Shown here: positions 1 to 64,000 of the stretch, one piece after another
Layout of the letters: the number at the start of each line of letters is the position of its first letter
How positions within the stretch are numbered: position 1 is the stretch's first letter
Assembly (NCBI GenBank): GCA_030704615.1
Contig: CM060731.1
Coordinates: 76,756,001 to 76,820,000, forward strand
Reading direction: 5' to 3'
Source of the DNA: Takakia lepidozioides
Taxonomy: Eukaryota > Plantae > Bryophyta
Length of the DNA stretch: 64,000 bases
Notes under the pieces: generated by a model
Seen by the model: the letters and a program-made list of their open reading frames with translations, nothing else
The model's database searches: none
Told to the model about the DNA's origin: nothing
Program-made: the position numbers and the translations under genes

Positions 1-3000
1 TCTTGAGGCTGCACATGCACATACGATTAGCAACCCAAGTGTTAGTGTCGTCATAACCAAGACTTACAGCAGCAAGGGCTTCCTGGTGAGTTCTATATAT
101 GTTGTGCAACTAGAATAGGGAGTAGAGCAACTACACTTGAATTACATAAAACAGATTTGATGTACATTCCATGTGCCTAAGTTGCTTGAGCTTCCTGTAG
201 CACCTGCCAGGGTTGATTTCTGGAACAACATCCCAGTGCTCAAGTGGAGTTAACTGTGATTAGTGATTGGCGAACACCTGGGCTGCATTTTAGTATGGTC
301 TGTGCATGAGGTCTAAATGTGGTAAGACTGAAAGATTTTCACTGTCTTGAGTAGATGAAAGTTGCCAGCTGGACAATGCATCGTAGGTAAGCAGGCAAAA
401 CCTCCATTGGTTCACCAGGACACCGTCAAAGAGGGTTCAGCAGTAGGCTGTTGAGAATGTTTTGCATTAGCACAGGTTACTTTTGCCTCTCAAGCCATAT
501 GTTACTATTGAGTCATTGCTAACTTCAAGGATCCTATGTGTGGTATGTTGGGCTCTTCTTTGCAGCACTTTCCGACAGCTTTCGCGAAAAAATGGTTCCC
601 CCAAGTAACCGCAGACTTACTGCTAGTAGACATCGCTGGTGGGCATTGGCCTGTCAAGTGGTATCCAAAGCATGTGCATAAGCGTTTTAGTGCTGGGTGG
701 AGGCAGTTTTCTCAAGCACACAAACTCAAAGAAGGTGATGTTTGTGTATTCGAGCTGAAAAACCCAAAAGAGATCACATTCCTGGTTCACATTTTCAGAG
801 TGGCTGATTCAACCTGTAATGCAAATGGAGGCCATAGCCATGATGAACAGGCAGCGATTGGCAGGGTAACACTTGAGGGACAGAGCAGTGGAAACTGTGA
901 AAATGACACAGTGCAACCAACTAATGTACTTCATGAGAAGCACTCTATACTCTTAGAGAAGAGTTTGAATATTGACAAAGGGACCGTACCCAGTACCTCC
1001 AAGAAGGATGCCAGCATTTCTCCAGAGCACACAGCAGGAGAGGTCAGCAAGAGTGGGAGATCTTGCAAGTCCAGGAAGGATGTGGGCAGGTCAACATCCT
1101 CTCCAACTAAAGCCGTAACGGCAGCGCAGTACTATGCAGGCCGGGAAGGCATGGTGGTTAATGCTTTGGCAGGGGAGGAAGTGAGCCGAGAGGAGAGTAA
1201 AGGTGACAGCGTGGGAGGTATGGGTCCACCACAGATAATCGTTCTCATGCAAGTATATCAATTTGATTGGGATTGACCAAGTTTGAGTTTTCTTGCTTTC
1301 ATGTGCAGAAAGAGGCCCAGCTTTGGTGCCACAGCAAGAAACTACAGCAAATGACAGGAAAAGGAGATATCACAAGATTTCTCAAGGATGTCGGTCCACA
1401 AACAGTATGAGGCAGAAAGCCCTGGATGCAGCAAATGCACTGCAGACAAGCAATCCACACATTCCGCTTGTTATGAGACCCTCAAATGTCGGCGCTGCAT
1501 TTTCTGTTGTAAGTGGATTACTCCTGGCATTCTGTAGTGTTATGGTAGAGAGACAGCAGTAAATGGAAGGTGGGGAGAAGGTAGAAAGCTGTGCATAAAG
1601 AGATGGTAGAATGTGGTGACTGGCATTGCCAAGGACCCAGTAGTGGTATTTACCTTTGGAATGATTTATTTGCTCTAGCAAGGTTCCCTGCCCTTCACTT
1701 CAAACCTCCAGAGCAATTGCCAATGAAGGCAATGTGGTAAAGTTAACTAGCAAAAGAGTGGTGACCTGACCTTTCGAATGATATATTTGCTCTAGCAAGG
1801 TTCCTGCCCTTCACTTCAACCCTCCAGAGCGATTGTCAATGAAGGCAATGTGGTAAATTTAGCTAGCAAAAGAGTGCCAACAGGTCACCATGGGGGTATG
1901 AATTTGCAGCAAAGATCCTGTGGTGAGGCTCATGGACCTACGAACCTTCTTAGCAATCATTTTGTGTTTGGGTCGGAGTAGCAACACTGAAGTTACTCTA
2001 TTTTGTTTTGCAGTTTTTGCCAGGTACATTTGTGATGCCAGAGAAGAGCATGAAAGCGACCCTGTTGGACTCTTCAGGCAAATCGTGGTCTACCAGATGG
2101 CTGGTGACCACAGCTGGACGACGTTTGAGTGCCGGGTGGAGGAGATTTGCAGAGGACCATTTCCTTCAAGCAGGTGATGTCTGTGTGTTTGAGATGATTG
2201 ATTTCGGAAACCTAATAATCTCCATTCACATTTTTCGTGTTTGGGAAGAGGGAATTCGGGATGGCAAGGGAACAGTGAGTGAATATGGCCGGTCGACCAA
2301 AAGAAGAGGGAAGGTTCCACAGAGGTTGGCATTCAAGTCTCAAAGACGACCTGTAACCGAGGCAGAAAGAATGAGTGCAGAGCAGGCTGCCCGTGCACTC
2401 GAGGTTCACAACCCAAGTTTTACAGTCATCTTGCGAAATTCAGCTGTGTATCGTCATTTCCTTGTCGTGAGTTGCTCTCACTCCAAGCCTCTTTGACTTT
2501 CTTTCTTCGGGTTGATTGTTTGATGCTGACCCATCGTGCATATACCAACAGTTTGTAGTGCGGATCTGGATCTATTTCACTGGCATACAGAGAGGTAGTC
2601 ATGGAGTTTGGCTTGCCCAGCTGCAGGCCCATGGGCGTCCGAACACGCAAATGGGGCAGGGGGGAGAGCTGAACAGAATGCAGGACATCACCGTCCAGGA
2701 TTGGGACCTATCTTGTGATATTTGCCGTCCTAACAGAAGTATCAACTACATTGAATATACTGCCACTGAGGCAGGTCACAATTTCGGGCACTATCCCAAG
2801 ATATGAACAGGTCAGGGGAGGTAGAATGGGAGGGAGTGCCTAGAGAAAAATTACGTACTCTTCTTAACATGGGATTCTCTTTGACTTGCATTGCAGTCAA
2901 TACCAAGGAAATTTGCAAATCAATGGCTACCCTGCAAGCTCGTGAGGGTCTCCCTCACTGACACTATTACAGGCCAATCGTGGACTGCGACCTGGGCTGG

Positions 3001-3427
3001 GAACTGCAAGAGAGCACCTACCTTGAGAAGCTGGAAGAAATTCGCCCGCTTTCACTACCTGGAGGAAGGCGACGTCTGTGTGTTTGAGCTCACCGATCCT
3101 GAAAAGCTGGCCTTCTTGGTTCACATTTTCCCAGTTGTAGACTCAAATCCTCCATTGGGAGATCACTGGCAGAGGATCGTTTCAGGGGAGCTTCTTTACG
3201 GGGCACAACACAGGGACGAAGCCCGGGAAGGTCAAGCACAAAAGTTCAGAATGGGTGCAGGTGCCCACCTTTCAAGGAAGTATCAGGGTGCCCATGGCAG
3301 GAGCATATTCATGCCTGCAAGAAACAAGAGCAATATTATGACCAAAACAATCTACACAGCCCTCCGGCAGACAGCGTCCAACGTCCAACGCCCAACTCCC
3401 AGAGTGAAAGAATGCTCCAGTGCATAG
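1..3427 (+). CDS. Multi-B3-domain REM-type transcription factor, 5' partial; exons <1-85, 566-1217, 1309-1508, 2014-2466, 2897-3427
   Basis: Three B3 repeats with (G/S)WxxF...LxxGDVCVFE...xxHIFxV motifs (ORFs 536, 2008, 2891). GT-AG sites at 86/565, 1218/1308, 1509/2013 and 2467/2896; phases of the last three introns check as compatible. Confidence 0.85.
1652..1876. repeat. ~117-bp tandem duplication in intron of the B3 gene
   Basis: accttt(g/c)gaatgat...tgctctagcaaggttcc...gcaatgtggtaaa...ctagcaaaagagtg occurs twice in succession. Confidence 0.85.
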
Positions 3428-4553
3428 CTCGCAAGGATTCCCTCCAAGACTCTCTCTCCTCGTGCCCCACTTCTCAATACTGTCTGAGGTCTGAACGTCC
3501 GACTCAGTCTGAACCCTAACTTTGGACACAGATCCTAAGAAAACTTTATTTTTATTTTAAGTTTTTAAGACAATTAAAAACTGAAAACAGGGCCATACAG
3601 GGATACAATCCCCCTGTTTATCGAAAAACAAAAAACCTAAATACTTCAAAAAACTAAAAACTTTATTCATATAATCTACTAATTTTACATATTGTAAGTT
3701 GTTGTTTTTACTATGTTTTTTTTTTTTTTAAAGCCCACATTTCCCGATATCTCCACAAATTCAAAAGGAAATCTGACTACGGTCAAAGCAAGCGCAACTT
3801 ATGGTATCACTTTTATCCCAAACATCCCAAATGTTGAACCAGTATACTGGTTGAACCTAGGTGTGGAATATAGGTGTGAGTACGTGTAGTGAAGAACATA
3901 CCAGTTGGGTATGGATGAGCCAAGCCCAACGTAGCTTGTTCCCAAAGCACACATGTTTCGCTGTAGAACATGCTCACTTCCCTTCTCAGATAATTCACCT
4001 TTCATATGTCGTGAATTTTCTAGTTCTAGGTGACTACCAAGCTTCCAAGAAACTCGTTATGCCTCCAGATTCGACCAAATGATAGCGGCTCAAACTTCAA
4101 CTACTAAGTAGAACGCAACCCGCGAATTGGGAATTGTGCACTTGCTATATACTATTTGCATCAATTTGTAAACAACTGTAAAGTTGTAAAGAAAACAAAG
4201 TGAAAGTCGAATATCCAAATACGAAGTGTTGTAAAACTCAGTATACTTTATATTCAGAGCTTGTTGATCCCATCTACATGCGAAACAAGGGTGTTATGCC
4301 CCAGATTACTGACAGAGACTACTCAGAAAGCTACGCCTAGTAGAACTAACAGACCAGTGGTTTTTTTTTCGATTTTGTAAAGTAGTTGGCGAGTCTATCT
4401 GTCTTGTGTGACCATTGCTCAAGTGGCAAAATCAATCAACAGGCTCATTTTTTTTGGTGGCTATAGGAAAAGATTTTATATGTAAATATGGCGCATGATT
4501 TGATTTGTTTGGAGCATTTGGTGGCTAATTTTTTTGTAGAGGTGGTGAAATAA

Positions 4554-5289
4554 GCTTCTCATTGTTGAATAATTGGGAGTTTAAGGCTCGCGTGTGCGCC
4601 AGGTAGCGGGCCCCACGCACGGACGTTGGGTGCCCTTGGGTGGCCCCGCCGCGACCCATGACCCGGCCCGGGTGGGTCTGCAGCGAGGATGGGTATGCCA
4701 CCAGGTATGGTCTGCCGCTAGGTAGGGTCCACAGGCCCTGACCCTAGGCGAGACTCAGCTCGGGTGGGTATGCCGCGAGGATGGGTCCGCAAGCCCTGAC
4801 CCTAGGCGGCGTTGGGGCTGACTGCGGCTGTTTTCTAGGTTAAGAGAGAAAAAGAATGTTGGGGTATCAGCAAGCAGCGAGTAGTTTGGTGATTGGGCGC
4901 ATTGAGTGGTACCTATGAGATTGTGGGTTCAAATCTGGTTGCGCCAAATGTGTATAAATGATGGTTCTGGCCGGCGCTGCATGTGTATTAATGACCCTTT
5001 TTTTGATGGGCGAGTTTTCCCGCAAAATTTCTAAGTCCCGCGGGCGGGCTGCGGCACGACGAGCAGACCATTCAGTTGGACCTAAGACCCGCGAGGAGAC
5101 CCGACCTGCGAGCAGTGAGCGGACCCGACCCGACCCGACCTGTCAACAGACCCGACTTGCCAACAGACCCAACCTGCGAGCAGACCCGGACCCTCCCGGT
5201 GGTCGCGGGGGCGCCTGACGTCCGTGCATGGGCCCGTTGCCTGGCGCACACGTGCGCCTTAAATTCCCAATTATTCAAAAGTGAGAGGC
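4554..5289. mobile_element. Mutator-like non-autonomous element (MITE) with long TIRs
   Basis: ~80-bp imperfect TIRs (gcttctcattgttgaataattgggagtttaaggc... / ...gccttaaattcccaattattcaaaagtgagaggc) and a 9-bp TSD GTGAAATAA (4545-4553, 5290-5298). Confidence 0.85.
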
Positions 5290-5769
5290 GTGAAATAATG
5301 TGGCGATTAACAAGGGTCAATTGTGGTTTGGTGGCGATTTTCAATTACAAAGCTGCTAATGTGTGGCATCCTAGACCCTTAAAAGAGGGCTTTCTAGCGA
5401 ATAGAACTTGGAAGAAATACAAACTCTGAACTGCAAACAAATCCATTCACAGACTCTGAGCCAAACACAAAGATAGAGTTGCGGGGGGATTGAACCCCTG
5501 AGACTGCCCTCTGCAGCACAACTCACTTGCACTTACAAAACAAAAAAGACATCAAATGTGACCAACACATGCAAACAGTTCAGATATGGATCCACGGAAG
5601 AGGGTGTCATAGCCTGCCGACTTCAAGGAAAGAAGAGGTCGGCTGATCAGTATTCATATTGTCCATATGATTTCGTTCAAACACATTGAACCATAACAAG
5701 CCATGTCTACATTTGCACACTCAAATGGTACCTTGGATTTGCCATAAACTTTGCAGCCCAACACCTCTA

Positions 5770-6044
5770 ACATCAAATGCATAAAAGCGAGCCCGAGTAG
5801 CTCTCCATTGCTGAATTGTCTCATCGTATGGAAAATTCTTCAAGGTGTAAAACCTTTGAGCAAACATACGCACAACAAGAGGCAATGGGTGGTAAGTCTG
5901 TTACGTAATTTTGACTTGACAAAAACCAAAGTGCTGAAGCATCTTTTGTCCTCTACACTGCCAACAACCTACACCATTGCAATATCAGCCACTTTAATAT
6001 ATTCTGGAAAGCTATGAACCATAACCCTAGATGCAATGACAGAC
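5770..6044 (-). pseudogene. hAT transposase C-terminal dimerization domain (3' part of the split gene)
   Basis: Minus-strand translation ...SFPEYIKVADIAMV*VVGSVEDKRCFSTLVFVKSKLRNRLTTH...; continues the ORF that stops at 43271 across the LTR TSD CAGAC. Confidence 0.8.
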
Positions 6045-6563
6045 TGTCATGGACATAGCCCAGAGGAACTTATCAGGAGTAAATACCAGAAGTTACCAAG
6101 TTATCATGCTACCAAAAATTACCATGACTTACAATGATTTACCATGATCTATCATGATATACCATTACTTACCAAGTTATCAGGAGTTTACCAAATTACC
6201 AAGAGTAACTTGGGAAACTGCTCAGGAAGCTTTCTTTGGAGGATACTTCTCCATCAAGGACTGGACACTCTTCAGTCTCGCCAACACCAGTTCAAGTTAC
6301 TATTGTTTCCAGTTCCCAGTACTCCAGTCCAGTTCCCAGTACCCTAGCCCAGTTTCCAGTATCTGGTACTTCAGTCCAGTTTCCAGCATTCCAGTATTCA
6401 AGTTGTGTTCCGATATCTTGTACTCTTGTTCATTGTTATAAAGATTGTCTTGATTCATATTTACTCATCGTGCATACGGCCACGCCGACCTTGACTTTTT
6501 GCCTAGTCTTGTACCTTTGGTCTGATCTTTTGTTTGTGTTCAGTCATGTTCTCGTCCTTGACA
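6045..6563 (+). repeat. 5' LTR of outer Gypsy
   Basis: tgtcatggacatagcccagaggaac...gtccttgaca; homologous to the reverse complement of 36351-36384 plus 43272-43858. Confidence 0.9.
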
Positions 6564-6621
6564 GTTTGGCGAGACTAAAGTTTGTTCCTAGTTAATTAAG
6601 ATAGAAGGCACATTTGCGGAA

Positions 6622-8009
6622 ATGGTCGCCGCATTGTAGAGTCTTCAGCTCCAAATGCAAGAACTTCGTGCCTCTACTGCCCAACTACAAGTTGATCAGT
6701 CTCAAGATCTTGGCAACGCTCTCAACAATTTGCAACAACAAATTTCAGAGTTGAAGGAGAACAATGGATCTTCAACGTTACGAGTCCCTACTACAACAAA
6801 TCCTACTGCAACGGTTCCTCCAAATCTTCAACAGATTACAAGGGAACCAAAGGTCAGCATGCTCGAAAAATTTGATGGAACGAGATCAAGATTTCGCGGT
6901 TTTGTTCAACAAGTACGATTGTTCCTACGACTACATCCACAACGCTACCCTGATGAAGGTATTCAAGTGGGATTTGTGGGCACCATTCTATCCGACACTG
7001 CCATATCTTGGTTTGCACCGTTATGAGAGAAAAATTCGCATTTATTATACAATTTTGAAGCGTTCATGTCCGAGGTCACTGCAACGTTTGGAGAGAATGA
7101 TAGAGAGAAAGTTGCAGAGACAAAGATGCGAAATTTTCGACAATGAGCACGTCCAGTTTCCGTTTATGCTGCCGAATTTTGACAACTTGTGTGTGACCTC
7201 GACTGGAATGAGAAGAGTCTCATTAGTCAGTTTCGATGTAGCCTAAAACATGATGTAAAATATTTGTTGCTGACAATGCCAAACGTGAGTACACTGAGCG
7301 AATTCATCACCCAAGTCATTGCATGCGATAATCGTTTGTTCGAAAGACGTCAAGAGAAACGATCTGGATGGTCGACAACGCACCATGTCACTGCTACTAC
7401 GACACCAAACACAACGATCCATCAGACATCCGGTAATGATCCTATGCAAATTGATGCTGTCCGATTCAAGCCATTGACACCACAAGAAAAACAAAGACGG
7501 CGTTCGAATGGATTATGCCTTTATTGCGGAAAAGATGATCACATAGTATTAAATTGCCCCAACAAGAGAAGATTCAAAGTTTGGGGCACAACTCAAGTGT
7601 TCAATACGAGGAGGTCGGAAAACGAAGATGTCCAGTCACAGTAGGGACCATGCGGCTAGACACCCCAAATTTCTCACCAAAGAAATGTCTTTTTCTACCT
7701 CCGGACCCTGTATCATATTTCACAGTTCCAGTAAAGATCAGGATATGAAATCGAGATAACTCCGTAGAAGCATTTTTGGACTCAGGCGCTTCAGCATGTT
7801 TTATTGACAAAGACTTTGCGAAACAACACGATTTAACGCTCGTAAGAAAGAAATTCTCGGCCCTTGTTGAAGTCATCGATGGACGACCGTTAGCATTTGG
7901 AAATATTGACCATGAAACTCAACCCCTTGAAGTGAAGCTTAAAAATCAAGCATCACAAATTGTTTTCAATGTCATACAGTCTCCAACGAATCATGTGATC
8001 ATTGGATTT
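6622..8009 (+). pseudogene. Outer Gypsy gag (with zinc knuckle) and aspartic protease, disrupted
   Basis: EKFDGTRSRFRGF, DPMQIDA, CLYCGKDDHIVLNC knuckle, LDSGASACFID protease motif. Cut at ...HVIIG by the Sola-like insertion. Confidence 0.85.
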
Positions 8010-8544
8010 AACTCAATTTTAACTAATTCCGGACTTTGAAGAAGTCCGGATTGAAGTCCGGATTTAATGAAAATACGGATCTATTTACTAAATATATAAT
8101 AAAATTTAATACGTATACACCTATATATAATAATATCATTTTAATTTAAGTATCTAAACTAATACTGAAAACCATTCTTATATTCAATTTTCACTTTGAA
8201 TGTGAATACAAACTTATTCATATCACTCTTTTGTAGAAAACATCACTACAATTTTAGTTTTTTCCACTTTGAGTGGCGAAAGATATTGGCATCAACGCAT
8301 TGTCGTATATATATGGATTTATCGACTTCAGGATTGAACTCAAAGTATTGATTCACATCTACATATACATATAATGACATATCAATATATGAAGCGAGAC
8401 GTTTGTTTTGTTTTGTAGCGTCGTTGAGATCTCCCAAATCGCGGGGCCCCAACGCAAATGCTTGGTGCCGTTGGAAAGCCCTCGATGTGGAATTTCAAGT
8501 ACTTTTGGTTGCTGAAAATTTGTGAAAAATAGCAAAGTGGGCTT

Positions 8545-9230
8545 TCATGGGACAATGATTGGAGCCTCGACATCAAGGGAAAGGTCTCCGGTCCAAATCT
8601 GGTTGTAGGCTTTGTAGAAAAGAAATGCATTTGGACTTAGATGACAATGATTGGAGCCTCGAGGGGACTAGATATATCAATAATAAATTGGGCCTTGACA
8701 TTGGAGACGTACTGGGATACATAGGAAATTGCATTCGGGCTTAGATGACACTAGACACTTGGGCCTCTACATGGGAGATGCACTTGGATACATGAATAGA
8801 AGATTGCACTTGGGCTTAGATAGGCCTCGACAGAGGAGACACAGTTGGATACATAGGAAATTGCATTCAGTCTCGGATTTCAGTTCTTCACACATGGCCA
8901 ACGGCACAAGCTACACTAAAGGTCGCACTTGGGCCTCGACATAGGAGACGTACTAGGATACATAGGAAATTGCACTCGATTTTGCGTTTCAATTCTTCAG
9001 ACATGGGCCGATGGCACAGGCTACCCTAGAGGTCGCACTTGGGCCTCGACATAGGAAACGCACTACATATGAGATCTTGCACTTGGGCTTAGATGACACA
9101 AGACACTTGGGCCAACAGCACAAGCTATCCCAAAGGTCGCATCCGGGGTTGGACATAGGAGACGCATTTGGATACATAAGGGACTTAGATGACACTGGAC
9201 ACTTGGGCCAACGGCACAGGCTGTCCTAGT
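8545..9230. repeat. Degenerate mosaic subterminal repeats of the Sola-like element
   Basis: Recurrent blocks cacttgggcctcgacataggagacg, ggatacataggaaattgca and gggcttagatgacac. Confidence 0.75.
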
Positions 9231-9399
9231 CCTTCTTGAATATGACATTTTGTTGATCCAAAGTGCCAGATAGAAAAAATATATCCATGTATTACCAAAA
9301 ATATATTATTCAAAAAAATGAATCCATGTTTGATACTGACACATTGTGTTTTGTACCATGTAATGATATGTACGTATGAACATCATACTACAAGACCTT

Positions 9400-12300
9400 T
9401 TAGCGTTGAGACGAATATCCAAAAGAAGCTGAAGATGAACCTCCTTGCAATGATGATTCGTTTGCAAAATGACTACCTTGCAAGAGAGGCATAACTCTAC
9501 GTCGTCGTTTACTTATACCATGTTTCATTGTCTTGCTAATGTGCAGACGGTTCAAAATAATCTGGACATGACTCTCAACACCAGTGGACATGGTTCTATT
9601 CTCGCTGTGGTTGAACATATCATCGGAATTCACGCTCGCAACCACACTGCGTGACGTTGAAGATCCAGATTTGCGGGACTCTAATTCCAATAGTCGAGTT
9701 GAGGCCTTCTCCCGTCGAATTATATTTTGCAACTCCTCCTCATGATTCACTGAACAAAAAGTACACAATGAGACACTTCGAAATCCATGCCGAAGTACCA
9801 TGGAGCCACAGATGAACAACAATTTAGTAAATTAAAATAATTAATTTTTTTTTGTCATAATCACCGAAATTTTTTTGGCGTACCAAGATAATCAGGTTGA
9901 AGAAGGCGAGGGTGACGAATAGATGGATCAACATATCTCCCGAACCAAGACCAATGCCATCCGTCACATCTGATGGAAGGTCGTGTTCTCTTTACACAGT
10001 TTTCACTGACATAGTCCACCACACTAGAGGCTCCAATCATCTTGTGCATGAACGGCCAAACCGTCATCACCATATCACTCACGTTTTGGTCCATAGAGAC
10101 ATTTTTTCTTGAAGATAAAACATTGAAAGGAAGAGGGAAAAACCTTGTATTCTCTGGGTTCCTTAGTGCTTTGGAAGGCTCATCATCAACTAAGAGAATC
10201 TGACCTTGTTTTGCAAATGGCTTGTCTGCAAACTTTATTAAAACTTTGTCAATATCTTTGACCACGTACTTCATTTCATACTTGATATAGCCAGACGCAA
10301 TTGTACAGTGCTCAGCCGACCAAATGAAACAAAATTGTTTCATGATCTCCGGTGGAACAAAAGCTCACACCTGGACGAGGAATTACAAATGGTGTCTTTG
10401 GCACTTGAAGTTTTATGCGTCGTCCGGGATATTTAGCTCTCAACAACTCCAACCCACTTGGAGGGGGTCTGAAGCACAAAAGACCGTTGACGCTTAATAT
10501 GACAAGCATTCGTTTTTTCTGACCCGAGATGATTTGGGTGTTTACGCTCTTAGAGGCGGTCACCTAGAAATAAAAATGAAATATCATTAGTACTGCCAAA
10601 GAACAGAACATAAAATAAAAAATCACTAAAGAAAGATCACTTCGGACCATATGTCGAAGTGCATTGGGTATCTTTAAGAAAGAGACCCCATTGGCTAATA
10701 ACATAGTTCATCTTCTGGCAACAACATCAAAGGACATAACCAGAGTAACGCCTAAAAGAAAATAACTCATATTCTTCAACAAAACATATAAAGATAACAA
10801 GAAATGAGAATAATGCGAAAATATTTGAAACCATTTTAGGCAAATCGCTTAAAGACTTCTTTTTTAGGCTTTGTGAGTCTTTTTGAGTCTTTTTGGATAT
10901 TGGGAGCTGCAATGAGGACGACAAATCAGCTTCTCGACCTCCATCAGCGGTCGAACACTTCAACTTTGATCTTGGGGAAATATGCCATTTATCTTGAGAA
11001 ATATCCGTTTTCTCACTTGCATTCAATGACTCGGATCCTGTCGATCTACGAACCGAATTGGAGAATCTTTGAATGGAGATTCCACCAGTATTTTTTGTTG
11101 CGGACCTCACTTTGCATGGTATTTTCTCAGATTAAGAGGATGTTGTAACAAAAGAGCTTTCCTTATGTAGATCTGAAGTTATCCCTCTTGAGACCACGAA
11201 ACAATCAGACAATGCTTGGACATGCTCGGCTCAACTGAAACATATATAAGGTCTTGCTCGCAAAATGAAGTTTTAGTACATTTCTCGGTTCTGAGAGATC
11301 CATAAACTTCCCTTGCCTCGCCAAGAAATGTGGATTTATCCATTCTAAAATACTACATTTTGGACTTGCAGCAATTGGTTCCGAAAGATCCGTGAGTTGT
11401 CCCTGCCTTGCCAAGAAGTGTGGATTGATCCACTCCAAAATACTACGTTTTGGACTCGCAACTATCGGTAATTCAGATGATGCATCTCCACAGGGCAATT
11501 CAGACTGGGGTGGAATACTCTCCATTATAAGTCGTCTTCGTGCACATGGATTCATTCTTGTATGTCCCGATATCTGAAAGAACAAAAATAAAGATACATT
11601 CTTAAGCATGACATCCAACCAATTCATATGAATGGGGATCATAGATAAAACAAAATTCCAAATATACCTCTCTCTCCGAGATCCATGGTTGATTGTAAAA
11701 AGCAGATATACCATCGTTATCTTGAATTGAGCCAATCATTGACAATTGCGGAAGACCGGTGCTACAGTTCAGGTCCATCTGTATAGCTTCCAAATTAGCT
11801 TATTCCAGTAGCGGAGCAATCTGTGAAAATGCATGAACACTTAATGTCAAAGAAAAAAAAACACAAACATATATGGGATACTTTGCACCTCATGCCAAAG
11901 TGAAATGAAGTGAAGTGAAGATAATGATCGAGGACCAATTCTAAAGATGTGGCAATCCATCATTACGAGAGCTCTTCACATCCATATGGATAATATAATC
12001 ACAAGTCTTACTCTCCGTGAAGCATGGTCAAGACAAGTCTTCCAAATCCTTCATGACCAAGTTCCAACATGCAATGAGGCATGCATACAAATCATTGAAT
12101 CACATTCGTAATTTTGATAGGTTGATTGCAAAAAAATGGGAATAAATATCAGGAACAAACTTACAATATCAAAAACTTGGTGTAACTGACTAGATGAAAT
12201 ATGAGGACGGCGGTCAAAATGCTTGTAGAAGCCAACGACCATCAAATCTTCTCAAAGAGAAGAACCGTGACTATTTCAAGTGAAAGATATCTAAGTTCAC

Positions 12301-13100
12301 TTCAAATATAATACCTTACTATCCAATGGAAGCTTTAAGTGAACTTAGGTATCCTCTACATTTACAAGTCAACTGGTTCTTTTCTTAGAGAAGATAATAT
12401 GGTCATTGCTATATGTACTTAAGGTCTTGCCATGCTTTGTGGAACAAGTCCCTACTAATGGTACATTGATTGAGAAGTAAGGACTTCGAAACAGAGGCCG
12501 AAGCGACCTCAAGTATAATAAAAAGAGAAATGTTTGGAGAGTGGTTGGGCTTAATACCTCCAAGCCCACTACAATAGCCATTTCATGCGGAAGTATATGA
12601 GCGTGAAAGCTTTGGTTGTCCATATCTGTAATATGATAACAGTTGTCTTGTTTGATAGTTGGGACCGAATTATCCTTCAACTCCTCGATGGCCTGCATAC
12701 AGTCAAGGATACACACCTAAAACTAACACCATAAAACCTAAAAGATATGTCAAAGATTATGAAGAGACATGGAATGTTTAAATCTTTAAATGAATGTGAA
12801 ATGCAAGACATGGATGATGGTACCAGTGTATTGTCGATGTGGACATGAGTTTGTGGTGACACATTTGACGAACCCATTCTCCCGATATCATATAATTTTT
12901 CATCTCCAATTGATGGATAAGAAAATTGAGCCAATGTTTTCTCCATAAGCACATTGGAGTTCCTTGAATGCAGTAAGCATCCTCAATGGTGCAACAAAGA
13001 GAGACAGTGTCTAGCTGAAGACTAATATTTGAAGGAGTCGGAATCCGTTCGGCGATGTTGCGTTGTGCGACGAAATGCTCCGGAGATTGAATGAATGTTG
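9400..13100 (-). pseudogene. Multi-exon cargo gene ending in an FCP1/NIF-like HAD-phosphatase domain (domain ~9861-10563); N-terminal part unassigned
   Basis: KRMLVILSVNGLLC...RPGV...FIWS...ILLVDDEPSKALRNP motifs, with a frameshift near 10340. Splice-like boundaries and a 30-aa tandem repeat upstream. Gene limits approximate. Confidence 0.55.
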
Positions 13101-13445
13101 ATTTGATTGCAGTTGGAGTGCTATCAATTACAGGCTGACAAGATCCAATGGAAAGAAACGAGGGACCAAATCAATAGCAATTGTGAAATATGATGTCAAA
13201 AATATCCATCAAGTGATTAATGCCACACACAAGTAAGGGAACCCTATTACTTCGGAGATGAGACATTTCAATGGAGTAAATTATAAGAATCTTTGTAATC
13301 TATATATGCATCAATAGTTTGGTGTTCGATATTCAATATTTTAACATCATTAGTATCCAAAGAATCAAAGATAAAAAAATAAAAAAAATGTACACAATAG
13401 AGAAGAACAAAGATGAAATTTATTCGATATTCATAAATACTATCA

Positions 13446-14180
13446 TCAGTGACTTTTCTTGTACGCATTCTTATCAAGATAGTTCATCAGTTTTCAAAAC
13501 TTTGGATCCTCCATATTCTCTGGTGGAGCCCCAAATCTCTCCGAACGAACATATGTGGCCACGGACGTTGCTCGCGACAATCCGAGGAGATATTTCTCAA
13601 GCTTCTTCAATAAGCATTTGTCCTTTGCAATTGTTTCAAAGGTCAAAGGTTAAATGCATGACCACGTAGGATTGACAACACACTTTGTTGGACTATCATC
13701 AACAAGGAGAGTATTGACCTCATCATATCGACCTGGGTACTTCTCCCACACTTTCCTAAGAGGCTTAAAGAAACATAGATGGATGATCTGTTTGATTTTG
13801 TCTTGCCTTGTAGTGAGGATCAGTATTTGGGGGGCAGACTATGCAGTCGTTTTGAGTCATAACAAAAACAGGTTGTGACAGACCTTCAAAAAGTCTCTTA
13901 ACAATAGGCATGAGGTTTCGGAGCATCATACAACTCCAGATAGCTAGATCAAATGAAACACTTCATGAACGCCAGACTTGATCATAACGTTCACGTCGGT
14001 AGATCAATTTCTTGCCAATAACTAAGGGTTGTTTGAAATGTTTGCTTGCACTGGAATGTTCCTTCACAACAATACCCTCCTCAATTCTCTCTGTGCGGCA
14101 AAGCACACCGTTCAGGTCAAATATAATTAGCATTTATTTTTGGACACTCTGTATCTCGCCAAGAGGTCGTTGAGGCTCAT
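13446..14180 (-). pseudogene. FCP1/NIF-like HAD-superfamily phosphatase (cargo), with frameshifts and stops
   Basis: Manual minus-strand translation: MLIIFDLNGVLC...FDLAIWSC...VFVMTQNDC...FFKPLRKVWEKYPGRYDEVNTLLVDDSPTKCVVNP...YLLGLSRATSVATYVRSERFG. Not captured by the ORF track. Confidence 0.75.
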
Positions 14181-14625
14181 TCTGGTGAAATCAGAGAGTT
14201 GCAACCCTGAAACAAACGAGTTAGCAAGAAGATACACAATTATTGTAATAACCATTCAATAATACGAAGGCAACTAATATACCATACATATACACACATG
14301 GTTCTGGCTCCGAAATCAAAGAACCACAACATAGTATAATGTTCTTGACTCATTGGGGTCAATGGACAAATGGGTTATAGTTTTGGGTCTCACTGCTATA
14401 TCAAGAGTGGATAAAAGATGACACTAAAGAGTTATTCATAAGTGTACGTATTACATTGGGTCATAAGATGTAATTAGTTTTGTTATGTGTTTGAAAATTC
14501 AATACTTCGGAACATGTTTTGAAGTCCACACATCTAGAAAAATTGTAGAGTGAAGTTCATATAGTGTAGTAACACTTTACCAGATTTGGAGATGTTTCAC
14601 CTTGCTCATTGTTCGTCTCCTTGAT

Positions 14626-17600
14626 CTACAGCTGTTGAGGTTGATTTGGAATGACTGGGGGAATCCCCTGCTCCTGGAGCCTCTTTCGTGTTATCTCTTG
14701 GATCTGTGATAACATCTGTAGTGCATGTGTTGCTCCAGTGCTGTGTGTCTGTAGTGACAGCGGGCTAAGGACTGCGTCGAAGCTTGATTGGCTAACGTTG
14801 GTAATCACAGCATGACTTGTCACTTCCACTTGGGTCTGAGTTGTCCAATGTAACTCTGAGGGTGATTGCGACATAATGATCTCCCTCGTTTCTGAGAGTT
14901 GAACCTAGAACACACAATTATATTCATTAAGATTAATAGTTATAAAAGATGGATATCAAACATATAATCAAATATTAGTTTACCAAGGAATGTACTACTC
15001 AAATTTATTGCAAACATTCATATCAACGGTTTTCAACAATGTCTCATCATCTACCCAATCATAGTGTTTCCTGATCATAGATGTTATGTACTTCATTCAC
15101 TTTCCCAGTAGACGATCCTTCTCTACGCCTCTTCGTGGGGATGGGAGATTGAAAATCCAGAGGCCTATCACCAGCTGCAGGAACAAAACCCCTATCATCT
15201 TGCTCAGCCTCTACATCATCCAAGGCATTTGTTTCCTCTGGACGTGGGGATATTAGACCCCTCCCAAGTACCGCACCCATTATTGACTAGACACGATAAG
15301 TCGGAATGGCATGTGGGATAGGCTCAAGAAACTGCATTGTTGGTGGGCGATCACCATCATCATTGTGACGAGCCACATCCAAGATGTCAACAAACTCTGT
15401 CATGGTATTTTCCGGGACCTGCACATCAGACGCAATTGGATCTACCAGATTCACCAGATTGGCCTGATGACCCGTGGCATCGTAATCCAGCATCAGATTC
15501 ATAGACCCAAGTTTCAAATTCCTCTCAAACGACGATAATTTCTCGTTATTTTCCTCGTTATGAGGACTACTAGTACCATCACCAATACCACCAGTACTTG
15601 GACCTTGGGTGGCACTGCCTTCTGTGATCTGAGGTGAAACTCTTTTGACCACATCGTCTTGTGGTTCCTTACTTTTAGTCCCATGTTGATTGTCTTCGTC
15701 TGAAACATCCACTATGGGATTGATTGTGCTAGGGATAATAGGGTTTAGTGGTGGATCACGCCCTCCATGTTGACTCCTAGCGGTGCTCTGTTGGCCTTCG
15801 GTTGGACCTTTCCCTTTCTCTTGAAGCATTAAGTGACGAAACTATGCCTCTACCTTCTGTTTGCATACCACCTTTTGGTCGTGGGAGTTGAAGTCAAGAA
15901 CGCGTACTTGAAGAGCCTGGTGACATGATGATTAACTGTATCAGAGAAAAGATACAAGTTAGAGACAGTGGAAAAATATTAAATATCCTACGCAGGAATT
16001 ATAAAATGACTTCGGACCTTGTTTCAAAGCAACTAACAAAAAATGAGATAAGTGAAGATATAAAAATAAAGTGAAGAGATATAAAAAACTGTAACTCAGA
16101 ATATATTTATAATGATACTAGCACTTACATGGAGATGACAAGAAAGTGCAGGTCCTCCAAAAATATTGACCGCCGCCATTCCTGCCGTGCAAAACGAAGA
16201 GGCGATGTACGCATAGGCAGAGCTGCGAAGCTCATGAGTGTAGGACTTCAAATTCAGCTCGCGGTCTGTAAATTCGTCATTTGTACCCCTCAAGACAGTT
16301 TGAATTGGTTTGACTCTCAGACATCTGTCAATGTGCTCCTCTGGATGCACAAACTCTGCAGATGAGACCGGAAACACATAGTCCAGACAAAGATATGGTT
16401 CCGTCAATCCAAACTTACAGAACTTGTATTCAGTCTCCATCGCCCCAGGAAAATAGAGACCTTGAACACAAATAAATCTTTTGGCACCCTCTCCAGTTCG
16501 AATGTAGTAATTAAGATGAGCTGAAGATGTAGGACTAGTGCAATATTGAAACTTCATGAATCGGAATGCGTTGAGGATTGTTGAGTAATCCGAGGGGGAC
16601 CAAATTATCGAATCATCTTCTGGGAGAGTATTCACGAACACAAGACTGATGTTTGCAAACTCGTCCTTCGGGATATAGGCAAGTTTCGACTTGATATCAT
16701 CTACTTTTGCTCCAATGCCAACATGCCTATAGTCCTTTTTAAACCTCCTTTTATTCATGTGCTCAATATAATTCATCGTGCTCTGATTAGACTTGTCTTG
16801 GCCCTTATATGGGTGGCGAACAGTCAGCTTGCAACTGAGAAGCTTTTCCGCGATTTTTCCCAGCTTCCGCCCAGATAGCCCCTAAATAGTCCTTAGCTGA
16901 GACCTAGTCATTGGAACCTGTACACCTTTGCAAGGCTTCCCAATGTTATCGATAAGGCGTCCATCCTCCCATTTTTGGAATACCATTTTCCACTTCTCCC
17001 ACACTTCTTCCTCTAATAAAATGAGGACCATGGCCTCTTTCACAGAAATCTACTCCATGATAACATGGACAACTTGCATAAAATCCTGCGAGATGAACCA
17101 TATTGTAAGGACTCATCTCTACCATGTTCGATGAGCATTTGAAGCAATTATTGAAGCATTTGAAAAAACATAAGGTCAGTGTTTTACTTCTTACCACCCA
17201 TTGAGCGCTTTCCGAGTGGCAGTGGGAATCGTTATATTTTTTGGGTTTGTTTTGTAGCTCGTAAAATAATCTGCAATGTGCCACCTTCTCTGGAAATGTG
17301 ATATCAAATTTTTGTGCCTTGTTCGGATTGTTTAGGAGTTTTGATATCTTCACTAGCCTCAAGACGTCATTTGACCAAATGATCTTGGCCAGCCAAGTGC
17401 TGTAGTATGTCTTCAACTCATCATTGTCAACCTCATGAATAAGCTCCTGTAACCAACTCTATAATGTTAGATCATGGACTTCGAAACAAAGGCCGAAGTG
17501 GGTGACTCAAAGACTTTGGAGGGGGAGGGTAACCGTACCTTGGCAGCAATTATGGTGTGTTGCCCACCAATCACAAAGAATTTTGCATTCTTCACCTCGT

Positions 17601-18433
17601 CCCAAGACTGAGGTTTGTTGGCCCAAACTTGACTGTCATTAGTGGCATGTATTGGGGTAATGTAGACGGGATGCTTGGAATCGAGGACTCGGAGCTGGAA
17701 CAATCTAGCCTTTACTTCATCCTTGTGCTTAATATTTAGTGGCCGATAAACCATTTGCCTCGGTGCTTGCTCCATGCTCAATATGGGAATATCATGGATT
17801 TTGTCAGACCCCAAATGGAAACAAATCCCCGTAAAATTTGTTGAGCTCTTTTTCCATTTTCTCACATTTGTTTTTGTTGAAAATTTCACCAGGTTTTGGC
17901 TTCTTGTCGGTTTCAAATTCAGGGTCAAGTGGGGCTTTGGACTTCCTCTTTGACTTTGATGGTGTTTTTTCATCATCATCGTCTTCAATGGATGCTTCAG
18001 TGGTCGACTTTCTTTTTCGAGTGGCTTTTTTTTTCTTTTCAGTTGGTTCGGGCTCTTGCTCATCTCTTTTCTTCTCATTCTCTTTTCCTAGAATAAAGAG
18101 GCGTCCCTGAAATCTGGACCACTCCAAAGTGAAAGTAGACTCACTCGGAACTGTTCCATTGCGTGGGAACTTAAACCCAGATTCCAACAACCCAGCCATG
18201 AGGCTTTTGTCCACATTTGTCGTCTTTGACGCATACCCAATGGTCCGTCCTTTCTGGTCCTCCTCTTGAAGAAATACGACCACATACGGATTATCGACAT
18301 CAGGCTGGATCTCCACACCCAAAACATGTGCGCATTCCATCTCCAAAGCCCCAGGCTCATCTTGTTCCGTATACATGAATCGAAAAACATGGGCCGGAGG
18401 ATTTCCTCGCATGTTAATTCCCCAAGAGGACAC
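14626..18433 (-). pseudogene. Large multi-exon cargo gene: basic/acidic region, ParB/Srx-like domain, degenerate DNA-methyltransferase-like fold, disordered tail
   Basis: ORFs 17804-18433, 17467-18078, 16946-17416, 16096-16776, 15287-15829 and 14626-14874 join via frameshifts and introns (donors near 17538 and 16127). Motifs FFVIGGQHTIIAAK and ELRSSAYAYIASSFCTAGMAAVNIFGG. Confidence 0.5.
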
Positions 18434-19605
18434 TCTCTCTGATAGATAGAATATTGAGTTATGCTCGGTTTGATGTTCTGGAGACTGTTCATAAAATCCC
18501 CAGCGATGTCATAAGTCATGATGGGTTTGCTTGCATATGGACATTTTTTCTTGCAACATATCAAATAATTCTTTAAGCCACCAAGATTGAACTGAAGGAC
18601 TTCAAAACAAGGTCCGAAGTTGTTTCCATGTAATACAAATGGTGTGTATGAAAGTCCAACTAATGAAAGAAGAATGAAACACCGTAATAGACACAGGAGT
18701 TAGGGGAGATCAAATGAGTAAACCATCTGCAAATGTGAAATGGTCTTTATCACTAATGATGTACTGGATGATGGCAACATGGGTGGTGGCTATGAGTATG
18801 GACTTTGTAACAGGGTCCGAAGTCCACCTCGTCAGAGATCTAACAGTAAAAATGTTATGTTTAAAGTTATTGCGGATATATATGGATGATCTCCAAGTCC
18901 ATGTAAATATAAAAAATACAAATACTTAACATGAATAAGAACGAGGATTTATTAGATGTATCATCTGGTGGGGACTTCGTAACAGGGTCCGAAGTCCAGA
19001 CAACTCAATTAACGATTGCAGGACCACTACATTTAAATATACAAGAACATTTGAATGCAATCTCTATAATATCTATATATAGACTGATATAGGGTTTGAG
19101 GTCCATCACAAAAGAGAGACATGTAAACATAGGATCTCAGGACCTCTATAAATAAATAAATATAAATATTTAGTCTGACCAAATTGCACCAACTTATATA
19201 TGAGTTTGCATTATGACATGGCAACTATTAATGATGGCAAGGTGGTGGTTCTGGTTCTCAGAATGGACTTCGTGACAGGGTCCGAAGTCCACCGAGTCAG
19301 AGACCTGACTTGAAAATTTACTTCATTCCCATATATATATATATATATATATATATCACATTTTTTAAATAGAATAGAATTTTTTATGAATTTAATATGA
19401 ATAATTATATATTATATATTATATATACACATAAACAATATATAATGCATATATAATATATAATCTACATTATACATAACAGATAAAAATATAAAAATAT
19501 GTATATATATATTTGATATTGATGTACATGATATAAGTATATATTGATATATATATATATATAATGTTTTTAATACATTTATAAATATATAATTAACATT
19601 CTATT

Positions 19606-19991
19606 TAGAACTAATATGTGAGATCCCAATCCGAATGTTGAATGCCAATACCGATTTGATATCTATATTTGAATCTAAATTCGATATCTAGATTTGTTCA
19701 TGAATTCAGGGTTTCACGGTTTCAGACCAAATTCATGCCACATGTACTGAAACACTGATCGTGTGCTAAATGCCACACCATTTCAGACCGTGTTAAGAAC
19801 TAGTATGTGAGATCTCAATCCGAATGTTGAATGTGCTCCAAAAGCCACTGATATCTATGTTTCAATTTAAATTCGATATGTAGATTTGTTCATGAATTCA
19901 GGGTTTCAAGGTTTCAGACCAAATTCATGCCACAACATGTATATGAAACAGTGATCGTGTGCTAAATGCCACACCGTTTCAGACCGTGTTA
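19606..19991. repeat. ~190-bp tandem duplication, preceded by (TA)n/AT-rich tract (19331-19600)
   Basis: agaacta(a/g)tatgtgagatc...ttcagaccgtgtta occurs twice. Confidence 0.85.
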
Positions 19992-20537
19992 TGATACATA
20001 AAGAATTAACAAACATGAATCATGTATTTGTTCTGCAAGAGATGTTGTATTTGCTTAGACCATCCGCACGGTGTTCACAAACGTAGATATCTGTGAATAT
20101 TATTTGTATATGACATCACCAATGTTGGTGTTCAATGATGGAGAAAGAGCCCCAGGGTATTTGACAAAGAAAAAGAGATTCTGAAGAGAAAGAGGATTGA
20201 GAGAGGGAGAGAGAGAGATAGCACGAACCTAAGCTGAAAATCGTTAAAAAAAATTATAAACAAAGAATTTCTCACCTACTGGAGCTACTGGAGCCCGTCA
20301 TGCTTGCGGGCTGGTCCCCGCTCCTCCCTACTCGCAGCTACGTCTGCTGGGGTTCCTAAAACCAAACTTACCCTCCCAAGTACGTTGTAAACACCTAGTC
20401 CAAGAAATACCAAATCGTTATAGCCAAATCGTGACATTTACAGGAAGAGTCATAGCCCGCAGTTGCTTTGAGGTTGATGGCTATGGTTGTTGGCCATGGG
20501 CTGCTGCTCTTCTAAGACCAAGGTGAACCTCTCAATA

Positions 20538-23500
20538 TGTCGCGCACCTCACTTCGATAAGCTCCCCTTCAAGTCATAGTTACTCGCTTTGATGCGCGCG
20601 CCTAACTCCCAACCTGGCTGCCGGGCCAACTTGGAGCTTCGGTTGCTCACCGAGGCATAACGGTCCCCCTTTGATCTCTCAAAGAATCCTCCACCGATTT
20701 GGGCCCAGCGGGAATTCCCTTTGGTAGTTGGCAGTCCGGAACAGCTCCCCACTTTTTGGTCGCTTTCCGGTTCGCTCGCTTACTCACTAGTTTTTGGTCA
20801 CCAATGGGTTGCACCGTTCTCGGGGTTACTACTCCCTATATATACTTCTGTAGCTGTCCGCGGGGGTTTCACAACCAGCCATGCCATTTTATGGCGAACC
20901 ACCACGAAAACCCTCGACTCCCGGTGATGAGTCGCGGTGAGTCTTGGCCCACTCACCACGGCCCCTATGGACCGTGATGAGTCCCAAGACTCCCCACTAC
21001 TCCCACCACGAGGTCTCCGCCCCCATGGTGAGTCCTATGCCACCCCCATTAAGTCCCGCTAAGCTACCACCACCCCTTTGTGAAGCCACCCCCACCGCAT
21101 CCCCCTAGTGAGCACCTCCGCCTCCTTGAGTGCTTTGGGTACTCAAGGGTGCTTCAGCCCCCCGTACCTATCGCTGCCACTACCCCCACCACAGGGGCAG
21201 CCCCTCATGTGTCCTGACCCCCCTGCCCTCAAGGCAAAGGGCCGCGACACACACCCCTACCAACAGGGAGTCGATGTCCTCATCGACTTGTCCATTTTGT
21301 AGAAACGAACATCCAAGTTGTGGCGTCCCACATCAAGGAGTTTGTTTCCGTACCATGGCGTCCCATGGCAAAGAACCAAAACCCACACTTGACTCTACTC
21401 TCCACTAGCTAGTTCGGCCGACTTCCTCCAAGTCTCGGCCAGGGGTGGAGCCTCTCAAGCTCCTCCCAGTGCACTCTTCTTGGCCTACTTCAAGGCCAAG
21501 GAACGATCCTCCTCGAGGATCGAATCGCCTTACTGCATAACATTGCTTGCGATCGCTCATGATGCCGCCTTTGGCATCACCTTGCGCAAGGGTTCACCTC
21601 GAACCCCCTTTGACTAGGAAGATAACCTTGAACCAACCGTGCGCCCCAATCACTACAATTGGGTCCGTCTTGGAATGCTGGCCTAAGGTACGGGAACACG
21701 TCGAAGCCGCACTACGACTTCGTCCCGAGGCTACACGATTATAGTACGTGAACGGAAGTACGTAGTTTCCGCGTTAGCCCGCACTACAAGGCAACCACCT
21801 CGGTAGCGCAGTTATAGTACGCGCACGCGCCAGGTGCGCACTAGCACGTGAACTCCCAAAGAAGGCGCATGTTTCCTTGCCCCTTGGATGGGAGTCACCC
21901 GATTTCGGCACTGCGTAAACACACGATTAACCCAATTTACCTCTCCCACTTTTGTAAGCTAGCATGCATTCTACACACTAGCCAACCACACCATGCATCA
22001 CCATTCCAAACAAAATAGGACGCACAACATTTGGAACCCATTTCCGTTATAACAAATTTTTGTACAATACAAGTTTTTGCAATCGGATTCCTGAGCTAGC
22101 TAAGCCGGGCTAAGCATGCATTTCCTCCCCCACGCTCCAAGGTTGATGTCCCCATCAATGCTTCTTCCGCTTTTGAGGTCGCCCTTCGAAAACTGCAACC
22201 GCCTCGGATGCGTTTCCCATTTCTGAGGCACGCACCCAAGATGCCTCCACATAATGATAGCCCTTCCATTTGACGAGATACTCCGTTTCTCAGTTCTTGA
22301 ACCTCCTCGACTTAAGTACTGCCTCCACCTCGTACTCAGGTTCATTTTCATGATCCAACAGCACAGGTGGCGGACGCAACACTTGATGCCGATTCGGACG
22401 CGCTTCATCTTTGAAGTAAGGCTTCAAAAGGGAGACGTGGAATACTGGATGCACCTTGCTGTTTACCGGCAGCTCCAATTCATACACATCCTCATTCATA
22501 ACCTTCCGGATGCGAAAGGGTCCCGCATACGGAGATACGAACTTTGGACTCACTTCCGGAGGTAATCGGAAATTCTTGATGTTCAACCAGACCTCCGTGC
22601 CTGCCTCAAACTTCACTTCCCTCCGCTTCCGATTCGCCTGCCTTTCATACCATTTCCTAGCTTCGACAATGTTGTACTTTGCGAGCTTCAACAAACGCTC
22701 GCATTCTTCCAGTACCGCCGCTACTACCGGTTCCTCAACGTCCTGGGTGGCCCAACTTGTCGGCACCAGAGGTGCTTTTCCATAGACCAATACGAAAGGG
22801 GAAACTCCCGTTGCGGAGTGTTCTGTGTTATTATAACATAACTCTGTTGCGTCTAAGTGTTCCACCCAGTCTGTTTGGTCTGCCGACACGTAATTCCGCA
22901 AGATCTGCTTCACTACAGAATTCACTCTTTCTGTTTGGCCGTCGGTCGTAGGTCGGAAGGCGGTGCTCATCTTCAGCCTCGTCCCCATCTTCTTCCAAAG
23001 TGCCCTCCAAAATTTACTCGTAAACTTTGGATCGCGGTCCGAGACAATATCCTTCGGGACTCCATGATGCTTTAAGACGTGGGCGAAGTAAAGTCGCCCT
23101 GTTTCCTGCGCCGTTGCCGTCTCCTTGGTGGGGATGAAATGACCCATTTTACTGAACCTATCCACCACCACCATGATTGCATTGAATCCTTTTGACAGCG
23201 GCATAGCAATCATGAAATCCATCGAGACGCTTTCCTAAGTCCCCTCTGGAATCGGCAAGGGTTGTAACAGCCCCGCTTGCTTTTTGTATTCGCTCCGGTT
23301 TTGTTGGCATGTGGTGCATGTCTTGACATACTCCTCTGCCTCCTCCCTCAGTTTGGGCCAGAAATACTCTTTCTTCAAGAGTGCCGCAGTGCGCTTGGCT
23401 CCGCCGTGGCCCGCAAGCGGGCTATCATGGCATTATTTCAAGAGGCTATCTCTGATCCCTCCCTTCGGCACGTAGAGACGCTTTTGCTTATACCAGAGCA

Positions 23501-26500
23501 GTCCATTTTGCAAGTGGAACTGCGATTTAACCCCCATCCTCAAGTCCTGCATCACGGACTTCGCCAGCTCATCCTTCCGGCAAGCCTTCTGGATCTTCCT
23601 TTGGAGCGCCGTCTCGCCCTTGTACACCAACAAGAGCTGCTGCTTTCTACTTAAAGCATCGGCCACCACGTTGTCTCGTCCCGGTTTGTACTGGATATCC
23701 ACGTCGAACACCGCCAAAGTATCTTGCCACCTAAGTTGTTTTGGGGACAACTTGGGCTGCGTGGCAAAATACTTCACCGTGACATTGTCCGTGAACACCT
23801 TCACTGGGTTGGAACCAACATAGTGGCGCCAAAGCTCAAGACAGTGCACCACCGCCTTCATCTCTTTCTCGTGCGTCGGCCACCGTCGCTCCACTTCATT
23901 CAGTTTCTTACTTTCGTAAGCCACTGGACGTCCATCTTGCATCAGTACACCCCCAATCGCGAAGTCCGACGCATCTGTATGTATCTCGAACGGACGATCC
24001 AACTCCGGGATTTTCAAGACTGGAGCTTCCGCCATCCGCTGCTTCAATTCAGCAAAAGCTTGGCCACAAAAGGTGTTCCATGCCCAGACTTTGGATTTAT
24101 ACAGAAGGTCTGACAGCGGCCCCGCGATCTTGGCAAAAAATTTCACATACTTCCGGTAATAGGAGGCGAGTCCTAGGAAGGATCGCACTCCCGGGACCGA
24201 AGTCGGAGGCTCCCAGTCCAAGATTGCCCTCACCTTCCTGTCATCCATTCTAATCCTATCCTGTGTAATCACATGCCCCAGGAACTCCACTTTTGTGACC
24301 CCGAATTCGCACTTTGAAGCTTTGGCATACAACTTCCCTTCTCGCAATTTTTGGAACACCCTTTTCAGGTGTTCCAGGTGCTCCTCCTTTGTTTTCAAGT
24401 ACACCAAGATGTCGTCGATGTACACGATCACAAAGTCATCCAACCACTCCTGAAAAAGGTTGTTCATCAGCGTGCTAAATGTCGCTGGTGCATTGGTGAG
24501 CCCAAAAGGCATATTCAAGAACTCATATGAACCATACCTTGTCCTGCACGCGGTCTTCTCCTCATCTCCTTCCGCCACCCGAATTTGATGATAGCCGGAG
24601 CGCAAGTCGATCCGGCTGAAATACTTCGCTCTTGCCAACCGATCGAAGAGGTCGTCGATCCTTGGCAAAGGGTACCGGTTTTTGATAGTCACCTTATTCA
24701 GAGCCCTGTAATCGACACACATCCGCAGCGTCCCATCCTTTTTATCTGCAAATAGTACCGGGGCTCCGTAAGGTGACTTACTCGGCCGGACGTACCCCTT
24801 TGACATTAGATCTTTGAGCTGAGTCTTCAGCTCGACAACTCTCTGTGGCTCAACCGGTAGGGCGCCTTGGCAGGCGGTTCCGATCCCGGTATCACCTCAA
24901 TCTTGTGGTCAACTCCTCTTCGCGGTGGCAAACCGCTCGGTAAATCCTCCGGCATCACATCCTGGTATTTCTCCAAAATCCCCTTGATCCAATCTGGGCT
25001 CGGCTCCCCATTGCCTTCTCCCTTCACTTCTCTAATGTAGAGCAAAAACTGGGGCTCGTGTGCCTCCTCCATGGCCCACTCCCTTGCTGACAGAAGGTTT
25101 ATTCGCCCTCCCACGGGTTTGGGCATTTCCGACACTCGTAAGACCTCGCCACCATTCCCACATGGCAGCGTGACTACTCTCTTGCGTCTATGACCGCTCC
25201 GGATTTGCTCAAAAAGGTCATCCCCAAAATGAGATCCACTCCATCGATCTCGCAGATGGTGAAGTTCTCACGTCCCTCCCAACTCCCCAGTTGAAGAGGA
25301 ACATCAAACGCCAACCTTGTCGCCAATTGCGGTTCTCCTTTGGCAGAACGCACCTCAATAGAGGCCCCCATGTCACTTGTCGGGAGTCCTAGCTTTTGTG
25401 CCATTGCCGGTGTCATGAAGGAGTGCGACGCTCCTGTGTCCACCAACAACGACACGTTAGTTCCGGATATTATCCCATCCACGAACAATAACTGACTCCC
25501 TTTACGTAAGGCGCCAGTTTCCTGATACAACTCACAAGAAAATTTGCCTACCTTGCAAGTCCTGGCGACCACCGCTTCCACCAAGCGACTGATGGTATCT
25601 TCCGACAGCTCTGTGGTCGCCCGAGTCATGTTCAATTGTCGGGGCTTCGTGCACTTCTTGGCCATGTGCCCGGGCTCCCCGCAATTGAAACACACTCCAT
25701 CAAAGGTTGCCTTCTGTCCGCCATAGGCCGCTCCACCCGCTTTTCCTTTCGAAGCACCGGGTGCCGCCTTGACTTGTGATGGCCCTCCCTTCGATTTCCA
25801 CGTGCCATTGTCGCCGCGTGGCCTATCCCACTTCTTTTCCGGTCGGAAGGAGTCACCTTCCCGCCGGGTCTTCTTGTGGTTCAGCTCCGTACGGCCTTGT
25901 CTTTCACCCCTAGAGACATCCGAGAAACATTCAGCCCTCTCAATTGCCTCGTTCAAAGTCTTAGGTGGCTTCTCCTCCAACTTCCGCCTGGCCCATGGGG
26001 CCAGTCCCGCCACAAAGTTGAAGACCATTGCCGGTTCTGTCATGTCCGCGACTTCGAGCAAAAGCACATTGAAAGCCTGGATATATCCCCGAATGTCATC
26101 TGTTTGCTTCAAATTCCTCATCCTTTCCCGGGCAAGCCAGAACGCGTTGAGGGGCACAAACTGTCTCTTCATCAATTCCTTGAACCCACTCCAGTTCAAG
26201 GTTTCCGGGCTTGGACCTCGGTCGTGAAGGCGTTTCTGCCACCATTGTTGAGCATAGCCCCTCAAATAGGTGGGAACCACTTCCACCCGATCCTCGTCAC
26301 TCAACTTGGCCGCCCGGAAGTACTGCTCTAGCTCCAGGAGCCAGGTGTTGAGTGCCTTCCGATTTCGGACGCCCTCGAAGGTGCCGGGTTCCTTAGGCTT
26401 CACCTTAAGCTTTGCCTTAGTGGAAGTGGCATTAGCCGCCTTCAACACGTCTTTCAGCGTCCCGCCAAACTGCGCCAACAACCCTTCCCAAAAGGCTGCC

Positions 26501-27325
26501 GGCATGGGAGGCATCTGTTGGTCGGTTGGAGCTCTCAGGGATTCCTCAGGCTCCGACTCCTCCCGCTCTTGAGCGGCCTCGTTTTCGGAAACATGCATCG
26601 CTTCCTCAAACGGCCGCCTGGGTGACACGTCGCCCCCATCGGGCTCACCAGGATCATCATCTTTTGGGCCGTTCCGCTTTCGCTTTGGCTTGCCCGACCC
26701 CATGATGAGGCCAATCCCAAGGACGATCACGTACTGAACTCTAAGCTCTGATACCAAGTGTCGCGCACCTCACTTTGGTAAGCTCCCCTTCAAGTCATAG
26801 TTACTTGCTTTGATGCGCGCGCCTAACTCCCAACCTGGCCGCCGGGCCAACTTGGAGCTTCGGCTGCTCACCGGGGCATAACGGTCCCCCTTTGATCTCT
26901 CAAAGAACCCTCCACCAATTTGGGCCCAGCGGGAATTCCCTTTGGTAGTTGGCAGTCCGGAACAGCTCCCCACTCTTTGGTCGCTTTCCGGCTCGCTCGC
27001 TTACTCACTAGTTTTTGGTCACCAACGGGCTTGCACCGTTCTCGGGGTTACTACTCCCTATATATACTTCTGTAGCTGTCCGCGTGGGTTTCACAACCAG
27101 CCATGCCATTTTATGGCGAACCACCACGAAAACCCTCGACTCTCGGTGATGAGTCGCGGTGAGTCTTGGCCCACTCACCACGGCCCCTATGGACCGTGAT
27201 GAGTCCCAAGACTCCCCATGACTCCCACCACGAGGTCTCCGCCCCCATGGTGAGTCCTATGCCACCCCCACTAAGTCCCGCTAAGCTACCACCACCCCTT
27301 TGTGAAGCCACCCCCACCGCATCCC
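20538..27325 (-). mobile_element. Nested Ty3/Gypsy chromovirus, tRNA-Met primed, 5' LTR truncated
   Basis: 3' LTR 20538-22120; PPT (reverse complement tttcctccccca) 22121-22132; PBS TGGTATCAGAGC at 26745-26756; partial 5' LTR 26759-27325, roughly 97% identical by eye. Confidence 0.92.
22155..26703 (-). pseudogene. gag-pol of nested Gypsy (gag, CCHC, PR, RT, RNase H, INT, chromodomain) with about four lesions
   Basis: [39 protein letters not shown], integrase core, EYEVEAVL...YLVKWKGY. Breaks near 25174, 24836, 23433 and 23236, plus a stop in the chromodomain at 22290. Confidence 0.9.
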
Positions 27326-27528
27326 TGGATCATGACCTGAAACAAAATTTCTCTCTAACGCTAATCCTCCACCCTATAAATCTCTCTAACACTAATACTC
27401 CAGACTTGCCTTGCAAATCTAAGGTACTATCCTTGCTCACAAAGATTCTACGCTCACATTTCGCTCGCTCCACGCTCTCACTGTCTCCCTCACACACCCC
27501 GATCGAGCAGCCTGGCTGAAAACAAAAA

Positions 27529-27587
<59 letters not shown>

Positions 27588-28242
27588 CTCTCTTTCACGA
27601 TATAGACTTGGCAAATCGCTCCTCTTCCTCACCGTCGGATCTGAGTCAGATCCGACAGTTGTGGCGTTTTTCCTTGGATGGAAAGAATGGATGTAGGGTG
27701 GATAGTCCATCCATCCAAATCCATAACTAGCTACTTTGGGGGCCTTGCAAAATCCATTATGGCGGGTAAGCGGCGCCTCCAAAAACACATTATGGGTCCA
27801 TTAATGTGAGAATAAAGTGCAGATCTTGTCCCCCCCCCGTGGTTTGGGGCTCAATTCCTCTTGGCATGCACTCAATGGATATTCAACGATCGGGATCGTG
27901 CAGATTAAGAGGATAAAAAATGGACCTCCACACATCCGCGGATTTTGATTGGGCCGTCATCTATACATGGCAGAATTCATCCATCATGACCAGTATTTCA
28001 TCCAGGTTATGGTGAAGTAATCACCATTTTGACCTTGATTAGTTGGATTAGTTCGATAAATTCGATCCCCATTAGGCTAGATAAATTTGATTAAATGTGG
28101 TATATGCATAAAGATCATATTCTCAAATTCATTTTATTTTCTTCTTTGAAAACAAAAAGACGGAGTGGCAGCTCAAAATTGAGACTATTTACAAGGGGCG
28201 GGGGAAGAATGGGAGGGGATAAAATTGACCCTTAGTGACCGA

Positions 28243-28886
28243 TCAGGATTTGAGCCTCATACCATTGGCGTGATGTGCACCATATATTGAATTGTGTCAC
28301 TTACCATTATGGTGGGCCCCCACGAGTAGTTATGGTGGACAAGGGGGTGATTGCGTGGCGAGTTGAAGGGCATGTGGGGTCTTTTTAAATGACTGCGCAC
28401 ACGTGGTTGCCTCATAATGGGATTCATATCTACTTTGCATGTGTAGGCCACATGGACACCTCAGGATTTGAGCCTCAGACCAGTGGCCTGATGTGCACAA
28501 TATATTGAATTGTGTCACTTACCATTATGGCGGGCCCCCACAAGTAGTTATGGCGGACAAGGGGGTGGCTGCGTGGTGAGCTAAAGGGCATGTGGGGTCT
28601 TTCTAAATGACTGCGCATACGTGATAGCCTCATAATGGCCCAAATATGGATTCATATCTACTTTGCATGTGTAGGCCACATCGACACTTCAGGATTTGAG
28701 CCTCAGACCAGTGGCCTGATGTGCATGATATATTGAGTCATTTACCATTATGGCAAGCCCCCAAGAGTAATTATGGTGGACAAGGGCATGACTCCGCACA
28801 CGTAGTAGCCTCATGTGGCCAAAATCCACATGCGCACATGTCGTAGCCTCATAATGCCAAAATCCACTTTGTTTTGCATATGTAGG
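28243..28886. repeat. Three ~220-bp tandem units upstream of the Sola-like transposase
   Basis: tcaggatttgagcctca(t/g)acca... at 28243, 28461 and 28689. Confidence 0.85.
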
Positions 28887-29424
28887 TTTTTTCATAATGT
28901 GCTCAAGATTGATCGAGCTAGAGGGGAGGTTGCAAACTCTCATATGCTTGCAACCGTGCGATCATGATTCTCCAACAATTGACGGCTAACATAGGTTGAT
29001 CCCCGTCATAGCGTCCCCACCTCTCTTGAAGGAACACGTTGTGACCTACACCAAACATCCCACATGTATAAATAAGAGGTCTCAGCTCATTTGCTTCCTT
29101 TCTTGCTCATCTTGTACCTCCATGATAATCCCGGAGCGCTCTCTCTTTCCCTCTTTCCACCCCACCCCTCTTCTCTTTGGTTCTCTTCAGTCTCACTCAC
29201 TACTAGTGAGTGCTCTTTCCACCCCACCCCTCTCTTCAGAATCGTCTCTCACTCCCCTCTCTTCAGACATCTCCTCACCCAATTACCCATTTTCAACTCT
29301 AGGAAGGTTCGTACCCCATGCCGAAGTATCGCAGTGAAGATTTAAATCTAGTATTCTTCATATAGTTTATTATATTTCATCCATACTTATTATATCATCC
29401 ATATTATTCCATCCATCCATTTAT

Positions 29425-29650
29425 CATCCATCTGGTAGCATTTCGTAATATGTTTCGAAGTTTAGTTTGAATAAAGTTGTTAATCGATCTATCCGGAGGT
29501 ACTTCGTAACATGTTTCGAAGTTTGATATGAATACATTTGTTAGACGATCCATCCAATGGTACTTCGTAACATGTTTCGAAGTTCAGTGTGAAAGACCTT
29601 GTTAGTTGACGATCCATTCGATGGTACTTTGTAACGTGTTTCGAAATACA
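29425..29650. repeat. Four ~62-bp tandem units, each carrying the 22-bp palindrome
   Basis: ggtacttcgtaacatgtttcgaagt-like cores at 29440, 29501, 29562 and 29626. Confidence 0.85.
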
Positions 29651-29885
29651 GTATGAATGGATTTGTTGGTCATTGGTCATTAGTTGTACTGAAGCTGTCA
29701 CTGTTTGTGATCATTGGTTGTCTAGACGAATCTCGAGGTAGGGCATTTGGGATTCCAATATTCACATTAACGTGTCCAAATATACCGTCAAATAAAAATA
29801 TCTAGTTCGGGAAGTTTACAAGGTGGAAGTTCGGACTGTGTTTCAAAGTCATTGTCGTCCGTGAGAAGATTTTGGTTCAGTCGAC

Positions 29886-32800
29886 ATGTCTCTATTTAAA
29901 AGCGGAGATAGGGTGTCTCTATATTTTCGAGGAGGTGGTCAAGTTGTCGCTCTCGGTGATTGTTTAAATGTGTCTGGTAGTGGATCATGCCATGGCCTCC
30001 AGCTTACTTCATCGACAATTAGTGTCATTATTGTCAGCTGCTCAAACACAAATGATAGGACAAATCTCCCATATCCTCATATGGGAGCAGATACGATTGA
30101 GGAGGCAATTGGAACGCCGGTTTGTTGGGATGTCCGAGATGTTAAGCTAGCCCAAGTCGACATTCAAATTGAATCTGAGTCTGGTGATGAAGTTCCTTGG
30201 AGACCTTAGACGGATAAGACAGACATGGAGAAGCTTGAAGAGACCATGGGTCATCATGAGAAACAAGATAGTTCTACTCATGATTCATTTCCAAAGGATC
30301 ATATTTTGGGAAGAGACAAGTGGAGGAATATGATGTGTTGTCTTTTGGATAGAGAATCTGATCATCTCTATAAAGGGAGAATTCAAGTGTATTTTCCTGA
30401 CGAAGTCATTCTCTGTGACAAATTGGGAGAGGACCATGTTGGTGTTATCATCACACGAGTTATAGGAGGGGATTCCGGAATGCTCATGTCACTTGTAAAG
30501 TGGCCTCTGAATCGGACAAAGTTGGTAGAGACAAGGATTATGCTTTCTGAGGCTCTTGAGCACTTTTATAACTCCAACATTGATTCTGCAAATGATGATG
30601 ACTCTGCTCCAGGAATCCAAAAAGATCCATATCGACTCTTCACCATAATTGCCAGAGACCCGGGTTTACAGAATTCGAGGAAGTCCAAACGACTGTTGTC
30701 CCTTGAATCTGTTCGGCAAGTGAGTAGTAAGCCATGTTGTAAGCTAAAGTGTTGCTAACATTTTGATTGGCAAAGAACTCTTGCAATAAGGACAACTTTC
30801 TGGGCGTCAACGTTTGATTCTAGGAGAGAACTTGGATTTGATATTCCCAGGCGTCTTCACATTGTTCAGGGTTGCAAACGGAGGAACTACATAACAATCG
30901 AAGGTGTCGATATTTGCGAAAAAGCATGGTGGACGATTTTTGGGGTTGGCCGTTCAACATACATGGAGTACAAGAAGCTGAGCAAAGAGGGTGTTATTAC
31001 ATCATTTCATGGGAACTCGGGGATGAAAAAACCACGATCAAATACCCTCTAGGCTGAGGGAAACATTCTTTCAATCGTTAATGGGAATAATGACTGCATG
31101 CCCCATAAATTGAGGAGCATTGGCAATGGGAAACGAGACACTTTGAGGCTGCTTCCAGCTGATTTGAATTGGAGGAAAGTTCGTGTTCAGTCCAATGAGG
31201 TAAGTTAATTGAGCTCTCATTTGCTATCATTGACATTATATATATACTAGCACTTCGAACCTCGTTTCGATGTGACTGTCTTTCTCGAATTTCTTTCCCA
31301 CACTACATTATGTTTCGGGATAATACTTAGAAGCATACCTGCTCTATGTGAGTCCACGAGACGTAGGCGCCGGAACTTTTGTTTACTTTCTACCCGTTGG
31401 AGTCCCTTGACTCTTCTCATTCTGTTGTGCACTATTTCGGTACTGGATTGGGTGTTTTATCTCGTGGACTTAAAGTCATTAATCATATTTTATGTATTGA
31501 TTCATCACCATTTTGGATGCAGGTCAATGGTATCCTTGGTCTTGCACCTGTTTCTAGTTCGACCATAAGTCGGATTCGAAAATGAGTTTTTTCAAATGTT
31601 GAACTACGTAAGTGTGGGAGTACTTTTGCAAAATGCACAGAGTGTGAGATGTTGAAGGATCTTATCAAAAAGTCTGTGAAGCGAAGTGATGATCAACTCA
31701 GCCATAAAAAATTTTTAGACAAACATTTGAAGCATCAAGAGTCTTGTCGGAGGCTTTATCACAGCTGGAGAAATGAATCCGCTATGATGGGAAATGAATT
31801 TCTTTGCATCATCCATGATAAAATGGATCACCAAAAGACGGCTCTTCCACGTCTACAAACCACAAACAAGATGATATCAGGATTGGGTCAGCTTCCAATT
31901 TCCTTGACTGGGATGATAACTCATGGATACGGAGATGGAGCATATGCCTAGTACTCGGTCGATTTGTGGCCTGGAGATCCGAATTTCACTATTGGTTTTG
32001 TTGCAAGATGCCTCCGCCAACTTGAGAAACCTACTTGCAAAGAATCAAAGAATATTTTTGACCATCCATTCCAAAATGATTTTTTTGAGCAATTAATGTG
32101 GGGAAAGTCCAGATGGGTAGATGTGTTGAAGCCATTACATCCAGAAGCCCAAAAGGGACCGCGGCCATTGCCTCAGAGATTATATTTGTAGATGGATAAT
32201 TGTGTGAAGGACAACAAGAATAGGTGGATGTTGGTATTTCTTTCTTTGCTCACAGCAAGGGGTGTATTCAAAGAAGTTCAATTGGGATTTCTGATGGTTG
32301 GTCAAACGCACGAAGATATAGATGGATTTTTCAGCTATCTCTCAAAAAAATTGAAAGAGAACAACACTTATGTCTTCTCAGATTTAATGAGACATTTCAT
32401 GGGTTCTCAGGAGTTGCAGTTTATTCTACAAATCATTCAAGAAGTTCCTGACTTCAAGGAGTTTGTACATGGTCATATTATTGATGGAAAAGAGGCTCTT
32501 GTTGGAGCTATTGATATGCATGTTTTTCGGTTTTACATGGATTCAGAAAATTGGCCTGTCATGCAATACAAGAAATCCGTGACTGATTCTGATTGGCTTC
32601 CAAAACAAGGTGCAGTTAAAATGTGGAAAACTCTTGACGATGGATCTCCTTCACTCCCCGTGGGTGAGCCTAAGTCAGTGCCCATGAGACCAATTTGGGA
32701 AGACAACGAGGATGCGGTACATAAGCAATCTATCATCAAATCCGGACTAAAAAAATATCTGGAGTTTTTGGAGAAAGGGAATGAATATTGTTGAGCACTA

Positions 32801-33467
32801 TGGAACTGTCATGAAAAAGTATGATCAATACTGGACTAATATTCTGGAGGAGCTAGAGCTTCCACTTGAGGACCCAAAAGATACTGGTCTTCTAGAAGGA
32901 TTTTGGCCCTCTACAAAATGGCGAGAAAGTCACATGAGAGATGGATTTAATAGACGAATCAAATGATCATGAAGTTGAGGAAATTGTTCCTTATTATGGG
33001 CCAAGGTGTGATCGTCCAAAAGAAGGTCTAAATCCGTACAAAGACATTGAAAAAGAATTTTTTATCCTTGTTCGCCCTCATGATCCTAATACATATCCAG
33101 TTTGGTTGGGAATGGCATCATCCGATGTAGTTCGTGATAGAAAGAATATCAATTACAAAAAGGTAATTGTTGAGTGGTGGAGACCAAAGAAGGGAGGTAA
33201 TCCATCTGATTTGGAAAGGTACATGGATTGTTGGACAAAGACTTGGGAATTCAACCCCGAAATCTTCCACAATGGATCCATGTTGACACCGTTGTTTAGA
33301 CCATGCCCGCGAGAAAAAATACTACGAGGTCAAGCACAAAGCGAATAAGTGTTAAAGAGGTAGAGAAAGTGAAAGCTAATATCGATAAAGCGAATCTCCA
33401 ATGCGACGCACAAACAAGTTCTTTGCGTAATTTCGAACAATCTGAAGACATTAACCATGATGTATGA
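29886..33467 (+). pseudogene. Sola-like DDD transposase, one intron (~31200-31522), multiple stops and frameshifts
   Basis: IIHDKMD...ISLTGMITHG...LYL*MDNCVKDNKN...FLMVGQTHEDIDGFFS...PVMQYK; Cys/His motifs (CCKLKCC, FAKCTEC...H...H) upstream. Confidence 0.75.
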
Positions 33468-34415
33468 TCTGTTAACAAGGACACATTGACGTCAATTCAA
33501 TCAAAGTTTGATTTTAATAATAGGATTTGTGTCACAATTTTTTTTTTTATCAGATTCAGTAGTTGTATGTTTACTTTTTTTATCTTGGTGTACTTGTTTT
33601 TGCTACAATGTGATAGTGATTTGAAGTAAATGACATATCATTTTGTACTTTGGAAATCTTCCTCAGGTGTTAATTAATTATTAAAACAACAAAATATATA
33701 TATTTTAGGCATTATGTGTATATTAATTGTAGGAATTATGATAAGTGAACTCAACATATCATTATAGTGGGCATGATAAGATGGACATGTTTGTATTTAA
33801 CGGATGTCATTATTAGAAATGTAGGTAAGACTTCTGTGGATAAGTTATATATATACGTGTATGTTGCGAATTATTTTTGTCAAGAACACACATTGGTGTA
33901 ACTAATTAATTGTAGGAACGACAAGAAAACATTGTATTGGGCATTAGGTGGTTAGTGTGTGCATACGGTCTGAGCATTGATAAATATGTATTGACAATAT
34001 CTATCAATAATACACTAATCAATCGTATGAGTTACCAACATGATTGCATTATAATGGACACTATGAGGTGGATGTCATGTTTGTATGGATGGGATGTCAT
34101 TATCAGAAATTTAGGCATTGACATGGTGGATATAATGTACTAATATGCTAATAAGTGTGTGTTGACAATTATATGTATGGATTTATGTGTTAAATGTGTG
34201 TTGACAATTATCTTTTGAAGGTTTACTAATGTATATTTAAATAGATTTTTTTGTTTTTACATCAGGGTTTAGGTTCAACTTCAATTTCGAAGTGAAATAA
34301 TTAAATATAATTATTTCACATGTTATTTGTTAAATTAAATTAAATTAAATTGTCAGGTATACTAAGTTTGGTCCGGAATTAACGAAAAAAATCCGGAATG
34401 AGTTAAAATTGAGTT

Positions 34416-34656
34416 ACTTCCCTGGTTTGTACTTCATAATCCTGACATCGACTGGCGATCACGAAAAATTTCGGCAAGACAAAAATGCAAAAATACCAAA
34501 GGTAGTCAATCTATGTTTCTTGGAGCTAGAGCCTTCATGAGAGCTACGAAGAAAAACGCGACATTTGCACTTTATGCGACTCCGATCAAAACCACAACAG
34601 ACCGAGGTACTTCGACATTACCCACTCAATATTAAGATTTCAAGGATGTCTTCGAG
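34416..34656 (+). pseudogene. Outer Gypsy PR-RT linker resumed after the Sola-like element
   Basis: LPWFVLHNPDIDW...LPTQY*DFKDVFE; continuation NADMLPEHRPYDC is at 38218. Confidence 0.85.
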
Positions 34657-35849
34657 TGAGGATGCTACGTGAGGCAGGGCGACTAAAAGAGGCTCTACAG
34701 ACTTTAAACCAAGGGGATGCATGATTTGTGCAGATCAGGCATGGATAGCTGAAGGAGCAGAGATAGAGTGTGGGTCCAGATTCATCCAAGGGGGCCAGCA
34801 AGAAGGCAACTCTTTGTGTGCTTGATTCTCAATTGCTCTCGTGGTCTCATTGGCAGGATTTCCCACCACAGCCCCTTTCTTCCAAGTAGCCAGTTGTCAA
34901 CTTTACTCTCCCATCCTTCACCCTCTTCGTCAATGAAGTACTTCATTTCTCCTTTTTCATGTTCCAGCCATTTAGGTGGTTTCTCCCTCAATACTACCTT
35001 CAATTGCTGCATTGTCATGTGTTTACTCTCTGTGGTTTTAATTTGCTCATGCCCAACAGTTGGAAGAATTCCATGTGTTGGGATAATTCCATTCTGAGCT
35101 GCAATTTCCGTTCTTTTCAGTGCTTCCCACATGGTGGCTTTTGTTGGAACAGGTCTGTCCTCTTCACTTAAGTTTTCCTCTCCTCATCATACTTCTCCAA
35201 ATCTGGTCATAGGCATCCTCATTTCCTTCTGTCTCTAGCCCATCATGCTCATCCTCCTTGACTGTCATTTGTGGTTCAGCTCTTGTTTGTGTGTCTCCAT
35301 CAAAGGGACATCCTTCGTGTGGTGGAATGCTGCATGCTGAGTGCAGAAGTGCTGAGTGCACTTGATAAAATCGGGTACCCTCATCTTCAATACATTTTCA
35401 GCCTGTTCTGTCTTCTTTTTAGAGTAGTTCCTAATTGTCCAACGAAGGGGAGAATGTATATGGATTATGGGTGTTGTGGTAGGGATAGCTAAAGGGGTAC
35501 ACAAACTAGGGCTAGTTCTGTTTTCAGTGCACATGGTGCTACTTACAAAAGTATTCGATCAGAAATACAAGGTGACGAACTTGTGCCCTTAGACTGTGTT
35601 TTGAGGAGCCAGATTTTGGGACAGCAGTGCTATTTCGTAAATCTGACTGGCAGTTGTTTAAGAGAATCTCTTTTTACATCTGCTGTTGTTGTCTTCAGTG
35701 CCTCTGTTATGTCATTTCCACTTTGTCACTTTGTTCTTTCTTTTGAATGATGGTGTGTTATGATTTACCAAATAATATTAAAAACCAAATTCTCAAACAA
35801 CTGATTTGATGCCACGTGTCCATCCCAACAAACCACTTTACAGTAGGCA

Positions 35850-36350
35850 CCATGACTACACAACATCGCATCATATATTGACACGTGTCATATCCTTGAA
35901 AAAACACCCGGCAATGAGCTCCTATAGGCGTAGTCATGGGAATGACTTTAAATACATTTAAAATTCAAAACAAACTAATCATATGATGTAATATGTCCAA
36001 ATGTCAGCATGTTGGTAGTAAGGATAATGATTGCAAAGCCTCTTCATAATATGCCATGTGTCAATTTTTGGAGACGTCAGATGGCGCACATCCACAAAAA
36101 CCTCTTGGATTTATTAAAAAGAGACACGTGTACAGTTTGCAACAGCACAATAAGTCATGTATGGTAGAAGTACATATGACAGTCAAATGTATCACTTGGT
36201 TCATCTGATTGCAGTCATACGTGACCGACCATCCTAAATTCATTGTATTCAATTGGTTTGCACGACTTGCAGTCAGCGAAGTCATATGTACCGTTTATGA
36301 CTATGAGACAGTCATATATACAGTCATATATACCGCGTTCTGTTGTAGTG
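35850..36350. mobile_element. CACTA element end (TIR at 36321-36350); internal sequence may extend left to ~34800
   Basis: cagtcatatataccgcgttctgttgtagtg, the reverse complement of CACTACAACAGAACGCGGTATATATGACTG; (g)tcat/tgact subterminal repeats; TSD TCC at 36351-36353. Confidence 0.85.
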
Positions 36351-38217
36351 TCCTGGTAAGTTCCTCTGGGCTATGTCCGTAACATCACCCCCTCCTCTAG
36401 CGTCGAGTTCCTCATGCAAGGAGCGGTAAAATCTTGGACTTGCTTAGAGTTAGAGAAAATCCAAAATCCGGCGAATGGTACTTGCCAAGTATTCGGCTCT
36501 TCGTTCTTGACTCAAATGATTTATAGGTCCCTGCAACCATTGATAGTGTCTAACACCTTGAACTTGGGACCACGCAGTGATTTGAGCATTCTAATTCTCG
36601 AAGCTGCCTTCAAACATGATTTCGTTGCCCTCTGCGTCCGAAACCTCAACCTCCAACAGAATTATCAGACTTCGAGTAGGCTCCACTTGCCGTCGTACGG
36701 GGTCCAGACGAGGAAATACGCGTCGCATTGGTGGCCCATCGTCTCGAGAGCGTCGGCGTGATGTTGAAGGTCGTGAGAGTCGGAACGGCTTATCTGGTAG
36801 CTGGGTAAGCGACAACTCATCTGGTTCATGTGACTCCATACTGCCAATACAAGATGCAAGAGCGTTGGAAGTGTAGCTATATATACTGATGTGTGGTGCT
36901 CCTCCCTCCTTAACGTGTATCAGGTACATTGAATGTGGAGTTTTCACCTTGAAGCTAACTTGGCTGATATCATCATTGTGACGTCTTATTGACGTGCTGT
37001 ATATCATTGATGAAACTCTTGGACTTTGTCAGATGCATTGGCGAGGTTGGATGAAAATTCCCACGTTCGTTCGCTGATGTCGTAGTCTTTCCAATGTACA
37101 AAATACTCAAGACGTTTATATTTGATGCGAGAGTCTAAGACTTCGTCGACTTCATACTCAATTTCCAGATTAACTTCGATTGGTGGAGGTGGTACGGAGA
37201 CTCTCCCTGGAATATTCGATGGATGATACAACTTCAATAATGAAACATAAAAGACTGGATGGATACGCATACTTCGTGGGAGTTCAAGCTGAAAACTGAC
37301 CGGATTTATTTGTCGAATAATTTTGAATGGTCCCAGGCGTTGATAATCCAACTTCCTTGATGGTCGCAATGTTTGTATGTCCTATCGAAGAAGCCACACA
37401 CGATCTCCGACCTTGAATTGGGGTTGGAGTTGGCGACGTTGATCTGCATAGTCATTGTATTGTTTTTTAGCTTGTGCGAGTTGGAATTTAAGCTCATTGT
37501 GAATCATAGCAAGATGAGTAGTAAGGTTTTCTTCAGCAGGGTTTCCAACAGTCTTCATGTGGAAAGGGTTTGCTCGAGGATGATGATCATAATTGGAGAA
37601 AAAAATGAAGTTTGTTTGGTCAAAGAATGTATACTATTGTTGTAGGCAAACTCAACCAATGACAGAAGGTCCGTCCAATTATCTTGCTGATAATTTATCG
37701 TACGACGAAGATACTGTTCCAAAATCTGGTTTACACGTTCGGTTTGACCATCAGTCTATGGATAATTAGCTGTAGAGAGGTTGATCTTAGTATCCAATAT
37801 GTGAAATAATCCCCTCCAGAAATTTGATATGAACTGTGGTCCTCGATTAGATACGATGTCCTTCGGGAGTCCATCAATGCGGTAGATATTATTAAGGAAG
37901 AGTCTTACAATTTTCTTGCCGGTAACCGTCTTATTACATGGAATGAAATGTGTCATCTTCGTAAAACGATCTACAATAACAAGGATTGAATCGGTGGTCT
38001 TGGAAATTGAAATGTCCGTAATAAAGTCCATAGACGCAGACGACCATGGACCCTTGGGAATGGGTAATGGTTGAAGAAGGCCGTAAGGTCGATGTCGTGG
38101 TCCATTCACTCTAGCACACGTATCGCAAGATTTTATAAATTCTTTCACGAGTTTCCACATCTGCGGCCATCAATAGTCCCTAGATATCAATTCCATTGTT
38201 TTGTTGAAGCCGAAATG
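36351..38217 (-). pseudogene. Inverted block of outer Gypsy: integrase, chromodomain, PPT (36385-36400) and first 34 bp of the 3' LTR
   Basis: HFGFNKT...CDTCAR...SMDFIT...EYEVDEVLDSR...YFVHWKDY; ctagaggagggggtga followed by tgttacggacatagcccagaggaac. Confidence 0.88.
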
Positions 38218-39864
38218 AAATGCAGACATGTTGCCAGAACATCGACCTTATGATTGTGCAATTGAGTTGCAAGAATGAGCTCAACCACCATTCGCCCCGA
38301 TCTACAATTTATCTCAGACGGAGCTGGCTGCTTTACGCGAATACATTGGTGAAAATTTGTCAAAGAATTTCATTCGACATTCGAAATCACCCGCAGGAGC
38401 ACTTATCTTATTTGTGAAGAAGAATGACGGATCGTTACGCATGTGTGTGGACTATCGTGGGCTCAACAAAGTCACTATAAAAAATCGTTATCCACTACCG
38501 CTGATTTCCGGACTCCTCGAACAACTTGGACGAGCAAATTTTTTCACAAAGATCGACTTGAGAGGAGCTTACAACCTTGTACGAATAAAAGAATGAGACG
38601 AATAGAAGACTGTTTTTTGCACAAGGTACGGACATTTCGAATACAGTGTTATGTCTTTCGGTCTTACAAATGCTCCAGCAATTTTTCAACATATGATGAA
38701 TGACATATTTCGAGAATTTTTAGATGACTTTGTAGTCATCTATTTGAACGACATTTTGATATTTTCATAGAATGAATAAGAACATGGTCGCCATGTACGC
38801 ATTGTCCTTGATAAATTGAGGGAAAAAAAGACTATATGCCAAGTTGGAAAAATATCTTTTCCACCAATCTGAAGTCGAATTTTTGGGCTACATTATTTCC
38901 GACAAATGAGTCTTTATGGATCAGAAGAAAATACAAACCATCATCGAGTGGATTAAACCAACTTCGGTCCGAGATGTATAATGTTTTCTAGGATTTGCAA
39001 ATTTCTATAGAATCTTCATCAAGGACTCCTCCAAAATTGCTGCACCATTGACACGACTCACAGGGAAGGTCAAATTTGTATGGGACGAGAAGGCTGACCA
39101 AACATTTAAAAGGTTGAAGCAGGCATTAACAACGACTCCAATACTGGTACATGCAGACCCATCTAAACCATTCTTTTTGGAAGCAGATGCATCGGACTTT
39201 GCATTTGGCGCAGTACTCTCTCAATACGGTACAGATGGCTGACTTCACCTTGTTGGTTTTCGTTCTCGCAAATTTTCCGCTGCGGAGATCAATTATGAAA
39301 TCCATGACAAAGAACTTCTAGCGATTATTGATGCTTTTGAGGAGTGGCGTCATCTATTGGAGGGAGCTAAACATCAGGTCACAGTCTATACCGATCACAA
39401 AAACCTCGAGTATTTTATGAGTGCTCTTGTTTTGAATCGACGTCAAGCGAGATAGAGTATGTCACTAGCAAGGTTTGATTTTGTTATTATCTACCGTCCC
39501 GGACATCTTCAAGGAAAACCAGATGCTCTTTATCGACGATCGTATCTTGCGCCAAAAGAAGGGGATGCAACTTTTGACCAACATAAATCCATCATCTTGA
39601 AAGCAGCAAATCTCCAAGTGAATATGCTATCCATGTCCACCTATGACGATGCAGAGATCATAAAAGAGATTCAGGAAGCACTGAAGAGCGACCAATTTGC
39701 CATGACACTACGAAGTCAACTAAATCGACCTCGAGACAACCCACATATTACAAACGACTTCGAATTCAAAGATGACTTACTTTATTTTAAAGGACTTCTC
39801 TATGTATCTCCAGGACCTACACGACTTCAAATTCTTCAAACATGTCACGATCTTTCGATTGCAG
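38218..39864 (+). pseudogene. Outer Gypsy RT and RNase H, degenerate
   Basis: [30 protein letters not shown] (degenerate YxDD), [15 protein letters not shown]; ends at CHDLSIA. Confidence 0.9.
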
Positions 39865-40466
39865 AGGCATTGTGGACTCCCTCTCTTGGTCCTCTTTTGG
39901 AAACTATGGTCATGGTCAAGGCGCCTGATTTAATCAACTGTGCCGCCGCTGATTCCAGTTGACCATCTACCCATGTAGGTTTCTTGCAGCTATCCATCCA
40001 CAGGGAATCACAAGTAATTTTGAAATCGAGCCCTCTTGGATGAATCTGGACCCACACTCCAATCCCAGATCCTTCTATCCCTGCCTCTCCCCAAATTATA
40101 TATATATATTCTTGCCTTGCTGCTAGCAGCTGACAGCCTATAATCGTTCAGCAAACACCTCAACCCTACTCAGGACACACTAGTTCCTATGCTGAATTAC
40201 TCCCTAAACTTTCCAAGTGTGCAGCTACACATGAAAGAAAGAGGAAGAAGGAACTTTGTAGCATCTATGGAAAGCCAAAAGAGCTTACGGGCAAGAATGT
40301 ATAACAAAGAGATAAAGCACTACAATGCAAGCCTAAGTTTGCTGCAAGAAGATGGAGTGCCTCACAAGGGTAAAGCTGTAAAGCATTTCTGGTCAATGCG
40401 GCACCAGCCTCTGAAGAGAAGCCATGGTTTGAGCTGGAAAGAATGCGGTTGCTCTTGTGAGTGCAG

Positions 40467-40913
40467 GACAAGCTGTTCAGAGTGGCAGGATTGCCCATGG
40501 TGGACAATGTATGGCTGGCTACAATAGCTGCATGTTTGCTTATGGCTAGGTTGGCGATTGACCTCATTTGCGGGGGAATTTCGGGTGATGGGCTGTTGCT
40601 ATCTACTCTACTTATCCCCACACACGCTGCTTTACATGTGTGAAGGAAGATGATTGAGCAGACTTGTCACCATTCTTACTGCTTGCCATAGTCCTCAAAG
40701 ATCCCTGCTGTTCCCCACTGTTTCGTTGCTGTCTATCTAAGTTGAAAAGAGGTCCAGGCGGACAATGAGGGAATTTGTTTGAGGGTGTGACAGACAGGAA
40801 GTGGAAAAACTCACACAATGCTTGGAGACGTTGTTGATCTTGATCACAAACTCAGTGACAACCGAGGCATGACCCCGCGTGTGTTTGAGTGCATTTTTTA
40901 AAAAATCTGCTTG
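40467..40913 (+). pseudogene. Kinesin-12-like motor-domain exons (40467-40549, 40794-40913), inverted relative to exon 1
   Basis: DKLFRVAGLPMVDN/MAGYNSCMFAYG* and TGSGKTHTMLGD...RGMTPRVFECIF* with AG/GT borders; one frameshift and two stops. Confidence 0.85.
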
Positions 40914-41011
40914 GTATAAGTTCAGGTTATTATATGTATGTGCAATTGTTGTGTTTCACTAGGTCTGAGAGCTTGAATGTGGTGTTTTGCCTTATCCTGC
41001 TTGCTATCACA

Positions 41012-43271
41012 ATGCCTCCTCAACCACCTCAGTCATACAAGTTTCGTTATTTCTACTCTAGCAGAAATCCTGAAGCATCTGGCTCTTTGCCCTCAACGTC
41101 ATCTTGTACGCTTTCAGTTCAGATGAGTCAAGTAGAGCAACTCCCTGATGTGTAATTTGTTTGAGTGATTCAACCAACCCACGTGTAGATTTGTCGAGTA
41201 CACCTTATATGAACAACAATAAGCGTAGTTACGATAAAGCGAGGAAGTTTCAGGATATTTGGGCAGCAAAGTTGTCACGGGCTGAGATGTGTCTTGGTAA
41301 CGATGGCATCCTTCACACTGTGAAATGTATTGTATGTACAGAGACAGAGGGGAAAGCGAAACTCATTGCTCCTAAGTGGGACAACCTTCAAAAACATATT
41401 GGGCGTAGGAAGGGTGACATGGCGATTGCTGGTACTTCAGTAAAAAAGGTGATTTCTACTTCACCAAAGAATGTAAGCATGCAAAAAATGTGGTGTTGAT
41501 GGCCTCCAGCACTCGTGAGTCAGTGTCAGCCCAAATAGCGAATGCAGTGGCAGGTGAAAGGAAAAGAAAGGTAGTTCAGTTTGCCACAGTGTCTCACATC
41601 ATCCAACAAGGGCGTCTTGTGACAGAATATGAGTAAAGTAAATGGCTCTTTGATTTCCTGAATGTTCCGAGAAACCCAAAGAAGCATTGGTATGATACAA
41701 CAGGGTGGTCAATGGCTGAACATATGCATACCACTGTCATGGAAGCAGCAAGAGATGCAATTGGGGCTACTAAGTTGGTGGATTTAACCTGTGATGAAGT
41801 CTCAACAGTTGACAACCAATCATGGATTTCAGTTCATGCTTATGTTGTCGACAATTGGGTGCGTGCTCCTATCTTGCTTTCTCTAGAGAGAGTTGTGGAG
41901 GGGGGAGGATCTTATAATCTCACAAGGAAGATCATGGAAGCACTCATAGGTGGAGGCATGCCACAAGAACGCATTAGAGACAAACTATTGAGCTTTTGGG
42001 CTGATGGAGTAAATGTCTTTCAAGGGGTGTCAAAAAATGGAGTAACACGACAGATCCATGATGCATGGGCCCCTCAATCTTTGGGGATTGGATACATTGC
42101 ATGGCCCATCGCACTAACTTGGCGGTGCAAGTACTGTCAAACTTGACAGTGGTAAGCAAACTTGAGAATTTATTACAAGCTCTGTACACCTATTTTGTTC
42201 ATTCACCAAAGAGGCATGTGGAGTTTACAAAGTTGGCTACCATCATGGAAACAAAAAGGAATAAGTTGTTGAGAAATGTGAAAACCCGTTGGATTTCTAT
42301 GTTGAGCCCAGCCAAGCATGTGATGTTAGAATACCGTACCTTGCTCATGAAGATGGCCTTGGACAATGCAACAAACAGTCAAGTAAAGGTGAACTATGAG
42401 TCACTTTGTGACTTGCAGAGTTTGCTTGGCCTTGCTTGTCTTTTGCCTTTGCTAGAAACTATTCATGCGCTGATTAAGTTTGCCCAGATGCGGGATGTGT
42501 TCGTATGTGATCTGGTGACAACGATAAAAGTGTGTCAAGGTGATATTTCACTATGGACAATGACAAGAATTTTGCCTACAAGCCATACATGTTTTGGGCA
42601 TTTAGATCTCTATTGGAGTGTAACCATGACACCATACATATGAGCTGGGTCCTTGATTTGAACACGAGGTCCACCATCTTGCTTTTGACGTTAATGGACA
42701 ACACATTTGGGCTGTCCACCGCAAGGAAGTCACTGGGGAAACATGATTGGTGACACAAGAGGTCTTTGTGGAAGTGGATCAACTTGTCAAATCAGAGTGT
42801 GCAGGTATGTAGTCCCTTTTAAATGCTTTCTGAATTTGCTTTCAGTCCTATAGATATTGATAGGTTGTGGGTTTTTCTTAGCTAGATTATAAAATTGATG
42901 TGATAATTTGCTATTGACTTCGGGATTTGGATTGGGCTTTGTAGAAGCCGCTGAGGCTCTTGTGCGTGAGCTTGAAGGGCATTTTCCAGCACATGACATC
43001 ATGGATGCTTTGGGAATTGTCTACCAACAATATTGGCTTCAACCAGATTGTGAAGAGACTTTTCAGAGGCACTTGAACATTATTAAAGGTCAATATTGCT
43101 ATCCAAAGACTGTAATTGCAGGGGGGAAAAAACATTCAATGGTGGAGGTGTTGTCAAGTTCAACTTTGGACCAACAACAATGTATGCTCAAGTTAACTAT
43201 GAAGAACAATACTGCTGCAACAATGGCTCCACCCTTTGATCTGAATCCCTTTACAAGGCTTTGGCGGTCTG
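41012..43271 (+). pseudogene. hAT transposase 5' part (ZNF862/C17orf113-like), intron ~42806-42945
   Basis: FQDIWAAK...KCIVC zinc finger, CDEVSTVDNQSWISVH, ADGVNVFQG, HCMAHRTNLA, KTRWISM; truncated by the LTR at the TSD. Confidence 0.85.
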
Positions 43272-43858
43272 TGTCAAGGACAAGAACATGACTGAACACA
43301 ACCAAGAGATCAGACCAGAGGTACAAGACTAGACAAAAAGTCAAGGTCGAGGTGGCCGTATACACGATGAGTAAATAAGAATCAAGGCGATCTTTATAAC
43401 AATGAACAAGAGTACAAGATATTGGAACACGACTTGAATACTGGAATGCTGGAAACTGGACTGGAGTACCAGATACTGGAAACTGGGCTAGGGTACTGGG
43501 AACTGGAAACAATAGTAGCTTGAACCGGTGTTGGCGAGATTGAAGAGTGTCCAGTCTCGCCTCCTATATGTACTGGCTACTAAGAAGCTTCCCTTATGGA
43601 GGTTTCTTGCTAGAGAAGTTTTCAAGATTAAACAAAGGTTTCTTGATGAAGAAGCTTTCTTAAACAAATGAGGTATCTTGATGGAGAAGTTTCCTCCAAA
43701 GGAAGCTTCCTGAGCAGTTTCCCAAGTTACTCTTGGTAATTTGGTAAACTCCCGTTAACTTTGTAAGTAATGATAAACCATGTAAATCATGGTAGATCAC
43801 GGTAAGTCATTATAATTTCTGGTAACATGGTAACTTGATAACTTCTGGTATTTACTCC
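43272..43858 (-). repeat. Remainder of outer Gypsy 3' LTR (inverted)
   Basis: Reverse complement aligns to 6076-6563 and has an extra ~120 bp. Confidence 0.9.
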
Positions 43859-44165
43859 CACTACAACAGATCGCGGTATATATGACTGCCAATCCGCGGT
43901 AGTCATGGTTTTCCTGACTATGACCATGACTTCCCTATATTTTTAGACCAAATTGTGCTTTACGTAGTTTTTCAAATGCCTATGTAGTCACGTATTCATC
44001 CAAGGGGCTACATGGTTAGACGTTTGAATGACTACGTGACTCCGCACTCGGCGGAGGGTTGGTCAACGATGGTTGACCAGCGCGAGCTCACCACCAAATA
44101 GTTGCTGGAATGACTTCTAGTGGTAGCTTGGAATCAAAAAGTTAAAAAATTCGAAAAATTGTTTA
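43859..44165. mobile_element. Other end of the CACTA element
   Basis: CACTACAACAGATCGCGGTATATATGACTG (29/30 match to the TIR at 36350), preceded by TSD TCC; right limit approximate. Confidence 0.85.
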
Positions 44166-45257
44166 TAGGGTTGCTCATTAGAGGGCTGGGACTTAGCTCT
44201 CCTTGGCTATATTGTCTCCTGCACGTTTTCTTAGTATAGAGCCAAAGAGATGTTGTGTCATGGAACACGATGATCGGAGGATATGTAGGGGCATGGGATG
44301 CAGAAGGGGCGAAGCGCAACCTGAACCGCAACTGCAAATGTGGGCTCTTGGCTCCTGTAGTACCATGATTTGGTATTCTTCTTGATGTTTACAAGGTTCT
44401 TAGGAGAGTCAGCTTGGTCTTAGCAGGCCGCACATTTCAATCTCTGTCTGCTCAGCTGCACAGTGGTGGTTCTCACAGACCAATCCGACATTACCTGACT
44501 ACAGACACAAGCATCGCACACAGGAGGTCCTTGAGGACGGGTCTCTTGCACATGTTGGCTATGGCGCCTTCAGGGATACCATTCAAATCAGGTAATATGA
44601 TAAAACACTTGGTGGGTTTCTTTTCTGGGGTCGCTGTGTTGAATGTATGCGCCAATATCGGATCCAGGCTCTTTTGCGCAATTTAGCATAAACGAATGTA
44701 CTCTGGGCAAAGAAGGAAGAAAGCGCACGGGATTGTTAGACAAGGCCAATCTAAATAGTTATATGTGGCATTTAGATGCTGGAGCATGGAACAGCGCTGG
44801 CATAAGTTCCTTAAAGATCCTTCATACTGGTGGGACAGTAGCTTTTACAAGGGAAGCTTTCTTCATGTAGGATAAGAAGGAGTATGAGGGAAATCTATTA
44901 TGATTGTCTTGATTGTACCCCTAATAGTTAGAATCTCGCTTTGTTGTGCAAAAACTGCTTTTACTGTCCGTATCGTAGGTTGTTCTTCCTGAGCAGGGCA
45001 TGAAAGTAGGATGTCCAAGGCCTTTCCCTGAAGTTTGCAAGGTACTAGGGAGGGTCGAGACTGTGGCTGCTCAGCTGCTCCGTGGTCGTTTTCACAAACC
45101 ACTCCAAAATCTCCATACTATAGACAAGCTGGTGTAAGTTTGGACATGTCCGTATGTTCCTCATTGCATAGAGTCCAATGGAACCCACATTGAATTTCCA
45201 GGAGAATGCCAAAGTGATAGAACCGAGAACCTATTATTAGTGGACCGAACAACCAAC

Positions 45258-46190
45258 CTGCACATTATGGTCCTGCCAAAAAGATGGGTCCTCCTCGAGA
45301 TCAAAATGCTGCTCATTACTGTGCTGGCTAGCATGCTGCATCAACGCCATGGATCTCCCTACGGTTCCCGTAGACCCCATAGCCCGTGTGCCTGAGGGCC
45401 CCGCGCCTGCTAAACTCGCACTGGACGACGACCAACCAGACTTCAGCGAACGGGTCACAGTCCTACTAGGAGTTGCAGCTGAATTGTTTGGGCCATTGAA
45501 ACTCCCCCCAGAAAATGGTCCACCATCTGTATCAATGGGTCCCTTTCCTTGTCCAACTCTAAGAGCACGCGGAGTTCCATGAACGTTATCTCCTCCGGCC
45601 TTGATGGCTCCTGCATGAACTATTCTACTCCCATTCCATGCTTCCCTGTGAACCTCAGCGGTAGTGGCTGATTGACGGAGGTTCTTGGGGGATGTGGGTG
45701 CACTAGTGGCTGAATCCGCGCTATTACTATCCTGCAGAGTACGTGATGATGGAGAGTGCTTGAGGCCAGATGATCCCATCACATCCAGTCCAGAAGACGA
45801 AAGGTGCCGATATTGCCAGGTGTACTTGGCCTTAGTCTTTGCAGGCCCTCCCGATTGACCTGAAGAAGAAAGCGGATTCCTTTCCGGGGTTCCTGAAGCC
45901 GAACTGTTACCCTCCACATTCTCTGATAACGCATACCCAGATGAACCTCGCTTCTTCCCTCGAGAAGAGGATGATTCTGCCTTCACTGTGGGCGGTGAGG
46001 AATCAGGGTTCTCAGTCATAGGATTGTGAGCCGCCTCTGGTATGGGACAGAAAGGATGGCTTGCTGAAGAAGACGAGAGTGATGATTCATTCCCCTCATG
46101 TGAAGAGTTTCCGTCATTATGTTCTTGAGCTGATTTCTTTGGCGAGTTTTTCGTGAAGAAAAGAAGGGAAGACATTCCTTTTGCCATCAT
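45258..46190 (-). pseudogene. Kinesin-12-like first coding exon (open frame) inside the hAT
   Basis: Ser-rich N-terminus ending FDLEEDPSFWQDHNVQ|GT, typical of plant kinesin-12/POK N-termini; downstream exons are damaged or missing. Confidence 0.75.
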
Positions 46191-49100
46191 CAATACGTCG
46201 ATCTCTCTCCTTCTTTCTCACCCTTTTGCAAGCAACACCAATTGGTAACATGAAATTTTGGAAATTTCAGAAATTGAGACAGCTTAGGATTTATGCTACC
46301 GTGCTTATAACCTCTGCTACGTACTGTCTAACAATGACTGGTCCCTTCGTCGTTGTCCTCAACTATTACGCCAGGACGAACACGAAGCCAGATCCACAAC
46401 CGAAAACTTAAAATTTTGGTGAGCTTGAACCTTACCGTCCATACTAAAACCTTCTTCACCAACCAACAAAAGATCCGCAGTCCTTACTTTCGAGAGACAA
46501 AGACTCTAATTACAGTATGCCATCACAGTACTGAACTTTACGACTAGTGAATACTGCGTCTCGACCAGAACGCCACGGAAATGACAACGCTGGTGAGTCT
46601 GGCGGCCCGAAACTGTTAGAGGGCCACTGGCTTGCAAAACAAGATGGTGAACATGCAAAGAAATTCTCCCGCCTTCTTTCATTCTGTCAAAACTCTAAGT
46701 TGCCTTGGCACACGACTCGCCTTCATTCGCTTCTTGCCCCTTTCCCCGCACGCACTCATCAGTAAAGACAGCCTGCTGCATTCTGCATTCCACAGCTGAC
46801 AAACCCCTCGTGCGCCCTGTCGTGCCCTGCCCAGCCCTGCTCTGCTGGATCTCTGTCTGCATCGACAGGAATGTCTGTCTGCGCGGCCACTGAGCGCGCT
46901 CTCTTGGAACAACGGTAACCAGTTCTTCCGGTTCCAACACGTTTCGCTCTATTACAGGTTTCTACGGGCCATTTCTGATCCGCGGTCACTGCTCCGGTTC
47001 AGAATCTACCGTTTCTCATTCATCCGTCGCTACTTTTTGAATCTCGCGCTTCCGCCTTAAATTGGAAAAACTGTGAATTGGATGAGAAGGTGACAGAAAA
47101 ATCTTTCCGTGTGGTATTAAGGAGAAATTCAAATAAGGGCAAAACAGTAGGGGCACGTCGTCTTGGCAAATGCACGACCGAATAATGGCCTAATTATTAG
47201 TGTGACAGTTAGTGAAAGCCAAGATGGTGCTAGTTGGGCGCAGTGTTCGAAATTGTCAAGGGCCCAGGCAGACCATATGTCATCATCCATTAGGGCAACA
47301 TTGTCAACACTATTATATCCATGTCCTGATCATGGACTCAGCGTTGCTTCCTCGGAAAGTTCTCCCATCTATCGATGTTTCTCCTCATGTTGTATCTTCT
47401 CCTCAGTTTCTTGTTATTATGACGCCTCTTCGATACAGATAGCTCCACGTAACGTGTCGCCCTCACAAGTGAATCGCTCCCAGTGTTCATGTATTGACTC
47501 TGTGGGTCTTCAACGTGGCTTGGTCACCCTGATATCTCTAATGCTTTCAGGCCCCGTCTCTCCACCTCCAGGGCTCTGTTGGGCCTCCTCCCTGCTGCCT
47601 CCTGACAAAAGGCCCAAATTCAAATTCTTCCGCTCAGGGCTTTCAAATCTAGGTTCCCCCCCTAGCCCTCAACTAATCCCTTCCTCTGTTCCGAAAGTCA
47701 TGCCCTCTTCTACTGCTGTAATCCTCTCACTTCCCCTTCTCTCCTACAAGATCAAGATCAAAGAAATCATGGGAAAGAGGGCCTGCGAATAACAGTTTCC
47801 TGTACTCAACATTGAATTAAATGGTATGGTGCAGCGCTTCCACTCCACCTCCATAACCAGCCCAAATCGCAGCCCAGATCGCAGCACATCCACTCGACAT
47901 TCACAACCACACCATATCGCAGCCCATATGGAACCCAAGAAATCCTCCATAACATAACTACCTACATCCGTAACCCTAAACAGATCGCAACTTAGGAAGA
48001 TTCCCCATAACAATTACATACACCTATAATCCGTAAGTGCTGCGAAAATCTGATATGCAAGCTGGCGAGAGGACCCCTGGAGGTTGAGAGCTTGGCGAAA
48101 CGAAGGGTTGTGATGCGGCCGCCTAGGCGATAATGCATGGTCATGATGTGGCCCCTTGGCGATAGGACATGGACCCACGTATGGTTAGGGTGGCGCGAAT
48201 TGGTGGGCCCACGATGGCGTCGATTAGGCACAAGATATTCCAGCAATGGCGCTTTATGCGGAATTTTAGGCGTTTTGACCCCCCTAATTCCTTTGTACAA
48301 GTACCCAGGGCATTTGGCAGCTCGAAATTTGACGATTTTCCGCCAAAAAAAAAACACTGTAACAGACTGCTAATGGCATATCTTCAAAATGCTAGCTATG
48401 CAAATAGTTCACAACTTGAGAGCCCAATTTATTTCTTAAGTCTCCGCCATGGCCGCCTACACTAAGTAACTTACTTATGCACTACTCTTATGCTACTCAC
48501 AATGATAAACAATTGTTTTCCCGGTGACAGACTTCTTCTTGAAGTGTTTTCTTTGGGGGTGCACTATAGAGATATCACATGGAAGACTCCACATGCTGTG
48601 GATATCGGTAACCATTCTCTGTTCAAACAAATTCAACAGGATACTTTGAGCCATTCGAGTCGAGGCTCCATAGGCTACATTACGAATAACAGGCCACATT
48701 TGTGGAGGGACCTCATGTCTTTCTATGAGGATAGTCCCCACTGACTTGTTGATATGCAAAAGCACACCAACTCTGGTTTGCCCATTGCTATTCCTCAACC
48801 AAAAGGCTAGATCACCTCGCAACATTTGCAATGACCCTATTCTCTCTCATGATATTGAACATGAATATCAAAACATATAGATTATGATAATACCACCCAA
48901 ATATTGGGCATTGACAGCCTAATTTTGGATGTGAGATATTTGGGAGTTAGGATTTTGTATATAAAGATTGGGTTCAAGCTATATCACTAAGGGTTTCTCA
49001 ATGCGAAACCCACCACTGCGTAGGTTTGTGGCTATATCACCAAATGTTTCTTAATACGATCCGCCGCCGCTGCCATAGGTTTAGGGTTGCTGGCTATACT

Positions 49101-50598
49101 ACTCAAGGTTTCGCCTTGCAAAATCTTGGTTGAATTAGAGTTTGTATATGGCGTCGTTTGTTTTTCGATGAAGGTGAATCATAGAAAATAGTTTAATATT
49201 AAAATAATTATTTAAGTTTTTAATATGTCCTAGTTTGCAAGTAATTATTTGGAGTGTATTCAATGTTTATAAATGTAGAGATAGGGCATGTGGTTTGTCG
49301 AATTGGTGCAGATGTACCGTATAAACGCATCACTCCTGTATACCCGCTTATGGTTTGTTTATCGTTTTGAAACGAGGTTTAAAAACATAAAACCCCCATC
49401 ACCATAGTGTGCTCATGTAAACATGCTCACATTGTGCTCACACTATCCCAACCTCCTGCTGGAGCTAATAGCTCCCATGTTTCCTTTTGTAAGATTCCAA
49501 AGAAAGATGCTTCCTAGATTTAGTCTTTCTAAGCGAGCCTGGTATGAAAAAAGGGTGGGGATCCTTCATACAAAGACCAAGTCTGGTAAGAAAACATGGA
49601 CATACTAGTCCAAGAGTGGTTGCAACTTGTAACCAAGGGCCAGAGGATTGCCCAATTTTCACAAAGACTTGAAAATCCCATAGATGCACCAAAAGATTTT
49701 TCTTCTTTTTTAAATCTCTTTATATACCAGTTGGGTTGGTTAGTAGATGGGTGACATCCAACATATAACTATGTGGCATTGAACCCACAACCATTTTGTA
49801 AAACGATTCCCTTTCATCCATGGGTTGGTTATCATCGATAACATCCAACATACACGTATCTTGCTTTGAACCCGCAACCATTTGTAAAGCGACCTTGTGC
49901 CGTAACTTAACCACAGGGCCACCCGTGGAATATGTCCACGAACCCACATAGTGGACCACGTGGCGGCCTGATTTTATTCGTGAATATACAATTTAGAGAA
50001 TATTACAGGAGGCTAGTAGTAGGCCCATGTGTTGTCACATAATAATTGGTTGAGAGTTAGCTTTCCTATAAACTGTGCATCTTTTTATGTGAACGGTTTG
50101 CATGCGATTATGGTATGATCGGACGGCCAGAAGGATAGAGTAAAAGAGGATGCGCAGTGTGTTGCGGAAGTATGGTGGAGCCGCAGGGGGTGGAGGCAAC
50201 GATCGTGTCGGCCATGGATTCGGTGGTGCAGATCCTGGTGACGGCGTGTGCTGACACCTGTGAGGTTCCAGCTCTGTAGTAGCTTGCTGGAGGACACGTA
50301 TGGTCTCACGGCCTTGCCTTATATTGCAGCTCAAACACGGCACTGTCATCTCGCACAACATTCTCCTCTTCTTCAGCAGCTTTCAATTTGTCTACATCGT
50401 CAAGCATAGCATCTAGAGACGTGTGCATCTTCGAGCAGGCTAGAGCGAGTCCACAGGATTGATAAATAGAAGTCTAGAGAGCTCTTCAAGGTTTCTGCAA
50501 GCTCCAGTTTGCAGCACACGGCTGTAGCTGTCCGCCCCCTGTCCGCATTCAAAACTCTGTTGGAAGTTCTCAAATCTCTAGTCTAAGCGGTAGCTACA

Positions 50599-51436
50599 AT
50601 GGCATTCGGAAGAACGCGCGCAACAACTGCCAATGGCGGGATGGGCTACCCCACCACCACCACCGGGGGAGCTGGAACAAGCACCAGGAACCGTGGGTGG
50701 GGGAATATGAAAGGTTTACGGGGAAGGAAGAGTGCGCCCGCTGCAGTGGTTGAGAACAAGCTGTCAAGCCCAACTGTAAAATTCACTGACTTGCGCGCAG
50801 CCTCTGGGAGAAGAATGGCGGTTGCGGGCGCAACCATTGGGGAGAAGCTATCGCATGCTCGGGCCACCTTGCGCCTTGGCTTTTATACCGTTACCCACCC
50901 CATCCATCCCATACGTAGAGTTGCAGCCAAGGAAGCTAGCCACAACATCAAAGCTGCTGCCACAGGTATAGTGAATTTTTCTTCCCAGACCCACTCCCAC
51001 AGTTTTCACAGATGTCGTAAAGTCAGATAATGTCGTTCACTCATGCTTGCAGGTATTCTTGGTCTTACTCCCACTTCATTGTCTCCTGACATGTCACGGT
51101 GCTTCTTGTTCACATTGGGCTGTTGCATTCGTGTGACTCGTGGCCGATCAGATAGCTACCTCTTCAGAGAATTTGATAGAGCTCTACCATTGGCGATCTG
51201 ACCATTTGATCATGTCAATGCAGTTGTACAATATTCTGAAACAAAAGAGGGATTTTGTGAGCACATGGAGATCAGAGTGGCTGAATTGTCTTCTAACCAG
51301 AGGAATTTCTCTTTTGTTGGGTGGACCTTCCACAGAGAGGAAAAGACAGAAGATTGCTCGTGCCGTCGATAACGAATCCAGGAAGCGTGCAACGGTCCGT
51401 GAACGTCGTGCCCGGAACTTGAACACTGCGCTGTAA
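50599..51436 (+). CDS. LEA_1 (group 4/D-113)-like protein, 155 aa; exons 50599-50965, 51336-51436
   Basis: Phase-1 GT-AG intron shared with the paralog; Ala/Lys/Arg-rich helix similar to LEA_1; ACGTG cores upstream. Confidence 0.65.
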
Positions 51437-52115
51437 ATACGATGAAGGCATCATCCACCATAATGGCTAGAAATGTAATTACCGAGTTCCCTTGTGCGAC
51501 TCCAGACTGAAACTTGATTTCAAGTAAACACGGTTCTTCCTTCTGCCTGCGACATTGTATATTACACAAGAGTTTCACTACAATTTTGAGCACTCAGAAC
51601 GGAGAGTTTGTGGGAGATTTCGTTGATCGATGTGTTTACTAGTCCGTTACATATCTAGATGTGGCGACGTTACATCTTGGTGGGTAGCACCATGTACTTG
51701 TAATAGAAGTATTCTCTTCTGTTTATGTAAAATAAGCTGGCCGATGAGCAATAAATGGAACTGTGTTTGAGATATAATGAATGTGGAAACAACTGGTGTA
51801 AGTATCTTGTTTCATACCAGATTCTCAAATGCTGACCACGGCTTCCTTGAGCCATTGAGTGTATCTGAAAGTTGATCCGAGCCTGGCAAATCAGCAGCAA
51901 CGTCACGGTATGCAGATGATAATCTGCCAAAATGCAGAATCGAGTCGTCCTCCGGCCTGTCTCTCTCAGTTATAAATTAGTGCTCAAAGAGCTGGTTCAT
52001 TTGGAAGCTGCATACTTGGGTTGTATACAGTACTGAAGACTTTCAAGAGAGGGAAAAGTTTGCAGTCGGTTCAGTTCCGAATAACTAAAGCGTTGCAAAC
52101 TACTCATGAGTTCTG

Positions 52116-52394
52116 AAAAACTATTCCTTTCAAGCTGCCGATGAGCGTTATGAATGTGAGCTAATGAAACGACCGGTACTTCTCATTCACAAGTAGAGAT
52201 CTTGTTGTGACAGCTGCAGTATATCATGTCCTACACACGAGAATGATAGTACCAAAAACTATTCCTTTCAAGCTGCCGATGAGCGTTATGAATGTGAGCT
52301 AATGAAACGACCGGTACTTCTCATTCACAAGCAGAGATCTTGTTGTGGCAGCTGCAGTATATCATGTCCTACACACGAGAATGATAGTACCAAA
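52116..52394. repeat. 138-bp near-perfect tandem duplication
   Basis: aaaactattcctttcaagctgccgatgagc...atgatagtaccaaa twice, about 2 mismatches. Confidence 0.92.
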
Positions 52395-52548
52395 GACAGT
52401 CAGCTTGTTTTGGAATCTACAGTAAAGTGCATCTTCTGATTACTGTTTTCCACCCACCAGTTCTGTACTTAGCGAAGTAGATCATTGAAGTGGGTACCTT
52501 GGCTCAACAAATGTGAAGGGTTGCAGCCAGCCTGTGGATTAAAACCTC

Positions 52549-52905
52549 ATGGAAGAAATAATTTTCCTAAAATCGTTGACGTGGAGTGACATAAAGCACA
52601 GACTCGTCATACCAAAGAAAAACAAGCTCTACGACATCATTCAAGCTGAATTAGCTGATGCAACTGTTGCAGCTGTAACAAAACAGCTCCAGGATGTTGA
52701 CAGTGGGCAAACATTCGAGATGAAGTTCGCGACCTATGAGTCAAATCCTGCTATGGCTGTATCTAAAGGCTGGACAGAGTACCTCAACTTCAAAAGCTTG
52801 AGTGAGAGAGACGTACTCATGATCACGGAATCCTACCGTATTAATATTATCGGACGTGAAGATGACGCAGATGAAGGGCATGATCAGAACTGGCATGCTA
52901 CATGA
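52549..52905 (+). CDS. Small intronless single-B3-domain protein (118 aa)
   Basis: IFLKSLTWSDIKHRLVIPK...LQDVDSGQTFEMKF...SKGWTEYLNFKSLSERDVL matches the B3 pattern. Confidence 0.6.
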   Translation: MEEIIFLKSLTWSDIKHRLVIPKKNKLYDIIQAELADATVAAVTKQLQDVDSGQTFEMKFATYESNPAMAVSKGWTEYLNFKSLSERDVLMITESYRINIIGREDDADEGHDQNWHAT

Positions 52906-53493
52906 TGAAGGATGATGGAAATATAGTGCACAATCACGGGGCAACTAAGCTGTTAGATAGACAGTTAGTCTTTCAGACTAGATTCAACTGTTTCACCCAG
53001 ATCTCTGCGGGAAACAGTTTGTTCCACTGAACATTGCTAACATTGACCAGTGACAATTATGGAAAGAAATGTAGACATTGCCTAGCGCCTTCAAAACTTG
53101 GAGCAAAAAATTTCTATGTGAAAAGAATTGTCCCTCTGTCTGGCTCACTTTCACATGTAGCCAACGCCTAGCCAACGCTTAGAAGAGATTCAAGAATTTC
53201 CAAGTATGTTTGTAAGCAGGTACGTCCTGTATCTCATATCTGGGACGGTTTCTTATTCCCGAATTCTAACCTAATTTTTCTTCACTTCCATTTTGCGAGC
53301 CTCAGACTCTTAGTATTGGGTGATTGCACGAGAGTATCTGCGTCAGAAAGGGAAAGAAACTCGGGAGGAAGGAGATGAAGTTCTGGGAACATGGGAACAA
53401 AAATGGGAACCTCTGCAGCACTTGCGACAACTGCTATCTGGCGGTTAGCACGAGCATCTCGCCGGCTACAGCCGGTGAGGGCTTGCGTCATAC

Positions 53494-53621
53494 CACGTGT
53501 GCGATCAGGATGGGTAGCATTTCATTTGCAATAAACACTAACTAGTAAAATATCGACACGTTATCTAACCCTAAATAACTCTTACACGTCCGAAAGGACG
53601 TATTGGATGACCGACACGTGG
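53494..53621. promoter_or_regulatory. Cluster of ABRE/G-box cores upstream of the second LEA-like gene
   Basis: CACGTG 53494, GACACGT 53555, ACACGT 53584, GACACGTGG 53613. Confidence 0.5.
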
Positions 53622-54011
53622 TTTCACAGTCTCCGAGGTCTCGCGAGTACAAAGCATGGAGCCAGCAAGCGACTAATAGAGTTCTCACTTCGACGCCATC
53701 TCTCCCACTTTCTCTCTCTGTCTCTCTCACAGCAATTGTCTGCAGTCGTGAAGATTTGTTACTCACCTCACCTTCTGTGCCTCCGGATTCTTCACTTGTG
53801 CAGCTTCGTCCTACATTCTCACAATCGCTGTGTCAGCTGCATTGCATTCACTAGTAGCATTTTGGCTTTGTCTGCCTATCTTTAGTTCCATACTCAAGTA
53901 GAATCTGTTGTCAGTACTTCACTTCCGTTTTGTCGAAGTGTACATAGCTTCAATTACGTCTGTCTCGTTGCGAGGATCAACAGGTTCCGGTTGAGAAAAC
54001 TAGCTACTTGA

Positions 54012-54814
54012 ATGGCAAGGAGTACAGCTGCTACAACAGCCAACGGGGCTGCCGCGGGCAAAGGTAGGAGGAACAATGCGGTCACCGCAGTGGCGAAGAA
54101 CAAGGCGATGAGCCCCACTGTGAAGTTTGTGGATTTGAAAGCTGCCGCTGGGGAGAAAATGGCAGTTGCTGGTGCGAAGCTCGGAGAGAAAATGGTGCAT
54201 TTGCGAGCCACTGTGCGTCTCGGCTTCTACCGCATTCGCCATCCCGTGCATCCCGTCCGCAGAGTGGCTGCCACAGAGTCTACCCGGGAGCTGAAAGCTG
54301 CTGCCACAGGTAACCGATCCTGCCACTGTCAACAGCTAAACAGCTATAGTCACTTAGTGAGCCATCGAGGCTCATAGTCTTGATATATCACAGAATTGTC
54401 TACATGAGCTCTGAAAGAAACTTGCAAAACTTCAGGCGTTGCTTGTGTTGTCAGTGAGCCTCGACATTAGCGAGGGTCAAGTAGAATCTGGAAGTGCAAC
54501 ATTGCAGGTTGGAGTAGATTTGAGACGATTTCGATCGGTGGAAATGGAACTTATAATATACAGCTAGCACTGCATTGTGTGTGGAATTGCATTTATCCAT
54601 GGTTGCTGAGCCCCTCATGGCCAGCCCGCCTTTGTTACCGACAAGATGATGGGTGGGTCCCAGTGTAAATTCTTACACATTCGCTTATTTCTAACTAGTA
54701 TTGATCATTGCAGAGAGGAGGAAAATGAAGGAGGCTCGAGCAAGAGACGGAGCCATGAGACAGCGCGCTCTGGTGCGCGAGCGTCGAGCTAAAATGCTCA
54801 GTAAATCCATGTAA
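54012..54814 (+). CDS. LEA_1-like protein paralog, 132 aa; exons 54012-54309, 54714-54814
   Basis: Clear paralog of 50599 (SPTVKF.DL.AA.G..MAVAGA..GEK...RLGFY...HP.HP.RRVAA); same intron position and the same 101-nt last exon. Confidence 0.7.
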
Positions 54815-55401
54815 AACCACTTGTTGTGAATCAGATTCTTCACTGACATCACCACCTCGTTGTATGTACGTCTTTGCTTCCAGACGTCACTGGCACGTCC
54901 TCGAAAGATCTGCCAAAGCAGGTCTTGCAGCCCATTTCGCAACTTAGATTACTAAACATGCTCATTCCTCTCGGTAGCAAGCTGAAATTCTTGTATAGGT
55001 TTTGAAGAGGTGATCAATAGGTTTATGGGTGATTGTACCCAAGCAGTCTGTCACTGGGGTGATGTATATAGTAATAATTCAGCTCTTTCCATTACTTTTA
55101 GCCGACCATTTCGACTAGACCATTTCGACTAGATGGGATCGTGAAGATCATCAACTATCAATGTACAATTTCAATGATCATGAATTACAATGATTCCACA
55201 ACCGCGCAGCTGCACTTGCATCAGCTTGCAGAACTCAAATACATCTACCTGGTCTACTTTTCTTCCTTTCAGAGTCATCCCACATAGTCTGGCAAATTTG
55301 GCGTGGGGCCCCTTTGACTTACATCTCCTCCTGCTTCCCTGCAAATTCTCCACAATCAGGACCATCTAGCTCAGTTTCACCTCACAATCAAACATACTCC
55401 C

Positions 55402-55437
<36 letters not shown>

Positions 55438-56012
55438 ACAGATGTTTTGTTTTCCTCTTGAGATGTTTGTTTACCCTAGCCTTGTGGCCTTACATACATC
55501 CTACACCCAGTTTGGACAGCGCCCAGTCTGTGCACACTTTGTAAGGTGGTCACTCCCCATATTCGCTCTAAATCAACGCTCCTTACTCGGTCTTTTCACA
55601 GCTTCCTCCACTAAGTACACCTCCAATCTTGACAACGAACCATATGCGCGTTTGATTCTCACAAGGACTATGTAGAGACTATCTGTGTATGGGTTAAAAA
55701 CGTTACACCCGAAACTTTCTCGTAAAGCAGGCCGTACATAAACGTAAGCGTACCGCATACTTCTCGTTCACTTTAGGAAACTTTAACACCGTCTACAAGA
55801 AGAGGATGGTAAGAGGATGAGCAAAAGAGTAAAATTTTCGAGGAGAAGCATAGTCCCAACCCAAGCAGCTTGCAGCACGGGATGGCAAATGCTTTCAACA
55901 CTTCGGGAATGGGTTTCTTCTTGTGGGGATTGCCGGTGTCATAGTGAAAGATTGTGCACTTGAAATGTTTGTGAGCACATGTATGAAGGTCTCCTAAGAC
56001 ACCCGCGTTGAC

Positions 56013-58640
56013 ATGATGTCTCGCTGTGAGGTTCCTGAGATCCTGTGCTGCGTACACTCTGTTTCGTCGTGCAGGACAGTGGAGTTTAATAATGTCTGGA
56101 GTCAGAGGCGGTTGTTTGAGAGAAGGGCCAAGGGTATGGGTGTTGTCACAGCCACCATCACCACTGCTTCTGGCGAAGAGATAAGCCATGGGCTAAGCAC
56201 CGGAGTGGGCACATCCAGTCGGGATGTGACCACATTCTGCAAGGAAAGACGAGTGAAAGAGGTAGTGCGTATTCTGGATCTCATGGAGCAACGGGGCACT
56301 CAGAAATATCTTGACACATGTGCTCGATTCTTGCAGAGGTGTGCGAAGACGAGATCGTTGGTAGTTGGCAAGGGGATCCATGCCCACCTTATTAGAAGTG
56401 GACTCGAGCCAGATATTCTGCTAGGAAACATTCTTATCACCATGTATTGCAAGTGCGGGAGTGTTGTGCATGCGCACAATGTCTTCAACAATATGCGCAA
56501 ACGGAATGTGATCTCATGGAATGCCATGATTGCAGGGTTGGTTCATCAAGGGGAAGATGTACAGTCGTTTGAAGTCTTTCGGCGTATGCTACAACAAGGT
56601 GTGAAGCCTGATAAGGTAACTTTCATAAGCATCCTCAAAGCATGTGCAAACCAAGCATGTCTAGAACAGGGTAAGGACCTGCATGCGGACATTCTCAAAT
56701 CTGGATTTGATTCAGATGTCCAAGTGGGGACTGCCCTTGTGAGCATGTATTGTAAATGCGGGAGTGTAGTGGATGCCCGGCAAGTCTTCAACAAAATGCC
56801 TGAGCGAGATGTGGTTTCTTGGAATGCGATGATTGCAGGTTTTGCTCAGCAAGGGCATGTAGAAGAGGCATCCGACCTCTTTCAGAGAATGCTACTAGAA
56901 TGCATCAAGCCAAACGAGATCACCTGCATGAGCATCCTCACCGCATGTGCCAGCCCCTTAGCCCTGGAACACGGCAGACAAATCCATGCCAGCATCATCA
57001 CGGCTGGATTGGACTTGGAAGTCAGGGTGGGAACTGCCCTTGCAAGCATGTATTGCAAATGTGGGAGTGTGTTGGATGCGCGGCAAGTATTCGAAAGAAT
57101 GCCTAAGCGAGATGTGGTCTCATGGACTGTGATGATGGCAGGATTGGCTGAGCATGGTTATAGTGAGGAGGCTTTGGAACTCTTTCGAGAAATGCAGAGG
57201 CGAGGTAAGAAAGCAGACAAGGTCGCTTTCGTTAGCATCCTTAACGCTTGTGCCAGCCCAGCAGCCCTGCAACAGGGCAAGTGGCTCCATGGTGCCATCA
57301 TCAAAGCAGGATTCGAGTCGGATATCCGAGTGGGGACTGCCATTGTAAGCATGTATTGCAAGTGCGGGAGTGTAGTGGATGCGCGAACAGTGTTTGACAA
57401 CATGCCTGAGAGAAATGTGGTCTCATGGACAGCTATGATTGCAGGATGTGCTTGTCATGGTCATGGCGAGGAAGCTTTGGAACTCTTTCGGGACATGCTA
57501 CAAGAAGAAGTTCAGCCAAACACAATCACTTTCATGACCATCCTCAAAGCATGTGCAAACCTAGCAGCTCTGGTAGAGGGCAAGTGGGTACATGCCCACA
57601 TTATCAAGTCTGGATCCGAGTCAGATGTCCGAGTTGGGAATGCTCTTGTTGATATGTATGCCAAGTGTGGGAGTGTAGAGGATGCGCGACAAGTGTTTGA
57701 AAAAATTCTAGAACGAGATGCAATCTCATGGAATGCCATGATTATAGGATATGCCCAGCATGGGCAGGGTAGGGAGGCCCTCCAACTCTTTGAACAAATG
57801 CAAGTGGAGGGCGTGAAACCAGACAATGTCACGTTTGTTGCTGTTCTCTCTGCATGCAGCCATGTGGGCCTAGTGGATGATGGCCTTCGGTACTTCCGTT
57901 CCATTCGGGATCATGGCATCACACCAACATATGAGCACTATGGCTGTGTTGTCGACCTACTTGGCCGTGCAGGGCACTTTGATGATGCAGAAGATTTTAT
58001 CAATAAAATGCCGTTGGAACCAGATGCTCCAGTATGGGGAGCGCTGCTGGGCGCCTGCAGAATCCATGGCAACGTGGAGGTAGCAGAACGTGCAGCAGAG
58101 TGTGTTCTCAGGTTGGAACCGGAAAATCCTGCAGTGTATGTGCTGCTTTCAAACATCTATGCTGCGGCCGGCATGTGGGATTCTGTAGGAAGGGTGAGGA
58201 AATTGATGGAAGACAGAGGTGTTAAAAAGGAGGCAGGGTGCAGCTCTATTGAGGTCAAGAACAGGGTGCATACGTTTGTCGTTGAAGATAGATCACATCC
58301 TCAAACTGAGGAGATCTACAAGGAGTTAGAGACATTAACCAGGCAAATAAAGGAGGCAGGATATGTGCCCGACACTCGCTTTGTCTTGCAGGATGTAGAT
58401 CAGCAAACAAAAGAACAGGCTATTTGCCACCACAGTGAAAAGCTGGCCATTGCTTTTGGGCTCATCAACACACCCCCTGGGACACCTATCCGCATTATCA
58501 AGAACCTGCGGATATGTGGTGATTGCCACACTACCACAAAGTTCATTTCAAAGATTGTTGGGCGAGAGATTGTTGCAAGGGATGCCAACCGTTTTCATCA
58601 CTTCAAGAATGGGATCTGTTCATGTGGGGATTATTGGTGA
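56013..58640 (+). CDS. PLS-class PPR protein with E/E+/DYW domain (organellar C-to-U editing factor)
   Basis: 875-aa intronless ORF with repeated MYCKCGSV/DVVSWNAMI motifs, AGCSSIEV box, HSEKLA, CGDCH and terminal CSCGDYW. Confidence 0.97.
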   Translation: MMSRCEVPEILCCVHSVSSCRTVEFNNVWSQRRLFERRAKGMGVVTATITTASGEEISHGLSTGVGTSSRDVTTFCKERRVKEVVRILDLMEQRGTQKYLDTCARFLQRCAKTRSLVVGKGIHAHLIRSGLEPDILLGNILITMYCKCGSVVHAHNVFNNMRKRNVISWNAMIAGLVHQGEDVQSFEVFRRMLQQGVKPDKVTFISILKACANQACLEQGKDLHADILKSGFDSDVQVGTALVSMYCKCGSVVDARQVFNKMPERDVVSWNAMIAGFAQQGHVEEASDLFQRMLLECIKPNEITCMSILTACASPLALEHGRQIHASIITAGLDLEVRVGTALASMYCKCGSVLDARQVFERMPKRDVVSWTVMMAGLAEHGYSEEALELFREMQRRGKKADKVAFVSILNACASPAALQQGKWLHGAIIKAGFESDIRVGTAIVSMYCKCGSVVDARTVFDNMPERNVVSWTAMIAGCACHGHGEEALELFRDMLQEEVQPNTITFMTILKACANLAALVEGKWVHAHIIKSGSESDVRVGNALVDMYAKCGSVEDARQVFEKILERDAISWNAMIIGYAQHGQGREALQLFEQMQVEGVKPDNVTFVAVLSACSHVGLVDDGLRYFRSIRDHGITPTYEHYGCVVDLLGRAGHFDDAEDFINKMPLEPDAPVWGALLGACRIHGNVEVAERAAECVLRLEPENPAVYVLLSNIYAAAGMWDSVGRVRKLMEDRGVKKEAGCSSIEVKNRVHTFVVEDRSHPQTEEIYKELETLTRQIKEAGYVPDTRFVLQDVDQQTKEQAICHHSEKLAIAFGLINTPPGTPIRIIKNLRICGDCHTTTKFISKIVGREIVARDANRFHHFKNGICSCGDYW

Positions 58641-59170
58641 TTATAATACTGAAGTAGGCATGGAACAGAGTATCGGGGTGTATGGTCAACTCCTTGCAAG
58701 CCCTCTTGTCCTCTTTCTCTCTTCTCTCCCAGGACCACAATTGTCATCAATCAGGACACTCTCTCTCTGTGGACTCTCCCTGCCCACTAGGTAGCCTACT
58801 AACTGGGTGATCTTGACATGGGAGTAGATAAACGTCTGTGACCAAATGCCAGCCTTGTGACCCCTTGTTTGACCTGAAGCACTTTGTCTCAGGTAAGGTA
58901 GTGTAGTGCATTTAATTTTTGGAGAGAATGCATCTCTCTTTCTTTAGGAATGCCTACATGGGCCATTCCCTGCAGCCCCTGTGAAGTGATGATCTTCTGA
59001 CTGGTAACAAGCGGACCCCTACCGCTTGGGATCAGCCCCTCCACTGAAAATGGGCAGTTGCATGCTCGGGCTTGCATGCTAAAACCTTGGGCTTGGTATG
59101 CTGTTGGTTTAAATCTCTTACCTGTTATAAATACATCTAATGCACCTATTCCCCAGGGTGATTCCTGGGC

Positions 59171-59240
59171 CATTAGATCCTTGAGCTGCGCCTTCAGCTC
59201 GACCAACTCTCTATGGCTCAACCGGTAGGGCGCCTTGGCA
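59171..59240 (-). repeat. 70-bp isolated fragment of the nested Gypsy family pol
   Basis: Aligns to 24804-24872 with about 4 substitutions and one indel ([23 protein letters not shown]). Confidence 0.85.
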
Positions 59241-60260
59241 CTGATGCCAAAACTAGAGCTTCTTGTGTAGTTTTTGGGGTGAATTCGACAGTGGACATCG
59301 TGTGCTTTAGAAAGTACTAGCGCAAGTTTATGATTTGGCTGATGCACCATCTGGAGGCTTGGTAATAGAGGTGCATTGAAGGTGTCCTGTCTAAGAATGC
59401 TACATTAACAGGTTTCAACATTGACAGGTGGATTCGCACAGCAAATTAAACTCGCTGGTTGGAGAGCTACCCTTGACATTGGTGATTCAATGAGAGGCCC
59501 AGGTATTACAGTCAAGGATGGACACTTCAAACTGACAGTTTCTGTTTCCAACTTGTTTCAAGCCCTGGAAGACGTTGACCCTGAATGGACTTTGAGCAAT
59601 GGCGAACCTTATGGTAAGCCAAGCCCAACCGTCCATGCAAGATGACCATGTCAGTCAGACCTGCCTTTGCGCACAGGGACCAATCAAGCTGTGAATGAAG
59701 GATAGGCCATGCACGATGGCATGCCAATCCTCAAGGTTTACACAGGGCATTTAAAGCCCCCACAAAGAAGCCCACCCGGTAGTGCAGAATTGTAGTATGT
59801 CAAAGAGCTTTTGAATCTAGGCAACAGACAATTCGCATGAAAAAGGCTGGCTTGCAGCAAGACAGCCTCAAGACAGCCTTTGCAAAGCCTGGTAAAAAAG
59901 GAGTGGGGTCCTTTCCACTTGATAATTGCGAATCATCAACAAGGAACTTCAGTATGAGCACAACAGTTGTCTTAGGCGGCGTGAGGGCTAAGGACCCCTT
60001 TGTGGGATGTGTCTTAGTGCCTACAGAGGGACCTGCAGTGAGGTGAGGCCCATAAAGCCTTTGAGGAAGTTAACCCTTACATACCCAAGACATGAGAGAA
60101 GACATATGGGATAGAAGACAACAGGGAAGCAAAGGAAGAAGATAGGAATAGTAATAAGTATAACATTTCATTGGAGATAAATTAGATAAAAAGATAGATT
60201 TACGAAATGAGGAGGAGTCGTCGTCGTCGCAGGGGTGGTCTGTTGTGTAGGTGGGGGAGG

Positions 60261-63152
60261 ATGGCAGCGAGCTTGGGCGCTCCTCTCGGAGCGCAGCTCA
60301 AGGCCCCGTCTTGGTGCGCTGAAGTGAGGGGAGCCCTCACTTCAGGCGCCACACCAAGAGGCCAGGCCGGGAGAAAATTATGGGCGTCCAGTATAGTTTC
60401 ATCGAAGGAAGCAGGGGTGTCGAGGGAGCCGTTGTTGCTCAGAGTGGCAAGGGGAGAAGGTCAGTGTCGATGCCTACCCTTCCACATACGCATTCCGTGA
60501 ATGCTTTCAACTGGTGGTGCCCCGTTCTACGGGTAAAAGATTCTCATTGTAGCTCTAAGAGATTACATGAAATCCTGGTTATTTAACAGAGATTCCCAGT
60601 GCATGTCTGAAGACCATGTGGTGTCCTGCTACGAATAAGGAAATTAACTACCAGAATTATTGAGGCAATTTCGATCACAATTTGTGTCTAGATATTGAGA
60701 GATTTCATGTAACAGTGGATCTTGGAGGAAATATTAGTCTCTGGTTTCTAGTTGCTGGGCGGGGGTGGGGAGGGGGGTTTCCAGTTTGTAAGCTACGCCC
60801 TGGAAAAAGCAGTTGAAGCCATTCTTATGAGCATTCTATGTCTAGGCAGAATTTTCGTGATTCCTGTCAAAGAGGGTGAATATATTCTCTTCCCCTCTTT
60901 TGCTGGCGTTGACGTCAGAAGGAATAGATTATTTATTCCGGTGTGCTAGCTCTGGCCTTGTCTCTAGAGAGAGAGAGAGAGAGAGAGAGAAAGATTCTGC
61001 TTCAGCTGCTGTTAAGTTCTTTTAGCCCTCTGTAAGTCAATGTACGGCATGGCACTGGGTGGTTTGCAGAAGCAGAGAGAACTCCCGTCTGGCTCATGCG
61101 ACAAGCTGGCCGTTACATGGCTGACTTTCGAAAGTGAGGCCCTCATGCCATATTTCTCAGTTTCGCCCTGTCTTCTGCCACTTGAATTTTCCTTTTTCCA
61201 TTCAGAGTACATGGGGCTCATAAGACATTATGTTCTTTGAATACTGTTCACAGGTTTTCTGACAAATACACATTCAGGCAAAGGTCAGAGACAGCTGACA
61301 TTGCTATTGAGCTTTCCCTACAGCCATGGCTAGCGTTCCAGATGGATGGAGTGATCATGTTCTCTGATATTCTGACTCCCTTACCAGCTCTTGGCATTGA
61401 GTTTGATATGGTGAAGGGAAAGGGTCCCTGTATACAATCACCTGTTCGGACACTCCATGATGTCAAGGCCCTCAGGTCAATCCTCCACCTGTTACTGTTA
61501 TATCATGTAAATGTGTCTTCAATATGTGGGGATAGAAAGTTTTTGAGCCTGTTTGTGGGTTTTGTAGAGTTGCTAGTTGGCTCATTCTGGAATGATGCTA
61601 GATCGAAGTTGGGAAAAGTGTTAGCTAAGAATCAGTGTTGGCTCAGCTTTGACTCACTGGAGCTGGCCACAAAAATCTTTTTATCCCTTGTGATACTGAC
61701 AACATTATCTGTGTTTACCTGCAGGACGATGGATGACCCAGACCAATCTCTGCCATTTGTAAAGCAAATACTGTCAGCACTGTGGAAGGAGGTGGATGGA
61801 AAGGCGACCCTGATAGGGTTTGTGGGTACTCCATGGACTCTGGCTGCATATGCAATGGAGGGCATGGCAGATAAGAGTCTTGTCAAGACCAAGAGTATCA
61901 TGCTGCATGGTACGTGGGGTCTGTTATCTCCCACTGGTTGGGTGATTTCCTTGATTTCCTTGATTTCCTTGAGATGGAATGTAAGCCAGTCATTAATCTA
62001 TATATGATGCATCTTGTAGATCCCTCATATATTGTGTTGATAACTCAGTCAGGAACTCATGGACTACAAATTCACAGAATAATTTTATAGTGCAGGAGGT
62101 TTGATGATGTATGGGGACTGAATGCAGAACCGGAAGTATTGCATGCATTTCTGGCCCACATAACAGATGCGCTTGTTGTCTACATCTGCCACCAGATTGA
62201 CTCAGGTGCTCAGGTATTGTAGCTATCCAGCTCTTTCTGTCCTACACCCTTGTAGTGAGAGGAGCTCTGACAAGCCTTCGGCAGGATGGACGTTTATCGA
62301 AACAAGAAGTACTCCATTGAAGTCGCTGTGGTGGTCGAGAAGCACATGAACTTAAGGTGACACTTACATTTTGTGCAGATTATCCAGCTATTTGACTCAT
62401 GGGCGCACCATCTATCACCCAAACAATTTTCTGAGTTCAGTTGGCCCTATGCGGAACAATTGATAAGCAAAATCAAAGTAGCACGCCCCTCTATTCCATT
62501 GATATTTCATGCAAATGGAGGGACAGGCAAACTACACATAATTGCCCAGCGTCTTCATCAGGACGTTGTGGTGGGCCTGGATTGGGCCACAGAGATGCAC
62601 CGAGCTAGGTCGTTGTTGGGAGACAATTCAGTTCTCCAGGTATGTTTCCACTGTTATCAAGTCTTTGTTCTCCACAATGTTTCTCTCCCTTGTCATATCT
62701 TCCAAGTGGTCTTTACATAGCTTTGGTATGCTGAGATTATCACATGGTCTGGGCAGGGTTCTATTACGCAGGAATTTTCTAGGTTTGTCACATCCATTAT
62801 AGGAGGGAACCAACACATCTGTCTTTGTGTGTGAGACTCTCTGTGGGTACAAATACTGACTAGAAAATTGATCCACCTGTTGCAAGGGCAGGGCAATGTT
62901 GATCCAATGGTCCTGTTTGGCCCCGAGCACACAATTCGGCAAGCTGTGGACCAGTGCTTGGCAGAAGCTGGTGGAAAGCGGCATATTTTGAACGTGGGCC
63001 ATGGTGTTATTCAAGGGACCCCGGAAGAGGCTGTGAAATTTTTCTGTCAGTTGGCTAGAGAGAGCACAAATACACAGAATAGCAATGATGCAACAAGCTC
63101 TATTTTTGACAGAGTAGGGTCCCCCAACGTTGCTGAGATTCTACATGTTTAA
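60261..63152 (+). CDS. HEME: Uroporphyrinogen decarboxylase, probably plastid-targeted; exons 60261-60459, 61070-61133, 61254-61475, 61725-61909, 62128-62213, 62379-62639, 62892-63152
   Basis: [68 protein letters not shown]; six phase-compatible GT-AG introns. Confidence 0.93.
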
Positions 63153-63725
63153 AGTTCACTTTTAGCTTGTCACATGTGATTGAAAATCCCCCTCATCTGG
63201 TGTGTCTTCTGAGTGCCCAAATGGTCTCATGAAACATGTGGTCGATTGAATTCTTATTCTGAGTTTGTGATAACCTCACATTGACTTTCTTTGTTAGAGT
63301 GAATTTAACACTCTGCTCTGCTGTTCATCACAGCATCAATTTGATGGGAGTGTTTACTCCAGAGTGACTTGAGCACTGTAGTATGAAGAGGTTCAGTGGC
63401 AGCCTTACGATGCATTTCAAGAGGCTTCTTGTGTGCAATACCCACTATCACGCATGAAAATGCTGCCCTCCTCTCCTCAGTATTATGCCCACCAAACGTG
63501 CACATGGGTTCCCTCTCTCCCAGCTTGGCTGACATACTCTTCAAAGGTAGCCATGCTTTTGCTTGAGCTTCACATACAGGCACATCCTCTTGAGCCAAGA
63601 TGATTCAAGTCTAGCAGACATGAGTGCCCCTTGGACAGGGAGGGTTTGAAACAGGATGGCTTGCAAGACACTCCCCAAAACTCGTGCGTGTTGAAACTAT
63701 GGTTGTTTGCATGTTTCAACCATCA

Positions 63726-64000
63726 TCACCAATAATCTCCACAAGAACACACTCCATTCCTGAAATGATGAAAGCGATTAGCATCCCTTGCAACAATCTC
63801 GCGTCCAACAATCTTTGAGATGAACTTGGTGGCAGTGTGGCAATCCCCACATATACGAAGGTTCTTGACTATACGGATAGGTGTCCCAGGGAGCGTGGTG
63901 ATGAGCCCAAAAGCAATGGCCAGCTTTTCACTGTGGTGGCAGAGAGCCTGTCCCTTTCGTGGCTGATCCACATCATGTATTACAAAGCGAGTGTCAGTTA
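63726..64000 (-). CDS. 3' end (DYW domain) of a second PPR-DYW gene running out of the window
   Basis: [12 protein letters not shown]...[13 protein letters not shown]...CGDCH...CSCGDYW*. Confidence 0.9.

Follow-up and report, generated by a model that had tools for sequence, protein, structure and literature searches.

Fixed-spacing palindromes in the non-coding DNA of a large Takakia lepidozioides DUF7869 transposon and of related transposons: candidate recognition sites for an element-encoded protein

Detailed knowledge of how transposon proteins recognise their own family exists for only a handful of eukaryotic elements, such as VANDAL with VANC and Spm with TnpA. The sites of TnpA of En/Spm (CACTA) are 12-bp subterminal motifs located within a few hundred base pairs of each end. 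In phage Mu, Tn7 and Tn3, transposase-binding sites in a segment block insertion of the element there (immunity); Mu also has an internal site that promotes assembly of the transposition complex (enhancer). We know of no eukaryotic cut-and-paste element with about 15-20 internal sites. Bao et al. reportedly described, in 2009, the Sola superfamily as combining terminal inverted repeats with a target-site duplication of 4 bp. A close parallel comes from VANDAL21, where VANC21 binds a short motif that has accumulated in the non-coding DNA of introns, intergenic regions and element termini (PMC5735166). VANC is encoded by the element and removes silencing, and its motif is the 9-bp non-palindromic YAGTATTAY (PMC5735166), often found in fast-evolving tandem repeats and differing between related families (Hosaka et al. 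2017, PMC5735166). One preprint describes transposases as activating their own copies in a sequence-specific manner (10.64898/2026.08.24.746577).

The element analyzed here lies in a 64,000-nt stretch of Takakia lepidozioides DNA, referred to as the window. Like VANDAL, its family has a family-specific non-coding motif, tandem repeats and variation between relatives, but the motif is palindromic, 20-24 bp long and built on a constant core spacing of 10 nt, and the transposase of the element is of the DUF7869 (Sola-like) type, with a duplication of 4 bp, whereas VANDAL is Mutator-like; a VANC-like gene was not recognised in the window element. As with TnpA, repeated motifs for a putative element regulator cover the promoter and would link self-recognition, activation and transposition, and relatives of the window element also have sites adjoining both ends; in the window, however, the sites run through ~18 kb including introns, and the end repeats (TCCGGA) are another sequence. 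The evenly spread sites would suit an immunity or enhancer role, although Mu, Tn7 and Tn3 rely on the sites bound at their ends or on one internal enhancer. The locus resembles ParB-parS in having several copies of a palindrome of similar size and, beside an array of them, an exon for a putative ParB-like N-terminal domain, but it is a eukaryotic transposon rather than a replicon and the ParB likeness comes from a feature-based search only. The ATTT/ACTT duplication around 24-bp inverted ends fits the Sola description; the label 'Sola-like' was given to the element by an earlier sequence-only reading of the locus, and the profile match of the transposase is limited to Pfam DUF7869.

The palindromes and their element in the window

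The sequence-only reading had listed 18 palindromes of the form ACTTCG-N10-CGAAGT, and the motif is present at all 18 positions (7 exact, 11 with 1-2 arm mismatches). Scanning the window yielded 7 exact matches and 19 with ≤2 arm mismatches, compared to a chance expectation of 0.00 and 1.46 (maximum 4), respectively, with dinucleotide-preserving shuffles as the null model. Enrichment of the ACTTCG/CGAAGT arms is limited to the 10-nt spacer; scanning spacers of 0-20 nt with ≤1 mismatch gave 13 matches at spacer 10 and 0-1 at each other length. The consensus over sites is one full 22-bp palindrome, ACTTCGAAACA-TGTTTCGAAGT, often lengthened to TGG...CCA, in which the arms are conserved in sequence, beyond mere pairing, and the spacer is itself palindromic and semi-conserved; the fixed, semi-conserved spacer claimed earlier was borne out by both the spacer control and the consensus. 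Orientation is mixed inside one transcription unit, and, as had been noticed, the site at 16009-16030 (2 mismatches) matches that at 18599 in reverse complement, over the entire spacer. CpG decay, suspected behind several arm mismatches, accounts for 10 of the 18 (CpG to TpG or CpA). All 19 matches with ≤2 mismatches are inside the transposon, with 0 in the nested Ty3/Gypsy and 0 in the remaining 37 kb of the window, which agrees with what had been seen by eye. A 61-bp tandem array contains four of the sites and a 70-nt repeat another two, which leaves ~13-14 that are independent.

The whole DNA transposon occupies 8010-34415 (26,406 bp including the nested retrotransposon) and is delimited by inverted ends and a 4-bp duplication. 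The left terminal inverted repeat, AACTCAATTTTAACTAATTCCGGA (8010-8033, plus strand), matches the 24-bp right one (34392-34415, minus strand) at 23 of 24 positions, and the target-site duplication reads ATTT on the left (8006-8009) and, one transition away, ACTT on the right (34416-34419). The insertion target was a Ty3/Gypsy protease gene (protease Pfam match), and rejoining the flanks restores its reading frame, ..NHVIIG(F/L)PWFVLHNPDIDW. The arms of a left subterminal palindrome, CCGGACTT-TGAAG-AAGTCCGG (8029-8049), have GGACTT/AAGTCC in common with extended internal sites, and relatives carry TTTGGACT-N6-AGTCCAAA at this position; the end-adjoining sequences (TCCGGA repeats; GGACT-N-AGTCC) are unlike the internal palindrome. 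In a single case, at 34278-34293, 122 bp from the right end, the arms of the internal palindrome are separated by 4 nt (ACTTCA-ATTT-CGAAGT).

The transposase gene (29886-33348, plus strand) comprises N-terminal exons followed by a catalytic exon with the DUF7869 domain, the only Pfam match of the transposase, and is a pseudogene in the window, with in-frame stops at 30756, 31050, 31949 and 32189. The accessory gene (14626-18564, minus strand), which contains the ParB-like exon (17539-17835), is transcribed in sister copies, and its window copy is frame-shifted near 17804-17835; the accessory ORFs gave no Pfam family match. A nested Ty3/Gypsy LTR retrotransposon (20538-27325, minus strand; LTRs 20538-21103 and 26759-27325) splits the intergenic region common to these two divergent genes. 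Having decayed to a pseudogene, the copy in the window gives no indication of present activity.

The palindromes span 8325-31273 of the element and are not confined to a few hundred base pairs near its ends. The leftmost (8325-8346), a possible decayed 19th site beyond the earlier list, has 2 mismatches, both CpG to CpA. Exact copies at 9775-9796 and 10639-10660 are followed by copies at 11880-11901 (2 mismatches, TG and CA on opposite arms), 12483-12504 (1 mismatch) and 14504-14525 (1 mismatch). Another exact site, 17478-17499, lies mid-way inside a 92-nt GT-AG intron of the ParB-like gene (17446-17537, minus strand; GTACGG...CTAAC...ACAG), which is skipped by a spliced contig (run X6); the proposed placement of sites in introns is thereby confirmed for 17478, and RNA support is limited to that one site. 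The dispersed sites are ~1.3 kb apart, more evenly spaced than by chance (CV 0.32, P about 0.002-0.006). The clustering in both 5' regions described earlier takes the form of two arrays, 18599-19288 and 29306-29849, that precede the two divergent genes. The former, upstream of the minus-strand ParB-like gene, opens with 18599-18620 (1 mismatch) and contains 18802-18823 (1 mismatch) and 19267-19288 (exact), which have a 70-nt repeat in common, as well as 18974-18995 (exact, with arms lengthened to GGACTTCG/CGAAGTCC). The latter, upstream of the plus-strand transposase gene, opens with 29306-29327 (2 mismatches) and includes four tandem 61-64-bp units (29426-29672, plus strand) with one palindrome per unit (29440, 29501, 29562 and 29626) and a site at 29828-29849 (2 mismatches), the first transposase ORF being 37 bp downstream. 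A further site, 31252-31273 (1 mismatch), lies in the gap separating the N-terminal exons from the catalytic exon. Direct repeats flanking the dispersed sites are no more frequent than by chance, and their flanks are no more alike than random sequence (mean identity 0.37); both results speak against an origin by MITE or foldback micro-insertion.

Related DUF7869 transposons

Related DUF7869 transposons in other assemblies have the same design with different 18-24-bp palindromes. The motif is CATCG-N10-CGATG in L002, L007, L008 and L129 (9-16 sites each), GGATGGGGAGC-GCTCCCCATCC in L003 (12 sites), ATTTGGTGG-CCACCAAAT in L004, L006 and L130 (up to 23 sites), and GCATTTT-N8-AAAATGC in L001. In L002 and L007, the two loci with mapped ends, every CATCG-N10-CGATG site lies between the inverted ends; there were 0 in the ~19 kb flanking these elements and 0 in other loci that served as controls. 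Motif similarity tracks transposase similarity across the relatives, and the window and ERZ25073694 families have a half-site register from the dyad, CnTCG, in common.

The motif is retained in relatives while the non-coding flanks diverge. L002, L007 and L008 are three families of one assembly, each with 15-16 copies of the same motif, and they can be aligned only in coding DNA (67-79% nucleotide identity), except that L002 and L007 also align over 170 bp at their right ends. In the window, the intron directly 5' of the catalytic exon is occupied by a site, and in seven related loci it contains one of the respective type; relatives also have sites that fall outside genes, 60-110 bp from the element ends. 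Tandem units of 28-115 bp contribute to the copy number in relatives. L002 and L007 are only 10-11.5 kb long, the transposase is their sole recognisable gene, and no ParB-like ORF was found between their inverted ends, even at E up to 1. Given that such transposase-only relatives bear the sites, the ParB-like gene, large size and cargo are unnecessary for the design. In L004 and L005, an ORF homologous to the ParB-like gene lies downstream of a 14-site array.

Candidate readers and rival explanations

We consider the palindromes to be candidate sites at which a symmetric DNA-binding protein encoded by the element, in all likelihood through the N-terminal region of the transposase, would recognise the element as self, and assign this reading a probability of about 0.5; protein binding, the identity of the binder and the effect of binding are what we infer. 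The 22-bp palindromes would be read in double-stranded DNA by a two-fold symmetric (dimeric), sequence-specific protein of the transposon family, and a symmetric protein that reads duplex DNA would be expected to have sites that are full palindromes in mixed orientation, as these are. Present in every type of non-coding DNA, as arrays before both genes and at roughly one per intron, the sites together may label the entire element. The likeliest reader would be the non-catalytic N-terminal region of the transposase because this is the sole protein common to all relatives with the design, whereas the ParB-like accessory protein may be an optional second reader in the window lineage. A transposase reading both the end-adjoining sequences and the internal palindromes would require two specificities. 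Its N-region gave a confident structure model (pLDDT 84-87) with fold matches to generic small beta-barrels (Z 5-6.7); structure matches of its Cys-rich helical domain were not above noise (Z up to 4.1), and none of the element proteins received a DNA-binding fold assignment. The most probable effect would be that the protein, recruited to its own promoters and element body, activates transcription or counters silencing. Such a logic has been demonstrated in VANDAL21 with VANC, and it has been proposed to apply to TnpA and to the transposases of Mutator. Alternatively, the same binding may aid in end pairing or protect from self-insertion. The earlier suggestion of operator sites for an element-encoded dimeric protein is the best explanation and has been strengthened by the lineage-specific palindromes and motif retention, while its link to ParB/parS has been weakened.

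In a parS-like system, the ParB-like accessory protein would load at the palindromes and spread over or condense the element, and a site interval of ~1.3 kb would suit a spreading protein. The exon at 17539-17835 resembles DUF3723, DUF6551 and ParB_N clusters in a feature-based search (0.92, 172 shared), and a four-site array directly precedes its gene; in L004 and L005, the 14-site array likewise lies upstream of the homologous ORF. We nevertheless find this scenario unlikely and the ParB/parS parallel favoured in the sequence-only reading weakened, as L002 and L007 carry 15-16 sites yet have no ParB-like ORF (the window and L004 have both), Pfam gives no ParB match for the exon, sequence homologues were not found and no DNA-binding domain was identified. 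Canonical ParB has an arginine-rich GERR box, at which the exon reads GGQH. A host transcription factor or chromatin protein is a similarly improbable binder, for which the transposon would have accumulated sites to secure expression or escape from silencing. The arrays just upstream of both genes fit this possibility, and one motif common to three diverged families of one assembly is as expected for a host reader. However, the sites are absent from the 37 kb of the window beyond the element and from the ~19 kb flanking L002 and L007, the motif type tracks transposase kinship, and use at promoters leaves the intronic and end-adjoining sites unexplained.

The palindromes might instead act as RNA stem-loops in introns and 5' leaders that control splicing, RNA stability or export or give rise to small RNAs, given that each can fold in RNA from either strand, many are located in introns and the motif of the ERZ25073694 families folds strongly (-21 kcal/mol, z -3.2). 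Yet folding is weak for the sites of the window (-5.4 to -12.6 kcal/mol; z from +0.4 to -2.9), and the consensus of the array does not form the hairpin, which counts against a purely structural RNA role. Moreover, the arm sequence itself is conserved, the 'loop' is conserved and palindromic, the relatives' sites 60-110 bp from the ends fall outside genes and Rfam gave no match, making a role in RNA quite unlikely. We see even less reason to regard the palindromes as functionless, i.e. as a micro-repeat that spreads by itself, through minute MITE-like or foldback insertions or tandem slippage, and has accumulated by chance in non-coding DNA. Palindromes are prone to slippage, and tandem duplication does give part of the copies (61-bp units in the window, 28-115-bp units in relatives), but the dispersed sites have neither target-site duplications nor related flanks, the motif persists where the families' non-coding DNA no longer aligns and is strictly confined to the elements, and the same intron is occupied in lineages with differing motifs.

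Implications for self-recognition

Taken as sites for an element-encoded reader, the palindromes would represent a second, independent and sharply defined case of family self-recognition, with a long palindrome of constant geometry that has versions differing between related families and about 15-20 copies in each element. With few candidate readers and defined sites, the specificity of the reader, the co-evolution of protein and site and the effect of binding become directly testable, and annotators gain a practical signature for delimiting poorly described elements of this type. More tentatively, the DUF7869 (Sola-like) clade of plants and other eukaryotes might use long, fast-evolving palindromes, at ~1 per kb in all non-coding DNA, as a self-label co-evolving with a transposase whose N-terminus, with two putative Tudor/Agenet-like barrels, may sense chromatin state. 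If this is true, each family could activate, or shield from silencing or from self-insertion, only its own copies, which would constitute a general principle of self-recognition for large cut-and-paste transposons, independent of VANDAL/VANC.

The element and the placement of its palindromes

The transposon is delimited to 8010-34415 by inverted ends that match at 23/24 positions (8010-8033, AACTCAATTTTAACTMATTCCGGA, and 34392-34415), by an adjoining 4-bp target-site duplication (ATTT on the left, ACTT on the right) and by the flanks, which fuse into an unbroken Ty3/Gypsy protease frame, ..NHVIIG(F/L)PWFVLHNPDIDW, once the element and one duplication copy are removed. It carries a transposase gene on the plus strand (29886-33348), with Pfam DUF7869 in the catalytic exon (E 2e-31), and accessory genes on the minus strand, one of which includes a ParB-like exon at 17539-17835. 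The divergent genes are separated by a nested Ty3/Gypsy retrotransposon that has LTRs at 20538-21103 and 26759-27325 and encodes gag, protease, RT, RNase H and integrase; tandem repeats of 192 bp (19607-19991) and 218 bp (28243-28793), both devoid of the palindrome, flank it in the intergenic region. The window copy is a pseudogene: its transposase frame is interrupted by stops at 30756, 31050, 31949 and 32189, positions that relatives fill with sense codons. The family is multi-copy in DNA runs of the same organism. Support for the label 'Sola-like' comes only from the inverted ends and the 4-bp duplication. With exons queried singly, the accessory ORFs gave no Pfam matches apart from a sub-threshold NIF/FCP1-like phosphatase match at 9861-10343 on the minus strand (PF03031, E 0.029, 14.5 against a 21.8-bit cut-off); cargo of the CTD-phosphatase type could be relevant to transcription or silencing. 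The gene at 56013-58640 (plus strand), intact and intron-less, codes for a PPR-E-DYW editing factor of 875 aa, which marks the host as a land plant; an exact look-up of this protein returned no record.

ACTTCG-N10-CGAAGT occurs seven times exactly in the window (shuffle mean 0.00) and 19 times with two mismatches or fewer, compared to a shuffle mean of 1.46 and maximum of 4, a number far beyond chance. A pattern scan at the latter threshold recovered the motif at all 18 positions listed by the sequence-only reading and added a decayed copy at 8325. Confinement to the element, proposed by the same reading, held across the whole window, with 19 sites inside and 0 outside; the nested retrotransposon and the remaining 37 kb have none at ≤2 mismatches. 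Its claim of a constant spacer was likewise upheld, as the same arms sought at ≤1 mismatch with every spacer from 0 to 20 gave 13 matches at 10 nt and 0-1 at any other length, and the suspected CpG decay accounts for 10 of 18 arm mismatches, which are CpG to TpG or CpA. When the sites are split into half-sites, the consensus read up to the dyad is (t)GG-ACTTCG-nAACA, which makes the ideal site, ACTTCGAAACA joined to TGTTTCGAAGT, one complete palindrome; a frequent variant half is ACTTCGGACC. Tandem units of 61-64 bp (29426-29672) account for four of the sites and a 70-nt repeat for two more, which leaves ~13-14 independent sites. The left end is the only part of the element where solitary half-sites are enriched.

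Clustering in both 5' regions was borne out: four sites (18599-19288) precede the ParB-like gene by 35-720 bp, and six (29306-29849) precede the first transposase ORF by 37-580 bp; the two arrays shared one divergent intergenic region before the retrotransposon inserted. In the left arm, nine dispersed sites (8325-18620) follow one another at intervals of 0.6-2.0 kb (mean 1.28 kb, CV 0.32), more evenly than random placement would give (P about 0.002-0.006). This reflects either one site per intron or a required regular coverage, and intron spacing may contribute. The proposed placement in introns is supported for the site at 17478: in a run comparison covering 14400-19400 (5,001 letters), one contig from sequencing run X6 (presumably RNA) that resembles the window at 95-99% lacks precisely 17446-17537, a minus-strand GT-AG intron of 92 nt that has a CTAAC branch site and the palindrome in its middle.

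Palindromes of related elements

The best matches of the catalytic exon in the protein collection are 50-54% identical, with no close relative among them. Eleven loci around the best matches were taken from other assemblies, and palindromes were sought in them without a prior motif and then with the motifs found. Between the window and these loci, blastn aligned the transposase core alone (67-71%). The related elements repeat the design with different sequences. Four loci of assembly ERZ25073694 (L002, L007, L008 and L129) have the palindrome (GC)CATCGGGAGA joined to TCTCCCGATG(GC), that is CATCG-N10-CGATG, in 16, 15, 16 and 9 copies, respectively, at ≤5 mismatches of 20, with ~0.08 expected per locus and 0 found in the controls, namely the window, L001, L003 and L004. 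The L007 element (2150-12910) has 27-bp inverted ends, and the L002 element (about 978-12525) has ends of the same type; no target-site duplication is readable with confidence in the ERZ25073694 elements. All sites of L002 and L007 lie between the inverted ends, and ~19 kb of flanks contain none. In these elements, sites adjoin both ends (2212 and 12805 in L007), and others form arrays that precede the transposase gene, fall between its exons or lie downstream of it; three of those in L007 (9509, 9537 and 9565) belong to 28-bp tandem units.

Other loci have motifs of their own: L003 has 12 sites of GGATGGGGAGC joined to GCTCCCCATCC in two arrays; L004, L006 and L130 have (G)ATTTGGTGG joined to CCACCAAAT(C), with 23 sites in L004, 14 of which form an array upstream of its ParB-like ORF, and six in L130; and in L001, 46-bp units that precede the gene contain GCATTTT-N8-AAAATGC. 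In seven loci (L002, L007, L008, L129, L004, L006 and L130), the gap between N-terminal exons and catalytic exon is occupied by a site of the type found in that locus, and the window has its counterpart, 31252, in the same gap.

Several observations on individual loci accompany these results. An ERZ25073694-type palindrome occurs at the same place within the conserved transposase ORF of L002 (7827-7846) and L007 (8475-8494), where it encodes ..KSSGD(P/V)P(M/L)D.. in a lower-confidence linker before the second beta-barrel of the modelled protein. Coding sequence seems able to accommodate a site. L001 has the L004-type core (TGGTGGCCACCA) on both sides of its own array (6661-6678 and 7375-7392), giving two motif types in one element. 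Eight ERZ25073694-type sites of L008 (1561-2185) lie ~4 kb outside its presumed left end (6010); either the element extends beyond that point or it has another element as its neighbour. The L130 and L131 loci do not translate to the query, and both have a transposase homologue. AT-rich palindromes initially taken for the motifs of L004, L007 and L008 were replaced by stronger GC-containing ones, and a pattern scan of metagenome contigs for the window motif was set aside as noise, having returned 120 single, unrelated matches, mostly in GC-rich coding DNA, and 0 arrays.

The sequences just inside the ends, at the left end of the window element and in the ERZ25073694 elements, form a different palindrome from the internal sites. 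The former has CCGGACTT-TGAAG-AAGTCCGG at 8029-8049, a single case 20 bp from the end, together with TCCGGA repeats, and the latter have TTTGGACT-N6-AGTCCAAA. GGACTT/AAGTCC is common to the end-proximal sequences of the window and the extended arms of its internal sites, an overlap that may hint at a common origin of the two palindromes and proves nothing. Each subterminal region of the window element thereby has a short-spacer version of the internal arms: the left palindrome just given and, on the right, ACTTCA-ATTT-CGAAGT at 34278-34293, 122 bp from the end and likewise a single case.

Conservation of the sites and their putative reader

L002, L007 and L008 are distinct families that can be aligned in coding DNA only, at 67-79% nucleotide identity, except for 170 bp at the right end of L002 and L007. 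All three nevertheless keep the same 20-24-bp motif, in ~15 copies each, within non-coding DNA that has ceased to align, which points to function. Half-sites aligned from the dyad have one register, with nACTTCGnAACa in the window, CCATCGGGAGA in the ERZ25073694 families, GATGGGGAGC in L003 and GCATTTTnTA in L001, and TCG-N10-CGA is the common reduction of the window and ERZ25073694 motifs. Motif similarity tracks transposase similarity, as would be expected of sites and a reader that co-evolve: L003 is closest to the ERZ25073694 group on both counts, and L001 pairs with L004 by transposase, the likeness of their AT-rich arms being judged by eye only.

The sites could in principle act as RNA or as DNA. 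The ERZ25073694 site folds as RNA at -21 kcal/mol; hairpins of the window sites are weak (-5.4 to -12.6 kcal/mol, z +0.4 to -2.9), none is predicted for the tandem-array consensus site, and no Rfam family matches. Recognition as duplex DNA by a symmetric dimer is favoured, given that the arms are kept as sequence and not merely as pairs, that the spacer itself is conserved and palindromic, that asymmetric variants occur in mixed orientation within one gene, and that sites of the relatives lie beside the ends, outside genes. An origin as MITE-type micro-insertions was rejected, as the dispersed sites lack flanking duplications and their flanks are unrelated.

An element-encoded dimeric binder, as the sequence-only reading had suggested, remains the best-supported reading. 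A ParB-like reader is harder to square with L002 and L007, which carry the full site set and in which a search at E values as high as 1 detected no ParB-like ORF within the inverted ends. The transposase is consequently the only recognisable protein common to all carriers and would be the more economical reader, while another protein, supplied in trans, may read the sites instead. The ParB-like exon has homologous ORFs in L004 and L005; it gave 0 Pfam matches and 0 sequence homologues in a homologue search, and by language-model features resembles clusters of DUF3723, DUF6551 and ParB_N (0.92). By these features it is nearest to DUF3723, a family that published work lists among the conserved accessory genes of the fungal Starship giant transposons, and this likeness offers, as a lead only, a possible plant/fungal parallel among cargo-carrying transposons.

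To assign a DNA-binding fold, we used two AlphaFold models and three fold searches. The N-terminal region of the transposase (L007:8231-9211, homologous to window 29886-31205; 135 homologues) is modelled with pLDDT 87 as a pair of small beta-barrels and, after them, a helical domain rich in Cys (CC..CC). For the barrels, the matches to KOW, Tudor, Agenet, SAWADEE and SH3-like folds were weak and generic (Z 5-6.7, with Foldseek E about 0.01-0.1); the likeness to chromatin-reader folds would be noteworthy if it reflected a transposase that reads histone marks. Modelled by itself (pLDDT 84), the helical domain gave nothing above noise in the fold search, and its KorB, ParB and SorC-type helix-turn-helix rows (Z 3.1-3.6) were discounted as evidence of a DNA-binding fold. 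Since the fold matches are weak and generic, the transposase is a reader that we infer.

Relation to known self-recognition systems

The closest system in logic is VANC21, a transposon-encoded protein that binds a family-specific motif of VANDAL21; copies of this motif have built up in non-coding DNA (introns, intergenic and terminal regions), frequently through tandem repeats that change quickly between related families (PMC5735166). The window element differs in being another type of transposon with no recognisable VANC gene, and its site, known here from sequence, is a long palindrome with fixed spacing, whereas the VANC site is a 9-bp word. The TnpA sites of Spm and the recently reported activation by transposases of their own copies (10.64898/2026.08.24.746577) are related precedents. 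ParB-parS and immunity of the Mu or Tn7 type may serve as functional analogies only. Our literature search, which did not extend to the original Sola description, found no paper on such palindromes in Sola-like/DUF7869 elements.

Taken as the best-supported reading, at a probability of about one half, the palindromes would be self-recognition sites for an element-encoded dimeric protein, the binding of which might bring about anti-silencing or activation, pairing of the ends, or self-immunity, and this reading is sharply testable.
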